DNA of 64,000 nucleotides from Candidatus Latescibacterota bacterium (GCA_965217585.1 OZ244561.1:5024001-5088000); one strand, 5' to 3'; shown: positions 1 through 64,000, numbered from the stretch's first letter. A program made the numbers and translations. Notes: generated by a model from the letters alone, not told the origin.

Positions 1-3
1 AAC

Positions 4-1107
4 TTGGCCGTCAGCACCGACGGTATTCACTTTACGCAACCTGAACTGGGCTTGGTCGAATTCAACGGCACGCGCAAAAACAACGTCCTGATCCAGGGCC
101 ACGAAAGCCACAATTTCTGCGTCTTTCTCGACGGTAATCCCGCAGCCGACCCGGCGCAGCGCTTCAAAGCCGTGGGCGGCACGGGCCAGTCCAACTTGCA
201 CGGCTTTGCCTCGCCCGACGGCCTCCACTGGACTCCGGTCAAAGATGGCCCCTTGGACGTCACCGGTGCCTTTGACTCGGTCAACGTCGCCTTGTGGGAC
301 CCTCACATTGGGAGCTATCGCCTCTTCAGCCGCTACTTCGACAGCACCGGCGGCCGGGTGCGGGCCATCCAGAGTTGCACCTCCGAGGACTTTATCCACT
401 GGACGCCGCCGCAGCCCCACCAGTACGCCGACGACGTGCCGCTGGAACACTTCTACACCAACGCCACCACGCCTTGCCCTGGTGCCGAGCACATCCTGCT
501 GTCGTTCCCCATGCGCTTTTTGCCCGAGCGCCAGCTCGACATCGCGGCGATGGATTACCCTGGGTCGGGCCTGTCCGACGCGGTGTTTATGAGCAGCCGC
601 GACGGCGTCCACTGGGACCGCCCCTTCATGGAGGCTTGGGTGCGCCCCGGCACGGATCAGCGCAACTGGTCCCACCGCAGTTGCACGCCCGCCCCCGGCT
701 TGGTGCAAACTGCCGACGACGAATGGTCCATGTACCTTTCGGAAAATTACGGCTGGTCAACTAACCGCTTGCGCCGTGTGGTCGTACGGCCGCACGGTTT
801 TGCCTCGGTGCGGGCCGGGTATAGAGCCGGTGAATTGCTCACCCGTCCCTTGCTGTTGGAAGGGGCCGCCTTGCGCCTCAACTACGCGACCTCGGCGGCG
901 GGGTCGCTGCGCGTGGAATTGCAGGACGAGTCGGGCCAGCCCCTGCCTGGGTATGCCTTGGAGGAGATGGACCCGGTCTACGGTGACCAACTCGACTCAC
1001 CGGTGGCTTGGAAAGCAGGCGGCGACTTGTCCGGGCTCAAGGGCCGTCCGGTGCGCTTGCGGGTGGTGTTACAAGACGCTGATTTGTTTGCCGTGCGGGC
1101 CGCGTGA
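4..1107 (+). CDS. Five-bladed beta-propeller glycoside hydrolase-like protein (GH32/43-like), probably 5'-truncated by the window edge
   Basis: Repeated S-x-DG-x-(H/N)W blade motifs (STDGIHF, SPDGLHW, SEDFIHW, SRDGVHW), an FDS-x-N motif and a beta-sandwich-like C-terminus; the ORF runs to the window start. Confidence 0.6.
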   Translation: MAVSTDGIHFTQPELGLVEFNGTRKNNVLIQGHESHNFCVFLDGNPAADPAQRFKAVGGTGQSNLHGFASPDGLHWTPVKDGPLDVTGAFDSVNVALWDPHIGSYRLFSRYFDSTGGRVRAIQSCTSEDFIHWTPPQPHQYADDVPLEHFYTNATTPCPGAEHILLSFPMRFLPERQLDIAAMDYPGSGLSDAVFMSSRDGVHWDRPFMEAWVRPGTDQRNWSHRSCTPAPGLVQTADDEWSMYLSENYGWSTNRLRRVVVRPHGFASVRAGYRAGELLTRPLLLEGAALRLNYATSAAGSLRVELQDESGQPLPGYALEEMDPVYGDQLDSPVAWKAGGDLSGLKGRPVRLRVVLQDADLFAVRAA

Positions 1108-1112
1108 GACCG

Positions 1113-2048
1113 TTACGAGTTATTACCTCGCAGTCTTACAGCGTTGATATAATCTTTTCCGCTTTCTTCAATATCCCGGACAAGGGAGAGCGGATTGACG
1201 GATTTTTTTAACCAAATATCAAATACAACGACGGTCGTTCCATCCTCATTATGGATCACGTCTGCTACCTGCCAGCGCTTGGTACTGGATGTTAGGATCA
1301 ACTCCGTTGCTTTTTGCACCTCTTCGACCTTCGTTGCATGCACTTCGATCTGAGCGTCGCAGGGTTTCTGGGGGGCAATCGCCTTGTCGCTCGTTTCAGA
1401 GACTTGGGACGATTTTTCAGGATAAAGAATGGTCCAGCCGGATATTACCGCCGGCCGCGTGCCAAAATTGCTTTTCCACACACCCAGCGCTATGGCGACG
1501 AAAACCAACGATGCGAGGTACGCCACGGTAGTAAGCTGGGTGCCGGCCGCCAGCCCTATGCCGATGGCCATGAGCATGTACACGGCATCCATCGGCTCTT
1601 CGAGTGAGGTGCGAAAGCGCACGGCGGCCACGATGCCCGCCAAGCTGAACGCAAGGGCTAGGCTACCCTTAACTAAAAAAACGACCAGCGTTATGGAGGT
1701 AGGTATCACGAGCAGAGTATGTGCAAAGGATTGGCTGTATTTCTTGCGCGGCCGCGTCCAGCGATAGACCCAAGTAATGGGGAGCGTAACCCCGAAGGCC
1801 AGCACCAAAGCGACCATGATTGGAATGGTGTGTGCTGGATCGACGAGCCGCAACACCCCTTCTTCGATATTGCCGAGCGGAAATGGAACGGTGTCGGCTC
1901 CAGTGTCCAAGGATTTTGCTATGAAGATGCGTTCGCGCTCTCGGGCGACGTAATAGAGGATCTGGGGGAAGAGGTGAAAAATCCCGCTGAGGGCTAAAAG
2001 CCATGCGGCATAGTAAACGAGGAGACGTATGATCATGTTGTTGAGCAT
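1113..2048 (-). CDS. DUF4956-family membrane protein
   Basis: Several TM segments and the family motif SLALAFSLAGIVAAVRFRT...DAVY..MAIGIGLAAG. Confidence 0.75.
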   Translation of the reverse strand: MLNNMIIRLLVYYAAWLLALSGIFHLFPQILYYVARERERIFIAKSLDTGADTVPFPLGNIEEGVLRLVDPAHTIPIMVALVLAFGVTLPITWVYRWTRPRKKYSQSFAHTLLVIPTSITLVVFLVKGSLALAFSLAGIVAAVRFRTSLEEPMDAVYMLMAIGIGLAAGTQLTTVAYLASLVFVAIALGVWKSNFGTRPAVISGWTILYPEKSSQVSETSDKAIAPQKPCDAQIEVHATKVEEVQKATELILTSSTKRWQVADVIHNEDGTTVVVFDIWLKKSVNPLSLVRDIEESGKDYINAVRLRGNNS

Positions 2049-2069
2049 TATGTATCCCTCCTTAATTAG

Positions 2070-4757
2070 CTAGAACACCAAACCAGCGCGCATATACACT
2101 CCCGTCAAGTCATCGCCTTGTACGACTGCCACGCTCAAGGTCTGCCACCGTCGGAGAAAAGACAGCCACAATCCACCTCCCACGCCAGTATGCCAACTGT
2201 CAGCATCGTCCGGATCCCCGGAATAAATCACCCGGCCGGCATCAGCCGCACCGAACAGGCCCAACTCTCCCGGCACTAAAAGCTTGATTTTGGCCAGCAC
2301 CAAGCGCAGTTCGGAATTGCCATACAGCGCGGTATCTCCCGCGAACCGGTTCTTCCGAAAACCACGTAAGTTGCCATTGGATGTGCCACTACCGGCTAAG
2401 CCGGGCCCGCCCAAGAAAGCGCTCTCGTGAAAGGGGAAGGTCCCCCACACTTTCTTGCCGCCCGCTCTTAAGGCGAGGGTCGGGCTAGTTGGAATGCGAG
2501 CCGTCACGTACGTGCGTGCTTCTCCATCTATGCTGCCAAAGGCCGACGCCACATCCCAAGCTCCTGGATAGACGGCTCCGGCGACTCTGAGCAAGAACCC
2601 CCGAGTGGCATACCCTGGATTGTTGCGCGTATCGTACGCGATTTCGCCCTGTGCTCCTACTTGGCCGAAGGAATCCGTGCCGTACACCGGGTGATCCAGA
2701 GAACCGATAAATTTGTCCTTATTGGAACTCAGCGGCGTGTTTGCATACTTGATGATCGGCCCCCAGCCAATGGTTAATTTCGAGCGCAGCGATCCCATAT
2801 CTCCTTCATGCTCTTCTGCGCGAAATTCGAGGGATGGGGCGAGAGCGAAATAATTTTGCTCCACTGCATAAAAAGAAGATGTACCCGGAATCTCCGTTTT
2901 ATTACCGAGTCCGTTGAACCGAATTACTTGGAGTCCGGAGTATTTGAGATGAACTCTCGCGTCGAGATTGAGCAGCAGTTGGCGGAAGGTTCCGGTATAG
3001 GAAACAGATGACTTGAGACGATTGATCGCCAGCCCGGCGTTGAAGGAATGACGCGAAGAGAAAGGGTTTTTTCGATAGCCGAAATACTGCCGGCTGCCAA
3101 AACCTCCTACGAACACGCTCAGATCTGGATTGGCCATAAGGATCGGGAGCGTAATCGCCTGCATGCCCCAGTCCAGTGCATACCGCGCGCGGAGAATCCG
3201 TGCGGGAGGACGCTTGTAGGGGCGCTTGTCGATTTTCGCGCCCTTGCCTTTGGCGAACCGATTTTTTCCACGATAATCGTAAAACTGGGTCTTTGCGGCA
3301 CTAGCTTGGGATGAATTTGTGGACGCGTCGTCCCCGCCTCCGCCGTCGATGCGGACGGCAATTCGTCCCTTGGCCCCTGCTATCTCCGCGCGGTCGGCTC
3401 CCCCTCGGAGGTATATGCGGACTTCCCGGGTTTCTTGGGGGTGGAACGTCCGCTGGAAATAGGGCGTCTTCCTTGCTCCATCAGGATCTTCCATGAGGCC
3501 GATGCGGACTGAGAGATCGCCGCTTGGCAGGTGTTCACAGTGGGCGTACTCGTCCTGATCGGTCGCTTGGATTTCGGCCTCGCGGGTAATCAACGCATAG
3601 TATCGGCGGGCAAATTCAGGCAATGCGTCCCGCCTCGATTTGAGCGCCTTTGTAAGCGCTGCTCCTACGATCTTGTAATACGGCGGGGGGAGCTTTCGCA
3701 CGGCATCCTCGATGATCGGGTCTGGAAGGTCCCGGCGAAACGCCGTTACGACCGAATCCCATGCCGTCTTATTGAGTTCGGCTAGGAACTGGCGATCCAG
3801 CTCCCAGCCCGTAGTCGATAGGCCCACCAGACTCGGATACGCGTCGTCGAACTCGATTTGCATCGGAAGCCCTCTACGCGCCACAGCCATGCCAAACCCG
3901 TCGAGGCCGACAAAGGCTTGGTCGCGATCCTCTGGTATGGGCAGCCAAGTATAACAATCGCCAGCGGGGAACCGCGCCCATCGCCACTGACCGTAGTGGC
4001 GATCCCTGTCGTTGATGAGAAAATCCATCAGCCTCGCCTTTAGATAGACACGGGCATCGACGCGGTTGCAGGGAGTTTTTTCCAAGCGCTGCCACAGCTT
4101 CTCCGTGCCGCTGATCTTGCGGGAACCGGCAAAACCGGGCGTATCGTCCGGCCCTTCAGAAGGGTGTTCCTGTAGCATTCCTATAAGGCCGGCAAATTCC
4201 TCGCGGTACTCCTTCAGCCTAAGATCCTCTGGAATAACTACGAGCGTATGCTTGGCGTGAAGGATGCCGGTGGCTTCCATTAGCGGATCGACCACGAGCC
4301 CTGCGGTTGGTAGAAGCGCACTGATCATGTCCTGCAGGACGTCGTCCACGACCGTATTCTTGAGTTCGTCCCATTTCCTTTTCATAGGATCTTTATCCAA
4401 GGAGCGAACCGTATAGCGGCGGCCATCTTTTCCCGTAAAGTGCAGAGAGATGGACTGACCGGCCCCGCCGGTGCGAAGCGGTGTCAAGCCACCTCCTACA
4501 CGGTCGAGGTCGAGGACCGCAACCTCGATAGGGGTAGTCCAGAGATCTCGGTAATCGCGGCCGTAGAGCCAGCGTTTGAACCCACCGGCGCGGAACCTTT
4601 CCCCTAGAATCACCACATGGGTTTTGGCACCCTGCGGAGGGATAGAGCGGTGAATTCTGTATCCTGGAGGAGGGGATTCTTCCGAAGCCGATTCTGCTGG
4701 AATGGAAACGGCGAGCACCAACGAGAGTACTATGGGAATCCGCTTGGAGAATACCAT
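2070..4757 (-). CDS. BamA/TamA (Omp85)-family outer-membrane protein with an N-terminal atypical-kinase-like domain
   Basis: Signal peptide; C-terminal barrel motifs YDTRNN, LRGFRKNRFAG and terminal F; N-terminal DRDRHxxQW and PIPEDRDQAF motifs. Confidence 0.7.
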   Translation of the reverse strand: MVFSKRIPIVLSLVLAVSIPAESASEESPPPGYRIHRSIPPQGAKTHVVILGERFRAGGFKRWLYGRDYRDLWTTPIEVAVLDLDRVGGGLTPLRTGGAGQSISLHFTGKDGRRYTVRSLDKDPMKRKWDELKNTVVDDVLQDMISALLPTAGLVVDPLMEATGILHAKHTLVVIPEDLRLKEYREEFAGLIGMLQEHPSEGPDDTPGFAGSRKISGTEKLWQRLEKTPCNRVDARVYLKARLMDFLINDRDRHYGQWRWARFPAGDCYTWLPIPEDRDQAFVGLDGFGMAVARRGLPMQIEFDDAYPSLVGLSTTGWELDRQFLAELNKTAWDSVVTAFRRDLPDPIIEDAVRKLPPPYYKIVGAALTKALKSRRDALPEFARRYYALITREAEIQATDQDEYAHCEHLPSGDLSVRIGLMEDPDGARKTPYFQRTFHPQETREVRIYLRGGADRAEIAGAKGRIAVRIDGGGGDDASTNSSQASAAKTQFYDYRGKNRFAKGKGAKIDKRPYKRPPARILRARYALDWGMQAITLPILMANPDLSVFVGGFGSRQYFGYRKNPFSSRHSFNAGLAINRLKSSVSYTGTFRQLLLNLDARVHLKYSGLQVIRFNGLGNKTEIPGTSSFYAVEQNYFALAPSLEFRAEEHEGDMGSLRSKLTIGWGPIIKYANTPLSSNKDKFIGSLDHPVYGTDSFGQVGAQGEIAYDTRNNPGYATRGFLLRVAGAVYPGAWDVASAFGSIDGEARTYVTARIPTSPTLALRAGGKKVWGTFPFHESAFLGGPGLAGSGTSNGNLRGFRKNRFAGDTALYGNSELRLVLAKIKLLVPGELGLFGAADAGRVIYSGDPDDADSWHTGVGGGLWLSFLRRWQTLSVAVVQGDDLTGVYMRAGLVF

Positions 4758-4881
4758 TTTTAGAAAGCTTGTCGGCTTCAGACTAATCTGGCGGTAGGCA
4801 ATTTGGCTCGTAACTCCTTAATTTAGCATTCGAGCAAGGACGCGCATAGTGAACCACTTTTAAAAACAACCTCTACTATCC

Positions 4882-5121
4882 ATGACCAAAATCCTCTTTC
4901 TCTGCACCGGCAACTCCTGCCGCAGCCAAATGGCCGAGGGCTTTGCCCGCGCCCTAAAATCCAATCAGTTTGAAGCCTACTCAGCGGGGATCGAGACCCA
5001 CGGTCTCAACCCCAACGCCGTCCAAGTGATGGCCGAGGTCGGCATTGATATCTCGTCCCAGCAATCGACGCATGTTGACCAGTTCCGCCACATCGACTTC
5101 GACTGGGTGGTCGTGGGTTAA
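4882..5121 (+). pseudogene. arsC: Internally deleted duplicate of arsenate reductase arsC
   Basis: Near-identical to 7754-7985 ([12 protein letters not shown]), then jumps to the last codons and stop of the intact copy; lacks the downstream TVC..C and DDP residues. Confidence 0.85.
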
Positions 5122-5204
5122 ACGCGTTTAGCCGGGCACCACGGGCTGTTCGCGGTCTTGTTCTACTTGATCGGAATTTCGTTAAGGTCAGGGCGGTTCA
5201 GTCT

Positions 5205-5591
5205 TTAGCCACCCATCTGCGCGATTCTTCGTGCCATCCAAGATATATAGGCCGTGCGGGTCATTTTGCGTCTTCGCGCCTCGGAGTCGATAAAAGCGGC
5301 TACTTCTTCGTCGAGATTCAAGTGAGCGCGCACGCTGCGACCCGACAGACGGATCAGGGGAATGGACACCAGCGCTTGTCCAGCGAGGGTCTCGATGTCT
5401 TCAAGGGCACTCGGCGCCGTAAGGGTCTCGCCGTCTTTTTCCGCTTCGAGCGCACCATCGTGAAGCGCCTCTTCGGCATTCATCAGCGCCTCATCCATCG
5501 TCTTGCCCATGGCCACGATACCGGGAAGATCCGGGAAGGTCACGCCATAGGCACCTTTTTCGCCGTCGATCAGTGCAGGATATCGGATCAT
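5205..5591 (-). CDS. hicB: HicB-family antitoxin
   Basis: YGVTFPDLPG..AMGKT..EAL..AEEAL motif plus an RHH-like C-terminus; directly downstream of hicA. Confidence 0.9.
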   Translation of the reverse strand: MIRYPALIDGEKGAYGVTFPDLPGIVAMGKTMDEALMNAEEALHDGALEAEKDGETLTAPSALEDIETLAGQALVSIPLIRLSGRSVRAHLNLDEEVAAFIDSEARRRKMTRTAYISWMARRIAQMGG

Positions 5592-5612
5592 AGTCCTTGT
5601 TTCCTTGGCCGC

Positions 5613-5804
5613 TTATTCATCTAACCATCCGGCCTTTTTTGCAATGGAGCGGGCGACACCCGGCGACAGCTTGTTGTGTCTTGGCAAGGTGATGATGCCC
5701 TTGACGAGAGGATGTCGATAAATGTCATGGCTGCCACCGTGGCGTACCATGTACCAACCTTCTTTCTCCAGTTTTCTTTTAATCAGGTTGGTCCTAGTTT
5801 CCAT
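5613..5804 (-). CDS. hicA: HicA-family mRNA interferase toxin
   Basis: 63 aa with the pattern L...GW...R..GSH..YRHP...ITLPRH...G....I.K.AG. Confidence 0.9.
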   Translation of the reverse strand: METRTNLIKRKLEKEGWYMVRHGGSHDIYRHPLVKGIITLPRHNKLSPGVARSIAKKAGWLDE

Positions 5805-5923
5805 ATTCGTGGCCCGATATGTGCATATATATGCACTTTTAAGGGATATGTCAAGGTCACAATGATTCCGTCTAGGTCGCAGCGCTGCATTACACGGTAG
5901 GCCCTTTTTCTTTTTCTACAGGG

Positions 5924-6505
5924 TCAGAACAGGATGCGGGCACCTAGAATCGGTCTATGATTCTTTCGCGGATCAAGAGCCACGTTAATCGCGGGTTTGA
6001 TCCGCGACGCTCCACTCATAAACTGTGTTGGAATAGTTTCCCATTCCTCGCTCCGCACAATGGTGCCGATGACCAAGCCCGTAAGCCCTAGGCACGTCCC
6101 CAACACAGTGCTACCTAAGATCGCTTCTGCAGCGGTTATTTTATCGCATCCAATGTGAGGGGTGCAGTTCTGGCCAACGGGCAAACTGAGGAAGAGTCCA
6201 CTAAGAGTACCAGCGCCAAACCCGATCGTGAATCCGCGTTTCTTGTAGGTCTGGGTCCCAAGGCTCCGCTCCAGCAGTTCTATCTCGCTGTGCACGACGG
6301 AGCGGGATTTGCCGCCCCATAGTCTGAGGTCAAATCCGCTCTGGCTCGTCGCCGAAACAGTCCCAGTCATCGTTTCGTCGTCTAAGGTCACACGCAGACG
6401 CTCTCCTACATGCTGTCCGTAAAGGGGGGCAGGAAAGCTCATAACTATCAAGGCCATTGCGCTCACGAGGATAGTGAATCGCTGCAAGGGTCTCATGGCT
6501 ATCAT
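5924..6505 (-). CDS. Hypothetical exported/membrane protein
   Basis: Signal-peptide-like N-terminus, two Gly-rich hydrophobic segments, ends in F. Confidence 0.6.
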   Translation of the reverse strand: MIAMRPLQRFTILVSAMALIVMSFPAPLYGQHVGERLRVTLDDETMTGTVSATSQSGFDLRLWGGKSRSVVHSEIELLERSLGTQTYKKRGFTIGFGAGTLSGLFLSLPVGQNCTPHIGCDKITAAEAILGSTVLGTCLGLTGLVIGTIVRSEEWETIPTQFMSGASRIKPAINVALDPRKNHRPILGARILF

Positions 6506-6544
6506 AGATTGCCTAATTGAGTAGGGTGAATGTGCGCCGTGTCC

Positions 6545-7543
6545 TTATTTAACGATGACCATCTTGCGCACTTGGGCGACCGGTCCGGCTTGCAAGCGGT
6601 ACAAACACACGCCGCTAGAGACGCGCTGGCCTCTTTGATCGCGGCCATCCCAATGGGCGGCGCTGGTGCTCGTCAAATACTGACCCGCCGCGCGATAGCC
6701 CAAGTCGATTTCTCGGACTAGCGCCCCTCGGACATCGTAGATCGTCAGGCGCACGTGGGCGGGGACGTGGAGTTGATAGGGGATATAGGTGTCTGGGTTG
6801 AAGGGGTTGGGGAAGTTGGCCAGCAGTGCCGTCTGTGTGGGTAGTGGAGGCGAAAGCTCAATTGCCGTCAGCGTAGAAGGAGTGATGTACGGCGACATAT
6901 CCCACAGTAGGATCGTGCCGCCCTCACCTCTACTGGCAAGGATTGTACCGTCCGGCGAAAACACCACCACGCCATACCCGTTGAGGGTGGCTTTTCGTTG
7001 GCGGCTGTCCACATCCCATAGCAGGATACCCCCGCCGCTACTGGCCAAGAGTTTGCCGTCCGGCGAAAACGCCACTACGCCATACCCTTTGAGGGTGGCT
7101 TTTTGTTGGCCGCTGTCCACATCCCACAGCAGGATTTTCCCACTGCCACTGGCCAGCGTGTTCCCGTCCGGCGAAAACGCCACGGAAGAGACCCCCCCTG
7201 TATGCCCTGTGAGCAAGAGGACTTCGTTGTGGGTGGGGATATCATAGACCCATCTACCCCAAAAACTCCACGGATCGGTGAATTCAAGTTTCCACGAATA
7301 GGTGGCTTCGTTGGGGGTGCGGACATCGTAGAGCCAGATGCCAATGGTCGTGGCTACTGCTAGTCGTGTGCCATCGGGCGAGTACGCAACCGTACGGTCG
7401 CCCCTTTGGATCGTTCCTTTTCCTAGACGGGCGAGGGCCCCTTCGGGCAAATTCCAGCGGATATAGTCTTGGGCACGGCTATTCTGTACAAACAGGAGCG
7501 CGACCAACAAGAGGGCGAGATTGAACAACCGGGGCTGTTTCAT
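6545..7543 (-). CDS. Secreted WD40-repeat protein with a C-terminal FlgD-Ig/sorting-type domain
   Basis: Signal peptide, repeated VAFSPDG..LAS...ILLWD blades, C-terminal NFPNPFNP...WDGRD..G..V.SG motif. Confidence 0.85.
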   Translation of the reverse strand: MKQPRLFNLALLLVALLFVQNSRAQDYIRWNLPEGALARLGKGTIQRGDRTVAYSPDGTRLAVATTIGIWLYDVRTPNEATYSWKLEFTDPWSFWGRWVYDIPTHNEVLLLTGHTGGVSSVAFSPDGNTLASGSGKILLWDVDSGQQKATLKGYGVVAFSPDGKLLASSGGGILLWDVDSRQRKATLNGYGVVVFSPDGTILASRGEGGTILLWDMSPYITPSTLTAIELSPPLPTQTALLANFPNPFNPDTYIPYQLHVPAHVRLTIYDVRGALVREIDLGYRAAGQYLTSTSAAHWDGRDQRGQRVSSGVCLYRLQAGPVAQVRKMVIVK

Positions 7544-7753
7544 CGGAAGTTCTCTTTCTGGCTGAAGGCAGATGTATGCCGCTTAGGGCGGCCTTGATGC
7601 CGCGTTCGGTCGCATCCTACCGGCGTCCACTAGTCGGCTCGTGTAGAATTATAACACATATACCGCTAGCGACGCACTCGCCGCGATGGACTTCCCGGAA
7701 CATTTCCTCGGCGGGCATAGCGACCCCGAGCGTGGATGTTTATTCTAATATCT

Positions 7754-8179
7754 ATGACCAAAATCCTCTTTCTCTGCACCGGCAATTCCTGCCGCAGCCA
7801 AATGGCCGAGGGCTTTGCCCGCGCCCTGAAATCCAATCAATTTGAAGCCTACTCAGCGGGGATCGAGACCCACGGTCTCAACCCCAACGCCGTCCAAGTA
7901 ATGGCCGAGGTCGGCATTGATATTTCGGCCCAGCAATCGACGCACGTTGACCAGCTCCGCCACATCGACTTCGACTGGGTGGTCACGGTCTGCGACCATG
8001 CGGCCGAACAGTGTCCTGTTTTTCCGGGGCGCGCCCGGGTAGTGCACCGGGCCTTTGACGACCCGCCGAAGCTGGCGCGGGATGTGCGCAGTGCAGAAGA
8101 AGCGCTGGGGGCGTATCGGCGGGTGCGCGACGAGATCGGTACTTATATCAAGACTTTGCCCGAGGGATTGGCGGGTTAA
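7754..8179 (+). CDS. arsC: Arsenate reductase (thioredoxin-dependent, LMW-PTP fold)
   Basis: [13 protein letters not shown]-loop, TVCD....CP, FDDP; start placed at ATG 7754 by comparison with the duplicate. Confidence 0.9.
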   Translation: MTKILFLCTGNSCRSQMAEGFARALKSNQFEAYSAGIETHGLNPNAVQVMAEVGIDISAQQSTHVDQLRHIDFDWVVTVCDHAAEQCPVFPGRARVVHRAFDDPPKLARDVRSAEEALGAYRRVRDEIGTYIKTLPEGLAG

Positions 8180-8190
8180 GATCGCCTTCT

Positions 8191-9432
8191 TCAGCCGGGC
8201 ACTACGGGCTGTTCCCGATCCTGTTCCACCAGGGGCCGGTTGCCGTCGGCCTCGACGACAAAGCTCTGCTCCATGTGCAAAGAAGCCCGTCCCGGCGCAA
8301 AGATCATCGCCTCCAGATTGAGCACCATGCCGGCCTCCAGCGACAAATCCGCGGCCTCGTCAATGCATTCGTCGGCGATGCGGCCGCCCTTGTCCGGCAC
8401 TAAGATGGGATAGTCCCGCACTTCTAGGCCGACGCCGTGGCCGTGGGGGAAGGAGGCCGCTACGCCGCGTCCACCGAGAACGTCTCCCATAGCCTTCGGC
8501 GCGTCCGAGGCTTTAGCTCCCACTTGTAAAGCGGCTTGCCCGGCCCGCATGCACTCGTACAACGCTTGGTATTTGCCGATCCATTCTCCTTCCAGCCCGC
8601 CCACCGCCAGCGTTACCCCGCTGTCTGAGCAATAGTTGCGGTACAGGCAGCCGTAGTCCACGTACAGGGCGTCGCCCTCTATCAAGGCGTAATCCGGTTC
8701 CGTCGCTAGCCCTAGGCCCCGAATGCCATAGGCAAAGTGATCGACATCCGCGCCCAAGAGCCCGACTTGGACCCGGAAGCGCTGCTGCACATCGCGCAGG
8801 CGCACGCCGGGCCGGGCCTCGGCAAAAGCAGCGGCGGCAGCTTGTTCGCCAATGTGCGCCGCCTCGGCCAAAAGCGCCTGTTCGGCGGGGCTTTTGACCA
8901 TGCGGATTAGGCGGATCATGTTGGAGCAATCGACCAGTTCGGCCTTGGGCAAAGCCGCTCGCACCGCGTCTAACAGCGCCGTTGGTACGCCCCCTGTCTC
9001 TAGACCTAACCGCGCCTCGGCCAAGCCCGCTTGCCGCACCAGATGCGCTAGAGCATCCACCGCCGTCGCCTCCGAGCGCATCGCCCGCAACTGCTGCCAC
9101 AAGCGCTGCTGCGCCTCGTCCATCGGCCCCAAGGGCGTGCCCCACTCAAAAGGCGCATCGCCCCAAGGACACAGATCCACGGGCAAGTCCAAGGCATTGA
9201 CCGCCAACAGCGGGGACACGGTCAGGCCGGGGCGTCCTTCCGGCCGATACAGGGCAAACGCGGGCAGTAAATCGCCGCTGCCGCCGGGGTTGACCATGAA
9301 TTCCTTGAACTGCCCGTCCAACCAGCAATGGTAATCGGTGAAATAGGTGATATTGACCGGCGAACTCGCAATGATTCCGTCTAGGCCGCAGCGCTGCATA
9401 TAGGCGGCGGCTCTGGGGGCATTACACGGCAT
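8191..9432 (-). CDS. Xaa-Pro peptidase / M24-family metallopeptidase
   Basis: Creatinase-N-like start, RMVKSPAE, D.G....YCSD, HGHGVGLEV, GMVLNLE; start moved to ATG 9432. Confidence 0.85.
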   Translation of the reverse strand: MPCNAPRAAAYMQRCGLDGIIASSPVNITYFTDYHCWLDGQFKEFMVNPGGSGDLLPAFALYRPEGRPGLTVSPLLAVNALDLPVDLCPWGDAPFEWGTPLGPMDEAQQRLWQQLRAMRSEATAVDALAHLVRQAGLAEARLGLETGGVPTALLDAVRAALPKAELVDCSNMIRLIRMVKSPAEQALLAEAAHIGEQAAAAAFAEARPGVRLRDVQQRFRVQVGLLGADVDHFAYGIRGLGLATEPDYALIEGDALYVDYGCLYRNYCSDSGVTLAVGGLEGEWIGKYQALYECMRAGQAALQVGAKASDAPKAMGDVLGGRGVAASFPHGHGVGLEVRDYPILVPDKGGRIADECIDEAADLSLEAGMVLNLEAMIFAPGRASLHMEQSFVVEADGNRPLVEQDREQPVVPG

Positions 9433-9457
9433 AATCGTTTTTCTTTTTTTATAAGGG

Positions 9458-9557
9458 TCAGAACAGGATGCGGGCACTCAGAACCGGTCTAGGGTTTCTC
9501 CGCTGATCAAGAGCTACGTCAAGCACGAGGCTGATCCGCGCCTTTCCACTCATAAAC
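9458..9557 (-). pseudogene. 3'-end remnant of a paralog of the 5924-6505 gene, cut off by the IS701 remnant
   Basis: 9435-9557 aligns by eye to 5901-6023 (gggtcagaacaggatgcgggcac...gatcaagagc...tgatccgcg...ccactcataaac). Confidence 0.7.
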
Positions 9558-10369
9558 GATGAAAAAACAGGGGGCCTGTTGTGTGCTGTTGGCCTTTGAG
9601 CTGCATACCGGCTTGCGCTGAAAAATGGAGTCCTTTGATCGAGGCGTTTATCGGCGTCGGGTCTGACCAGTCCAGCCTATCGATGCGCACGAAGCGGCCG
9701 TGGGCTTTGTCTTGTGGGCTCAAGGCGACCGTCCGGTTGGATTGGAGGGCGACGATAAAGTGTTTCTTCAGGTCTTGGCGGATAAACGACCGGTTTTCTT
9801 TGGCCGAAAACCAACTATCGGCCAAGACATAGCGGTAGCTCAGGCGATTGTGCTGGCAGATCCGTAGCATCGGCCGCAGCAATTGGTTTTTGGTCACCTC
9901 GCTTTTGCCTTTGAGCGGCCGCGTTTGGCGATCGCAAAACGGAATCGGTTTACGCACTAACGCATAGGCCACCGGCACACTGACATCGCCGGCCTGATAG
10001 ATGCAATTGAGCAGGTTCAAGCCTTTGACGGAGCGGTTTTTACTAGGATCGAAGTGCCAACAGATCAACTCATTTTCATCCGTGTGCGGCTTTTCCTGAA
10101 TCGTGTCATCGAAAATGAGCACCCCGTCTTCACGCTCGATGGTGCGCACCACGGATTTGACTTGATGCCAGAGCTCTTTCGACGTGTACTCGGCTTGGGA
10201 CAAAAAGCGCGTCACTTGGTCGTGGCTGATTTGGCCATCCAACAGAGACGAAAGGCCGGTGGCGGTCGTAGCGCCAAAAGAACTCAACAGATAATCACTA
10301 TAGAGGGCTAACAGTTTTTTATCCATGACAGAAAAGATAAACCAATGCCTAAAGGCTGCGTAACATCAC
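9558..10369 (-). mobile_element. IS701-family element remnant; C-terminally truncated transposase at 9550-10326
   Basis: YSDYLLSSF...SHDQVTRFLS, LIFDDTIQEK, YVLADSWFS DDE motifs; the ORF loses transposase character after about 235 aa; boundaries approximate. Confidence 0.75.
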
Positions 10370-10426
10370 TGCATAATTGTTCGCTAGTCCGACCGATCTC
10401 CCGTGTAGATTGGGTGTTGCTCTAAG

Positions 10427-13066
10427 TCAGGCAACGCTGGTTTTTTCTAGTAACTGCTGCCGTACGTCCTTCCCATCGACCATTTGCTCCGCGATGATGA
10501 ACAGGCCCTTGCCGTCACTCGACCTCTCCCAAAGAGCGCCAATGGTCCGCTTTTCGTTGGTATCGGACCCTTCGGCGATATGTGCGCCTTTGTATTCGAC
10601 GACGACGAGACGACCGTCGTTTAGCAAAGAGACGAAGTCCGGGTAGAATTTGTCTGTTGCGGTGGGCAGCCAAAACGAGTTGGGATGGCGCGCTACATTG
10701 CGAATCCAGTACTTCACTGCCGCCAGACTGTCGATGACCTGAGCGCATCGCATTTCCTCGCCGTCGTCTGCGCCGTCAAAGATGGGAACGCGATCCGGGC
10801 CTAAGAAGTGCTTGCCCGGTTTCCAGCGCCCGCGATAGCGCCGTTGCTCCCAGTACATGTTGTCCACAAATGTGAAGGCCGTATCGAACGAGACCGTTGT
10901 GTTGGCCTCGGGTACCAAGAGGTACTGCTGATAGACTCTGCTTCGTTCCTTTTGGCGAATGTCCGCGATCTTGTTCTCGATTTTCTTGGCGAGTAGGAAC
11001 TTGCAACGCATTAGCGCGGCGATGGTCATGCCGCGTGTGTTGAGCAGGTGATCGACCAGTTCGCGCAGCCATTTGAGCAGTTCGCTTTGGTGAATGTCCA
11101 TCTGGCGCACCTGCCGGTCGAGCCACAGGACGAGCGCCTCGGCGGTCCAGCCTTCGACGGCAATATCCAGCGCCAATTGCTCCTCTTCGCTGGCGAACTG
11201 GTAGGTGATGCGATTGCCGTCAATGTCTATTGCAAAGCTGCGCGCTGTCTCGTGGATAGTGAACTCCTGTTCGTCCATTTTTGGCGAATAATCGAGTAGC
11301 GACCAGTCGTGGTATTCCATGAACACGTCCGTATCGGCGAATTCCAGCGTGCCCTGGATTTCCGACATGAGGCGTGGGACTTTGAATGGCTGGCCCTGTT
11401 CGGCGGGGGATACTTGCTCTTTGACCGCGGCGCGGTATTGGGTAACGGCAGTGGCAAAACCTTTTCGCTCCTGCTCGGGCAATGCCTCCAAAATCACCTG
11501 CTCGCGGTCCTGATTGATCCAGCCAGTAAGCGCGATCTCGACCTGCCCTTCAGCGGTTTCGCGTACTAGCAGTCCGTCGTGCTCTGACTCTCTGAGTTCC
11601 GACAGGATTTCCGGGGTTGCCGGGGTCGTATATCTGAATACCGGCTCCGGCTTTTCCTGCGGACTGAACAAGTCTCTCTGGAAGTCGAGCGTGCGCTGCA
11701 CCGGCTCAATGTTATCGAGGGCTTCGTCTTCCTCAAAGCCCATGTCCACCAATTTGTCGGCCAAGGCGCGCGCCGCTTCGCCAAAAGATGGCTCGGACAG
11801 GAAGGCGTAGGCTTTGTTGAGGCCGGGTGCTTGGCGGCGCTTGGCATAGGGCATCCGCAGCACGCGGCCGAGTAATTGCTCGACGTCTGTCGCGCTTTGG
11901 ATGCGCGATACGGAGCAGAAAATGTAGGCGAAGGAGCAGTCCCATCCTTCTTTGAGCGCCTCGATCGTAATGACGTATTCGATGGGACAGGTGCGGTCGA
12001 ACAAGTCGATGCCGTCGAGTTCGCGCTGGTCGCCGGTGGCAATGGCGATTTTGCTTTCCGGGATTTGCTCAATGTCTATCAGGTGATTTTTCAGGGCCGC
12101 GACTGTTACCTCTTGGTTTTTCGGCTGCGCTTGGAACAAGATGATGGGACGGATGTAGTCGGCATCGTCCTTGGCCGTCTCTGCAAGTGAAGCACAGGTG
12201 GCAATGGCCCCGTTCACCGCGTTCTGCCAAGTGTCGTGCTCGGCAAGCATGATGGGCAGTTTGATCATTTCTTCGCGCTTGAGTTCTTGGGCGGTGACGC
12301 TGTGCAGGATGTTCGACTTGCGCTGCGGGGTCGCTGTGAATTCGACGATGGCGCAGGGGTTGACTCGCGCCTGCATTTCCCGCGTCAGGCCGGTGACGGC
12401 GTTGTGTGCCTCATCGACTATCATCAGGGGCTGATGGCGATGCAGCAGGTTGGCGAAGGAGAATTTGACGGTGCCGTTGTCCAGCTTTTCCAAGCCAGGC
12501 GCAGTATCCCGGACGCCGGAGAAGTGCGGTTCCATTTCTTCGTTGTGGGCGTATACTTTGCGCCCTTCGGTGTTCGACACCCGCAGCGTTTGAATGGTGC
12601 CGACCACAATGCAGCAGTGATCGCGCAGGTCGTGCGGCCGGATATGGGTGAAGTCGGCGATGTCGAATACGCGCACCCGGCCGTCGAAAGCATCGTCCAG
12701 CGTTTGCCGATACGCATGGCGGGTGTTTTTCAGGGCTTCGACTGTCTGTCGGCGGATGATATTGGTCGGCACCAACCACAGCACCAATGGATAGTCCTTT
12801 TCGATCCAGGCATTGCGGGCGATGGAGACGGCGTGGGCGGCTAGGATTGTTTTGCCGCCGCCGGTGGGTAGGCGCAGGCAGACGTAGGGAACGTCCGGTA
12901 ATTCTTTTAGCGGTGCATAGGATTCGGCATAGCCTCTAAGCCGCGCGGCCTGCTCTGGCTCTTGGGTTATGGCTTCGTAGGCGTTTTTGGGTCCGGCGAT
13001 ACGCGCTTCCTCGAAGAAGCGGCGCAGGACGGAGAGGGTGTCGGCTTGATATTGTTTTAGCTGCAT
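10427..13066 (-). CDS. res: Type III restriction-modification Res subunit (SF2 helicase plus PD-(D/E)XK nuclease)
   Basis: PTGGGKT, DEAH, FTATP, EGWDC, QLLGRVLR, FYPDF...VEYKG. Confidence 0.9.
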   Translation of the reverse strand: MQLKQYQADTLSVLRRFFEEARIAGPKNAYEAITQEPEQAARLRGYAESYAPLKELPDVPYVCLRLPTGGGKTILAAHAVSIARNAWIEKDYPLVLWLVPTNIIRRQTVEALKNTRHAYRQTLDDAFDGRVRVFDIADFTHIRPHDLRDHCCIVVGTIQTLRVSNTEGRKVYAHNEEMEPHFSGVRDTAPGLEKLDNGTVKFSFANLLHRHQPLMIVDEAHNAVTGLTREMQARVNPCAIVEFTATPQRKSNILHSVTAQELKREEMIKLPIMLAEHDTWQNAVNGAIATCASLAETAKDDADYIRPIILFQAQPKNQEVTVAALKNHLIDIEQIPESKIAIATGDQRELDGIDLFDRTCPIEYVITIEALKEGWDCSFAYIFCSVSRIQSATDVEQLLGRVLRMPYAKRRQAPGLNKAYAFLSEPSFGEAARALADKLVDMGFEEDEALDNIEPVQRTLDFQRDLFSPQEKPEPVFRYTTPATPEILSELRESEHDGLLVRETAEGQVEIALTGWINQDREQVILEALPEQERKGFATAVTQYRAAVKEQVSPAEQGQPFKVPRLMSEIQGTLEFADTDVFMEYHDWSLLDYSPKMDEQEFTIHETARSFAIDIDGNRITYQFASEEEQLALDIAVEGWTAEALVLWLDRQVRQMDIHQSELLKWLRELVDHLLNTRGMTIAALMRCKFLLAKKIENKIADIRQKERSRVYQQYLLVPEANTTVSFDTAFTFVDNMYWEQRRYRGRWKPGKHFLGPDRVPIFDGADDGEEMRCAQVIDSLAAVKYWIRNVARHPNSFWLPTATDKFYPDFVSLLNDGRLVVVEYKGAHIAEGSDTNEKRTIGALWERSSDGKGLFIIAEQMVDGKDVRQQLLEKTSVA

Positions 13067-13069
13067 GGA

Positions 13070-14593
13070 TCAGGTGCGCGCTTTGATATCGTAGGGCGTC
13101 TGTTTGAAGACGATGCCTTGCTGGTCGAGCGTCGCTGGCGTCAAGCGCGACTGCTCGCCATAGACCGTGAGCGGTCCGGCGAAATTGGCGTCCTTGTGTG
13201 CAATTTCCTGCCGAATCACAGCGAGGGTTGCACGGGTCAAGACGTTGCCTTTGTCGCCGAGGATGCCGTTGTACAGCAAGGCATAAGCGCGGCCGTCGTG
13301 TAGGCCGAGGAAGGGGGAAGCGCTGTTGCCGCGCCACGGACGCCCGGTTTCGCTGAAATAGACATGGGCGGCGAGCACGGAAAAGCGAATGTCGGAGCGG
13401 ATATGCCCTTCCTCGTCGAATACGGGTGGGCCGAGGCGATAGAAGCGGAAGCCGCCGCCGCCCTGCCAGCCGACGCTTTTGGAGATGCCGCCTTGTTCAC
13501 CGTCAATCACTTTGTTCAGGCGGGGGACGCAATGGCTAACGGCGTGCTCGCCCATTTCAATGCCGATGTAGCGGCGGCCCATCTTGTGCGCGACGGCTGC
13601 GGTGGTACCGGAGCCGAGGAAAGAGTCGAGGACGAGGTCGCCGGGGTCGGTGGCGATGTGGAGGATGCGTTGAAGAAGGCGTTCGGGTTTTGGAGTGTCG
13701 AAGGCATTGGATGCTCCAAACAGAGCATTTACTTCTTTCTTGGCTTCCTGATTATGACCGACTTCCCTGTTGGTCCACCAACTCCAAGATTTTACTCCTT
13801 CTGCCTCCGATAGATAGTTTTTTACGCGCGGTCGAGATCTGCCATCCTTCCCAAACCATATCCTTCCTTGATTACACAGATGCCTAAAGTTCTCTTTAAC
13901 ATTAGCCCAGCATCGGCCCTCTGGTGGAGAATAACGAACGCCAGCCGGAGTTACGATTTCATACATCTGATTTGGTCGATAACCTTGGGCGGTGAAATCC
14001 GTAGAAACCCACGGGCCGCGTAAGTCATCATCAGGATTCTTGTATGAACTGCGCTGCTCCTCTGTAAGCGACAGATTGTTTAAGCTGTTTCTTGTCGTCT
14101 GGCTACCATAAACAAAGATATGGTCATGCGCATCACCCATATTTATCCGTCCGTCAGGCGATGTTCTCTTTTGCCAAAGGCAGTTTACAATGAAGTTTTT
14201 TCGACCATAGATTTCGTCTGCAATGATCTTGAGATAGTGACTCTCTTCGTCATCAATATTGATCCAAATTGATCCTTCATCCGCTAGGAACTCTCTCAAT
14301 ATTTCGAGACGCGGCCACATCACCGCTAGCCACTTGCTGTGTTCGAGATTGTCGTCGTAGTGCTCGAAGGCCGAGCGCGTGTTATACGGCGGGTCGATGT
14401 AGATGCACTTCACTTGATTGGCGTAGAACGGCAGCAGTGCCTTCAGTGCTTCCAGATTGTCGCCTTGGATGAGCATGTTGGCGGCGTCTGGGTCGCCGGT
14501 GGAAAGGTCGGGAGCTTCTTCAAGGAGGCGATAGGGGACGCGGGCGGCGGCGTGGATGTCGGCGTCTCGCGTGAGCCAGTGCAGAGTCGGCAT
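13070..14593 (-). CDS. mod: Type III R-M Mod subunit (N6-adenine methyltransferase, beta class)
   Basis: IQGDNLEAL, IYIDPPYN, TPKPE.LL.RI, LDSFLGSGTT; lies 3 bp upstream of res. Confidence 0.9.
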   Translation of the reverse strand: MPTLHWLTRDADIHAAARVPYRLLEEAPDLSTGDPDAANMLIQGDNLEALKALLPFYANQVKCIYIDPPYNTRSAFEHYDDNLEHSKWLAVMWPRLEILREFLADEGSIWINIDDEESHYLKIIADEIYGRKNFIVNCLWQKRTSPDGRINMGDAHDHIFVYGSQTTRNSLNNLSLTEEQRSSYKNPDDDLRGPWVSTDFTAQGYRPNQMYEIVTPAGVRYSPPEGRCWANVKENFRHLCNQGRIWFGKDGRSRPRVKNYLSEAEGVKSWSWWTNREVGHNQEAKKEVNALFGASNAFDTPKPERLLQRILHIATDPGDLVLDSFLGSGTTAAVAHKMGRRYIGIEMGEHAVSHCVPRLNKVIDGEQGGISKSVGWQGGGGFRFYRLGPPVFDEEGHIRSDIRFSVLAAHVYFSETGRPWRGNSASPFLGLHDGRAYALLYNGILGDKGNVLTRATLAVIRQEIAHKDANFAGPLTVYGEQSRLTPATLDQQGIVFKQTPYDIKART

Positions 14594-16098
14594 TAGCTAT
14601 CGGCCTCCGGGACTTCTTTTTTATATTCGGCGATCCATTCTTCGGCTTCTTCTTCGGTGTAGGAGCCGGTAATAGCGCCGCTGTCTTCCGGCAGTCCATA
14701 GCTTATCGGTTCGCCAATGTGGGGTGTCAGTTTTTTCCGCAACTTATTTGCTTTTTCGGCAGGCAAATCTTTTAGAGTTTGTGTTAAAATTTCTGGTTTG
14801 CTCCGAGCTCGATTTAAAAGGCGTCGGAGCAGACAGAGCAAGCCGTCTGTGCCGCTAGAATAGCCCAAGCCTCCTACAAGGGAAGCCACATCTTCTTTGG
14901 TCAATCCGCCTGCGAAAATTATCGTCGATAAATCGGTTTCTTTGCCAATTGACGACTTGATGTGTTGTGCAAACTGACGACTAGACCATGGTTTAATGTC
15001 AGCTCCTTGCAGTGATGCCTCGTGAAGATCAGCCCCTTGCAGTTGTGTAAAAGAAAGAATAGCTCCTTGCAGTGATGCCTCACTAAGATCAGCCCCTTGT
15101 AGTCGTGCTGACGTAAGATTAGCTCCTTGCAGTGATGCCCCTCGAAGATCAGCTCCTTGCAGTGATGCCTCACTAAGATCAGCCCCTTGTAGCTCTGCCA
15201 ACGCAAGATGATCGGTTCCTTGTAGCTGTGCCCTGTAAAGAGTGGCCCCTTGTAGTTGCACCGACTCAAGATTAGCTCCTTGCAGACGGGCTTCACTTAG
15301 CAATCCCCTTTGCAGTTTCGCGTCACGAAGGTCTGTTCCTTGCAAGTATGCATTTCGAAGGTCAACCCCCTGTAGATGCGCCCCCGTGAGATCAGCCTTT
15401 TGCAGGTAAGCCTTGGTCATGATTAGAACAGTCTTTGACAGACGTGCTCCTGGGAGACTGGCTCCGTTTAGCCAACTTCCCTCCAAATTGATAAGGTGAT
15501 TTTCAAAGACCCTGTGGGGCATCACAAATAGTAAAGTCAATAAGCTTTGGATTTCTTCCGAGGGTTCCGACTTGTGCGTTTCTCGATACTCGTCCTTTCC
15601 AGTCGTCTGGCGGACATAGGCGCAGAGAATATCGAGCACCGTCTGGCGCAACTCTTTGGTGTCTTTCGCCAGATGGAAGAGTTCGTAGGCTCCACCTAGA
15701 CGCACAGAGTCCTTTTCGTGCCCTAAGTGTTCAATGGCGTTTTTCAGGCGCTCCTGCCGCTGCCCCTGTTCGGTGAGCTTGTTGGCTTTTGCCTGCTCCT
15801 CTGTGGCTCTAGCCTGTGCTTTTGCGGCATCGGCCTGCGTTTTCGCGGTATCCTCCAGCGCCTTGGCGCGCTTGTAGGACATCAGGGCTTGCAGGGCGAC
15901 CAACAAGCCGCCCATGCCGATCCCAACAAATTTCAGAGTCTCTAAATTTTTTTTGGATAAACCAGGAAGTCCAGAAATATGCGTTCCGGCACGCTCAGAG
16001 AACAGGACGCATACGAAAGCCACGAACGTTAGGGTGAGCAGGACGCTAAGAATGCTTAAAAGAGGCTCTTTTTTGACTTTGTTCCAGATAGCCTTCAC
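14593..16098 (-). CDS. Membrane-anchored pentapeptide-repeat protein
   Basis: Two N-terminal TM segments, ERL..AIEHLG....VRLGG.Y.L motif, long A.LQGA.L repeat tract; TAATG overlap with mod. Confidence 0.85.
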   Translation of the reverse strand: MKAIWNKVKKEPLLSILSVLLTLTFVAFVCVLFSERAGTHISGLPGLSKKNLETLKFVGIGMGGLLVALQALMSYKRAKALEDTAKTQADAAKAQARATEEQAKANKLTEQGQRQERLKNAIEHLGHEKDSVRLGGAYELFHLAKDTKELRQTVLDILCAYVRQTTGKDEYRETHKSEPSEEIQSLLTLLFVMPHRVFENHLINLEGSWLNGASLPGARLSKTVLIMTKAYLQKADLTGAHLQGVDLRNAYLQGTDLRDAKLQRGLLSEARLQGANLESVQLQGATLYRAQLQGTDHLALAELQGADLSEASLQGADLRGASLQGANLTSARLQGADLSEASLQGAILSFTQLQGADLHEASLQGADIKPWSSRQFAQHIKSSIGKETDLSTIIFAGGLTKEDVASLVGGLGYSSGTDGLLCLLRRLLNRARSKPEILTQTLKDLPAEKANKLRKKLTPHIGEPISYGLPEDSGAITGSYTEEEAEEWIAEYKKEVPEADS

Positions 16099-16144
16099 GA
16101 TAGCCTTTCACGGTAAAAGCGCGCTTAATACTCAACTCTCTCGT

Positions 16145-16834
16145 TTAGTCGGAAGTCGCCAGCGAGCATTCCAAGCGTTCTAACCATTCCTCAAAGTGTG
16201 GGCACTCGCGGCGTATTGCACGGATACCGATTTCCAATGCAGCTAAGTTTCCCATCAGCGGCTTCTGGTAGTTAGGCATCAGATGCTCAATGCGCTTAGA
16301 GGGTGCGGTATGAGGTGAATCGTCGATTTCTTCCGGGCTGGCGAATTGGTCGCGAATGGCCTGCAAAGGCTGGACGAGATCCTCTCGGCCAATTCCGCGA
16401 CCGAATCCTTCACAATCGCTGAAAAGCATGGCCTCGAACTCGTGCATCATCACGTATGGAATGAAGCGGTCCAGGTTAAAGGCACCGCCCATCCCTTGGC
16501 TGATGTCTGCCGAAAGCAAAGCCTCAACAGTCTTTGCTTTCTGTGCAAACGAAACCCCGCCCGCGCCCTTTCTTCCCGGCCAAGTTTGCGGTAGCCCGTA
16601 GTAATCCACCATGGTAGTGACAAGGCGTCCAGCATCTTGCTTGAGGTGCCTCAATATATCCTTCCTTACCTCGTCCCATCCCTTGATCCCGCCTCGGCGG
16701 CTGCGCTGACGAACGTTCCCTATCAAGCGAGCACTCACCACAGAGTAGCCACGAGTATACAAGTAGGGGCTGAGCACTTCGTTTACGAAGGTCTCTTCGG
16801 TTTCGCCCTCGACATGTACGAGTAACCGGCTCAC
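16145..16834 (-). CDS. DUF4276-family (TOPRIM-like) protein
   Basis: LVHVEGETEE.F, TTMVDYY, HEFEA.LFSD, PEEI.D....APSKRI; GTG start overlaps the upstream ATPase stop. Confidence 0.8.
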   Translation of the reverse strand: MSRLLVHVEGETEETFVNEVLSPYLYTRGYSVVSARLIGNVRQRSRRGGIKGWDEVRKDILRHLKQDAGRLVTTMVDYYGLPQTWPGRKGAGGVSFAQKAKTVEALLSADISQGMGGAFNLDRFIPYVMMHEFEAMLFSDCEGFGRGIGREDLVQPLQAIRDQFASPEEIDDSPHTAPSKRIEHLMPNYQKPLMGNLAALEIGIRAIRRECPHFEEWLERLECSLATSD

Positions 16835-17958
16835 CCCAATTCTTCTGGGGCAGGGCGACCGCCGATCTCGTTCTTCTCCCACAACTGGCCGAGGCTGTAG
16901 TCCTGCAACCACGTTTCTAGGCTAGGCGTATCCAGCCGCGTGAGTTGTGTTTGTCCGTTTACGCGGTTGGCCACGAGCACGTCTTCTGGCTCGAAGTGAT
17001 CAAGCAGAAAAGGCGACTGGGTCGCCAGAATGATCTGCGTTTGGGCCGCTGCCTGCTTGAGAAGGGAGGCCAACATAGTGATCGCGTAGGGATGCAGGCC
17101 AAGCTCTGGTTCGTCTAAGAGAATGACCGAGGGCCGAAGCGACTCTGGCTGGAGGAGCAGGGTCGCCAGTGCAATAAACCGCAGTGAGCCATCGGAGAGC
17201 GAAGCGGCATCAAAGTAGGCGTCGGTTCCTTTGTGCCGCCATTCGAGGCGAATTTTGTCCTCGTTGAGCTGTTGAGGAGCAAGTGCAAAATCGTCAAAAA
17301 ACGGCGCAACTCTCTGCACTGTACGACGGATCAGGCTATACGAAGACTCATGCTTCTCGCGCAAGTAGTACAGAAATGGGGCCAAGTTGGCACCGTCGGG
17401 ACGAAAAAAGCGGTTGTCGTTCAAGTCGGCAGTTTTCTTCATTGACGAGCCGGAACTCGTGTCGTGGAAATGGTAGAGACGCCAACTGTCGAGAGGATTT
17501 TTTATGTCATTCTCAAGTTGTGGTGCTTCCGGCAATGAGGGAAGTTCGACTTCGTCGCTAGATGTACTATCAAAAGATTGTACAGATTGATATCCAGGAT
17601 GCTCCGACTGGGTACCTTCTAATTCCATACGGAGCGCGTCCACATAGAGCGCATCCGCGTCCGTTGCCTTCAGCCTGATCTCATACTTGTAGCTCTTCTC
17701 TTTAAAAGAGAGCCGAACGATTAACTCCTCTGTTACCTTAGAGCCGTAGTGCAGAATCTTATCAGCTCCGCCGGCTTGGATGACGTAGTGTCGGAGATGC
17801 TCTGAGTTAATGGCATTGAGGAAGGGGAACACGCCGATGAAGTTCGACTTGCCTGAGCCATTTGGACCGATCAGTACATTGATTGGGCCAAGCGGCAAAT
17901 TCTCAATATGGCTAATACTCTTAAAGCCTTTGATCGAGATACTGTGGAGTGTGGACAT
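16831..17958 (-). CDS. AAA_21/ABC-type ATPase (SMC/OLD-like)
   Basis: Walker A GPNGSGKSN, signature LSDGSLR, Walker B ILLDEPE, ATQS switch. Confidence 0.85.
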   Translation of the reverse strand: MSTLHSISIKGFKSISHIENLPLGPINVLIGPNGSGKSNFIGVFPFLNAINSEHLRHYVIQAGGADKILHYGSKVTEELIVRLSFKEKSYKYEIRLKATDADALYVDALRMELEGTQSEHPGYQSVQSFDSTSSDEVELPSLPEAPQLENDIKNPLDSWRLYHFHDTSSGSSMKKTADLNDNRFFRPDGANLAPFLYYLREKHESSYSLIRRTVQRVAPFFDDFALAPQQLNEDKIRLEWRHKGTDAYFDAASLSDGSLRFIALATLLLQPESLRPSVILLDEPELGLHPYAITMLASLLKQAAAQTQIILATQSPFLLDHFEPEDVLVANRVNGQTQLTRLDTPSLETWLQDYSLGQLWEKNEIGGRPAPEELG

Positions 17959-17967
17959 AGTGAATTC

Positions 17968-18116
17968 TTATTGTGGTCTGTTTGCTTGGAAGGACCTGAC
18001 CGTCCGCACCTCTCGTCCGGGCAAATAGTGTCTCAACGTCCATGGAACCGACTCATCGAGAAGCACTCTCATTCTTGAGGATACGTTTGGGCGAGAAAGG
18101 TGTCTCCTAGAATCAC
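17968..18116 (-). pseudogene. Fused remnants of two PIN-domain toxins
   Basis: GTG-ILGDT (VapC-like start overlapping the antitoxin stop), followed by MRVLLDESVPWTLRHYLPGREVRTV (DUF5615-type PIN start) that ends prematurely. Confidence 0.55.
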
Positions 18117-18376
18117 TGCTGATGCTTCTTTCTAATGGCCTCGGTAGCGACCTTCTTGGCGCTCTTGGCCGGGGCAATAGCATAGCCACCCGGGCCCAAA
18201 TCGAGACGGCTAAAGACCTCGTATGGCGTTTCGGCGGTTGGCACCTTGGGTGCTAACGCCGCATACGCTTGGAGGCCGCGCTTGAGTACCTCTGATATGG
18301 AAAGGCCGGTCTGGTTGCACAAAACGGACAAGGTAGCTTCGGCATCGTCGTCGAGCTGGATCGTTCTAGTACCCAT
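18113..18376 (-). CDS. Ribbon-helix-helix (CopG-like) antitoxin
   Basis: RTIQLDDDAEATL..L...TGLSISEVLKRGL pattern; followed by a PIN remnant. Confidence 0.7.
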   Translation of the reverse strand: MGTRTIQLDDDAEATLSVLCNQTGLSISEVLKRGLQAYAALAPKVPTAETPYEVFSRLDLGPGGYAIAPAKSAKKVATEAIRKKHQQ

Positions 18377-18644
18377 CTGAAACTCCCGTTGTTGGCTGTA
18401 AAATCATTTTTGAAAACGGCGTATCCGTCAGAAGCTAGTAGGCGACTAAGTGGAGAGAGTGGATAACGGCGACAGCGTTGTCAAGCCGGGCATCAAAGCT
18501 GGCGAGATTGTACGTCTTCCGAAAAAAGGTTCATCGCGCTGCTCGGCGAGGCTTCTGGAGATCTGATAATCACATCAACAGGCAGGACGAAACTCTCAGC
18601 AATCGCTCGACGAATCGGATTGGCCGTCTGCTACCATGCCGTCG

Positions 18645-18830
18645 TTAGGAAATTGGTCGTACTGGAGGAGCAAGCACTACTCTACCGCTTTTTCCCTGTC
18701 TATGCCTTGCATCTTCTAGAATGCGATCAATATCGAAATCCATAGATTTTGCCAAGGCTTCTTTGATCCTTCTTGTCTCTTGGATAATTTCATCCGTAGT
18801 TTCTTTTTCGTCCATTGGTTTCATCCTCAT
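18645..18830 (-). CDS. Small antitoxin-like protein, homologous to 19239-19394
   Basis: DEIIQETRRIKEALAKSMDFDIDRILEDAR..Q.KSGRVV; start inferred from internal ATGs after an AGAGAGGAG RBS. Confidence 0.5.
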   Translation of the reverse strand: MRMKPMDEKETTDEIIQETRRIKEALAKSMDFDIDRILEDARHRQGKSGRVVLAPPVRPIS

Positions 18831-18903
18831 CATACGCTCCTCTCTTGTCTTGTTCAGGTCAACGAACCATCCTATTCGGAAAATAACATGGGGACGAAAG
18901 TCG

Positions 18904-19242
18904 CTAGAACCTTGGAGCCTCATGCCACCCGAAGACAAGGCTCCCGTCAGCGTTATCCTCAGTGATCTGAGAAGGTTCAGTATTTTTCTTCCAATACCAA
19001 CCCGGCGACCCGGAATCATCCACCAAGAACTTATATCCTATATACTCGCCTTTACCACGCTCAATCTTGTATTCACCCCTACGGATTCCGGCGATATACT
19101 CCCGCGTATCTTGGTCGGCAGTGTAATCTCTCCAGCCAATATATACCGACATCCCAGTAAAGACAGCAATTGCCAACGTAAGTAAGACGACGAGAACCGT
19201 TGCCTCCTTTCTGATCCACTGCCAAGGTCTTTGAAAAATCAT
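18904..19242 (-). CDS. Hypothetical single-TM protein
   Basis: 112-aa ORF with one hydrophobic helix; ATGA overlap with the upstream ORF. Confidence 0.5.
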   Translation of the reverse strand: MIFQRPWQWIRKEATVLVVLLTLAIAVFTGMSVYIGWRDYTADQDTREYIAGIRRGEYKIERGKGEYIGYKFLVDDSGSPGWYWKKNTEPSQITEDNADGSLVFGWHEAPRF

Positions 19243-19394
19243 TCCATATTCTCCTTGTGGAGAGACACGACGGGGTGCCCACAGGCCTTCTCTTGCTTGC
19301 GAAGGTCTTCGCAGATTGCATGTAAATCAAACTGGAATTTGGCCGCGTGGGCATCTCTTATCTTTCTAACTTCTTCGACAATGGGATCTTTCAT
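19239..19394 (-). CDS. Small antitoxin-like protein
   Basis: MKDPIVEEVRKIRDAHAAKFQFDLHAICEDLRKQE...GHPVVSL, a type usually found next to PIN genes. Confidence 0.6.
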   Translation of the reverse strand: MKDPIVEEVRKIRDAHAAKFQFDLHAICEDLRKQEKACGHPVVSLHKENME

Positions 19395-19395
19395 T

Positions 19396-19908
19396 TCAAA
19401 AGATGTTGCCATATTCATGGCAGGCGGCTTCCAGCGATGCTGGCGCGGGTGTTCGCAATTTCCCCTCTGCACACATCTGTTCGAGTTCGTCAACATGTCT
19501 TCGACATTCTCGCTCCCGTTCAAGTCGAGGATATGTGTCCATCTCATTTACTTGCTTACCATCCAAATAGGCAAGCCAAGTTTCGATATTACGCATGGGA
19601 ACAAAGACGGCGACTTTGTCACTGGGTTTACGCGGCACAATACCTCTTTGATTACAGGCATCATCCATTTGTTTCAGCCGTTGTTCGATGCTGTAATTAT
19701 CTCCATCAATCATCACCACAAGAACACCGCCACGTTCGCGTATAGCGTCCAATTGTGCCGGATAGTTATCTTGAACAAATTGATCGCCTGCACCTACTCT
19801 GGCTCTCGACACAGCATATACATTCCGCTTGCGTTTTTTGAGAAATCTTCGGATAAAAGATTCGTGCTGTTTGTCTTCGCAGAGGACAGTTATTTGGGGG
19901 CGATTCAC
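19396..19908 (-). CDS. TOPRIM-like / DUF4276-like partner protein
   Basis: VLCED..HESF, VMIDGD (DxD), RNIETW; start overlaps the ATPase stop. Confidence 0.65.
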   Translation of the reverse strand: MNRPQITVLCEDKQHESFIRRFLKKRKRNVYAVSRARVGAGDQFVQDNYPAQLDAIRERGGVLVVMIDGDNYSIEQRLKQMDDACNQRGIVPRKPSDKVAVFVPMRNIETWLAYLDGKQVNEMDTYPRLERERECRRHVDELEQMCAEGKLRTPAPASLEAACHEYGNIF

Positions 19909-20999
19909 GGTGCAAGCCCCTGGGCGTAGAGTTCGGATATTTTTAACATCGTGTCGTTTTTGACATCCAAGATGCGCGTATGACTCTCCGGTTCACGCCC
20001 TAACCAAACGGCCTTGTCATTGAGAAAATCAATCGCTTCTGGATGATGAGAGATCAATATAGTCTGCGGCAGAGTGTCGCCACAGCCATCCTCCAACTCA
20101 GCGAGCCAAGGTTGCAACTCTGGGAGAGTTATATAGTTGTCCGGCTCATCCAAAAACAAAGTGCGCTCAGCATCATCGGCAAAGAGCAGCAAATGAATCA
20201 CGATTAATGCCCGCTGACCATCTGAAAGTTGGTCAAACCGATAGATATTGCCTGTTTCTCCATCATTCGGGGAAAATTCGGCTTGCAGTTCCCTATAATC
20301 AGTGCCTTTTTGTACGAGTCTCAATTCCACGAAACCGGGCAGAACATCGCGTAGGTGATCCATCGCCTCAAAGATTCGGCGCGGATTCTCCTGTAAGCGT
20401 CCCTGATACCACGACGCAAAATTCTCACCGCTGTCGCTGAGCCTATCGGTGTCGGAATCCGAACCGCTCCTCATGCGTTTTGTCTCCAAAAAAAGCGTCA
20501 CAAAACGGCGAACTTGATCTCGGAATGCACACAAGCGGGTATTGTCGTGCCGTTCGGCCACTGGTGCAAGACCCGATTGCGTCCAATCGAAAGAGTATTT
20601 TGGCCCCTCGCTGTGATCATCGCGGTAGAGTTGTACGTCGCCATTTACAAAAGTAAAAAGCGGCTTGTCATCGGATAGGAGCTCTTCGCGTATTACTCGT
20701 GCGGATCGTCTTGCCAAGTTGTGTTCAATTACAAGCCGGTAAAGACATACTTCGCCGGGTAGGGCGACCTCCAATTCAAAGTATTGCTCTAGCTTTTTGC
20801 TCCAGTGCGTTATATCAGCAGCGGGAAACAATTCATCGACCCGTGCATCGCCGCGAACAAAGTCGCGCAGTTTCCCCACAACCTCAAATACGGCTGACTT
20901 ACCGCATCCATTTGCTCCGAGCAGCAGCGTCAGTTCTCCGAAACGCAGATCGAAGTTGGTGAGGCACTTGTAGTTGTTAATGTGAATTCGTTTTAGCAT
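19905..20999 (-). CDS. AAA_21/ABC-type ATPase
   Basis: Walker A GANGCGKS, LSDGQR, LFLDEPD, ISHH. Confidence 0.85.
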   Translation of the reverse strand: MLKRIHINNYKCLTNFDLRFGELTLLLGANGCGKSAVFEVVGKLRDFVRGDARVDELFPAADITHWSKKLEQYFELEVALPGEVCLYRLVIEHNLARRSARVIREELLSDDKPLFTFVNGDVQLYRDDHSEGPKYSFDWTQSGLAPVAERHDNTRLCAFRDQVRRFVTLFLETKRMRSGSDSDTDRLSDSGENFASWYQGRLQENPRRIFEAMDHLRDVLPGFVELRLVQKGTDYRELQAEFSPNDGETGNIYRFDQLSDGQRALIVIHLLLFADDAERTLFLDEPDNYITLPELQPWLAELEDGCGDTLPQTILISHHPEAIDFLNDKAVWLGREPESHTRILDVKNDTMLKISELYAQGLAP

Positions 21000-21063
21000 G
21001 GTAATCCCCTAGAGAAGTCTCAAATAGATGGTCAATCTCCTTCTTAAAGATAGACATATTCCC

Positions 21064-22239
21064 TCAATGGTGAAAAAGCCGCACCCCCGAATTAATCATC
21101 AACATTCCGTATTCGTCTGCCGCCTCAATTACCAGATCATCCCGTGTTGACCCGCCGGCTTGGACTATGTACTCCACGCCTGAACGCTGCGCCCGGTCGA
21201 TGTTGTCGCGGAAGGGGAAGAAAGCGTCCGAACTCAGCGCCACGTCCTTGAGGTTGTCCAACCATTCCCGCTTCTCCTCGGCACTAAGCCGTTCTGGCAC
21301 CTCGCGGAAGTTGGCTTCCCAGGCCCTGAGTTCGGCCGGGGTGACATCCTCTTGCAGATAGATGTCGATGGCGTTGATTTTTTCCGGGCGCTTGAGGCCC
21401 TTGGCGAATTTCACGCCTAATACTTTGGGGTGCAGGCGCAGATACCAGTTGTCGGCCTTGGCGCAGGCCAAGCGCACGCAGTGGACGCGCGACTGCTGGC
21501 CAGCGCCAGTGCCGATGACTTGGCCGTCGCGGGCTAGGCACACCGAGTTGGATTGGGTGTACTTGAGGGCGATGGTTGCCACCGTCAGGTCGCGACGGGC
21601 ACTAGCCGGCAAGTCCTGACAGGCAGTGACGATGTTGTGGAAAAAGGCGTCGTCGGGGATAAAATCGTTGCGTTGCTGCGCGAGTTGGACGCCGAATATC
21701 TGGCGTTGTTCGGTCGCGTCAGGCGCGTAGTCCGGGTCGATTTGCAGGATGCGGTACTGGCCGCCCTTTTTCTTTTTTAAAAGCTCTAAAGCTTCTCGCT
21801 CGTAGCCGGGAGCAATGATCCCGTCGGAGACCTCGACGCGGATGAGATCGGCTGTGGAGAGATCGACCACGTCGCTCAGGGCGATCCAGTCGCCGAAGGA
21901 GGCGAGGCGGTCGGCACCACGGGCGCGGGCGTAAGCCGTGGCTAGCGGACTGAGGTCGCGGTCGGCGACGAAGTAGGACGCGCTCAGGGTCTCGTCGAGT
22001 GGTGCGGCGATGGCAGCACCGGCCGGAGAGACGTGTTTGAACGAAGCGGCAGCCGGTAGGCCGAGGGCGCGTTTGAGGTCGCGGACGAGCTGCCAGGCGT
22101 TGAGCGCGTCCATGAGGTTGATGTAGCTAGGGGCGTCGTTGAGCGGCTCGATGGGTAGGTCGCGGCCATCGGCCATAAAGCAGCGGGCCGCTGCTTGGTG
22201 GGGGTTGCATCCGTAGCGCATGTCGATTGTCGCGGGCAT
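21064..22239 (-). CDS. purH: AICAR transformylase (PurH lacking the IMP cyclohydrolase domain)
   Basis: [43 protein letters not shown]; 391 aa with no MGS-like N-domain. Confidence 0.85.
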
Positions 22240-22360
22240 AGTTCCTCCTCGATGAAGCCATTTGACAAAGGTTGGGGCGGCGTATTATGTTCGGCAATCG
22301 CGGTAAAAAGACAATCGCCAATCAACCCATTTTTGACAAGCCAAGGCGAGGTAAGCGACC

Positions 22361-23398
22361 ATGTTCAAAGGTTGTAGTACAGCCCTAGCGACGCCCATGA
22401 GCGCAGACGGCAGCATTGACTACGGCGGCTTGGAGCAACTCGTGGAATTCCAAATTGCCAACAATATCCAAGCTGTACTCGCGGTCGGAACGACTGGCGA
22501 AAGCCCGACTCTGCTGTGGGAGGAGCACAACGAAGTCATCGAGCGCACGGTCGCGCTGGCCAAAGGCCGCACCTTATCGATTGCCGGCACGGGCAGCAAC
22601 TCCACCAAGGAAACTTTGGCGGGCAGCGAGCACGCCGCCCACATCGGCGCGGACGCCGTGCTGCTGGTCGATCCCTACTACAATGGGCCCAGCTCCTTGG
22701 AGATTCGCCGCGAATACGTCGAGCCGGTAGCGCGGGCTTTTCCCGAGGTGCAGGTCATCCCCTACATCATCCCCGGACGCACCGGCTGCATGATGCAGGT
22801 GGAGGATTTGGCCACCCTCGCCCACCAGTACCCCAACGTGGCCCAAGTCAAAGAGGCGACCGGCGACTTAGACAATATGGCCAAGACCCGCCGGCTCTGC
22901 GGCGACGATTTTACCATCCTCTCGGGCGATGACGACAAGACCGTGGCGATGATGAAGAGCGAGGATATCCGGGCCGCTGGTGTCATCTCGGTGATGTCCA
23001 ATGTCATTCCAGGTCCCATTCAGCGGCTCACCGAGTTGCTCAACGCCGGCCAAGAGGACGAGGCCGATAGTTTGGCTGAGAAGCTGGCACCGCTTTTTGG
23101 CATCGTCGGCGTCGCGACCACTGAGCAGAGTGCGTATGGTCCGGTCGAGTGCAAGGTGCGCAACCCAGTGCCGGTCAAGACGCTGATGAATATTCTAGGC
23201 ATGCCGGCCGGGTCGGTGCGGCAGCCGCTGGGCAAGATGACGCACGCGGGCGCGCAAACGGTGCTGGACGCCGCGCGCCAAGTACACGCCAACGACCCAA
23301 CGGCTTTTGCGCCAGTCGCCGAGTTTTTCGGGGTGGATGTGGAAGCTCGTCTGCACGACGACTCGCTGGTCGAGTGCGTGGTGTATCCATCGTATTAA
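22361..23398 (+). CDS. dapA: 4-hydroxy-tetrahydrodipicolinate synthase
   Basis: GTTGESPTL, GTGSNST, PYYN, Y.IPGRTG, KEATGD, LSGDD. Confidence 0.92.
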   Translation: MFKGCSTALATPMSADGSIDYGGLEQLVEFQIANNIQAVLAVGTTGESPTLLWEEHNEVIERTVALAKGRTLSIAGTGSNSTKETLAGSEHAAHIGADAVLLVDPYYNGPSSLEIRREYVEPVARAFPEVQVIPYIIPGRTGCMMQVEDLATLAHQYPNVAQVKEATGDLDNMAKTRRLCGDDFTILSGDDDKTVAMMKSEDIRAAGVISVMSNVIPGPIQRLTELLNAGQEDEADSLAEKLAPLFGIVGVATTEQSAYGPVECKVRNPVPVKTLMNILGMPAGSVRQPLGKMTHAGAQTVLDAARQVHANDPTAFAPVAEFFGVDVEARLHDDSLVECVVYPSY

Positions 23399-23412
23399 GC
23401 GAGGCTAGAGCG

Positions 23413-24216
23413 ATGACCAAAATTGTAATCTGCGGGGTGGCTGGGCGCATGGGCCAGCGGCTGGCCCACTTGACTTTGACGACTGCGGACTTGGAGCTAT
23501 GCGGCGGCAAGGAGCGCCCAGATCACGAGGCTGTGGGGCGCGACATCGGCGAAGTCGTTGGCGCTCGGCACCTTGGCCTAACGGTCAGCGATACGCTGGC
23601 GGGCATCGTCGAACCCGATCAGGTCGTCGTCAGTTTTACGACCCCGGAGGCGACCCTTGAAGACGCGGCCCTTTGCGCGGTGCGCGGGGTGCCCATGGTG
23701 GTGGGGACTACGGGTTTTGACCCGGATCAGCTAGCGGAATTCAAGCAGACAGTAGCGGACATTACCTGCGTGTTTGCGTCGAATTTTAGCACCGCCATGA
23801 ACGTGCTCTTCAAGCTGGTCGAAGAGGCGGCCCGGATCTTGGGCGACGACTACGATGTGGAAATCATTGAAGCGCATCACCGGCACAAGGTCGATGCGCC
23901 CTCTGGGTCGGCGCTGACGCTGGCCGAGCGGGCCGCAGCCGGATTGGGCCGCAACTTGCGCGAGGTGGCCGTACACGGGCGGTCGGGTGTGGTCGGTGAG
24001 CGCTCTCGCCAAGAGATTGGCCTGCACGCGATCCGCGCCGGCGACTTGGCGGGCGAGCACTCGGTGCTCTACGCGGCCCCGGGCGAGTGCCTTGAGCTGC
24101 AGCACCGCGCCACGAGCCGCGATTCCTTTGCCTTGGGTGCGCTGCGCGCCGCTCGTTTTGCAGCGCAGGCCGCGCCGGGGATGTACTCGATGGGAGACGT
24201 GTTGGGGCTGGGTTGA
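23413..24216 (+). CDS. dapB: 4-hydroxy-tetrahydrodipicolinate reductase
   Basis: G..GRMG, GTTG, EAHHRHKVDAPSG; start set at ATG 23413. Confidence 0.92.
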   Translation: MTKIVICGVAGRMGQRLAHLTLTTADLELCGGKERPDHEAVGRDIGEVVGARHLGLTVSDTLAGIVEPDQVVVSFTTPEATLEDAALCAVRGVPMVVGTTGFDPDQLAEFKQTVADITCVFASNFSTAMNVLFKLVEEAARILGDDYDVEIIEAHHRHKVDAPSGSALTLAERAAAGLGRNLREVAVHGRSGVVGERSRQEIGLHAIRAGDLAGEHSVLYAAPGECLELQHRATSRDSFALGALRAARFAAQAAPGMYSMGDVLGLG

Positions 24217-24228
24217 GTCGGAGGTAGC

Positions 24229-24996
24229 TCAGCGCTTGGGGCGGAGGAGGTGCTGCAGCCCTGGCCACAGGGTTTGGATCTTGTCGCGCAGCCGAGCGGC
24301 TTCCTCAAAATTTTCCGCTTCCACGGCCACTTGTAGGTCGCGCTCTAATTGTTCGCGCTGGGACAGCGGGCGCTCCTGCTCTAATTCCTCGTACCATTCG
24401 CGCAAAAAGGAAATCTCGGGCAAATCCTCTTCTAGCTCGGATTCCCATTCTTCGACAAAGCTCTCGATGTGGGCGATGCCCTCTTCGACGGCGCGCATGG
24501 CCGCTGGATAGTCGTCATTGTGGAGGGCTAGCATGGCGTGTGCCCGGGTCTGCATCATAATCGCGTGTGGGTAGTACTGCTCAAAGTACCAGCGGATCTC
24601 GTCGTTGGGCGCGCACTGATCGACCAATTCAAAAATCTGTAGGGTGTGCTCCGTATCGGCGACTACCCCTTCGTAGTCCTCTAGATTGAACAGACTCAAG
24701 TAGCGGTGGTAGTACTGCCAAGCCTCTTGGAAGAGTTCTTCGCACTCTTCTTCCTCTAGCACGAAGCTTTCCGGGGTGTCGCGCGATTCGATGAGGTCTT
24801 GGTAGTAGTCGAGCAGCGAGGGGCAGCCGTGCGGTTGTTGGCCGTCGGGGCGGCCGTCCAATTCGAGCTGAAGAAGCCCCATGTCGATGCGGATCTGAAG
24901 TTTTTCCTCGCCCTTGCTGGTGCGGATGCGCCGAGCGAGGAATTCGTCGGGCTTGAATGCCCAACCGTTGAGCAAGTCGCCGATATCGTAATTCAT
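24229..24996 (-). CDS. UvrB/UvrC-motif-containing conserved protein
   Basis: KLQIRIDMGLLQLELDGRPDG, QYYHRYL, and C-terminal AVEAENFEEAARLRDKI UVR motif; start ATG 24996 inferred. Confidence 0.75.
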   Translation of the reverse strand: MNYDIGDLLNGWAFKPDEFLARRIRTSKGEEKLQIRIDMGLLQLELDGRPDGQQPHGCPSLLDYYQDLIESRDTPESFVLEEEECEELFQEAWQYYHRYLSLFNLEDYEGVVADTEHTLQIFELVDQCAPNDEIRWYFEQYYPHAIMMQTRAHAMLALHNDDYPAAMRAVEEGIAHIESFVEEWESELEEDLPEISFLREWYEELEQERPLSQREQLERDLQVAVEAENFEEAARLRDKIQTLWPGLQHLLRPKR

Positions 24997-25256
24997 GGGC
25001 GCGCTCTCTGACAGAATATAGAATGAAGAAACCCGGTGCCGAGGAGGCCGGGGGAGCACAAGGGACAATATATGGCAGAACCTAGTACTGCGCTACTAAT
25101 CGTCGCGTTTCTCGTCAAGTCGCTTGCCCATATAAAAGAAGCGCCGGGCTACAGGCCCCGCGCTCATCGTAACATATAATATACGAAAAAAGAAAAAGGA
25201 TGTCCAGTATATTTATTTAAGTAGAATATAAATAACATGTTAGATAAAATTTTATA

Positions 25257-25285
25257 TTGACACGATCCACCGCCTAATCTACCTT
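25257..25285 (+). promoter_or_regulatory. Putative sigma70 promoter with an AT-rich upstream region
   Basis: TTGACA-17 bp-TACCTT, preceded by an AT-rich tract (25170-25256) and followed by an AGGAGG RBS before 25329. Confidence 0.5.
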
Positions 25286-25328
25286 AAAACCGCCCTCAAT
25301 TCCCAACTCATTCCATACAGGAGGACCG

Positions 25329-26093
25329 ATGTCCCAGCACGAGGACGATGCCCTGCAAGTGCAGGGCGGCCGGGTGGTGCTAGGGGAGTGGTCGGGCGAT
25401 CTGGAAGAATTGATCGCCAAGAACGTCGCCTTGCGCCAAATGCTGCGCGAAGGACGCGCCGACGAGGCCCGTGCACTGCTCAAGGCGCAGGTCGTTGAGG
25501 AACAAGCCGCGTTGGTGGCCATAGACGCAAACCCCGAGGAGGTGCTCTCGCTGACTGGCATGGACGACCAAGGCCGCCCGGGGTACTTGCCCGCTGTGGT
25601 CGATAAGCTGCCGTCGGAGATCATCGCCGAGTTGGTCGCCCCCAGCGGGTACAAACTGGCGAGGTTCAACACCGCGCTGTTGCAAACCATGTCGGCGGAG
25701 TCGTTTGCCCGCGCCGTAGAGGATACGCTCGATCCGATTTACTACCACGGCAACCGCACCAAGGTCTCGTGGGAATGGCTCGAAGCGGTCGCGGCGCTAG
25801 ACGATCACAACAAGCGCGCCGCGCTCTTGTTCAAGGTGGATCCGAGCCTGATCGAGGACGCGCTATTGGACAAGGTCGATAGCATTGACATGCACGCCGA
25901 GATCGATGCGGGTAGTTTTGGCCCTATTTCGGCTTATCGCCTGCTGTCGGAGTCGGGCCAGGCGGTGATGTTGCCGCCGATCAGCGACCCGGAGGTCGCC
26001 GAAGTCATATACGCCTTGCACCAAGCCGCACCCGAACTGCTGTCAAAGGTGCTGCGCGCCGCTTGGGAACGGGCCGGCGGAGGGGCCTCGTGA
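25329..26093 (+). CDS. Hypothetical helical protein
   Basis: 254-aa ORF with strong RBS and host-like codon usage. Confidence 0.7.
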   Translation: MSQHEDDALQVQGGRVVLGEWSGDLEELIAKNVALRQMLREGRADEARALLKAQVVEEQAALVAIDANPEEVLSLTGMDDQGRPGYLPAVVDKLPSEIIAELVAPSGYKLARFNTALLQTMSAESFARAVEDTLDPIYYHGNRTKVSWEWLEAVAALDDHNKRAALLFKVDPSLIEDALLDKVDSIDMHAEIDAGSFGPISAYRLLSESGQAVMLPPISDPEVAEVIYALHQAAPELLSKVLRAAWERAGGGAS

Positions 26094-27001
26094 GCCGGCT
26101 AGCGCGCGTCGATCTCAACCAAGTCCCACTCGACCGCAGCAGTTTCATCGGCCAAGTGGTCGCCGCGGGCCTCGAATACGAGCAGTTGTCGCCGCACTTT
26201 ATGGATTCGCTGCGGGCCTATCTTCGGGTTCGCGGGCTGGCCTTTGCCCAGCGCCAGCGCACCGGCATCGCCCTCGGCCGCGATCTGTTGCGCCAAGGCA
26301 TGGAGCGGGGCTTGGCGTGCATGGACTTGGCGTTGGAGGAGGAAAGCGACGGCGACCTCAACGCAGCCGTCGCCAAGCTGGCCAGCGACCCGTTTGACGC
26401 GCTCTACAAGCAGGGCTGGGAGCGCGCTTTCCAGCGCTTGAAAGAGATGCGTCAGCAGGCCCGCACCTTGGTCGGCTGTCCCGAGCTGGGCTTTTGGCCC
26501 GATCTGCGTCCCAAAGTTTCGGCTTTGACCCAGCTCGTGCCCGAGACGTGGACCGGCCCCAGCGCCATCGACCTGCGCGCCGACGGCCAGATGCTGCAAG
26601 AGCTAACCGGCAAGGTGGCCTTTGTGCGCTCGTTGCCCAAGCCATCGGTGGCCGCTTTGCTGCAGCAGGTCGAGGTGGATTTCGCCGGCGTGCTGCATCG
26701 CGTCATTTTGGCGTTGGCGTTGGGGCGCGCCGAGCTAGTGGTCAACGAGGCACAGGTGTCGCGCTTTCGCGCCGAGTGTTTTACCGCAGACGGGCTGTGC
26801 CCTCACGTGCGCCGACAGGTGTTGGCCCAGCTCGTTGAGCATTTGAACGATGCCGTGGCGGATGCGGAAGTCCGGGCGCGGATTGCCGACGAGTTGGGCG
26901 CGGAAATCGAGGTACTGGAACGGGCTGCAGGCCGTGGTGACCTAACTGCGTTCTTTCTATCGCATCCAGTGTCGCTTTTTTCGCCTGAGGAATTTGAGTA
27001 G
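26090..27001 (+). CDS. Hypothetical helical protein, translationally coupled to the previous gene
   Basis: GTGA overlap at 26090-26093; long ORF with host-like codon usage. Confidence 0.65.
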   Translation: MSRLARVDLNQVPLDRSSFIGQVVAAGLEYEQLSPHFMDSLRAYLRVRGLAFAQRQRTGIALGRDLLRQGMERGLACMDLALEEESDGDLNAAVAKLASDPFDALYKQGWERAFQRLKEMRQQARTLVGCPELGFWPDLRPKVSALTQLVPETWTGPSAIDLRADGQMLQELTGKVAFVRSLPKPSVAALLQQVEVDFAGVLHRVILALALGRAELVVNEAQVSRFRAECFTADGLCPHVRRQVLAQLVEHLNDAVADAEVRARIADELGAEIEVLERAAGRGDLTAFFLSHPVSLFSPEEFE

Positions 27002-27043
27002 CTTTGCAAATTCCCATGCACTCCACACCTTCTGCGAGGTCTT

Positions 27044-27967
27044 ATGGCTCATCACGAATTCACCCCCACCCACTACCACACAACCATCGGCTGGCACGAG
27101 CCCGTGCTGGCCATTGCCCCCGGCGATACGGTTTCTACTACGACAGTTGACGCCCGCGGCCAGGACCAGCACGGCGAGCGGGTCACTGAGCGCGGCAACC
27201 CGATGACTGGTCCTTTCTACATAGAGGGAGCCGAGCCGGGCGATACGCTAGTCGTCCACTTCGACAAGCTCTATCCCAACCGCGACTGGGGCTGGACGGC
27301 CAAGGAAATCGCGCCCAACGTGCTGGACCCGGGTTTTACAACCGGAATTGAGCGCGACGACCAACCGCTCCGGTGGCCGATTGACCTAGCGGCGGGCTCG
27401 GCAACGCAGCCGGATGTCCTGCCGGGCTTGGTGCTGCCCCTCAACCCGATGCTGGGCTGTTTCGGGGTGGCCCCGCCGCGCGGTCAGGCCATTTCCACGG
27501 CGACCTCTTCGACCCACGGCGGCAACATGGACTACCGAGGCTTTGTCGCGGGCGTGACTGTCTATCTGCCGGTCGCGGCACCGGGGGCGCTCTTCCACCT
27601 AGGCGATGGGCACGCCGTCCAGGGTGACGGCGAGATCGTCGGTACGGGCGTGGAAATCTCTTTTGACGCGACGTTTAGGGTAGATGTGATCAAAGGCAAG
27701 GGGATCGGCTGGCCCCGCGCTGAAAACGCCACGCATATTCTCGCGGCTGGCAATGCGCGTCCCTTGGACCAATGCGTGCAGCACGCCACCAGTGAGCTGG
27801 TCAACTGGCTTACCGAGGACTATGAGCTGACCGAATTGAGCGCCCACGCGCTCTTGGGGCAGTGCGTGGAATACGATATGGGGAACGTGTACGATCCGGC
27901 GTACACCATGGTTTGCAAGGTCGCCAAGTCGCTGCTCGCGGCTATGGGAGCCGAGCGCGCCTCATAG
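27044..27967 (+). CDS. Acetamidase/formamidase-family protein
   Basis: NPMTGPFYIEGAEPGD, GGNMD, GDGHAVQGDGE. Confidence 0.88.
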   Translation: MAHHEFTPTHYHTTIGWHEPVLAIAPGDTVSTTTVDARGQDQHGERVTERGNPMTGPFYIEGAEPGDTLVVHFDKLYPNRDWGWTAKEIAPNVLDPGFTTGIERDDQPLRWPIDLAAGSATQPDVLPGLVLPLNPMLGCFGVAPPRGQAISTATSSTHGGNMDYRGFVAGVTVYLPVAAPGALFHLGDGHAVQGDGEIVGTGVEISFDATFRVDVIKGKGIGWPRAENATHILAAGNARPLDQCVQHATSELVNWLTEDYELTELSAHALLGQCVEYDMGNVYDPAYTMVCKVAKSLLAAMGAERAS

Positions 27968-29458
27968 ATCGGCGATGGAGTCGAGGCCCTCGGGCTGAGG
28001 TAGGACATAGCGGACGGGTTGGATGGTGCCGTCGCGGCGGCGCGCCTGTTCGACCCGTTTGCACTTGATGACGGAGTGCTCGATGAGCAGGTCGTCGTCG
28101 ATTTGGCAGCCGTAGAGGTAGCTGGTGCCCTTGATGGTTACGCGCTCGCCCACGCGCATGGGGTGTTCGTCGCTGCCGGTCAGGAGTACGCCAGACTCGA
28201 TGCGGCTGTGCGCGCCAATCCGCAGGTTCCCCTTGATGATGTTGCGGCTGAGTACTTCGACCTCGTCGTCCAAGAAGAGGGTCTGCCCTGGGTAGGTACT
28301 CAGCTCGACGCCGACGCCAATTTGTACCCCCTCGCCTAGCACCACGTGGCCACTCAGATGGCTGCGGTCACCGATGGTAACTCGACGGTTGAGTTGGACC
28401 TCGGGGCCGATGTAGGTGCCCTTGCCGATGACGATGTCCAAGGGGCCGCACTCCGCGTCCATGTTGAGGATCTGCTCGATGACCTCGTCGGCGATGAAGA
28501 AGTCTTCCTCGTCGGCGATGGTGATGGTGTCCTTGAGTTTGTCGTAGGCCCAGCGGCGGGCTATGGCCTGCATCTGACGCCAGACGCTTTTGACGTTGAA
28601 GGCGAGGAGTTCTTCTTCGCTGTCGGCCGTGGCTGCTCGCACCACGAGCTGGTGCTGATTGAAGATTTGCACTAAGTCGGTCAGCAGTAACTCGCCTTGG
28701 GCATTGTCGGTGTCGAGATGCTGGATGTACGTCCGCAGCGCGCTTTCTCTGAAGGCGAAGACGCCGGTGTTGATCTCGCGCGTTTCCAACAGCTCTTGGC
28801 GCGTGAAGGTGTAGGTGCGGCCATTGTAAGCGGCTTCGTAGGGCGTTGCTGCGTCGAGGCTGAGAATGTCCTTGTGCTCCCTGATCTCAATGACCTTGTC
28901 GCGGTCTGCGCCCGCTGGCTGCCCCTCGGCGTCGGTGGCTGGCACGCGCACGATGCGGCCATAGGAGTTGGTCTCGGCCGGGCCGCTGTACAGGCCGGTG
29001 AGCACCATCATGTCGCAGTCGGCGTTGTCAAAGCTGGCGCGGAAGTGGGCAACGACCTGCCCGGTCAACAAGCCCATGTCCCCTAAAAATATGTACACGT
29101 CGCGATCAGTAGCCATCGCGGGGAAGGCTTGGAGGCCGACGCGCACGGCGTCGCCGGTTCCGGCCGGCCGGCCGAGGACCGGGTTTTCTTGGTACGCGAA
29201 AAGACGCCCCGGTTGGGGGCCGGCCGCGCGGGCGACTTCCGCGCCCTTGATGCCCACGACGATGACTTGATTGGGGCTGTCGAGGCCCTCTTGCACGGCG
29301 CGGGCCACGCGCACGGCTGTCGGCTGGCCCCAAATTTCGTGCAGCATCTTGGAGGTCTCCGAGCGGATGCGCTTGCCGTGACCGGCCGCCAAAACGATGC
29401 CGATGCGGTGGATGTCGTCTAGGATTGGTGAATTAATCTCCGCAAGTAGGTCGTGCAT
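27962..29458 (-). CDS. GlmU-like nucleotidyltransferase with a short left-handed beta-helix
   Basis: LAAGHGKRIRS..SKMLH, GTGDAV, YGRIVR, EINTG, NAQGE..LTD, hexapeptide repeats; start ATG 29458 inferred. Confidence 0.75.
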   Translation of the reverse strand: MHDLLAEINSPILDDIHRIGIVLAAGHGKRIRSETSKMLHEIWGQPTAVRVARAVQEGLDSPNQVIVVGIKGAEVARAAGPQPGRLFAYQENPVLGRPAGTGDAVRVGLQAFPAMATDRDVYIFLGDMGLLTGQVVAHFRASFDNADCDMMVLTGLYSGPAETNSYGRIVRVPATDAEGQPAGADRDKVIEIREHKDILSLDAATPYEAAYNGRTYTFTRQELLETREINTGVFAFRESALRTYIQHLDTDNAQGELLLTDLVQIFNQHQLVVRAATADSEEELLAFNVKSVWRQMQAIARRWAYDKLKDTITIADEEDFFIADEVIEQILNMDAECGPLDIVIGKGTYIGPEVQLNRRVTIGDRSHLSGHVVLGEGVQIGVGVELSTYPGQTLFLDDEVEVLSRNIIKGNLRIGAHSRIESGVLLTGSDEHPMRVGERVTIKGTSYLYGCQIDDDLLIEHSVIKCKRVEQARRRDGTIQPVRYVLPQPEGLDSIADL

Positions 29459-29482
29459 CGGGTCTCTTTCTTTTGATTCTCT

Positions 29483-29514
29483 AGGTAGGGGCGACCGGCC
29501 GGTCGCCCCTACCT
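29483..29514. repeat. REP-like perfect palindrome (GTAG-type)
   Basis: AGGTAGGGGCGACCGGCCGGTCGCCCCTACCT, intergenic; second copy at 54253-54280. Confidence 0.8.
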
Positions 29515-29546
29515 TAACGCAACGGTTGTGCATCGGGTTCCTTCGT

Positions 29547-31667
29547 CTAACTCTCTAGCGCGTCTATGTCCTCGCCGAGGGCCGTGCGCATAAGTAGCTC
29601 CTGCATGCTGTGGCCTGGGGTGCCGCATTCGGGTTGGCGGCGGATGTACGTGCCGTCTGGGCGCATCTGCCGAGATTTGGCGCGGTCGGCGAGCGCGAGC
29701 GCGAGCAACTCGCGATAGATGCGCTGTTTCAGGTCCTGGTCCAAGATGGGGAAGACGACTTCGACCCGGCCGCGCAGGTTGCGATTCATCCAGTCCGCGC
29801 TGCCGAGCCAGACTTCCTCGTCGCCGCCGTTGGCAAAGTAAAAGACCCGGCTGTGCTCTAAGAAGCGGCCAATGATGCTGTACACGCGGATATTCTCGCT
29901 GATGTCGTCGAGGCCGGCGCGCAAGCAGCAGATGCCGCGCACGATCAGATCGATCTCGACGCCAGCTTGCGAGGCTTGGAAGAGTGCCCGGATGATCGCC
30001 GGGTCCATGAGGCCGTTCATCTTGGCGATGATGGCGGCTGGCCGGCCGGCGCGGGCATGTTGGCTCTCGCGCTCGATGCGGTCGAGCATGCCCTGCATCA
30101 GCCCGGCGGGGGCGACTAACAGTTTTTCGAATTGGCTGGCGCGGTTGTGGGCCGTGAGCAGGTTGAAGACCTCGGCCACCTCTGCGGTGATCGTCGGCTC
30201 CGCGGTAATCAGCCCCAGATCCGTGTAGAGCCGAGCGGTGGTATGGTTGTAATTGCCGGTGCCCAAGTGGGCGTAGCGGCGCAGGCGATCTTGGTCGCGG
30301 CGCACCAGCATGGAGAGCTTGCAATGGGTCTTCAGGCCCATGATGCCATAGATCACGTGGATGCCGCTGTCTTCGAGGCGCTTGGCCCACTCGATGTTGG
30401 CCGCTTCGTCGCCGCGGGCCTTTAGCTCGACGAGCACGGTCACTTCTTTGCGGCGCTCGACCGCGTCGATCAGCGCCTGCCCCACTTCTGAATCGTCGCC
30501 CGTGCGGTAGATGGTCTGTTTGATAGCCAACACTTTGGGGTCGTTGGCCGCCATGCTAATGAAGTCGGTAACCGTGGAAAACGACTCGTAGGGGTGGTGC
30601 AGGAGGATGTCGCTGGCGCGGATGGAGGCGAAGAAAGCCTCTGGTTCTTGGGGTAGGTCGCGCTCGACCGGCGCGAAGGGAGTGTCTTTGAGCGCGGGGC
30701 GCGGGACGAGGTCGTACAGGGCCATGACTCGGTGGAGATTGACCGGCCCGGCCGCCCTAAACACGAGGCTGTCGTCGAGGTCGAACTCTTGTTGCAAAAG
30801 CGATACTAACCGGTCGGGCGTACCCGCGGCGATTTCCAGCCGCACCGCATCGGCTTGACGCTGTTTGGTGACCTGCTCGGCAATTTCTTCCAGCAGGTTG
30901 TCGGCGTCCTCCTCGTTGACGTACAGCTCGCTGTTGCGGGTGATGCGGAACGGGGCCGAGCCGAGGACCTCGTAGCCGCGGAACAGTTCTCTGACCTCTA
31001 GGTCCATGATCCCGGCCAAGGTTACAAAGTGGCGACCGTCGCCTTGGCCTTGGTCGGGCAGACGCAGGATGCGCGGCAATACTCGCGGCACGGTCGCCAC
31101 GCCCATCATCGACTGGCCCTGTCCTTCGAGCAGGGCACCGATGCACAGGGCCTTGTTGAGTACGCGGGGGAAAGGATGGGCCGGATCGACGACGATAGGC
31201 GTGAGGATCGGTTCGAGCTCTTCTTCCCAGTATTGATGTACGAAGTCGAGGTGCTCGCCTTTGAGCTGGCGCGCCTCCCACAGGTGGATGCCCTCGGCGG
31301 CTAGGGCCGGAATGAGATCCTCGTTCCAGCAGCGATACTGTTCGGCGACCTGCTCGTGGGCTTGTTGGGCGATGCGCTCGAGCTGTTCGGCGGGGGTCAG
31401 GCCGTCGGGGCGACTGGGGTTGGCACCCGACTCGTGCAATTGCAGCAAGCCGGCGACCCGGATTTCGTAGAACTCGTCGAGATTGCTGGCGACGATGGCC
31501 ATGAACTTGACGCGCTCTAACAGGGGGTTGCGCTCGTCTTGGGCTTCTTCGAGTACGCGGGCGTTAAAGTCGAGCCACGAGAGTTCGCGATTGATATAGA
31601 GCGAGGGATGGTCGAGCGCGAGTTCGGATTGTGCGTTGGGTTCTCCCATCTGGTCTTTACTCTGCAT
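29547..31667 (-). CDS. ppk1: Polyphosphate kinase 1
   Basis: NRELSWLDFNARVL, SNLDEFYEIRVAG, HHPYESF, KTHCK, HLGTGNYN, RFLEHSR, SADWM.RN; start 31667 or 31649. Confidence 0.95.
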   Translation of the reverse strand: MQSKDQMGEPNAQSELALDHPSLYINRELSWLDFNARVLEEAQDERNPLLERVKFMAIVASNLDEFYEIRVAGLLQLHESGANPSRPDGLTPAEQLERIAQQAHEQVAEQYRCWNEDLIPALAAEGIHLWEARQLKGEHLDFVHQYWEEELEPILTPIVVDPAHPFPRVLNKALCIGALLEGQGQSMMGVATVPRVLPRILRLPDQGQGDGRHFVTLAGIMDLEVRELFRGYEVLGSAPFRITRNSELYVNEEDADNLLEEIAEQVTKQRQADAVRLEIAAGTPDRLVSLLQQEFDLDDSLVFRAAGPVNLHRVMALYDLVPRPALKDTPFAPVERDLPQEPEAFFASIRASDILLHHPYESFSTVTDFISMAANDPKVLAIKQTIYRTGDDSEVGQALIDAVERRKEVTVLVELKARGDEAANIEWAKRLEDSGIHVIYGIMGLKTHCKLSMLVRRDQDRLRRYAHLGTGNYNHTTARLYTDLGLITAEPTITAEVAEVFNLLTAHNRASQFEKLLVAPAGLMQGMLDRIERESQHARAGRPAAIIAKMNGLMDPAIIRALFQASQAGVEIDLIVRGICCLRAGLDDISENIRVYSIIGRFLEHSRVFYFANGGDEEVWLGSADWMNRNLRGRVEVVFPILDQDLKQRIYRELLALALADRAKSRQMRPDGTYIRRQPECGTPGHSMQELLMRTALGEDIDALES

Positions 31668-31678
31668 GAATGAGGGTG

Positions 31679-32482
31679 CTAGTCGAGCGCGGCAATGGTT
31701 GCCCGCACGAATCCCACCGACTCTTTGAGTGCTTCCCGGCGCTCGCCTTCGATGCCGCACTCGTAGGCCAAATACCCGCTAAAGCCGATGTCCTTGAGGG
31801 CCTGTAAGCCGGCGTGCCAATCGATATCGCCGGTGCCCGGCTGCATGCGCGTGTTGTCTGCCATGTGGACGTGGGCGACGTGGCGGCCCGCTTGGCGGAA
31901 GGCGGCGGGGGTGTCGGTCTCTTCGATGTGCATGTGGAAGAAGTCGCTGAGCAGGGCCACGCCTTGCGGGCTGCCGGCGCGTTCGATGATTTCGACGCCG
32001 TCGGCTTGGCGACGCAAGAGGTGTTGCTCGTAGCGGTTGAGGGGTTCCAAAAGGAGCAGGGTGCCCTTGCTGGCCGCCCAAGCGGCGAGGTCTTTGACCA
32101 ACTCGACGAGCAGGGCCTTCTCTAGGGAAATGGCGTCTTGGAGCGGCGAAAGGTCGGGGATGCGCGGCGGCCCAAAGATGGGGGGGACGATCTGGCCGAC
32201 GGCTTGAAAGTGCCCGCAGGCTGCTAGCTGGCGGCGGGTCTCGGCGAGGCTGTTGGCGCGCTTGCGCGGGTCTGGGTCGAGCCAGTCAAAGGTCTCTTGG
32301 CCGCAGATGGAAGCGATCTTGATGGAGCGGCCAGCGAGGGCCTTTTCGTACTGTTCGACGTGGTCGTACAGGCGCGAGCCGCCGCTGACTTCTAGACCTT
32401 CGATGGCGAGCGATTCGGCGAAATCGAGCTTCTCTGCGAGGCTTTCGCCGGGTAGCAGCCCTTCCTGTAAGGCGATTTTCAT
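31679..32482 (-). CDS. Sugar phosphate isomerase/epimerase (YcjR-like TIM barrel)
   Basis: LEPLNRYE, DFFHMHIEE, HVHMADN.R..PGTG. Confidence 0.85.
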   Translation of the reverse strand: MKIALQEGLLPGESLAEKLDFAESLAIEGLEVSGGSRLYDHVEQYEKALAGRSIKIASICGQETFDWLDPDPRKRANSLAETRRQLAACGHFQAVGQIVPPIFGPPRIPDLSPLQDAISLEKALLVELVKDLAAWAASKGTLLLLEPLNRYEQHLLRRQADGVEIIERAGSPQGVALLSDFFHMHIEETDTPAAFRQAGRHVAHVHMADNTRMQPGTGDIDWHAGLQALKDIGFSGYLAYECGIEGERREALKESVGFVRATIAALD

Positions 32483-32508
32483 GGCGTCCTTTCTGTGGCT
32501 GCCCAGCG

Positions 32509-33531
32509 TTAAAACTGGACGCCGAGCTTGATATTTGCTTCGGGTTGGGTGGCAATCTGGGGGTACGCGTCGAGCAGGTCGTCAAAGGATACGATGGGTT
32601 GCACGATGGGCAGGCAATCGACTTGGTCGCCAGCGAGCATGCGCCAGCAGACGTCGTAGATGCGGGTGTTGTCCCAATTGGGGTGGTCGGGGTTTGGCTC
32701 GCTGTTGGCGCGCGAGAACACGATGCGCGGCCGGTTCATATGGGCTTCGGCGCCCAAGTCCAGCCCCGTCGTCCACGCTGCGGGATACGCGCCGGCCACG
32801 ATCGTGCCCCGGTAGGCGACCCCGCGCAGGGCTTGCTGCATGGCCGCGGGATGGCCGCTGTAATCAATGATCACGTCCGCGCCACGGTTGGCAGTGGCCT
32901 TCTTTATCTCCACGCCGGCATCGCATTGGGTGGGGTCGAGGACGAGATTGGCTCCGCAGGCGCGCGCTACTTCGCGCCGGTTGGCCAGCGGATCGAGGGC
33001 GATGATGGGATGGGCTCCGGCCAAGCGGCAGAATTGCACGGCGATCAGGCCGATGGCCCCGAGGCCCGAGACGGCTACGGCGTCGCCGATGCGGACGTGC
33101 CCGTCGCGCACCGCGCCGAGGGCAAAATCCGCCGGGTCGAGGCAGACCGCGGCTTGCCAAGGTACGTCTGCGGGCAAGCGGCGTGCGGTTTCGGGCCAGA
33201 CGTGTTCCTCGCGGAATGGCCCGTAGGCAAAGACGCGGTCGCCTTCTTTGAGCTGCGTGACGCCCGGACCCAGCTCGACGACTTCGCCGACGCCCATGTT
33301 GCCCAGCGACACGGGGTATTGGACGCCCTCGCCCTGATAGTCGAAGATGCGCCGCTCGGAGTCGAAGCGACCGCGCGGGCCGGCGTATCCCTTAAAGAGC
33401 GACATTTCGGTGCCGTGCTTGGCGGCCGCGTACAGGCTTTTGACCCGGACTTGGCCTTGGGCCAGCGGTGGGGATGCGTATTCTTGAAAGGCCACTTGTT
33501 CGGCGGCCGGGGCGATGAGTGCTCGGGGCAT
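32509..33531 (-). CDS. Zinc-binding (MDR) dehydrogenase, YcjQ-like
   Basis: AKHGTE, GNMGVG, GLGAIG; adjacent to a YcjR-like gene; start ATG 33531. Confidence 0.8.
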   Translation of the reverse strand: MPRALIAPAAEQVAFQEYASPPLAQGQVRVKSLYAAAKHGTEMSLFKGYAGPRGRFDSERRIFDYQGEGVQYPVSLGNMGVGEVVELGPGVTQLKEGDRVFAYGPFREEHVWPETARRLPADVPWQAAVCLDPADFALGAVRDGHVRIGDAVAVSGLGAIGLIAVQFCRLAGAHPIIALDPLANRREVARACGANLVLDPTQCDAGVEIKKATANRGADVIIDYSGHPAAMQQALRGVAYRGTIVAGAYPAAWTTGLDLGAEAHMNRPRIVFSRANSEPNPDHPNWDNTRIYDVCWRMLAGDQVDCLPIVQPIVSFDDLLDAYPQIATQPEANIKLGVQF

Positions 33532-33611
33532 GGGACGACTCCGCTTGACGTTGGACGCGTTTTTGGGGTTTATAGCGAGCCAAAATATACACTTCATAGA
33601 GAGGATATGCC

Positions 33612-34574
33612 ATGCCAGAACGCGTACAGATCGTAGTGCCCGGCGACAATCCAACCCAGATCGCTGGTTCGCCGCATTTGCAGCGGCTCGCTCCCTACGG
33701 GGATATCACCCTCTTCGAGGATACGCCGCAAAGCGCGGATGAGAAAATCGCGCGGGCCGAGGGCGCGCAAATCATTATCAACACGCGCGGAGTCGTCACT
33801 TGGCGCGAGGAAATGCGCCGCTTGCCTGCGCTCAAGATGATTGCCACCTGCTCCATCGGCACGGACATGATCGACTTGGCGGTTGCCAAGGAACTCGGGA
33901 TTGTGGTGTCGAATCAGCCCGGCCGCACCGCGCCCGTGGTGGCCGAGCACATGTTCGGGCTGATGTTCGCCCTGTCCAAACGCGCCTATTTCCAGACCGC
34001 CGAGCTGAAGGCTGGCCGCTGGACGCGCAAGATGAACACCATGCTGCAGGGCAAGGTGTTAGGCGTGGTGGGCACGGGGCCGATTGGCGCGGAGATGGCG
34101 CGGTTGGGGCGGGCCATCGGCATGGAGGTCATCGCGTGGACCTTCAATCCGTCGCCTGAGCGCGCAGCCGAATACGGGGTGCGCTTCGTCGAACTCGACG
34201 AGCTGTTGCAGACCGCGGATGTGGTCAGCCTGCACGTGCAGTTGACCGAGGATACCCGGCACTTGCTCGGCGCGCGCGAGTTTGGCCTGATGAAGGAGGG
34301 GGCGTTGGTGTTGAACGGCGCGCGTGGCGATGTGCTGGATATCAACGCCTTGCGCGACGCCCTGTTGTCTGGGCATTTGGGCGGGGCTGGGCTGGACGTG
34401 TTTTCACAGGAGCCGCTGCCGAGCGACGATCCCATCCTCGATTGCGATCAGGTGGCGCTGACGCCGCATGCGGCGGATCAGACGCCCGAGGGGGTGGATT
34501 TGCTGAACGAGGGTGCGGCGGATAATGTGATCGCGTTTTTGGAGGGGCGGCCGCGGAATAATGTGGCGGTGTGA
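33612..34574 (+). CDS. D-isomer-specific 2-hydroxyacid dehydrogenase
   Basis: GTGPIG, VSLHV, NGARG, AGLDVF..EP, TPHAA. Confidence 0.88.
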   Translation: MPERVQIVVPGDNPTQIAGSPHLQRLAPYGDITLFEDTPQSADEKIARAEGAQIIINTRGVVTWREEMRRLPALKMIATCSIGTDMIDLAVAKELGIVVSNQPGRTAPVVAEHMFGLMFALSKRAYFQTAELKAGRWTRKMNTMLQGKVLGVVGTGPIGAEMARLGRAIGMEVIAWTFNPSPERAAEYGVRFVELDELLQTADVVSLHVQLTEDTRHLLGAREFGLMKEGALVLNGARGDVLDINALRDALLSGHLGGAGLDVFSQEPLPSDDPILDCDQVALTPHAADQTPEGVDLLNEGAADNVIAFLEGRPRNNVAV

Positions 34575-34619
34575 GATTGGGGCGGGGAAGGAAACAATAG
34601 GAGAAACTTATGAGTGAGG
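34410..34619 (+). repeat. Direct repeat copy 1: dehydrogenase 3' end, RBS and first codons of a kinase; copy 2 at 36348-36558
   Basis: agcgacgatcccatcctcgattgcgatcagg...aatgtggcggtgtga...gaaacaatagga.aaact.atgagtgagg occurs twice. Confidence 0.85.
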
Positions 34620-34740
34620 CGTTCTTTCATAGCCTCTAGGCTATTTTGTGTGTGTTTTACATGGTTGATTTGGAGTAGGAGTACAATAAAAGCATTTCGT
34701 CTTATCTACGACTGCCTTTGTGCCTGAAGGAGGTGCGTCC

Positions 34741-36291
34741 ATGAGCAAACGCAGACTACCCATCGGCATTCAGACTTTCCGCAAAATTCGGGCAGAGGAC
34801 TGCTACTACGTCGATAAAACCGCCTATATCCAGCGGCTGCTCGACGAGGGAACACACTACTTCCTGTCGCGTCCCCGGCGCTTTGGCAAGAGCCTGTTTT
34901 TGGACACGCTCAAGGAGCTGTTCGAGGGTAACGAGCCGTTGTTTGCCGGGCTGCACATTCACGACCATTGGGATTGGTCGGTGCGCCATCCAGTGCTGCG
35001 GCTCGACTTCAGTAGCGGCACCTACCAAGGGCCGGACGACTTGCAAAAGGAAGTGGCGGCGCAATTGAACGCTATGGAAGAGGAAGCGGAGGTCGTCCCG
35101 CGCGATGACGACACCGCTTCGGCTCGCTTCCGCCGTTTGATGAAGGTGCTGCACGAGCGCAGTGGTCAGCGCGTTGCGGTGCTAGTCGATGAGTACGACA
35201 AGCCGATTTTGGATGCGCTGGAAGTGCCGGAGGTCGCTCGCGCCAACCGCGACTTTCTGCGCGGCCTGTATTCGACCGTGAAGTTTGCCGACGCCCACAT
35301 CCGCTTCACGTTTATCACTGGGGTGAGCAAATTTTCCAAGGTCAGCCTGTTTTCTGGTCTCAACAATCTGAAGGACATCACCCTAGATGGGCGCTATTCG
35401 GCTCTCTGCGGCTATACCGAGGCGGACTTGGATACTGTGTTTGCACCGGAACTGCCCGGCTTGGACCGGGAGCAAATCCGCGATTGGTACAATGGATACC
35501 GTTGGCTCGGCGACGACAAGGTGTACAACCCCTTCGACATCCTGCTGCTGTTCGACAGCCGCGAGTTCAGAGCGTATTGGTTTGAGACCGGGACGCCGAC
35601 GTTTCTGGTCGAAACGCTGGGCAAGCGCCACGTTAGTTCGTTGGAACTAGGTGAGATGGTCGGCAGCGACGAGTTGCTATCGACCTTTGACGTGGATGAT
35701 ATAGCCACCGAGGCGCTGCTGTTCCAGACCGGCTACCTGACGATAATCGACGCCGAGGACTTGGGCGGCAAGCGGCTCTATTGCTTGGGCTATCCCAACC
35801 GGGAGGTGCGGCAGAGCCTCAACGAGAGCTTGCTGGGCTACTTGGTGCAGGACCCATCGCGGCAGATGGCCAACAGCGTCCGGCTCTACCGGCTGCTGGA
35901 AGCCAACGACTTCGCCGGGCTGGAGACGCTGTTCCACGCTTTCTTCGCCAGCATTCCCTACGAGTGGTATAACAACAACGACATCGCCGGCTATGAGGGC
36001 TACTACGCGAGCGTGTTCTACTCCTATTTCGCCGCGCTGGGATTGGACATCACAGTGGAGGATAGCAGCAGCCACGGTCGGCTGGACATGGCGGTTCTGT
36101 TCAACGGCACCGTCTATCTGTTCGAGTTCAAGGTGGTCGAGATGGCGTCAGCGGGTGCGGCGATGGCGCAGTTGCAGGAACGACGCTACGCGGACAAGTA
36201 TCGCGCCTTGGGGCAGCCGATTTACCTGATTGGCGTGGAATTCAGCAAGGATGAGCGCAACATCGCGGCGTTTGACGTGGAACGCGCCTGA
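34741..36291 (+). CDS. AAA-ATPase-like plus PD-(D/E)XK nuclease protein
   Basis: LPIGIQTF, YYVDKT, SRPRRFGKSL, LVDEYDKP, YWFETGTP, GRLD...LFEFK. Confidence 0.9.
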   Translation: MSKRRLPIGIQTFRKIRAEDCYYVDKTAYIQRLLDEGTHYFLSRPRRFGKSLFLDTLKELFEGNEPLFAGLHIHDHWDWSVRHPVLRLDFSSGTYQGPDDLQKEVAAQLNAMEEEAEVVPRDDDTASARFRRLMKVLHERSGQRVAVLVDEYDKPILDALEVPEVARANRDFLRGLYSTVKFADAHIRFTFITGVSKFSKVSLFSGLNNLKDITLDGRYSALCGYTEADLDTVFAPELPGLDREQIRDWYNGYRWLGDDKVYNPFDILLLFDSREFRAYWFETGTPTFLVETLGKRHVSSLELGEMVGSDELLSTFDVDDIATEALLFQTGYLTIIDAEDLGGKRLYCLGYPNREVRQSLNESLLGYLVQDPSRQMANSVRLYRLLEANDFAGLETLFHAFFASIPYEWYNNNDIAGYEGYYASVFYSYFAALGLDITVEDSSSHGRLDMAVLFNGTVYLFEFKVVEMASAGAAMAQLQERRYADKYRALGQPIYLIGVEFSKDERNIAAFDVERA

Positions 36292-36296
36292 GCAGG

Positions 36297-36513
36297 CGAG
36301 GCTGGTGGCACAATGCTTCTGCGACGGCGGCGGTGTTGCTCCGGCAGGGAGCCGATGTCAAGCGACGATCCCATCCTCGATTGCGATCAGGTGGTGCTGA
36401 CGCCTCATGCAGCCGATCAGACGCCCGAGGGGGTGGATTTGTTGAACGAGGGCACGGTGGATAATGTGATTGCGTTTTTGGAGGGGCGGTCGCGGAATAA
36501 TGTGGCGGTGTGA
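36297..36513 (+). pseudogene. Ankyrin-repeat scrap fused to a duplicated 3' end of the dehydrogenase
   Basis: aatgcttctgcgacggcggcggtgttgctccggcagggagccgatgtc matches the ankyrin repeats at 39.2-39.7 kb and 49.7-50.4 kb; the rest copies 34422-34574. Confidence 0.75.
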
Positions 36514-36868
36514 TGTGAGGACGAGGGATGAAACAATAGGATAAACTGATGAGTGAGGAACAGCAGCACCATTTAGCCCTGCCGCAGGGGACGCGGATAC
36601 GGGACTTTGAGTTTCACCGGGTCCTTGGCCATGGTGGATTCGGCATTACCTATCTGGGATGGAATGTCACCTTGGATATTCCGGTGGCGATCAAGGAGTA
36701 TCTGCCTACGGATTTGGCTACCCGCAAGGGTGACCAATCGGTCGTGCCGCAGTCGTCGCAGGTGGTGTCGGACTTCCAATGGGGCTTGGAACGCTTTTTG
36801 GACGAAGCCCGCACTTTGGCGCGGCTTCAACATCCCAACATCGTCCGCGTCCATCAATACTTTGAAGC

Positions 36869-37386
36869 GCATGGTACGGCGTATATCGCAATGGACTATG
36901 TGGAGGGGGAGGACTTGTCGGCGTATCTGACGCGCAAGGGGACGCTGCAAGAAGCCGAGCTTAAGGGCATTCTGTATCCACTGTTGGATGCCTTAGAAGT
37001 GGTGCATGGTGCTGATTTCCTGCATCGGGACATCAAGCCGGGCAATATCGTCCTGCGCGATGTGGATGGATCGCCTGTGTTGCTGGACTTTGGTGCGGCG
37101 CGTCAGGCGATAGGGGCGAAGAGTCGTGCATGGTACGGCGTATATCGCAATGGACTATGTGGAGGGGGAGGACTTGTCGGCGTATCTGACGCGCAAGGGG
37201 ACGCTGCAAGAAGCCGAGCTTAAGGGCATTCTGTATCCACTGTTGGATGCCTTAGAAGTGGTGCATGGTGCTGATTTCCTGCATCGGGACATCAAGCCGG
37301 GCAATATCGTCCTGCGCGATGTGGATGGATCGCCTGTGTTGCTGGACTTTGGTGCGGCGCGTCAGGCGATAGGGGCGAAGAGTCGT
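36869..37386 (+). repeat. Tandem duplication of 259 bp (36869-37127 and 37128-37386)
   Basis: gcatggtacggcgtatatc...ggggcgaagagtcgt repeated head to tail; appears identical and shifts the frame. Confidence 0.9.
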
Positions 37387-37956
37387 TCGGTTACGTCGAT
37401 TGTGACGCCGGGGTATGCACCGATAGAGCAGTATTCGAGTCGGGGGCGTCAGGGGGCTTGGACGGACATTTATGCGTTGGGTGGGGTGTGTTATCGGGCG
37501 TTGACCGGGGAGGTGCCCGACGATGCGACGGATAGGATGCGAGATGACCCGCTGATCCCGGTATCGCAACGGTGTGCGGGTCAAGCGAGTCGAGGGTTTC
37601 TTTTAGCGATAGATGTGGCGTTGTCGGTGGATGAGGGGGATCGTCCTCAGAGTGTTGGGGCTTGGCGGGCGGTGCTAGCGGCGGAGGTGGCGGAAGCGCA
37701 GGAACAGGCGGCGGATACGGCGAAAGCCCAGAAGGATGAGGTGAGTGACGCGACAATCGTGGGGCATGTGGAGCAGGACGCGCCGCCATCGGAGCCGCAG
37801 AAGAAGCCCTTGTTCAAGCGGCTTGCCGTAGTCTTGGGCGTGGTTGCTCTCTTGGTTGGGGGCAAAATGTATGTTGATCATGCCGAACAGGTAGCGTTGG
37901 AGAAGCAGCGTCAAGAACAAGCCGTAGAAAAAGCAAGACTAGCCGCCGAGCAGGCC

Positions 37957-38226
37957 GAGCAGCAGCGTCGGGAACAGGCGGCGTTAGAGCAGCAGCGTCA
38001 GGAGCAGGCAGCCTTAGAGCAGCAGCGTCGGGAACAGGCAGCCTTAGAGCAGCAGCGTCAGGAACAGGCGGCGTTGGAGCAGCAGCGTCGGGAACAGGCG
38101 GCGTTAGAGCAGCAGCGTCAGGAGCAGGCAGCGTTGGAGAAACAACGTCAGGAACAGGCGGCGTTAGAGCAGCAGCGTCAGGAGCAGGCAGCGTTGGAGA
38201 AACAACGTCAGGAACAGGCGGCATTA
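37957..38226 (+). repeat. 30-bp coding tandem repeat x9 (E[Q/K]QR[R/Q]EQAAL); a tenth unit follows the IS
   Basis: Units such as gagcagcagcgtc(a/g)gga(a/g)caggc(a/g)gc(g/c)tt(a/g). Confidence 0.9.
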
Positions 38227-39158
38227 GAGGCTGTCTGAAAACCCTTGCTGTAGCCCGTATTTGAATCGGCGTACTCATCGGGCCATATTCAGGTTTCGCT
38301 ACAAAATCTGAACAGAAAGGCTCGTATGATGAGTACGCCTAGTGGCCAATATGCCACCGATGTAACCGATGCGCAATGGCGGCGGATCGAACCGTTGCTG
38401 CCGGCTTCGACTTGGCAACCGAACGGTCCGGGTCGGCCGCCGCGGGATCAACGCCAGATGGTCAACGGCCTTTTGTATTTGACCAAGACCGGGTGTCCTT
38501 GGGCGCTGCTGCCTTCTTGCTTTGGGCCGTGGAAAACGGTGTATGATTACTTTCGTCGCTGGAGTCTACAAGGGGTCTGGCCACAGGTATTGGATCGACT
38601 CACCCAGCGAGAACGCCGCCTTAACGGACGGGCCCCTCAGCCGTCGGCTGGTTGTGTCGATAGTCAGACGATCAAGACGGCAACCCACGGTAAAACAACC
38701 GGTTATGACGCCGGCAAAAAGATCCAAGGACGTAAACGTCATCTGTTGGTCGACACCTCGGGCTTGCTTAGAGAGGTGGTGGTCACCGCCGCCGATGTAG
38801 ACGATCGCGACGGCTTGAAGCAGGTGTTGACCCGCTATAGTACTCCCGACGTACCCCGGTTACGCAAACTGTGGGTCGATGGCGGCTATCGAGGCGATCC
38901 GATCCGAACGTGGGTGGCCAACCTAAAAAAGACGCACAAAATAGACTTGGAAGTCGTCGCCAAACAAGGCGGCGGATTTACCGTAGTCAAACGTCGTTGG
39001 GTCGTCGAGCGCACGTTTGCGTGGTTGATGAATTTTCGCCGCCATGCCCGAGATTATGAGGTGTTGACCCGCCATAGCGAGGCCTTGATTCAGATTGCCA
39101 TGATCCACTTGCTACTCAAACGGATCAAATAGAAAAAATGGAGTTTTCAGACAGCCTC
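38227..39158 (+). mobile_element. IS5-family element (IS1031-like), complete, 932 bp
   Basis: Perfect 16-bp TIR GAGGCTGTCTGAAAAC / GTTTTCAGACAGCCTC; TTA target duplication at 38224-38226 and 39159-39161. Confidence 0.95.
38326..39132 (+). CDS. IS5-family transposase
   Basis: TD.QW..IEPLLP, TGCPW..LP, VDSQ, GYDAGKK..GRKRH..VDT.G, RWVVERTFAW. Confidence 0.93.
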   Translation: MMSTPSGQYATDVTDAQWRRIEPLLPASTWQPNGPGRPPRDQRQMVNGLLYLTKTGCPWALLPSCFGPWKTVYDYFRRWSLQGVWPQVLDRLTQRERRLNGRAPQPSAGCVDSQTIKTATHGKTTGYDAGKKIQGRKRHLLVDTSGLLREVVVTAADVDDRDGLKQVLTRYSTPDVPRLRKLWVDGGYRGDPIRTWVANLKKTHKIDLEVVAKQGGGFTVVKRRWVVERTFAWLMNFRRHARDYEVLTRHSEALIQIAMIHLLLKRIK

Positions 39159-39719
39159 TTAGAAAAGCAACGTCAGGAGGAACAGGCAGTACTAAAAGAG
39201 GCAAGGGCGTCGTACAGTCTGCACAAGGCGGCGAGGAACAATGCTTCTGAGACGGTCGAGGTGTTGCTCAATGGGGGAGCCGATGCCAACGCCAAAGACA
39301 ACAGTGGCAATACGCCGCTGCACGGGGCGGCGTGGAACAATGCTGCTAAGGCGGCCTTGGTGTTGCTCAATGGGGGAGCCGATGTCCACGCCAAAACCAA
39401 CGCTGGCTTTACGCCGCTGCACGTGGCGGCGGCGGAGGATGCTTCTGCGATGGCGGAGGTGTTGCTCAAACAGGGAGCCGATGTCCACGCCAAAACCAAC
39501 GCTGGCTTTACGCCGCTGCACGTGGCGGCGGCGGAGGATGCTTCTGCGATGGCGGAGGTGTTGCTCAAACAGGGAGCCGATGTCCATGCCAAAGACAGAT
39601 TTGGCCATATGCCGCTGCACTATGCGGCGCGGAATAATGCTTCTGCGACGACCAAGGTCTTGCGTCGTTACGGCGGTCGAAAGTGAAACAAGCTGATTTT
39701 TGAAATAATCGGAGATGCT

Positions 39720-41210
39720 ATGAGCGAAGCGCAACATCCTCTTCACGCCTTACCCCGAGGACATCGGCTGCAAGAATACGAACTGGTGCGCGTGCTAGGC
39801 TTTGGCGGCTTCGGCATGACTTATCTGGGCTTTGACCACAACCTCGACAAAGCCGTCGCCATCAAAGAATACTTGCCCTCCGACATCGCCACCCGCACTG
39901 CCGACCACAGCGTCGCCCCACAAGCCAGCGACTTTCGCGGCGATTTCCAGTGGGGTCTGGAGCGTTTCCTAGACGAAGCACGCACCTTAGCTCGTTTCGA
40001 CCATCGCCACATCATTAAAGTGTATCGTTTCTTTGAGGCACATGGTACGGCGTATATCGTGATGGAGTATGCCGAGGGCGAGACCTTATCGGCGTATTTC
40101 GAACGCAAGGGGACACTGGAAGAAGCCGAACTCAAGGGGATACTGTATCCGCTTCTGGATGGTTTAGAGGTGGTGCATAAAGCGGACTTTCTGCATCGGG
40201 ACATCAAGCCGGGCAACATTGTCCTGCGCGCAAAGGATGGATCTCCGGTGTTGCTGGATTTTGGTGCGGCGCGTCAGGCGATAGGTGCGAAGAGTCGCTC
40301 AGTTACGTCGATAGTAACGCCGGGGTATGCTCCGATCGAGCAGTATTCGAGTCGGGGGCGTCAGGGGCCTTGGACGGACATTTATGCGTTGGGTGGGGTG
40401 TGTTATCGGGCATTGACGGGTCAGGTGCCCGACGATGCGACGGATAGGGTGCGGCAGGACCCGCTGATTCCGGTGGCGAAGCGGTGTGCGGGTCGGGTGA
40501 GTGGTGCGTTTTTGTCGGCGGTTGATTCGGCATTGTCGGTGGATGAGGGGGATCGTCCGCAGAGCATTGCGGCGTGGAGGGCGGTGTTGGAGGTTGGTTC
40601 GGCCTCGGCGCAAGAGCGTCGCCAAGAGGAAACGCCGAGGCATAGGGAGCAGGTCGTGCAGAGGTCGCCTTTGCCGGAGCAAGTTGGCTTGGCGGAGGAG
40701 CGAGAAAAATTTGTCGCGGAAGTGGGGCGCGAGCCGTCCCCGGGCGCGGTGGGCGATGAGGGGAGGACCGACCTACATCATGCCGCAGCCATGAACCTGC
40801 CCGCACTAACTGCATACCTGTTGAACAATGGTGCGGATGTCAACGCCAAAAGCAAATATGGCTGGACGCCGCTGCACCGGGCGGCGTGGGAGGATGCTAC
40901 TGCGACGGCCGAGGAGTTGCTCAAGGGAGGAGCTTACATCCACGCCAAAGACAAAAGTGGCTGGACGCCGCTAGAAAGGGCGGTATATAGAAAAGCTCAT
41001 AAGACGGCCGAGGTATTGCGCCGCTACGGTGCCCGCAACAATAAGTCGGGTGGTAAGGGAAATAGGGAAAGTGGTCAGGCGCAGCACGCGAAGCTCGGCC
41101 GCCTCTCTGACGGTGCCAATAAGTCGAGGGGCGAGGAGAATATGGGTTGTATTACGAAGAGTCTTGTGGGTATGGGGGTCCTAGTTTTGATCGGCCTTCT
41201 TAGCTGTTGA
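39720..41210 (+). CDS. Kinase K2: Ser/Thr kinase-ankyrin with a C-terminal hydrophobic tail
   Basis: Complete Hanks motifs; about three ankyrin repeats (TDLHHAA, GWTPLHRAA); no TM between kinase and ankyrins. Confidence 0.9.
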   Translation: MSEAQHPLHALPRGHRLQEYELVRVLGFGGFGMTYLGFDHNLDKAVAIKEYLPSDIATRTADHSVAPQASDFRGDFQWGLERFLDEARTLARFDHRHIIKVYRFFEAHGTAYIVMEYAEGETLSAYFERKGTLEEAELKGILYPLLDGLEVVHKADFLHRDIKPGNIVLRAKDGSPVLLDFGAARQAIGAKSRSVTSIVTPGYAPIEQYSSRGRQGPWTDIYALGGVCYRALTGQVPDDATDRVRQDPLIPVAKRCAGRVSGAFLSAVDSALSVDEGDRPQSIAAWRAVLEVGSASAQERRQEETPRHREQVVQRSPLPEQVGLAEEREKFVAEVGREPSPGAVGDEGRTDLHHAAAMNLPALTAYLLNNGADVNAKSKYGWTPLHRAAWEDATATAEELLKGGAYIHAKDKSGWTPLERAVYRKAHKTAEVLRRYGARNNKSGGKGNRESGQAQHAKLGRLSDGANKSRGEENMGCITKSLVGMGVLVLIGLLSC

Positions 41211-41239
41211 CGGCTAGTTTGAACGTACACGGAGAGGTT

Positions 41240-42845
41240 ATGAGCAAACAATACCTATCTTTCATCGTGCATTTCGCAGTGGCTTGGCTCTTTTGCACGA
41301 GCCCTGTCTTGGCGCAAATAGATGTCGATGTTGTTGCTGAAAGCATCGTGCGGGTTCGCGCTTATGACGATCACAAAGTCGTGGTTGAAGGGAGCGGGTT
41401 TGTCGTCAATGAAAAGGGATATGTGCTGACGAATGCCCATCTCCTAGAGAAGGCAGAGGGATTGACCGTATTGTCCCTGAAGACCGGGGCCGAGGTTGTG
41501 GCGCAGCGGGCGTTTGCCAGCCGCGACATGAACTTGGCCCTGTTGCACGTACAGGGCTTGAACTTGCTGCCCCTCAGCTTATCCGAGCGGGGCCGATGTA
41601 GGCCGAGTCGTGCAAACGCTGCGGTTCGGCGCTACGGGAGCTGTTCAGCTTTCTCACGGGACGATTGGCACATACCAAGATATCCTCGGCAAGAAGACAA
41701 GCCGTCCTATAGCACACCTGCTACAACACAATGCCTTGATAAATGCCCAAGCCTTCGGCATGCCCTTGTTCAACGAATGCGGGGATGTCGTCGCCATCAA
41801 TATGCCAGATCCGGGCAGCGGCTCGTGGCCGTTTCGGAAAGCGAAACCCAAAGGGACTATTTTTGCCTTGCGCAGTGGCGACATAATAGCTGCGCTCGAA
41901 GACCAAGAAATCGCACATACAGTGGTTGAAGCAGAATGCCTGAGTGCCGTTGAGCGGGCTGAACGCGATAGAAAAGCGGCCGCTGACAGCCTCAAGGTAG
42001 CCAAGGCGCAGGCCGACTCGGCAGGCAAAGCCGCAAAAAAGGCCAAGGCACAGGCCGACTCGGCAAGCGAAGCCGCAAAAAAGGCCAAGGCCAAAGAGAA
42101 GGTCACTCGGCGGGCGGCAGAACGGGCGAAAGCGCGAGCCGATTCCGCAGAGAAAGCGGTGGCCGACAGCCTGAAGATGGCTAAGGCTCGGGCTGATTCC
42201 GCGAGTAAGGCGGCGGCTGACAGCCTCAAAGCGGCCAAGGCCAAAGCCGACAGCCTGAAGATGGCGCAGGCACGGGCGGATTCCGTGAGTAAGTCGGTGG
42301 CCGACAGCCTCAAAGCGGCAGAAGAAAAGGCCGCGCAGCGATTGCAGTGGGGCATTGCTGCGGGGGCGGGACTGGTACTGCTCGCACTTCTCGGTTGGTG
42401 GCTTTCCTCACGGAGGAAAAAGGAGCAATTACAAAGCGCCGAGTCCCGCTTGAGCGAAGCCGAACAAACGGCTGAAGCAGCACGCCAAGCAGCGGAGAAC
42501 GCACCGCAACCCGCGCCGTTCAGGTGTCTATTGGAAGGCCAAGACAGTACGGGTCGGCCATTCGCCTTGACCATATCGGCCTTGGCATTGAGCGAGCGGG
42601 CCGGTGTAACGCTCGGAAGGAGCCCGGCCAACGCCGAATTTATCATTGACCACGAAGAAGTCTCCCGCGAACACGTCCGGCTTACGTATGTTGACGGCCA
42701 ACTCTACGCAGAGGACTTGAATGCCCTGAATGGCACAAAGGTGAACGGACGCCTGCTCAACCCCCGCGAACAGGTGCTGTTGCAAAACAATGATCGGCTT
42801 GAGATAGGGCCAGTCGTTTTTGCCGTGCGTTTGGTTCAGGAGTGA
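41240..42845 (+). pseudogene. T1: trypsin-like pseudoprotease-coiled coil-TM-FHA, split by a frameshift at the G-run 41589-41592
   Basis: Signal peptide, GSGFVV, TNAH in one frame; HNALIN.QAFGMPLFNECG, Ala/Lys stalk, TM and FHA (GRSP, VSREH, DL.ALNGT) in the next frame. Confidence 0.75.
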
Positions 42846-42848
42846 ACA

Positions 42849-44207
42849 TTGCACGGCTTCAGACGCTGGTGTCTCGTCTTTTTTTTGCTCGCGCTTCTAC
42901 TACCGTGCCACGCTGTTGCCGCGCCAGACTTTGACGCGCTTGAGAAGAGCGTGGTACGCATTGTAACGCAGACTAGCCAAGGGCTTGGTGCTGGCACTGG
43001 ATTCGCCATAAACGACCAAGGCCATATTGCGACCAACGTCCACGTCATAGCCAATGCCAACGCGATCAAAGCCATTCCAACCAACTCCAACGTGCTGTAC
43101 GATGTGGAAGTAATCGCCACGTCCCAAGAACTCGACCTTGCAATCGCCTATATCCCAGATATAACCCTGCCGCCGATCACGCTTTCGCTCGCACCAGCCA
43201 TAAAAGGGCAGAAGGTATGGTCCATCGGCTATCCCGGTGGGGCCGACCGGAACAGACCAGCTCACGATCCGACCGTGCAAGACGGCGTCATTGGAAGGAT
43301 TTTTTGGGGTGCGTGGCACACGCAAGAACTCAGGATTATTCAGCACAATGCCCCGACCAATCCGGGCAACAGCGGCGGACCCCTACTAGATGATTGTAGC
43401 CGGGCAATCGGCGTCAATACGCAAGCGTCTCTCGTCGTCATTAGCAGTCCATCCAGCGGGGTGACGCGGGTACCCCATGCGGCGGGCATTTACTGGTCTT
43501 CGCATATAGAGGAATTGGCAAACCTGTTGGGCGACCATGGCATTGCTTTTCAATCAGAGAGCGACGATTGTGTGGCGGCTGGTGGCATGGGAGGTTCTGG
43601 CGAGGCGGAAAAGGCGCAGCACGAGGCGGAGAAAGCCCAGCGCGAAGCGGAAAAGGCTCGGCGCGAGGCCGAACAAGCGCGAGTGCAGGCAGAAGAAGCT
43701 AGCGATCAATTTTTCGTCTGGCTGTTATTGTTGGGGGGTGTGGCATTGATCGCCTTGGTCGTTGCCTTAAAGAAGCCGCGCCAGCTTGCCCAGCAGACCT
43801 TGGAGAAGCCGCGCCAGTTCGTCCAGCAGATGAGTCGGCGCGTGACCAAAAAAGACGCGGCGGCCGTTGCAAAAGGTCCAAATCACGGCATCGTGCTGGC
43901 CGGTTTTGACGGTCGCGGCAACCGCGTCTGCATCGAGTTGTCGCCAGGCCGATTTGCCGGTCAACGCTTGGGGCTTTCGCTCGGCAGGCATCCCGAGTTG
44001 GTGGATGAAGTTGTCGCGGATGAAAACGTATCCCGACGGCATCTGCGAATTGCAGCCGAGGGCGATCAATTTTATGTCGAAGATTTGAACTCCAGCAATG
44101 GGACGTTTCTGAACGAGCAGCGCCTGTCGCCCTTTAAGCCGGCGCGGTTGGACTATGGTACCAGAGTCGCGCTGGGCGATTTGGTACTCGTGGCTTCCAA
44201 GCTTTAG
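42849..44207 (+). CDS. T2: trypsin-like serine protease-TM-FHA
   Basis: Signal peptide; triad TNVH, DLAI, GNSGGP; short stalk; TM; FHA LGRH, VSRRH, DLNSSNGT. Confidence 0.88.
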   Translation: MHGFRRWCLVFFLLALLLPCHAVAAPDFDALEKSVVRIVTQTSQGLGAGTGFAINDQGHIATNVHVIANANAIKAIPTNSNVLYDVEVIATSQELDLAIAYIPDITLPPITLSLAPAIKGQKVWSIGYPGGADRNRPAHDPTVQDGVIGRIFWGAWHTQELRIIQHNAPTNPGNSGGPLLDDCSRAIGVNTQASLVVISSPSSGVTRVPHAAGIYWSSHIEELANLLGDHGIAFQSESDDCVAAGGMGGSGEAEKAQHEAEKAQREAEKARREAEQARVQAEEASDQFFVWLLLLGGVALIALVVALKKPRQLAQQTLEKPRQFVQQMSRRVTKKDAAAVAKGPNHGIVLAGFDGRGNRVCIELSPGRFAGQRLGLSLGRHPELVDEVVADENVSRRHLRIAAEGDQFYVEDLNSSNGTFLNEQRLSPFKPARLDYGTRVALGDLVLVASKL

Positions 44208-44221
44208 ATGGGGTATTGGGC

Positions 44222-45217
44222 ATGAAAAAACGCAGCCGAGAGTTCAACATCTTTAGCATGTCCGCGCTCGATCTGTTCGCCTCCGCTCTCGGTGCCTTCA
44301 TACTCATTACCATAGTGCTGCTGCCCTTTTTTCCGAATCTGGACATGTCGGGACAGGCCAAGGCCGAGTTGGAGCAGGCGCAGGCCGAATTGGAGCAGGC
44401 CAAGGCCAAGTTAGAGCAAGCCAAGGCCCAATCAGAGCAGGAGAAGGCTAAGCTGGAACGGGAGAAGGCTAAGCTGGAACAGGAGAAGGCTAAGCTGGAA
44501 CGGGCAAAGGCCCAAGCTCCGAAAGCGAAAGGTCAGCTTGAAAAACGGGTGGAGGCTTTGCAACAGGAGCTGAAACAGGAGAAAGCCAAGCTGGAACGGG
44601 CAAAGGCCCAAGCTCCGAAAACGAAAGGTCAGCTTGAAAAACGAGTGGAGGCTTTGCAACAGGAGATAGACGACACAACCGTTTTATTGGGCATTAAGAC
44701 GAAGGCGAAGAAGTTCGTGTTCGTCATAGATATGTCGGGCAGTATTTATCAGCCTGGACAGCAAGATTATCGCCAGTTCATAGTATTGTCCATACAAGAC
44801 ATGCTCGCTGCTTTTAAGTCGGAAATAGAGGTCTGTCTCATTGGTTTTCAAGGCTCGAATCTGTTGCACTATTGGCCTCGAAATAGAGGTTACTTTCAAG
44901 TAAAAAAGAATACGCAAGATCGCGTTGTGGGACAGGTAAAAGGCTGGATGAGATTGGTGGATGGCGGCACGCCCACACGCGCCGCTTTGCTGGCGGCGAT
45001 TGCACTGCACCCCGAAGAAATCATCCTGTTGAGCGATGGTGAACCCTCAGAAGATTGGCGCATGGTCGTGCAGGCTGTAACGGTTGAAAATAGGCGGAAG
45101 ATACCCATACACGCCGTAGCCGTTGGCAAATACACGACGAACCGAAAATTTATCGATTTTCTATTGCAGTTGACAGAGCGGAATAATGGGTATGTCGTAG
45201 GAGCCAAACCAGGTTGA
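44222..45217 (+). CDS. MotB/ExbD-like TM-coiled coil-vWA protein
   Basis: N-terminal basic stretch, then a TM with Asp (FSMSALDLFASALGAF); heptad stalk; MIDAS DMSGS, GGTPT, LLSDGEP. Confidence 0.8.
   Translation: MKKRSREFNIFSMSALDLFASALGAFILITIVLLPFFPNLDMSGQAKAELEQAQAELEQAKAKLEQAKAQSEQEKAKLEREKAKLEQEKAKLERAKAQAPKAKGQLEKRVEALQQELKQEKAKLERAKAQAPKTKGQLEKRVEALQQEIDDTTVLLGIKTKAKKFVFVIDMSGSIYQPGQQDYRQFIVLSIQDMLAAFKSEIEVCLIGFQGSNLLHYWPRNRGYFQVKKNTQDRVVGQVKGWMRLVDGGTPTRAALLAAIALHPEEIILLSDGEPSEDWRMVVQAVTVENRRKIPIHAVAVGKYTTNRKFIDFLLQLTERNNGYVVGAKPG
44480..44665 (+). repeat. 96-bp in-frame tandem duplication in the vWA protein stalk
   Basis: QEKAKLERAKAQAPK[A/T]KGQLEKRVEALQQE starts at 44480 and 44576. 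Confidence 0.85.
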
Positions 45218-45218
45218 T

Positions 45219-45587
45219 ATGAACAAATCGAGATTTTCTGTGTACCGAATCGGTCGCGGCTCAGGCGTGGACATCCAGATTGACGATGATTCGGTCTCTC
45301 GCGTCCATGCCGAGCTAATTGCGACGCAAAGCGGCTCTTACTATCTCACCGATTGCGCCAGCAGCGGGGGTAGTTATGTTGCACGAAACGGCGAGTGGAG
45401 ACGCATCCGGCAGGAATTTATAAGCCCGACAGACGCGATTTTACTAGGTCATTATCAGACGACCGCACCCGCACTTATCGCTATGGCCGTGCAAAGGGAG
45501 CACCGTTCAGGAGAGGGCACGTCCCTGCCCGAGGGACCAGTGCGGCGCAACGTAGATACGGGTGAGATCATTGGCGAGGAGGATTGA
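45219..45587 (+). CDS. Small FHA-domain protein
   Basis: IGRG...D.SVSRVHAEL...LTDCASSGGS. Confidence 0.85.
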   Translation: MNKSRFSVYRIGRGSGVDIQIDDDSVSRVHAELIATQSGSYYLTDCASSGGSYVARNGEWRRIRQEFISPTDAILLGHYQTTAPALIAMAVQREHRSGEGTSLPEGPVRRNVDTGEIIGEED

Positions 45588-45588
45588 C

Positions 45589-46374
45589 ATGGCAAAAGGG
45601 CAAGGGGTAGAGCTGGAACAGCGCCTAAAAGTATGCGGCGTCAGTTTGCTAGGAGGCGTCGTATCTATAGCGATTATGAGCATTATTTTCGATCATCCCG
45701 ATTCTGGGGCAGGTGCTTTCCTGCTAGATCGCCACACGGAGAATTTTCCCTATCCATTCACAATCCAAAACGTCATGTGGCTTATGTTTTGGGTCGGCTG
45801 CGGTGAACTCTGGGTGCGGTTTAATCAAGCCAAGCTGGAAATGGAGCAGATGTCGAAACGCTATCTGCCGGAGGACGATGAGGTTATGTTGCGGGCGCGG
45901 GATTTGGGTTCCTTTTATCAGAAGGTGAAACCCATGGCCGAGGAGCGCGCCTTTTATTTACAGCGTCTAATCATGCGCTGTATTCTACAATTCCAGGGGA
46001 GCCACTCAGTGAACCAAGCCAACTCGCTATTGAATTCTTCCCTCGAATTATTTCAGCACGAGCTCGAACTCAAGTACGCGATGTTGCGCTATCTCGTCTG
46101 GCTGATACCAACGCTGGGTTTTATTGGCACTGTGGTGGGTATTGCGTTTGCATTGGATTATGCGGCCAACATTGAAAACCCACAGGACCCGACCTTGCTG
46201 GCCGGGATCACGGGTCGGCTGGGCGTCGCGTTTTACACGACCTTGCTCGCGTTGATCCAGTCGGCACTGCTGGTGTTTGCGCTGCACATTGCGCAAAGCC
46301 AGGAGGAGATGGCCTTAAACCAATCCGGCCAATACTGTTTGGACAACTTAATCAACCGGCTTTACGAAAAGTAA
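45589..46374 (+). CDS. MotA/TolQ/ExbB proton-channel family protein
   Basis: LIPTLGFIGTVVGI and LGVAFYTTLLAL motifs, about four TM segments; ATG 45589 after GAGGAGG. Confidence 0.88.
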   Translation: MAKGQGVELEQRLKVCGVSLLGGVVSIAIMSIIFDHPDSGAGAFLLDRHTENFPYPFTIQNVMWLMFWVGCGELWVRFNQAKLEMEQMSKRYLPEDDEVMLRARDLGSFYQKVKPMAEERAFYLQRLIMRCILQFQGSHSVNQANSLLNSSLELFQHELELKYAMLRYLVWLIPTLGFIGTVVGIAFALDYAANIENPQDPTLLAGITGRLGVAFYTTLLALIQSALLVFALHIAQSQEEMALNQSGQYCLDNLINRLYEK

Positions 46375-46427
46375 GTTGCGGGCGAGACGCCTGCGCGGCC
46401 GGAATAACCCAAAGATAGGAGGGCATC

Positions 46428-47081
46428 ATGCCTGTTTATCGCGGACCCGATGGCAAAATCATTGAAGAGAAAACCGATAAGCGGACAGAGGATACCAAAC
46501 CAACGGACGCGGCCAACAAGCCGTTGCCGCCGGCACCACAGGGTGGCGAGCAACCCGCCGGTGCCGGGCGTTTAGATGCGCCCACGCAGCGGATGGGCGA
46601 AAGCCGTGCGCCGGCCAATGTCGGCGAGGAGGAGCGGACGCGCTTGGTGGGTGGACGGCGGCGGCAAGAAGACGAGGAGCGCCGGCAAGAGCGCGCCGAG
46701 GAAGATCGCGGCATGGATGATCCGGTTGTGGGGTGGTTGGTAGTTGTCGAGGGGCCGGGAAAAGGGAAGGCCGTGCAACTGGGTTATGGCTCTAATTCGA
46801 TTGGACGCGGGGAGACCGATCGCATCAAGCTCGATTTTGGCGACGATCAGATTTCGCGCAATGGCCATGCCGTTGTTACGTACGATCCTCGCGGCAGGAA
46901 GTTTTATGTGCAGCACGGCGGCGGCACCAACCTGACGTATCTCGGGGATCAGCCCGTGCTCGCACCGGCTGAGTTGCCAGCGCTGAGTCACATCAGCATC
47001 GGCAATACGGTTCTCCGTTTCGTGTCCCTGTGCGGTGCCGAGTTTGATTGGCAGGATACCGAAGGAAGCGAAGCGCGATGA
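46428..47081 (+). CDS. FHA-domain protein with a disordered, Thr-containing N-terminus
   Basis: PVVGWLVVVEGPGKG, IGRG, GDDQISR..HA...YDP, NLTYL. Confidence 0.85.
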   Translation: MPVYRGPDGKIIEEKTDKRTEDTKPTDAANKPLPPAPQGGEQPAGAGRLDAPTQRMGESRAPANVGEEERTRLVGGRRRQEDEERRQERAEEDRGMDDPVVGWLVVVEGPGKGKAVQLGYGSNSIGRGETDRIKLDFGDDQISRNGHAVVTYDPRGRKFYVQHGGGTNLTYLGDQPVLAPAELPALSHISIGNTVLRFVSLCGAEFDWQDTEGSEAR

Positions 47082-48235
47082 ACGAGTTAGACGGGCGCTT
47101 TGCCGCGCGGCAAATTCCCGGCAAACGGGAGTATCAAGAGGATGATTACGGCCTGCTGGATGGGCGCGACCTCGGCCTAGACGGTAGCGAGCACTCCATG
47201 TTGTTGGTCGCCGATGGCATGGGCGGCCATGTTGGCGGCGCGACGGCTAGCGGCCTTTTGAGTAAGACCTTTGTCGAGGTGTATTCGCAGGCTTCTGGGC
47301 CAATCGTCGATCGGCTCCGGGACTGCCTCGAAGCGGGTAATAAAGCCATCGCCGATGCCATTGCCGAAAATCCCGAACTCGACAGCATGGGTTCGACCTT
47401 GGTTGCGGCTGTTGTTTCAAGCGAAGGGCTGAACTGGATCAGCGTGGGCGACTCTCCGTTGTGGTTGTTTCGCGAGGGTCAATTGGAGCGTTTGAATGCA
47501 GACCACTCTATGGCTCCGGTTCTTGCGGATCTCGTGGCAACGGGGCGCATGACCGCAGAGGAAGCGGCTCGAGATCCAAGTCGGCACTCGCTGCGGTCGG
47601 CGGTCATGGGCGATGACATACATCTGATTGACGTATCGTCGCAGCCGGTGGCGGTCGAGCAGGGCAACCGGCTGCTATTGGCGAGCGATGGTTTGATGAC
47701 CCTCAGCGACCAAGAGATCGAGGCTATCCTCAAGAAAACGCAAGACGCGCCATTGGAGGATAGCGCCGCGGCCCTTATCCAAGCTGTGGAAGATGCCGAA
47801 CAGCCCCACCAAGACAATACGACTGTCTTATTGTACGCGCCGGCTGAGAGTGCGGAATTGGCTGCGGCTGCTATTGGCGAACAGGAAGCTGCTCAGGGTA
47901 AGCCGCGATTAAAACGAAAACGCCGAGGCAGACTGTTGGGGATGTTGCTATGCGTTGCTGTCTTATGGGGGGTGCTTTATTGGCTTAGGCGGGGCGAAGA
48001 TGCGGTTGTTGAGATTCCAGCGGCAACTGTTGAGACTCCAGCAACAACGGATGTTGAACCCACTGAAGGCTCTGATGTTCAAGTGCCAATGGCATCCGGC
48101 GCCGAAGAGAGCGCACCGGTTTCTCAGGAGGAGGCGACAGGGGACAGCACTCGTGCGGGGGTGGAGAAAGCCGAGTTGAACGAGCCGCCAGCAGAGAAAG
48201 AAGAGAGTGTTAGGGTCGAGGGAGGGGAAGAGTGA
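47078..48235 (+). CDS. PP2C/PPM Ser/Thr phosphatase with a TM anchor
   Basis: REYQEDD, VADGMGGH, GSTL, VGDS, DHS, LASDGL, QDNTT; TM and acidic tail; ATGA overlap. Confidence 0.92.
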   Translation: MNELDGRFAARQIPGKREYQEDDYGLLDGRDLGLDGSEHSMLLVADGMGGHVGGATASGLLSKTFVEVYSQASGPIVDRLRDCLEAGNKAIADAIAENPELDSMGSTLVAAVVSSEGLNWISVGDSPLWLFREGQLERLNADHSMAPVLADLVATGRMTAEEAARDPSRHSLRSAVMGDDIHLIDVSSQPVAVEQGNRLLLASDGLMTLSDQEIEAILKKTQDAPLEDSAAALIQAVEDAEQPHQDNTTVLLYAPAESAELAAAAIGEQEAAQGKPRLKRKRRGRLLGMLLCVAVLWGVLYWLRRGEDAVVEIPAATVETPATTDVEPTEGSDVQVPMASGAEESAPVSQEEATGDSTRAGVEKAELNEPPAEKEESVRVEGGEE

Positions 48236-48276
48236 AATCGTAGGGGCGTCGCTACGATACAAACACGGGACAGATT

Positions 48277-50400
48277 ATGAGTGGGGAACAACAGCATCGC
48301 TTGGCGTTGCCGCAGGGGACGCGCATACGGGATTTTGAGTTTCACCGCGTCCTTGGCTACGGCGGGTTTGGCATTACCTATCTGGGATGGAACATTGCCT
48401 TGGATATTCCCGTGGCGATCAAGGAGTATCTGCCCGCAGACTTGGCTACCCGCGAACAAGACCTGTCCGTTGTGCCGCAGTCGTCACAGACAGCGGCCGA
48501 TTTCCAATGGGGCTTGGAACGCTTCTTGGACGAAGTTCGAACCCTTGCACGCTTTCAGCACCGCAACATCGTCCGCGTCCATCATTTTTTTGAAGCGCAC
48601 AGTACTGCCTATATCACAATGGACTATGTGGAGGGGGAGGACTTGTCGGCGTATCTGACGCGCAAGGGGACGCTGAGCGAAGACGAGCTTAAAGCGATTC
48701 TGTATCCACTGTTGAGTGCTTTAGAAGTGATACATCAGGCTGATTTCCTACATCGAGACATCAAGCCGGGCAACATTGTCTTGCGCGATTCGGATGGTGC
48801 GCCGGTGTTGCTGGACTTTGGCTCGGCACGTCAGGCGATAGGAGCGAAGAGTCGTTCAGTTACGTCGATTGTGACGCCGGGGTATGCGCCGATCGAGCAG
48901 TATTCGAGTCGGGGTCGTCAGGGGCCTTGGACGGACCTTTATGCGTTGGGAGGTGTGTGTTATCGGGCGTTGACGGGTCAGGTGCCGGAGGATGCGACGG
49001 ATAGGGTGCGTCTCGATCCGTTGGTTCCGGTATCACAGCGGTGTGCGGGTCGGGTGAGTGGTGCGTTTTTGTCGGCGATAGATGTGGCGTTGTCGGTGGA
49101 TGAGGGGGATCGTCCGCAGAGTGTGGGGGCTTGGCGGGAGGCGTTGGAAGTGGATGTGGTGGAAGCAGAGGGGGATGAGTTGGCCGAAGTGCCGAGGCGT
49201 GGGACGGCGGAAATACAGGAGCTCGAGACGGCGGATGTCTCGGACGTGAGCAAGGGGGGACGCGACGCTTTACCATCGGATACCAAGAAAAAGGAAGCCG
49301 TCGAGCATAAACCAGCTAGCGCAAAGTGGGTGTTCGTAATCATGGGCGGGGTCATTTTTTTCGCGATACTCGCCGGTTTTTACGACGTAAAGAACGAGCG
49401 AGCGGTGTTGGAGAAGCAGCGTCGGGAACAGGCGGTGTTGGAGAAGCAGCGTCGGGAACAAGCGGTGTTGGAGAAGCAACGTCGGGAGCAGGCAGTGTTG
49501 GAGAAGCAACGTCGGGAACAGGCAGCGTTGGAGAAGCAACGTCGGGAACAGGCGGCGTTGGAGAAACAGCGTCGGGAACAGGCGGCGTTGGAGAAACAGC
49601 GTCGGGAACAAGCGGTGTTGGAGAAGCAGCGTCGGGAACAGGCGGCGTTGGAGAAACAGCGTCGGGAACAGGCGGCGTTAGAGAAGCAACGTCAGGAGGA
49701 ACAGGCAGTACTAAAAAAAGCAGGGGTGTACAGTCTGCACGATGCGGCGTCTAAGAATGCCTATGAGGCAGCCGAGGTGTTGCTCAAGCAGGGGGCTAAA
49801 GTCAATACCAAAGCCGACAATGGCTGGACGCCGCTACACGATGCGGCGCGGAAAAATGCTGCTATGACGGCCGAGGTGTTGCTCAAGGGGGGTGCCAACG
49901 TCCACGCCAAAGACAAATATGGCTGGACGCCGTTGCACAGGGCGGCGGAGAAGGATGCTTCTGCGACGGCGGAGATGTTGCTCAAGCAGGGAGCCGACGC
50001 CAATGCCAGAAATAACTATGGCGATACGCCGCTACACATAGCGGCGCGGAATAATGCTTCTAGGACGGTCGAGGTGTTACTCAAGCAGGGAGCCGACATC
50101 CACGCCAAAGACAAATATGGCGCTACGCCGCTGCACGTAGCGGCGGAGAAGGATGCTTTTGGGACGGCTGAGGTGTTGCTTAAGGGGGGAGCCGACGCTA
50201 ACGCCAAAAACAAATATGGCTGGACGCCGTTGCACTGGGCGGCGCGGAATAATGCTTCTTCGACGGCCGAGGTGTTACTCAAGGGGAGGGCCGACGCTAA
50301 CGCCAAAACCAACAAGGGCGGGACGCCGCTGCACGTAGCGGTGGGATGGAATGCTTCTGCGACGGCGGAGGTCTTGCGCCGTTACGGCGGTCGAAAGTGA
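48277..50400 (+). CDS. Kinase K3: Ser/Thr kinase-TM-coiled coil-ankyrin
   Basis: Hanks motifs; TM WVFVIMGGVIFFAILAGF; ten 10-aa repeats; about seven ankyrin repeats. Confidence 0.92.
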   Translation: MSGEQQHRLALPQGTRIRDFEFHRVLGYGGFGITYLGWNIALDIPVAIKEYLPADLATREQDLSVVPQSSQTAADFQWGLERFLDEVRTLARFQHRNIVRVHHFFEAHSTAYITMDYVEGEDLSAYLTRKGTLSEDELKAILYPLLSALEVIHQADFLHRDIKPGNIVLRDSDGAPVLLDFGSARQAIGAKSRSVTSIVTPGYAPIEQYSSRGRQGPWTDLYALGGVCYRALTGQVPEDATDRVRLDPLVPVSQRCAGRVSGAFLSAIDVALSVDEGDRPQSVGAWREALEVDVVEAEGDELAEVPRRGTAEIQELETADVSDVSKGGRDALPSDTKKKEAVEHKPASAKWVFVIMGGVIFFAILAGFYDVKNERAVLEKQRREQAVLEKQRREQAVLEKQRREQAVLEKQRREQAALEKQRREQAALEKQRREQAALEKQRREQAVLEKQRREQAALEKQRREQAALEKQRQEEQAVLKKAGVYSLHDAASKNAYEAAEVLLKQGAKVNTKADNGWTPLHDAARKNAAMTAEVLLKGGANVHAKDKYGWTPLHRAAEKDASATAEMLLKQGADANARNNYGDTPLHIAARNNASRTVEVLLKQGADIHAKDKYGATPLHVAAEKDAFGTAEVLLKGGADANAKNKYGWTPLHWAARNNASSTAEVLLKGRADANAKTNKGGTPLHVAVGWNASATAEVLRRYGGRK
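49402..49701 (+). repeat. 30-bp coding tandem repeat x10 (A[V/A]LEKQRREQ)
   Basis: gcgg(t/c)gttggagaa(g/a)ca(g/a)cgtcggga(a/g)ca(g/a) units. Confidence 0.92.
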
Positions 50401-50433
50401 AATAAGCTGATTTTTGAAACAATTGGAGATGCT

Positions 50434-51987
50434 ATGAGCGAAGAGCACCATCGCTTGGCGTTGCCGCAGGGGACGCGCATACGAGACTTTGAGTTTCACC
50501 GCGTCCTTGGCTACGGCGGATTTGGTATTACCTATCTGGGATGGAACATTGCCTTGGATATTCCCGTGGCGATCAAGGAGTATCTGCCTGCGGACTTGGC
50601 TACCCGCGAACAAGACCTGTCCGTCGTGCCGCAAACGACTCAGGCGGCGTCGGATTTCCAATGGGGCTTGGAACGCTTCTTGGACGAAGCTCGCGTCCTA
50701 GCGCGCTTTCAGCACCCCAACATCGTCCGCGTCCATCACTTCTTTGAGGCGCACAGCACGGCCTATATCGTGATGGACTATGTGGAGGGGGAAGATTTAT
50801 CGGTGTATCTGACGCGCAAAGGGACGCTGAGCGAAGACGAGCTTAAGGCCGTTTTGTATCCGTTGCTCAATGGCTTAGAAGTGGTGCATCGGGCTGATTT
50901 CCTGCATCGGGACATCAAGCCGGGCAATATCGTCCTGCGCGCTGAGGATGGTTCGCCGGTGTTGCTGGACTTTGGCGCGGCGCGTCAGGCGATAGGGGCA
51001 AAGAGTCGTTCGGTTACGTCGATCGTGACGCCGGGGTATGCGCCGATCGAGCAGTATTCGAGTCGTGGGCGTCAAGGGGCGTGGACGGACATTTATGCGT
51101 TGGGGGGCGTGTGCTATCGAGCGTTGACCGGGCAGGTGCCCGACGATGCGACGGATAGGGTGCGGAATGACCCGCTGATTCCGGTGGTGAAGCGGTGTGC
51201 GGGTCAAGCGAGTCGAGGAATTCTTTCGGCGATCGATTTAGCGTTGTCGGTAGATGAGGGGGATCGTCCACAGAGTATTGGGGCTTGGCGGGAGACGTTG
51301 GGGGCGGATGTGGCCTCGCAGCAAGAGTGTCGCCAAGAAGAGGAAAGGCAGTCAAGGGCCTCGTCGCCGAGTCGTCCGCCGAGATTGTCCACCTCGCAGC
51401 ACGAACACCGCCAAGAAGAAAAGAAAAAAGAGGGCATAGGCGGCGAGACCGCTGGTTCGCCTCTCACTACTCAGTCAGCGGCCAAAGTTAAAGATGCGGA
51501 GCACCTGAACACATGGTTTAAGCTCCACTGTATTTGCCTTGCTGCTATCATACCGTTGGGCGTCTCTGCTGCCGGGCTTGCCGTGTTCGGTTTACTTGCT
51601 GTCGTGTCCGGTTTACTTGCTGTGGTATTCGGTTTACGTATCCTGCATAAATTGTGGTCACTCATCCCCAATCACAAAGCAAGGACGACACCAGGCAAAG
51701 CAGTTGGATTTCTCTTTATACCGTTTTTTAATCTCTACTGGAACTTCGTTGCAATTTACGGTCTCGCCAAAGCTCTCAATACCGAAACCGGTCGAAGATC
51801 AGTCAGCGAGGTGGCTAGTTTTATCTATTGCTGCTCATTTATGGTCGCCGCGATGGCCTCCCTAGTGAATACAATGGAGGACCGGACTTTGATAATCGCT
51901 ATTGGATATATTGTTGGGGGTGTGCTCTGGTTCATCATTCTAAAGCAAATGAAGAACGCCGGCAGACTCATTTTGCAGACGGCATAA
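50434..51987 (+). CDS. Kinase K4: Ser/Thr kinase with a polytopic C-terminal membrane domain (DUF4328-like)
   Basis: Hanks motifs; C-terminal TM segments with TPGKAVGFLFIPFFNLYW. Confidence 0.88.
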   Translation: MSEEHHRLALPQGTRIRDFEFHRVLGYGGFGITYLGWNIALDIPVAIKEYLPADLATREQDLSVVPQTTQAASDFQWGLERFLDEARVLARFQHPNIVRVHHFFEAHSTAYIVMDYVEGEDLSVYLTRKGTLSEDELKAVLYPLLNGLEVVHRADFLHRDIKPGNIVLRAEDGSPVLLDFGAARQAIGAKSRSVTSIVTPGYAPIEQYSSRGRQGAWTDIYALGGVCYRALTGQVPDDATDRVRNDPLIPVVKRCAGQASRGILSAIDLALSVDEGDRPQSIGAWRETLGADVASQQECRQEEERQSRASSPSRPPRLSTSQHEHRQEEKKKEGIGGETAGSPLTTQSAAKVKDAEHLNTWFKLHCICLAAIIPLGVSAAGLAVFGLLAVVSGLLAVVFGLRILHKLWSLIPNHKARTTPGKAVGFLFIPFFNLYWNFVAIYGLAKALNTETGRRSVSEVASFIYCCSFMVAAMASLVNTMEDRTLIIAIGYIVGGVLWFIILKQMKNAGRLILQTA

Positions 51988-52015
51988 TGGAATCACTCGC
52001 AAAAAAGGAGAAGCT

Positions 52016-52380
52016 ATGTTTCGCTCGCTATCACCGGGGGCTATCGGCGCAAGCGTAGAGAACCTCGCAGATGGGCTTGATTTGGCCGCGCGGCACGGGT
52101 TTGCCGGGTATCACTTTAGCATTGGCGAAGTCGCGGCCATGGGCGCAGAAGAGGCTCTCGCGCTGGCCGAGCGCAAGGGCGTGCGCCTGTCGGCGTGGGG
52201 ATTTCCCGTTGATTTTCGCGGGGAGGAGGCCGCATACCAAGCGAGCTTGGCGCAGTTGCCGGAGTTGGCAAAGGTGGCGGCGGCCTTGGGGGTGCGGCGG
52301 ACGGCGACTTGGATCGCGCAGGCTTCGGACGAGTGGATTTAACAAAACAATTTCGCCGTTCACGTCGAGCGGCTCCGGCC
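52016..52380 (+). pseudogene. 5' duplicate fragment of the epimerase at 53423
   Basis: The first ~300 bp are nearly identical to 53423-53722; it then diverges, with an in-frame TAA at 52340-52342. Confidence 0.88.
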
Positions 52381-52392
52381 AAGGCGCGAGGG

Positions 52393-52672
52393 TTAGGTCA
52401 ATTTGAGGGCGGCGAACAAGAGACCCATCAGGGCAATTTGGGTTCCAATGACCCAATAGATGCGTCCGTTGAGCGCGTCTAATCGGCGGTGTACCTCGGC
52501 GATGTCTTGCCGCATGTCTTGCCTCAAGCCGGCGTTGTCCTGCCTCAAGCCGGCGTTGGCATATCGTTGGTGTGTCTCGATGCGGTCGAGGCGTCGCTCG
52601 ATGCTGTCTAATCGCTTGGACAACTCCACTTGCACGGGATCGGGTCTGACTTTGGGGGGCTGCTGTATGATC
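52393..52672 (-). CDS. Small coiled-coil protein with a C-terminal TM (DUF1640-like); start uncertain, possibly a remnant
   Basis: RLDSIERRLDRIE...LRQD repeats...RIYWVIGTQIALMGLLFAALKL. Confidence 0.45.
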
Positions 52673-52709
52673 GTTTGAAAAGCTGAGAAAGGAGGCTTTG
52701 GGAGAAAGA

Positions 52710-52868
52710 TCAGTATGAAAACGAATAGGTTCGAGAAGCTCCTGTATCGAGGAGGACAGGGCATACATGAAGCTGACTATCAGGGGTAGGGTCTTGGACT
52801 GCGTCGAGAAAACCAACCTGCCAGATTAGACCCTGAGTCCAATCAAACCGCCCTGTGAATACCGACAT
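52710..52868 (-). pseudogene. Truncated retropepsin-like aspartyl protease
   Basis: My translation: MSVFTGRFDWTQGLIWQVGFLDAVQDPTPDSQLHVCPVLLDTGASRTYSFSY*, containing the DTGA motif; overlaps the upstream small gene. Confidence 0.65.
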
Positions 52869-53103
52869 GAGAAAAATATCCTAAATCAATGGAATGGTGC
52901 GTAATCTGTTGCACTGAGAAGTGCCCATCTATCAGTTTGTTTCCCGCAGCAATTGCATCTCTGCTCGTATCGAAGCAGGCAAGCACTTCCTGATTGTGCA
53001 TGAGGGCAAACCTGTTCGGATGGGTTTGCATCAACTCGGGCAACTTGGCCTTAAAAGCCTCGTAGTTTGCATCCACCTCTTGCTGTCGGCTAATGCTTTC
53101 CAT
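52843..53103 (-). CDS. Small DUF5678-like protein, typical partner of a retropepsin
   Basis: NYEAF...LPELM..HPNRFALMH..EV...FDT..DAI.AG......FSVQ.I; AGGAG RBS. Confidence 0.65.
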   Translation of the reverse strand: MESISRQQEVDANYEAFKAKLPELMQTHPNRFALMHNQEVLACFDTSRDAIAAGNKLIDGHFSVQQITHHSIDLGYFSHVGIHRAV

Positions 53104-53422
53104 GTCTATTCTCCTTGTTCATACACGCCTATTTAGGGTTGGAATAAGCAGGAAAGTGATGTTAATGGAGGGGGCGTTCTCCGTCAAGGTCTTTTGAATG
53201 CCTTGTCTCCACAGGCCATCTCACTCTATCTTTCATGCTGGCCAACGTTTCTTGCAGATCCCGCCTTAGCCAGGTTATCTGCTGGATACAAGAGCCTTCA
53301 ATCCGGTCCTGCTCACAGGACAAACCCCTTCTCAGTCCGCCTTTGAGTGACAGACCATCCAGATCGGCGGCGAGACCTATCGCGCTCAGGCTCGCCAACA
53401 ATCAATCAAATAAGGAAAAGCT

Positions 53423-54256
53423 ATGTTTCGCTCGCTATCACCGGGAGCTATCGGCGCAAGCGTAGAGAATCTCGCAGACGGGCTTGATTTGGCCGCGCGG
53501 CACGGGTTCGCCGGGTATCACTTTAGCATTGGCGAAGTCGCGGCCATGGGCGCGGAAGAGGCCCTCGCGCTGGCCGAGCGCAAGGGCGTGCGCCTGTCGG
53601 CGTGGGGATTTCCCGTTGATTTTCGCGGGGAGGAGGCCGCATATCAAGCGAGCTTGGCGCAGTTGCCGGAGTTGGCAAAGGTGGCGGCGGCGTTGGGGGT
53701 GCGGCGGACGGCAACTTGGATCATGCCGACCTCGGACGAGCTGACGTACCAAGAGAACTTCGCCTTTCACGTCGAGCGGCTGCGGCCGGTCGCCGCGGTA
53801 CTCGCCGACGAAGGCGTGAGGTTGGGCTTGGAATACGTCGCGCCGAAAACGTTGTGGTCGAGCAAAAAGTACGAGTTCGTCCACACCATGGAGCAAATGG
53901 CGGAACTGTGCCAGGCCGTAGGCGAGAACGCGGGCTTTCTGCTCGATAGCTGGCATTGGTACACCGCCCACGAGACTGCTGCGGATCTGCGCCGTTTGCG
54001 CCCCCAGCAAGTGGTAGATGTACACGTCAACGATGCACCGGCCGGCGTAGAAATTGACGACCAGCTCGACAATGTGCGCGACTTGCCCGGGGCGACCGGC
54101 GTAATCGACATCGAGGCATTCCTCAGCGCCTTGCAGCACATCGGCTATGACGGGCCGGTCATGGTCGAGCCGTTCAGCCAGCGGCTGCGCGCCATGGAGC
54201 GGGAAGAGGCCGTGGCGGCTGCGGCCGCCGCGCTGGGCCGCGTGTGGATATCGTAG
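53423..54256 (+). CDS. Sugar phosphate isomerase/epimerase (TIM barrel)
   Basis: LGLEYV, LLDSWHW, VHVNDA, R.LPGATGVID, VEPFS. Confidence 0.88.
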   Translation: MFRSLSPGAIGASVENLADGLDLAARHGFAGYHFSIGEVAAMGAEEALALAERKGVRLSAWGFPVDFRGEEAAYQASLAQLPELAKVAAALGVRRTATWIMPTSDELTYQENFAFHVERLRPVAAVLADEGVRLGLEYVAPKTLWSSKKYEFVHTMEQMAELCQAVGENAGFLLDSWHWYTAHETAADLRRLRPQQVVDVHVNDAPAGVEIDDQLDNVRDLPGATGVIDIEAFLSALQHIGYDGPVMVEPFSQRLRAMEREEAVAAAAAALGRVWIS

Positions 54257-54280
54257 GGGCAACCGGCCGGTCGCCCCTAC
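54253..54280. repeat. REP-like palindrome, second copy; supplies the epimerase TAG stop
   Basis: GTAGGGGCAACCGGCCGGTCGCCCCTAC, one mismatch from 29485-29512. Confidence 0.8.
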
Positions 54281-54289
54281 TCACGTGAC

Positions 54290-56044
54290 ATGGAAACCCG
54301 CACGATTGAATGCGACATCTTGGTCTTGGGCGGCGGCTTGGGCGGCGTGGCCGCGGCCGTGCGCGCCGCCCGCCTAGGCTACCGAGTCTGCCTGACCGAA
54401 GAAAACCCGTGGCTCGGCGGCCAAGCCACCAGCCAGGGCGTCGCTGCCTTAGACGAGCATCCGCACATAGAGCACTTTGGCGGCACGGCTCTCTACGGCG
54501 AATTCCGCGCTGGTATCCGCGCGTACTATCGCCGCAAATACAAACTGAAAAACCCCGACGACCCGCACTTCAACCCTGGAGCCGGATGGGTCTCTGCCCT
54601 GTGCTTTGAGCCGCGAGCCGGCCTAACGGCCCTGTTGTCCTTAGTCGTACCCCAAGTCGAGGCCGGCCGCCTGATGCTGTTTTACTATGCCCGCGCGTCT
54701 GCCGCCCACGTCCAAGGCCAGTCCATCCGCACCGTAGATGTCGTCCAAGACGGCGGCACGCACATCTTGCGCTTTGCCCCGGCGTATGTGCTCGACGCCA
54801 CCGAGCTGGGCGATCTGCTACCCCTGCTGCCCGTCCCCTATGTCTCCGGCGCTGAAAGCCGCGACCAGACCGGCGAGCCGCACGCCCGCTCTGAAGGCCC
54901 GGCTCCGCATCTGACTCAGTCTTTTACCTGCCCGTTTGCGGTCGATTTCTGCCCCGGTCAAGATCACACCATTCCCCGCCCGCCCAACTACGAGCGCCAC
55001 CGCGACCAGCAGCCCTACACCTTGACCTTGCAGTACGCCCGCGGCCTGCGCACGTACCGGTTCTTCGAGACCGCCGGCGACTTGCCCGGCTCCTTTTGGG
55101 CCTACCGCCGCCTGTTGTGCGCCGATCAATTCGCCGAGGGGCAGGTGCCTAGGGACGTGGCGTTGATCAACTGGCCGGGCAACGACTACACCGGCGGCAC
55201 CCTGATCGACGTGCCGCCCGCCGAGCGAGCGCAGCAGCTAGCGGCGGCCAAGGAACTGAGTTTGGGGTTGTTGTACTGGTTACAAACTGAGGTGCCGCGC
55301 GACGACGGCCGCGGCCGTGGCTATCCCGAGCTGCGGCTGCGCCCAGACATCATGGGGACCGCTGACGGCTTCTCCCAGCACCCCTACATCCGCGAGTCCC
55401 GGCGCATCGAAGCGCGCAAGACCATTGTCGAGCAAGAGGTAGCTGCCCCGCACCAGCCCAATGCGCGCGCCGCCCCTTTTAGCGACAGCGTTGGCGTGGG
55501 CTGGTACGCCATCGACATCCACGGCCAAGCCACTGACATAGTGTATATCGCGCCAACCAAGCCCTTCCAGATCCCGTTGGGAGCGCTCGTGTCGCGGCAC
55601 TTGGACAACTTGCTGGCGGCCTGCAAGAACATCGGCACCACGCACATCACCAATGGCTGCTACCGTCTGCATCCCGTGGAGTGGAATATCGGCGAAGCCG
55701 CCGGTGCTTTGGCCGCTTTTTGCTTGGGCCAGCAGCAGACCCCAGCGGATGTGTGTAGCAGCGCGGCTCTGCGCCGCCAGTACCAGCAGACCTTGCTGGA
55801 GGCTGGCGTGCCGCTGTATTGGTACGAGGACGTGCCGCTGGGGCACCCGGCCTTTGCGGCCGTGCAGATGCTGGCCGTGGAGGGAATATGGCCGGGCTGC
55901 GCCGATCATTTGCGCTTCGATCCAGACGCCTTGGCCAGCGCACCCGCCGAACGCCTGCGGGCCGCAGGCTTGTCACCGGATCTCGCAGGCCGCGACCCCA
56001 TAACGCGCGGGGACTTAGCGCGCCGGATGGCCCAGCATTTGTAA
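54290..56044 (+). CDS. FAD-dependent oxidoreductase (FAD_oxidored family)
   Basis: GGGLGGVAAA, WLGGQ.TSQGV, DATELGDL, PYIRESRR, PFQIPLGAL, YRLHPVEWNIGEAAG. Confidence 0.88.
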   Translation: METRTIECDILVLGGGLGGVAAAVRAARLGYRVCLTEENPWLGGQATSQGVAALDEHPHIEHFGGTALYGEFRAGIRAYYRRKYKLKNPDDPHFNPGAGWVSALCFEPRAGLTALLSLVVPQVEAGRLMLFYYARASAAHVQGQSIRTVDVVQDGGTHILRFAPAYVLDATELGDLLPLLPVPYVSGAESRDQTGEPHARSEGPAPHLTQSFTCPFAVDFCPGQDHTIPRPPNYERHRDQQPYTLTLQYARGLRTYRFFETAGDLPGSFWAYRRLLCADQFAEGQVPRDVALINWPGNDYTGGTLIDVPPAERAQQLAAAKELSLGLLYWLQTEVPRDDGRGRGYPELRLRPDIMGTADGFSQHPYIRESRRIEARKTIVEQEVAAPHQPNARAAPFSDSVGVGWYAIDIHGQATDIVYIAPTKPFQIPLGALVSRHLDNLLAACKNIGTTHITNGCYRLHPVEWNIGEAAGALAAFCLGQQQTPADVCSSAALRRQYQQTLLEAGVPLYWYEDVPLGHPAFAAVQMLAVEGIWPGCADHLRFDPDALASAPAERLRAAGLSPDLAGRDPITRGDLARRMAQHL

Positions 56045-56067
56045 AGGATAATCCGATGGCGTATAAT
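56039..56067 (+). promoter_or_regulatory. Putative sigma70 promoter of tRNA-Thr
   Basis: TTGTAA-17 bp-TATAAT, ending 10 bp upstream of the tRNA. Confidence 0.6.
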
Positions 56068-56077
56068 TTGAGGGAGA

Positions 56078-56153
<76 letters not shown>

Positions 56154-56430
56154 ATAAATTATAGAAATTACATCGAATAGTGATCTCGGATTGCGTAAGT
56201 CGGTGTTTTTACGCAAGCCAGCTCTCCGTTAGGAGAATCAGCGGGGCCTATTTGTTGCTACACTATCTATAGATACCAGGGTCTAGATCCGGTGTCAAGG
56301 CAATCAGTGTCCTTCGATTGCCTGCTGGCGTATGGGCTTGCAGGGATTGACAGGACATTTTTATTTTTGTATAGGATGTGTTCCTTGACCCAGTCAGGGA
56401 ACAACGGTCATCGACGTCCCGGAGAGGAGA

Positions 56431-57090
56431 ATGCTTATGACCCAGCAAGGCACAACGCTGGCGATGGAATACCTATTGCATTCCTTGAACATCGTTATTC
56501 TTGCAGAGTCTCACGATCCGACTATTCTCAAGCCGAGTGTCCTGGTAGATAGAGGGATTGTGCCTACGGATTGGAAAGTAGTCAAGTCGGAGAACTCGCT
56601 GGTAGAGTCAACTGTGCAATATGAAAAAATTGTAGTGAATATCAATCCATCACGATTGGAGTTCATAGAGGGTTGCGAGAGTCCTTTTAGAGACGAGTAT
56701 AGTGTCTATGGATTGGTTGACGCCTACTTATCAGCGTTCCCTTACGTTCCTTATAAGGGCTTTGGGATTAATCATAGGGTATATATGGATATAGAGAATC
56801 CAGAGCAATGGATACGTCAGCATTTTTTGCGACTGGGAAGTGACCTCAAGATATTGAGTGTCCAACAGACCCTTGATATAGGCACAGACGATGGGTTAGT
56901 ATGTAGAATCTTAGTTAATCCGGCGACTAGAAATCCTCCTCAGGGTAATCCCCAAAGAACAGTCATATTTGACAGCAACATCCATCATCCGGATCTGGAC
57001 GCTGATGAGATGCGAGCTGCTATTAGCCGATGGCCAGAGAAGCAAGCCTTTGTCATCTCGGTGATAGATGAACTCTTGAAGGGGGAATAG
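56431..57090 (+). CDS. Hypothetical protein (TIGR04255-like), island gene 1
   Basis: NIVILAESHDPTILKP..L...GIVP.DW, GFGINH, FDSNIH; low GC; family call from memory only. Confidence 0.55.
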   Translation: MLMTQQGTTLAMEYLLHSLNIVILAESHDPTILKPSVLVDRGIVPTDWKVVKSENSLVESTVQYEKIVVNINPSRLEFIEGCESPFRDEYSVYGLVDAYLSAFPYVPYKGFGINHRVYMDIENPEQWIRQHFLRLGSDLKILSVQQTLDIGTDDGLVCRILVNPATRNPPQGNPQRTVIFDSNIHHPDLDADEMRAAISRWPEKQAFVISVIDELLKGE

Positions 57091-57092
57091 GT

Positions 57093-57962
57093 ATGAGTGA
57101 AAAGACAATAAATAGGGATGAGTATTTCGGTGCGATGGTTCCGGTGGAGTCGTCAGGACGCAGGGTTGGCATGTTATTTGGCGCATCCCATTTCATAGTC
57201 GAGGACGAGGATATAACTATTACCGAGAGCAAGGGGATACAAGACCAGCTAGAGCGTATCGAAGAGTGGAATAGTATGTCCGGTGTAGTATTCAAGGAAG
57301 TGCTCATTGATGAGGCCAGCCGCGTCCGGACGGACTACGTCCAACAAGAGAGGATCCAATATGAGAGGATCCAATATGAGAGAGAGCTAATATCTCATAT
57401 ACAAAAACATGATATACAAAAACATGATATACAAAAACATGTCTCGTGGTACAAGCACAGATTAGGTATAGCTAGCTATGGGGGTTTATTTTTTTCTGTA
57501 GAAATTAACCAGAATTGGCGCTCGAAAGTGTCCTCGGCTGATAATCCCGAGGAGATCATTGAGCTATTTAGACAATCCGATAATCCTAAGTTTAATAGGA
57601 TAGCCGATCGGCTAAGAGAACTTCAAGATTTTTACGAAGAAGATCCTGAAGGGGGGGATCCTTTAACGATTGAGGCGTTGAGGACCTTAGCTTTTTTTGT
57701 TGGGAACAATATAGACCTGCCCTATTCACACATCTCCGTTTATTCAGATGGGAGGGTTTATCTGGAATGGAGACTGCATCCTCAAGGCCGATTGGCTATG
57801 GAGCTGTCATCAGATAAGGATTTGATCAATTTTGCTGCTATCTCTGCTACGGCCGAAGAGGGCATAGAAAGAAAAGAAGTATCCGGTGCTTTGCCAGAAA
57901 AAGAGGCAATTGAGGCTGTTCGGTGGTTCATTAATCGTATTGCAGACAATGCCCCCAAATAA
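57093..57962 (+). CDS. Hypothetical protein, island gene 2
   Basis: Acidic N-terminus, internal 5-aa repeats, C-terminal P....YSDGRVYLEWR.....LAMEL domain. Confidence 0.65.
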   Translation: MSEKTINRDEYFGAMVPVESSGRRVGMLFGASHFIVEDEDITITESKGIQDQLERIEEWNSMSGVVFKEVLIDEASRVRTDYVQQERIQYERIQYERELISHIQKHDIQKHDIQKHVSWYKHRLGIASYGGLFFSVEINQNWRSKVSSADNPEEIIELFRQSDNPKFNRIADRLRELQDFYEEDPEGGDPLTIEALRTLAFFVGNNIDLPYSHISVYSDGRVYLEWRLHPQGRLAMELSSDKDLINFAAISATAEEGIERKEVSGALPEKEAIEAVRWFINRIADNAPK

Positions 57963-58371
57963 TCCTCTCCTTGATTGTCATCATTTCGCACGATATTGTA
58001 GACCTGATACTGTGGAGAATGGACTTCCCACAGGAAGATCTTTTGAGATCAGACCAGAAAAGGAAAAAGGTATCTCTGTAAATTGGCTTGAGTATTTTCG
58101 CCAAGAGGATGCATGTAAAAATCTTGAAAAGGTCAGGGAAGTTTTTAAGAGAAAAAAATTTAAACTAAGTAAGAAAGGACGATTTACAGTTCTGAGTGTT
58201 GGTTATTGTAAGAGAAAAATAAAATTAGCCCATAAGATCGACATATCTATAAAACACACGCCTAATAAGAAAGACCCGTCACATTCTACAATTTTTTCAG
58301 AAGATCTTGCTATCTACATAGAAATTGCCGAGTTGGTCACGTCCGCGGATGTATATCCTGCTCTAAAGTAG
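57949..58371 (+). CDS. Hypothetical basic protein, possibly ADP-ribosyltransferase-like, island gene 3
   Basis: ARYC...F.IRP....GISVNW...SH..I pattern; ATG 57949 overlaps gene 2. Confidence 0.55.
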   Translation: MPPNNPLLDCHHFARYCRPDTVENGLPTGRSFEIRPEKEKGISVNWLEYFRQEDACKNLEKVREVFKRKKFKLSKKGRFTVLSVGYCKRKIKLAHKIDISIKHTPNKKDPSHSTIFSEDLAIYIEIAELVTSADVYPALK

Positions 58372-58376
58372 CCCTC

Positions 58377-59647
58377 CAGGGCAATCGCATTATAACTGTC
58401 CATGTGCCAATAGGTTCGCCAAATATTTGTGGTCCCACCCGGCCTTGAGCCGTTTGGTTTGCATGCCGGCTTTGGTCGTTTTGTCTTGCTGGAGTAGATT
58501 GAGCGCGATGTGGCGTATAACGGCCATATTTTCGGGGCCATGCCCCCGGCGTATGCGGGACTGATCCCCGCGTACGCGGGGACGACATCGAGGATCCAGT
58601 GTAATGAATTCTCAATGGCCCAATGCCCGCGCACCGCTTGGCCCAATCGTTGCGCGTTGTTGTCCAGCGTGGAGATATAGTAGCGTCGTTCGACCGAAGC
58701 GCTATCGCCGCGGTGCCGGGTGGCCTCGACCATACCGAACAGGCGTAAGCCCGGCCAGTGAGCATGATCAGCAAAAGCCTCGATCTGGTTGGTGGTCCAG
58801 TACTGCCGCGTTTCTCGACGCCCGTGGTTTTCGTCCTGAGTAAACCAATAATCTACGGCGGGATCGGCGTGGAGTTTGGAGTCGGAACGGTCAAAGAGTT
58901 GTTGAAGATGGGCGTGGAGTTGGGGTTGATTGGCCTTGACGGCCAGCACGTAGTCGGCCTCTTGTTCGACGACCTGTTCGGCCGTGCTTTTATGACACCC
59001 CAAGGCATCGGTGGTGACCAGGCAGCCTTTGAGGTCTAAAACACGTAATAATTCGGGGATGAGCGCAATTTCTTCGAGGGCTTCTTCACCATGAAACTGC
59101 CCCAAGACCAGCCGATTTTTTACCGCCCAAGCATGCACCATGTGGATGGCGGCTTGGCCCGAGTCCGTATCGTAGGAGCGGCGCAGCGTCTTGCCATCCA
59201 GCGGCACGATCTCGCCCTCGTCGGCCAACAGGGGCGTCAGCGATTGCACCCAAGCGGTAAAACAGTCTTGGAAATGCCAAGGCGAAATACGGGCCAACAC
59301 ACGACCGAAGGTATCATGCGAGGGGATGCCGTTCGGCACGGCTAGAAAGGTCTTAAGCCAGTCGGCTTTAGCCCGGCCAAATTCGGCGATCGCCACCCAG
59401 TTGTCGGCCCCACAAATGGAGCCGCACACCGCAATCATGAGAATATCAATCAAGCGATGCGCCCGACAACGCTCCATACGCGGGTCGGGGATATCGGCCA
59501 AATAATCCAGCAACCCCGAAGACGATGAGGACATGAAGAAACACTCCAGGCAAGAGGGAAATGGGAGGACATGAACCTAAGCTCCATAGAACGGCCAAAA
59601 GGAACATAACCGCATGGTAAAAATCAACTTATAATGCGATTGCCCTG
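58377..59647 (-). mobile_element. ISAs1-family element, 1271 bp
   Basis: Perfect 19-bp TIR CAGGGCAATCGCATTATAA; 10-bp TSD AGTAGCCCTC at 58367-58376 and 59648-59657. Confidence 0.95.
58390..59534 (-). pseudogene. ISAs1 transposase frameshifted near its 3' end
   Basis: IPDPR, PSHDTF, DGKTLR, DALGC, VKANQ, HGRRETR, RGHWAIENSLHW.LDV; the native tail DQSRIR..GPEN.A.IRHIALNLL lies in another frame ending at TAA 58390. Confidence 0.85.
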
Positions 59648-59677
59648 AGTAGCCCTCCTCTGGTATCTACTAACACT

Positions 59678-59713
59678 AAGCCCTCCTTGGCAAACCTGTG
59701 CCAAGGAGGGCTT
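59678..59713. terminator. Strong hairpin between convergent genes
   Basis: AAGCCCTCCTTGGCA-aacctg-TGCCAAGGAGGGCTT, a 15-bp perfect stem; no clear U-tract. Confidence 0.55.
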
Positions 59714-59740
59714 CATACTTCAAACTGACGCGCTACCGTC

Positions 59741-60565
59741 TTATTGACTACAATCCAAGGTCAGGGCAATCAGGGCAGCCTGTTCGGCTGTTTCTGAGAC
59801 TGCCTCCAAGCCCGAATAAAGATTGCTCGTGTAGTAGCTTGTATTCAATGCGGTCCGAAACACATTATAGCGAGCCGCCTGATCTAAGCGGCCAGCTAGC
59901 CCGTACGCGAAGCCGAAAAATTGCGAGGACGGCATTGGGGTACATATTTCGAGATACGCATCAGAAAAGGCCAAGATAGCGCCCCGGTATCCAACGGAAG
60001 CGTCTGGTGCATCCAAAGACAAAATGGCGTCGTTGTAGAAAGCGCAGTTAGCCTTATGCGCGGCAGCGGCGGCTTGCTTGGTTATTTCTTTCCCCGCCGC
60101 GTTAAATCGATCCCAAGCTGGGTAATACTCGTTGCCCCAGATGGCTATTTCCGCTGCGGTTAGACGGTGCATAACACCGGCAGCGTTAAAAAGGTATTTA
60201 CCGACTGCAAAAGCGCCGCTCAACGCGATTTCGTCAATGGGAGTGCCTACTGCGTAGAAAGCCTGTTTGGCATCCATATATTGATCGAAAGCCGCCGCCG
60301 CCTCGGGGCCGAAGATGGTGCGCAAAGAGGCAAAGAGCGAGTCATAGGCAGCATAGGCGACCGAATCGACGACGGCCATGGCAATGGAATCGGCAAGGGT
60401 ATCGGCAACGACTCCGGCTTCCTTGAGATTTTGATAGGCACTTGATGCTTCACGGGCGGCCAAGGCGGCGATTCCCTCGGTGGTACAGTCGGCCGCATTG
60501 CCCTGCGTGGTGTTCGCGCGGTTAGCACACGCAACAAAAGCGATGAGAAGAACAAAGCGACTCAT
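59741..60565 (-). CDS. Hypothetical Ala-rich exported protein or lipoprotein
   Basis: MSRFVLLIAFVAC signal or lipobox-like start; helical, Ala-rich body. Confidence 0.6.
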   Translation of the reverse strand: MSRFVLLIAFVACANRANTTQGNAADCTTEGIAALAAREASSAYQNLKEAGVVADTLADSIAMAVVDSVAYAAYDSLFASLRTIFGPEAAAAFDQYMDAKQAFYAVGTPIDEIALSGAFAVGKYLFNAAGVMHRLTAAEIAIWGNEYYPAWDRFNAAGKEITKQAAAAAHKANCAFYNDAILSLDAPDASVGYRGAILAFSDAYLEICTPMPSSQFFGFAYGLAGRLDQAARYNVFRTALNTSYYTSNLYSGLEAVSETAEQAALIALTLDCSQ

Positions 60566-60580
60566 CTAACAAACCCCTCA

Positions 60581-62722
60581 CTACCAGGCGAACAGGAAGT
60601 TGCCGGTGTGCTCCGTGAAGTAGTCGATGACGAGCCAGAGGCCGAGGGTCAGCATCTGACCGGCGATCATCCCGAGGAAAAACCCCTGAGTACGGTGGTA
60701 GAAGTTGACGCCTCCGTAGCGGAGGATGATGACCTTGATGAGCCAGGCGACGAACACGCTGGTAATGATGTGGGGCATCAGGTCCACGGCCGCGACCGGG
60801 AAGCCGATCGGGTGGAGGGGCCACCAGGGCAGGCGGTGGCGAGCCCAGTACAGCAGGGCCATGATGCCGCCGCCGCCGAACAGGAAGCCGATGCCCGGCC
60901 AGTAGATGCCGGCAGGTTTTAGGTTGCGCACAGCGTTGTCGTAGGCGACCGCCGGTCCCGCCTTGAAGAACCAATAATCGAGGTTGACGCCGCCGTAGCG
61001 GTAGGCGACGTGGAAGATCATCCAGAACGAGCCCAGCGTCCCGATCAGCAGGGCGAGGATGAGAGCTAGGAAGACCAGCCGCCGGCTGCGCGCATCCATA
61101 TCCTCGATCAGCTTGAGGGCGTTCGTGCAGGTCGCCATGGCGAACGACCGGACCTCGCCGGCCCAGATGTAGGCCATGGACATGTTGAACACGCCGGTGG
61201 GACCGACGATAGATGAACCGAGACCCATGACGACGAAGTCGGGGGCGTTGACGGGCGTCCGCAGCGTCGCCAGCCCGGCTTCGGCGATGATCCGGGTGAT
61301 GCCGATAAAGATCATCATGGCCAGGACGATGAAGAAGAGGGAGACCCCCAGCGGTGTGCCCATGATCCACAGCCACAGGGTCATGACCGCGATCCCCCCG
61401 AGGGTGCCGATCACGGCGCCGCGGTAGGAGAGGATCTCGTCCCGGTCGTCGACCAGGGGCGCCCGGCCCAGGGCCTTGAGCCAGACCGCCTTCAGATGCT
61501 CGCGGGCCGTCCACAGCACCCCCGCGACCAGCACCAGCAGGGCGCCCAGCCCCTCGTAGCCGACCAGGGGTGCGTCGGGGACGCCGTGGAAGTGCACCTG
61601 CTCCGATTTGACCCCGGCGATCGCCAGCGCGCTCTTCTGGATCCTGCCGAGCAGGTAGAACACCCACACGCTGCCCGATATCCTCGTGTCGATGAGGTAG
61701 GTGAAGCCGGTCAGGGCGAAGTTGACCTTGCCGCCCAGGTACGGTATCGGCAGGTGCATGGACATCATGGGAATGGAGACGTTGTAGCTCCACATCGCCC
61801 TCAGGCTGCCGGCGATGAACGGGATGGCCATGCCGATCCACACCGACCGACGCTTGAAGAAACCGTTCACCAGACCCTTCTCGTCCTCGCCGCGGATCAT
61901 GGCCAGACCGACTTGAGCGATTGGATAGCTCAGCCGCTCCCGCTCCATCCACTGGCGCCGCAGGATCACGGCGATCGAGATCATGCAGACGTACAGCGCC
62001 AGCAGGAAGACGGCCCACCACATCAACGGCTCGACCCAGGTGCCGTAGGGGATGCTCTGGCCGGGCTCGGAAATGCCCTCGTAAAACAGGGTGTTCCCGG
62101 CCCCGTCGTCGACTAGGATGTCGTGCTCGGGAAAGTGGGGGAAGAGCTTCTCCCGCCATTGATTCTCCGGCGAAGCGTAGTAGAAGATGGCGGTGAGAGA
62201 GGGCAGGATCACCTCGGTCAGGCCCATCGTGCACACGGCCGAGACCATCGCCAGCATGGCGTACACCATGATCAGTTCGGCACGGTTGAGGGCCAGGCTG
62301 CGGCCGGACCAGACCAGCGGCACGTTGCCGAGGGCGCAGATCAGCGCGAAGGTGGAGAAGATCAGCCCGGGCGAATGCGCATCGACATCGCTCAAGGGCC
62401 AGTAGGCGTAGAGCCAGGCAGCCCCCACCGCCAGGGCGAAAGCGAGGGCTGTGCCCCTGCTGCGTGCGGCCAGCTTGAAGGCGAGGTTGAGGAATCCGAT
62501 CAGCACGACGAAGACGAAAATGGCCCCCGGGGTGCTGATGTCGGCGGACACGTAGGCACCCTTGATGACCATGTTGCTGTAGGGGGCGCTGATGGCGAGG
62601 AAGAAGCTCAGGCAGCCCCCCACGAAGAACCCCCGCCACGTCAGGCGGTGGCGCGATTCGAGGAGGGGCTCGGAGCGCGACCGCAGGTACTGGCGGTAGA
62701 TCGGGGCGATTTCCTTTTTCAC
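60581..62722 (-). CDS. DUF6785/DUF6784-type polytopic membrane protein (OPT-like putative transporter)
   Basis: About 16-18 TM segments, RRQW..ERL.YPI, RIIAEAG, WPLHPIG, FFLGMI.G; GTG 62722 start inferred. Confidence 0.75.
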   Translation of the reverse strand: MKKEIAPIYRQYLRSRSEPLLESRHRLTWRGFFVGGCLSFFLAISAPYSNMVIKGAYVSADISTPGAIFVFVVLIGFLNLAFKLAARSRGTALAFALAVGAAWLYAYWPLSDVDAHSPGLIFSTFALICALGNVPLVWSGRSLALNRAELIMVYAMLAMVSAVCTMGLTEVILPSLTAIFYYASPENQWREKLFPHFPEHDILVDDGAGNTLFYEGISEPGQSIPYGTWVEPLMWWAVFLLALYVCMISIAVILRRQWMERERLSYPIAQVGLAMIRGEDEKGLVNGFFKRRSVWIGMAIPFIAGSLRAMWSYNVSIPMMSMHLPIPYLGGKVNFALTGFTYLIDTRISGSVWVFYLLGRIQKSALAIAGVKSEQVHFHGVPDAPLVGYEGLGALLVLVAGVLWTAREHLKAVWLKALGRAPLVDDRDEILSYRGAVIGTLGGIAVMTLWLWIMGTPLGVSLFFIVLAMMIFIGITRIIAEAGLATLRTPVNAPDFVVMGLGSSIVGPTGVFNMSMAYIWAGEVRSFAMATCTNALKLIEDMDARSRRLVFLALILALLIGTLGSFWMIFHVAYRYGGVNLDYWFFKAGPAVAYDNAVRNLKPAGIYWPGIGFLFGGGGIMALLYWARHRLPWWPLHPIGFPVAAVDLMPHIITSVFVAWLIKVIILRYGGVNFYHRTQGFFLGMIAGQMLTLGLWLVIDYFTEHTGNFLFAW

Positions 62723-62842
62723 GGGCGGCGCGTCAGTGGGTGAGGGCGGAGACCGGCCTCCCGCCAGGGTTGCCCCGCCCGAACGGACCCGAGGTTGGAG
62801 CGATGATGGCGGCGCTCTCACGATCCGCCTCGGTCGATCGCA

Positions 62843-64000
62843 TCACTGTTCCTCTTGTACCAGGGTTCTCAGGTTCTCTTCGTGGATCTTGACCTGGGGC
62901 TCGTACTGGCGCCGCAGTTCGCCCAGGAATTGGAAGAAGGCCGCATCGCGCTTCTGGCGCAGGACTATGGCCCAGGCTCGAGTCGCGACCTCGGCGAAGG
63001 GCTGGGGGCTGCCTCCGAGGATTGACTCGACGACCCTGAACACGGAATAGTAGCGGTCTGCTGACGCCGCACCACCGAGAGTCGCGACCTGGCGGGCCGG
63101 CACCTCCACTTCGATGGGGCCCAGCAGGTCGCCCGGCGCGGCTTCCTGTGCGGCTTCAAACAGGGCTTGGTGCGCTTCTCTCTGGTACCAATGGAGGTGG
63201 AATCTCCCGCTGTCTGGCATGGCCATGCGCCGCAGGGTGTGCTGCTGTGCCAGGACCCGCAGATCCTCACCGCGCTCAATCCGGTCCCGGAGCGCGACCG
63301 CTTCTTCGCGTGTCGCGACCAGGATTTCGTCCAGAGTCAGGGCCTCCTTTGGGATGAAATACCGCGGATTCTGGGCATAGAAGCGCCGCGCCTCGGCGTC
63401 GTTCACTTGGACGGCGCCCGTCACCTTCTTCCTGATGACCGCCAGCAGGCGTTCCTCTTCCCTGGCTTGGCGCCAGGCGACCATCTCCCGCTCGCGGTCG
63501 ATTCCGGCCTTGTGAGCGGCCTGCATGGCCAGCGCCCGGGGGACCAGCACGGACTCGGCAAACCGCCGCACCTGCTCTTGCACATCTCCCGAGAACTCCC
63601 GGTAGTTCTCCCGGGCCGCGTCGACGAACTCTCCCACCGTAACGGTGCCGCCGTCGAACTCGTAGAGTACCGTGCCGCGCTCCACCTCGGAGAACGTGTG
63701 TCCCTCGCTCTCCAGACGCGCGGCGAGAAACTCGATACCGTCTTCTCGGGGACGCAGGTCCAGAACTTCCAGCAGTTCCCGGCCAAGCTCCATGGATCGG
63801 AAGCCGGCCTTCTCCCGGTGGAGCTCGGCCTCCACCACACTCCGCACCCGTTCGAGGGGAACAGGAACCTCGACCACGACCTGGAACACGCCGTAGGTGC
63901 CGCCCGGCAGGGGTATGGGTTCGGTGATCTGACCCTTCTTGAGGGGAAAGACCTTTTCCTGCATGACGGGCAGGGGCATCTGGTCCTTGGTGGCGTACCC
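62843..64000 (-). CDS. Parvulin/PpiC-type peptidyl-prolyl isomerase (SurA/PrsA-like), 5' end outside the window
   Basis: F.LKKGQITEPI.....YGVFQV, EILV....EA..L...IE.GED...LA..H, GD..GPI. Confidence 0.7.
   Translation of the reverse strand, partial: GYATKDQMPLPVMQEKVFPLKKGQITEPIPLPGGTYGVFQVVVEVPVPLERVRSVVEAELHREKAGFRSMELGRELLEVLDLRPREDGIEFLAARLESEGHTFSEVERGTVLYEFDGGTVTVGEFVDAARENYREFSGDVQEQVRRFAESVLVPRALAMQAAHKAGIDREREMVAWRQAREEERLLAVIRKKVTGAVQVNDAEARRFYAQNPRYFIPKEALTLDEILVATREEAVALRDRIERGEDLRVLAQQHTLRRMAMPDSGRFHLHWYQREAHQALFEAAQEAAPGDLLGPIEVEVPARQVATLGGAASADRYYSVFRVVESILGGSPQPFAEVATRAWAIVLRQKRDAAFFQFLGELRRQYEPQVKIHEENLRTLVQEEQ

Follow-up and report, generated by a model that had tools for sequence, protein, structure and literature searches.

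A TolQ/ExbB-like channel and membrane vWA protein encoded with receptor kinases, a PP2C phosphatase, FHA readers and a trypsin-like protease pair in Latescibacterota and other phyla

Gene content and integrity of the cluster

Eleven tightly packed genes, all running in one direction (+), were found by ORF calls and Pfam matches at positions 36549-51987 of the window, the whole stretch of 64,000 nucleotides from a Candidatus Latescibacterota bacterium that was analysed here. The gene order and end coordinates proposed in a first-pass annotation were borne out by the ORFs and their Pfam domains, all on the + strand, and its count of eleven genes held for order and orientation but not for integrity, since K1 and the first protease gene are broken. 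Intergenic spacing from K2 to K4 ranges from a 4-nt overlap up to 53 nt. The nine genes other than K1 and the first protease gene are intact, three kinases among them, and the five gene pairs compared with the related locus L007 display 87-93% protein identity. The set of related loci comprises 399 in the genome collection, 80 of which were fetched around channel homologues and 61 of which are flanked by 8 kb or more on each side (full-flank loci).

K1 (36549..39686, +) is a broken K3-like receptor kinase gene with Pfam matches to Pkinase, DDE_Tnp_1 plus DUF4096, and Ank. Its kinase pieces lie at 36549-37223 and 37126-38238 (+; Pkinase, one TM segment and 30-nt repeats) and its Ank fragment at 39138-39686 (+). 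The frame is shifted by an exact tandem duplication in which 36869-37127 and 37128-37386 are identical in 259/259 nt; this 259-nt duplication may be a very recent event or an assembly artefact. An insertion sequence (IS) of about 0.9 kb, with 16-nt inverted ends and a TTA target duplication, is found within K1 at about 38221-39159 and carries a DDE transposase ORF of 268 aa (38326-39132). This transposase ORF is the twelfth co-oriented ORF of the region. Alleles were checked in public contigs of four runs (X1-X4) from one study, among which the source sample may be included, and an IS-free K1 (joint 38223 to 39159) was present in contigs of X2, X3 and X4.

Receptor kinases and their variable sensor domains

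K2 (39720..41210, +) combines a Hanks kinase domain and Ank repeats with a C-terminal TM segment at 476-494 (Pfam; hydropathy), and its kinase domain is 73-77% identical to those of K1, K3 and K4. In K3 (48277..50400, +) the Hanks kinase domain is followed by a TM segment at 351-369 (hydropathy), ten 30-nt (10-aa) repeats and Pfam-matched Ank repeats, the last of which are placed by predicted topology across the membrane from the kinase domain. K4 (50434..51987, +) was assigned by Pfam and hydropathy as a Hanks kinase with a C-terminal four-TM domain; this domain is weakly DUF4328-like, and a relative at L054 matches DUF4328 at 5.9e-40. The HRD, DFG and VAIK motifs are kept in the cluster kinases as read from their sequences. 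With the PknB_PASTA model these kinases reach 123-135 bits, the cut-off being 450.

The sensor domains of 64 scanned kinases were FGE-sulfatase (29), Sel1 (10), Ank (7) or other (6), with none in 12, and they differ widely even among close relatives. Of the 64 kinase-labelled ORFs, two have PG_binding_1: the L056 kinase and an L028 ORF that gave no Pkinase match.

The channel subunit and its vWA partner

The channel ORF (45589..46374, +) opens at GTG 45562, and its 261 aa are counted from ATG 45589. It matches PF01618 (MotA_ExbB) with 38.9 bits (cut-off 22.9, E 8.3e-10), and with 40.5 bits in a scan of its own genome. A PDB sequence search with the channel gave PomA as sole match (E 0.46). The structural model (pLDDT 85, pTM 0.80) aligned to TolQ (8odt_A) with Z 14.4 over 207 residues at an rmsd of 3.6, and to ExbB with Z about 13, ZorA about 10.6 and MotA/PomA about 9.5; matches between helical bundles can lack specificity when Z is below about 13, a level that TolQ and ExbB reach or exceed. 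TolQ was also the top Foldseek match of the model (E 3e-3). The earlier assignment to a MotA/TolQ-type channel is thereby upheld, whereas the likeness to a flagellar stator is not (Z 14.4 for TolQ vs about 9.5 for MotA/PomA). An extra N-terminal hydrophobic helix lies ahead of the TolQ-equivalent part. Among the channel threonines, T181, T217 and T218 are present in 82/82 sequences and T175 in 81/82; they are candidates for counterparts of the essential Thr residues of TolQ/ExbB in the pore-lining helices. PADLOC ZorA2 matched the channel with 23.7 bits.

The TPH-vWA protein (44216..45217, +) consists of a TM segment, a coiled coil and a VWA domain (Pfam VWA, 25.8 bits), and its relatives begin at ATG 44222. 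Its N-terminal helix spans 13-38 in the model (TM 20-38 by hydropathy), and within this membrane helix Asp19, in the motif SMSALDLFASALGAF, is invariant in 69/69 sequences. About 110 helical residues form a stalk. The vWA fold was confirmed by the model (pLDDT 82.5) and 181 PDB vWA matches at E<=1e-3. The DxSxS motif is intact in the head of the window's protein and in 34/69 sequences; the metal site is degenerate in the other 35/69, so metal-dependent ligand binding is not universal in the family. No Pfam ExbD or MotB match was obtained for the vWA protein, and residues 6-91 matched PADLOC ZorB1 and ZorB3 at E about 1e-3 only. When a profile of its helix was searched against the own genome, only the two vWA proteins of that genome matched; the genome has 17 ExbD matches. 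In the same genome, 8/11 MotA_ExbB genes lie no more than about 1 kb from an ExbD gene, and the two copies of the cluster have their nearest ExbD matches >150 kb off. Among 118 neighbour ORFs of 12 diverse loci, no exbD/tolR partner was found.

FHA proteins and the PP2C phosphatase

Two FHA genes flank the channel gene. The small cytoplasmic FHA protein (45219..45587, +; 122 aa; FHA 1.6e-13) is encoded directly upstream of the channel in 58/80 loci, and is missing from 17/61 full-flank loci. The long FHA protein (46428..47081, +; 217 aa; FHA 7e-7) contains a disordered region in which Thr53 and Thr71 are conserved (76 sequences). The phosphatase (47048..48235, +; PP2C_2 and SpoIIE) has one TM segment at 295-313 (hydropathy), an acidic tail and its metal-binding motifs kept; its probable start is ATG 47078, which overlaps the stop of the long FHA gene. 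Models of named families scored below their cut-offs: the Stp1-type model on the PP2C with 136.9 bits (cut-off 230), the TagH-type FHA model TIGR03354 with 40 and 27.8 bits (cut-off 120.25) and the FhaB/FipA model with 52 bits (cut-off 125).

The protease-FHA pair

The first protease gene (41207..42845, +) encodes an inactive Trypsin_2 head, a coiled coil, a TM segment and a cytoplasmic FHA domain, with Trypsin_2 and FHA in two frames (ORF pieces 41207-41929 and 41610-42845, +). Comparison of intact relatives showed that His-Asn-Phe replaces the His-Asp-Ser triad (32 relatives). The frameshift lies at about 41589, where the gene is 2 nt shorter than the intact L007 gene (553 aa), and tblastn with the intact L007 protein changes frame at 41589-41593. 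Contigs of X1 and X4 carry the frameshifted allele, those of X2 and X3 an in-frame one. In the second, active-type protease (42849..44207, +; Trypsin_2 1.9e-25, FHA 4.3e-17) the His-Asp-Ser triad is present, and a signal peptide, periplasmic head, coiled coil, TM segment and cytoplasmic FHA domain are predicted (TM segments 7-25 and 289-307 by hydropathy). Identity with HtrA, DegP or DegS was rejected, the trypsin-like domain being followed by coiled coil, TM and FHA instead of PDZ; NCBIfam HtrA-type models gave 64-69 bits vs cut-offs of 416-470.

In 31 loci exactly one inactive protease, one active protease and one vWA gene occur, and the inactive gene is directly upstream of the active one in 29 of these. 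Many related loci have the inactive protease only or no protease, and a second, minimal copy of the cluster in the own genome is without both. Proteolysis is therefore not the core output, and a protease cannot be the universal one.

Conservation and distribution

The same partners recur around the channel homologues. In the 61 full-flank loci a long FHA gene was present in 58, a kinase in 56, a protease-FHA, a vWA and a PP2C gene in 54 each and a small FHA gene in 44, and all six partner kinds occurred together in 37. This recurrence makes the gene set more than chance, and the loci bear seven phylum labels. Small FHA, channel, long FHA and PP2C stay together as a block, and the protease(s) and vWA gene move jointly as another, upstream in Latescibacterota and downstream in Gammaproteobacteria and Binatia. 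A conserved core with variable flanking receptor kinases across phyla, which the first-pass annotation had named as a result that would support its claim, was thus recovered (80 loci; 64 kinases). Its statement that the window is free of T6SS, TonB and flagellar genes also holds, none being found among the 39 other window ORFs scanned. In the window and the 12 diverse loci the cluster is not embedded among T6SS, gliding, flagellar or Ton/Tol genes, and no partner genes of these systems were found in the 118 ORFs of those loci. PADLOC named no system for the cluster, nor did NCBIfam.

The channel gene is carried by 38/168 genomes of the phylum and 17/30 of the genus. Closed single-contig genomes of the same genus are without the cluster, which is an accessory element. 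Three loci (L009, L015 and L019) share one genome record, CBDCDC010000002.1. At 50% identity the channel family falls into about 208 protein clusters (E<=1e-30). In the tree the phylum labels are mixed, with 12 changes needed against a minimum of 6. The cluster has probably spread by horizontal transfer. Judging from record titles, carriers beyond metagenome bins include Nioella ostreopsis Z7-4 (L079) and Gammaproteobacteria bacterium LSUCC0112 (L051), and genetics may therefore be possible.

Relation to earlier work

The pairing of a channel gene with a membrane vWA gene has been predicted before: "TolQ-like + TPH-vWA" was described as a proton-driven 5:2 motor for which force transduction to the outer membrane was proposed and a role as adhesion or gliding helper suggested (Williams-Jones et al., Mol Biol Evol 2025; PMC12204202). 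The available part of that paper makes no mention of a kinase, phosphatase or protease, and 'FHA' occurs there only within 'FhaC'. The cluster had been put forward as undescribed, which goes too far in view of that earlier prediction of the channel and vWA pair. A literature search for the combined domain set found no paper joining such a motor with kinases, phosphatases and proteases. The cluster is real and conserved across phyla, and combines a motor-like channel with receptor kinases, a phosphatase, FHA readers and a protease pair.

Proposed function and alternatives

The known 5:2 motors (Mot, Tol, Ton, Gld/Por, Zor) couple ion flow to different jobs. On balance we favour, with some reserve, the view that the genes make up one accessory envelope system in which a TolQ/ExbB-like and vWA motor is tied to a phosphothreonine switch. 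The Asp-bearing helix of the vWA protein would take the place of TolR, ExbD or MotB beside the channel, giving an ion-driven 5:2 motor in which each of the two inner subunits would bear its vWA head on a long helical stalk in the periplasm. Membrane receptor kinases with interchangeable outward sensors (Ank and multi-TM here, mostly FGE-sulfatase or Sel1 elsewhere) would phosphorylate conserved threonines of disordered cytoplasmic stretches, above all in the 217-aa FHA protein. The marks would be read by four FHA domains, two soluble and two forming the cytoplasmic tails of the active and inactive trypsin-like proteins; a motor-protease complex would thereby be assembled or released, and the membrane PP2C would reset the switch. 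Ion flux or proteolysis may in this way be gated by phosphorylation. For this system we infer the 5:2 stoichiometry, rotation, the kinase-substrate pairing and an output of envelope surveillance, that is threat or contact sensing, which would not be housekeeping. Only the distribution and the polymorphism point to a surveillance or defence role.

A more specific version, a mechano-proteolytic surveillance machine, is entertained only tentatively. Here the kinase/PP2C/FHA-switched 5:2 motor would drive the stalked protease pair upon a biotic cue, with strain-swapped sensors detecting a phage, predator, epibiont or host surface. Phosphothreonine marks would bring the motor to the active/inactive pair in the periplasm, the mechanical work of the vWA heads would turn on proteolysis or envelope remodelling, and the machine would be passed by transfer between marine and symbiotic bacteria that belong to several phyla. 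On this reading it would be the first rotary 5:2 ion motor under a eukaryote-like receptor-kinase/PP2C/FHA switch.

Zorya-like defence against phages or other invaders was weighed as an unlikely alternative, in which an envelope 5:2 motor would sense perturbation, the kinase/FHA set would relay or amplify the signal, and the protease or a loss of membrane potential would be the effector. The structural match of the channel to ZorA, the weak PADLOC ZorA2 and ZorB matches, the patchy occurrence in the phylum with three loci in a single record, the mixed phylum labels and the coexistence of broken and intact alleles in the contigs are all consistent with it. Within the window, 18-26 kb upstream of the cluster, are a type III restriction system and HEC-01, but purH, dapA, dapB and ppk separate them from it. 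Likewise, toxin-antitoxin, restriction or Schlafen-type genes neighbour L053, L068 and L078, whereas the flanks of 9/12 loci are housekeeping or metabolic. Against defence also count the failure of any PADLOC system model to match, the absence from the core of ZorC/D-type or other nuclease effectors and of both the ZorA tail and a ZorB-type peptidoglycan-binding domain, and the outward sensors, which suit cues from outside the cell or from the envelope and not those of a phage within it.

In Actinobacteria, PknB, PstP and FhaA provide tuning to growth or wall status, and a kinase-tuned envelope maintenance device of this kind, acting as an outer-membrane force transducer like Tol-Pal or as an adhesion or gliding helper, is improbable as well. 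The accessory nature of the cluster and its absence from closed genomes of the same genus argue against such a role, as do the eight ExbB/TolQ-ExbD/TolR pairs that the own genome already has, the absence of pal, tolB, rodA or pbp genes from the loci (window; 12 loci), and sensor domains that vary widely between close relatives. What speaks for it is the fold, closest to TolQ, the likeness of the long FHA protein to FhaB/FipA and of the PP2C to the Stp1/PstP type (below curated cut-offs), PG_binding_1 in two of 64 kinase-labelled ORFs, and the outer-membrane force transduction proposed in the available part of PMC12204202.

K1, split by the IS and the frame-shifting duplication, and the inactive-protease gene, frameshifted in the same form in X1 and X4, are broken in this strain, so the window's copy may be decaying; that it is a functionless remnant of an acquired cassette is nevertheless very improbable, given the nine intact genes, three kinases among them, the identity to L007 in the five pairs compared, and the intact alleles that coexist in the same set of runs. 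Minimal natural forms without both proteases indicate that the damage hits dispensable or redundant parts only.

Significance

We know of no 5:2 motor under Ser/Thr phosphorylation control. The cluster offers a testable case in which a dedicated kinase, phosphatase and FHA set would switch the motor on or off, or listen to it. The conserved active/inactive protease pair is a likely load of the motor. The cluster would also supply a function for the TPH-vWA motors, known since 2025 as a prediction from modelling alone.

Comparison with known systems

Compared with the TPH-vWA motors, the cluster has in common a tolQ-like gene closely coupled to a vWA gene whose product has a membrane helix, the lack of tolR/exbD, a conserved Asp in that helix and, as a possible parallel, conserved Thr residues in the channel, as described in the available part of PMC12204202. 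The same part of that paper has vWA genes mostly in heterologous pairs, whereas here one is the rule and two were found in 3/80 loci (L042, L043 and L062). The likeness is one of description, and the cluster is only a candidate member of the sequence family of that paper's Idiomarina seed (PMC12204202).

With TolQ-TolR-TolA and ExbB-ExbD-TonB the cluster shares the channel fold and an Asp-bearing membrane helix in the inner partner. It differs in that a coiled-coil stalk and vWA head replace the periplasmic domain of TolR/ExbD, in its extra N-terminal channel helix, in being accessory, and in having no TolA/TonB-like third partner, pal or tolB (window; 12 loci).

Zorya is made up of ZorAB plus ZorC/D or ZorE, ZorA having a long cytoplasmic tail and ZorB a peptidoglycan-binding domain. 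Both systems have a pair of 5:2-motor type outside motility and transport and a patchy distribution, and ZorA aligned to the channel model at Z about 10.6, but the cluster is without the ZorA tail, the peptidoglycan-binding ZorB domain and ZorC/D/E genes. Zorya membership was rejected: the 261-aa channel has no tail, its partner ends in a vWA domain, and no other Zor match was obtained in the 11 proteins.

In the T6SS pathway, assembly of the machine is controlled by the membrane Hanks kinase PpkA, the PP2C PppA and the FHA scaffold Fha1, and PpkA bears a periplasmic vWA domain. Control of membrane-machine assembly by a membrane Hanks kinase, PP2C and FHA would be common to both, but here the vWA domain is on the motor partner and not on the kinase. 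Membership in this T6SS pathway was rejected, no T6SS family being found in the 39 window ORFs or the 118 ORFs of 12 loci. The actinobacterial FhaA/FhaB-PstP-PknA/PknB division cluster was likewise rejected, all models being below cut-off and no rodA or pbp genes found (window; 12 loci).

The TerY-P triad joins vWA, kinase and PP2C-type proteins in a module without a motor. As far as their sources were available, Deinococcus DRA0331-0334 co-encodes a vWA protein, Hanks kinase, FHA reader and PP2C-type phosphatase with no motor, and Sulfolobus ArnA/ArnB is likewise part of a motor-less module of vWA, kinase, FHA and PP2C. The Deinococcus and Sulfolobus vWA proteins are, according to the same material, soluble cytoplasmic partners, whereas here a vWA protein with a membrane helix is encoded beside a channel gene. 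A further difference from the motor-less modules is that proteases are here joined to two FHA domains.

Esr of the Actinomycetes is an epibiont-sensing pathway with diversifying components and a proposed role in threat sensing (PMC13622651). In the available part of that source it occurs in Actinomycetes alone; a MoxR ATPase, a transglutaminase, a beta-propeller filament and a link to Esx secretion set it apart, and it is without a TolQ-like channel or protease-FHA proteins. Common to Esr and the cluster are an outward variable sensor, Ser/Thr kinases, a phosphatase and a vWA protein, and the FHA output protein of Esr is phosphorylated on Thr in a disordered region, as described there (PMC13622651), which may be compared with the FHA proteins of the cluster.

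Gene content of the cluster

Eleven genes, all on the plus strand, occupy positions 36549-51987. K1 (36549-38238) encodes a Hanks-type kinase that also carries 30-nt repeats and a membrane segment and whose ankyrin part is displaced to 39138-39686; in K2 (39720-41210) the kinase is followed by ankyrin repeats and, at the C-terminus, a membrane segment. The first protease-FHA gene (41207-42845) combines a trypsin-like head, a coiled coil, a membrane segment and an FHA domain, and the second (42849-44207) has the same build. These are followed by the vWA protein (44216-45217), in which an N-terminal membrane helix leads through a long helical stalk to a vWA domain, the 122-aa small FHA protein (45219-45587), the MotA_ExbB-family channel protein (45589-46374), the 217-aa long FHA protein (46428-47081), whose N-terminal half is disordered, and a PP2C phosphatase with one membrane segment (47048-48235). 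K3 (48277-50400), a kinase with a membrane segment, ten 10-residue repeats and ankyrin repeats, and K4 (50434-51987), a kinase with a four-segment membrane domain, complete the row. Membrane segments were called by hydropathy scan. From K2 to K4 the spacing ranges from a 4-nt overlap to a gap of at most 53 nt. The co-orientation and order proposed in the first-pass annotation were borne out by ORF and domain calls, with corrections to K1 and the first protease gene. Promoter and terminator scanning of 36000-53500 was uninformative: it gave 6 and 15 sites, and shuffled sequence gave 8.0 and 17.1.

Just upstream of the cluster lies a gene with AAA-ATPase_like and PDDEXK_9 domains (34720-36291). 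It was considered as a member of the system and rejected because it recurs in only one of 12 loci, the Vicinamibacteria locus L068 (L068:1887-3428), and is absent from the other 11 loci examined.

Conservation and reduced forms of the locus

The channel protein family is sharply conserved, with 3329 proteins at E<=0.001 in a word-seeded search and 208 clusters at 50% identity at E<=1e-30 in a full scan of representatives. Scanning one genome per species gave 399 loci, the best 80 of which were retrieved together with flanks of up to 10 kb either side. All ORFs of 60 aa or more were labelled by phmmer with the proteins of the window (E<=1e-5, the best query giving the label), and partners were counted on the same strand within 8 kb of the channel gene in the 61 fetched loci that have at least 8 kb on both sides. 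The long FHA protein was found in 58 of these 61 loci, a kinase in 56, and protease-FHA, vWA and PP2C genes in 54 each; the small FHA protein was found in 44. All six partner kinds were present in 37 of the 61 loci and the record titles of the loci carry seven phylum labels, in line with the conserved core across phyla with variable flanking kinases that the first-pass annotation had named as a result that would support its claim. The cluster is a system and not a chance neighbourhood. The Actinomycetota label stands for a single 11-kb contig, and this contig and some of the Gemmatimonadota rows, likewise on short contigs, could be binning errors.

Two blocks are stable in the fetched loci. 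The small FHA, channel, long FHA and PP2C genes are kept together, and the protease gene or genes and the vWA gene move as a unit, which lies upstream in Latescibacterota and downstream in Gammaproteobacteria and Binatia. A second copy in the genome of the window, locus L005 (G000:C1:1130757-1136013; L005:12758-18013), is made up of no more than vWA, channel, long FHA, PP2C and an ankyrin-repeat kinase, and lacks both a protease-FHA gene and the small FHA. Its channel and vWA proteins are 85% and 81% identical to those of the window, and in the channel tree it stands beside the minimal loci L023 and L026, apart from the copy of the window. Immediately upstream of it are a 945-aa protein with collagen repeats and a PD40 beta-propeller (L005:9623-12460) and other surface-type proteins. 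An intermediate form without the small FHA, having one protease, vWA, channel, long FHA, PP2C and kinase, was found in L029, L032, L034-L036, L038 and L050. These reduced natural forms leave channel, vWA, long FHA, PP2C and kinase as the invariant core.

At E<=1e-20 the channel gene was present in 38 of 168 genomes of the phylum and in 17 of 30 genomes of the genus of the window, several closed single-contig genomes of this genus being without it, and up to three loci occur in one genome record. A quick maximum-likelihood tree of 82 channel proteins showed clustering by phylum label with 12 label changes, the minimum being 6, and a clade of seven gammaproteobacterial rows among Latescibacterota rows (support 88, branch drawn open). 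This tree fits occasional transfer without being proof of it.

The putative motor core

The channel protein scores 38.9 bits with the MotA_ExbB Pfam model (cut-off 22.9), and its only match among PDB sequences was PomA, at E 0.46. Its AlphaFold2 model (pLDDT 85, pTM 0.80) aligned best with TolQ (8odt_A, Z 14.4, 207 residues, rmsd 3.6), followed by ExbB (Z about 13), ZorA (about 10.6) and MotA/PomA (about 9.5), and Foldseek ranked the same families. Residues 35-261 of the model cover the whole of TolQ, with an extra hydrophobic helix (15-33) ahead. Across 82 channel sequences Thr175, Thr181, Thr217 and Thr218 vary hardly or not at all. In the model of the vWA protein (pLDDT 82.5), a helix at 13-38 is followed by two long ones, 40-98 and 102-153, and residues 155-330 form the vWA domain. 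This domain matched 181 chains of the PDB at E<=1e-3, among them ITIH1, CLCA1, integrin I domains and BatB. Asp19, which lies in the motif SMSALDLFASALGAF, is invariant (69 of 69 vWA sequences). Only 34 of these 69 have an intact DxSxS metal-site motif, with no evident correlation to the protease make-up of the loci.

Eleven MotA_ExbB genes were found in the genome of the window, eight of them with an ExbD gene within about 1 kb; those without are the two copies of the system and one other gene. When a profile of the vWA membrane helix was run against all ORFs of this genome it retrieved the two vWA proteins only, and no ExbD or TolR. Against PADLOC the vWA protein matched ZorB at E about 1e-3. 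The findings on the channel protein point to a TolQ/ExbB-type motor, and the sequence and model of the vWA protein fit a putative role as inner subunit. The text of Williams-Jones et al. (Mol Biol Evol 2025, PMC12204202) describes a TolQ-like protein with a 'transpore-helix vWA' and proposes that the vWA protein takes the place of TolR/ExbD within the pentamer, which is the same arrangement as the motor core of this cluster.

Three proteins were considered as fusions bearing on contact between channel and FHA proteins. P0122 was rejected, not being a fusion with the long FHA. P0018 (FHA plus channel) was also rejected; its match to the small FHA is lost after residue 37, which was put down to a frameshift artefact. 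P0121, a singleton of 464 aa, holds channel and long FHA in one frame, joined exactly at the conserved N-terminal motif of the FHA protein, and may have arisen by true fusion or by loss of a stop codon; standing alone, it is too weak as evidence of contact.

The protease pair and lesions in the cluster

Alignment of 102 protease-FHA ORFs from the fetched loci showed the His-Asp-Ser triad in 43 and its absence in 59, His-Asn-Phe being found in 32 of the latter and other replacements in the rest. Exactly one inactive protease, one active protease and one vWA gene were present in 31 loci, and in all of these but two, L068 and L082, the inactive gene immediately precedes the active one (29 loci). 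Single-protease loci of the Latescibacterota type retain the inactive protease, and six loci (L040, L045, L048, L051, L079 and L084) have the active protease only. In the active copy, signal peptide, head and coiled coil lead up to a membrane segment with basic residues behind it, after which comes the FHA domain; from the signal peptide and the membrane segment with its basic residues, the predicted topology places the head in the periplasm and the FHA domain in the cytoplasm.

The first protease gene of the window carries a frame change at about 41589, where 2 nt are missing relative to the intact gene (553 aa) of L007, the closest fetched relative. In K1, 36869-37127 is repeated exactly at 37128-37386 (259/259 identical), shifting the frame, and an insertion sequence at about 38221-39159, marked by 16-nt inverted ends and a TTA target duplication and carrying an ORF for a DDE transposase of 268 aa, lies between the repeat region and the ankyrin repeats. 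Once the insertion sequence is bridged, the build of K1 is that of K3. Alleles were checked by aligning Logan contigs of four public runs of one study (X1-X4) to the stretch; the runs are not independent support since the source sample may be among them. The frameshifted protease gene was found in X1 and X4, and the form with two extra bases, in frame like that of L007, in X2 and X3. The K1 joint from 38223 to 39159 without the insertion sequence was found in X2, X3 and X4. As both forms of both sites occur among the four runs, the insertion and the protease frameshift appear polymorphic there. The 259-nt duplication, beyond the resolution of these contigs, may be very recent or an assembly artefact.

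Further transposase genes of the window are at 9553-10326 (DDE_5) and 58317-59534 (DDE_Tnp_1_assoc and DDE_Tnp_1). Right after K4, a direct repeat (52000-52380 and 53407-53787; 97% identical over 300 nt aligned, about 380 nt long by comparison with L007) duplicates the start of a xylose-isomerase-like (AP_endonuc_2) gene; between its two copies lies about 1 kb in which no gene was recognised. It may be the scar of an insertion or recombination at the edge of the cluster.

Kinases, phosphatase and FHA readers

On reading of the sequences, the glycine loop, VAIK, HRD and DFG motifs are kept in all four kinase domains and the acidic metal-binding motifs in the PP2C phosphatase. The kinase domains of K1-K4 are 73-87% identical to each other and their C-terminal halves differ. 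L007 shares about 90% DNA identity with the window over the core and has a different set of flanking kinases. C-terminal domains were surveyed in 64 of 105 kinase-labelled ORFs, near-duplicates from Latescibacterota being dropped. FGE-sulfatase was the commonest sensor domain on linked kinases (29 of 64), followed by Sel1 (10) and ankyrin repeats (7); six kinases had another domain (TerB+DnaJ, TM2, DUF4328, PEGA, SNase or RDD+PG_binding) and 12 had none that was recognised. Stand-alone proteins with an FGE-sulfatase domain occur near the cluster in three of 12 loci (L009:14964-15791, L053:2953-3594 and L084:19633-20418). A single 1029-aa ORF in another locus (L013:15671-18757) encodes a trypsin-like domain with intact His-Asp-Ser, a Hanks kinase and ankyrin repeats and is a natural fusion of two part kinds of the system.

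Across 76 sequences the long FHA protein conserves an N-terminal motif, MPxYRGPDGxIIExKT, and Thr53 and Thr71 in its disordered half. These two residues would be the likeliest phospho-acceptor sites.

Genomic context

The first-pass annotation had seen no T6SS, TonB or flagellar genes in the window, and a scan of its 39 other ORFs agreed, no T6SS, flagellar, gliding or Ton/Tol partner genes being found. The same held for 118 neighbour ORFs of 12 diverse loci, so that homologous loci also stand outside T6SS and gliding systems in these. The flanks of the 12 loci are mostly metabolic or housekeeping, with toxin-antitoxin, restriction or Schlafen-type genes in L053, L068 and L078. PADLOC, a check suggested at first pass, and NCBIfam named no system for the cluster; the kinases matched generic kinase models and all else fell below curated cut-offs. 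A defence stretch (10430-20999) lies 16-26 kb upstream of the cluster with purH, dapA, dapB and ppk genes between. It holds a type III restriction enzyme and methylase (10430-14593), a pentapeptide-repeat protein (14596-16098), HEC-01 B and A (16148-17958) and a further HEC-01A-like ATPase (19908-20999). A HicB-like antitoxin gene is found at 5208-5591.

Proposed working and relation to known systems

In the working proposed here, five channel subunits would surround two vWA proteins and ion flow would move the stalked vWA heads. Receptor kinases would answer outside or envelope cues by phosphorylating disordered cytoplasmic segments, and the four FHA domains would read these marks, so that motor, adaptor and protease pair are brought together or released; PP2C would reset the state. 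Since minimal forms lack the proteases, the motor itself and not proteolysis must be the core output, and the proteases are an optional load. Surveillance or contact sensing is favoured over housekeeping because the system is accessory, present in up to three loci of one genome record, polymorphic and equipped with fast-changing sensors; this is the weakest link of the argument.

The system is real, widespread and experimentally untouched. The initial interpretation is supported in part: that of one system with conserved linkage of kinase, PP2C and FHA genes stands, but the epithet 'undescribed' goes too far, since the motor core is predicted in the text of PMC12204202. What is already in print, going by that text, is the motor core as a prediction, but not its coupling to a kinase/phosphatase/FHA switch and to a protease pair. 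The text of PMC12204202 contains no kinase, phosphatase or protease, and 'FHA' only within 'FhaC', while its figures and supplements may show neighbours. Searches of the published literature by domain set found no paper joining the motor with the phospho-module.

PpkA/PppA/Fha1, the switch of the T6SS, is one of the nearest functional analogues. The others are the Esr threat-sensing pathway of Actinomycetes, described in a preprint, and two soluble vWA/kinase/FHA/PP2C modules, Deinococcus DRA0331-0334 and Sulfolobus ArnA/ArnB.
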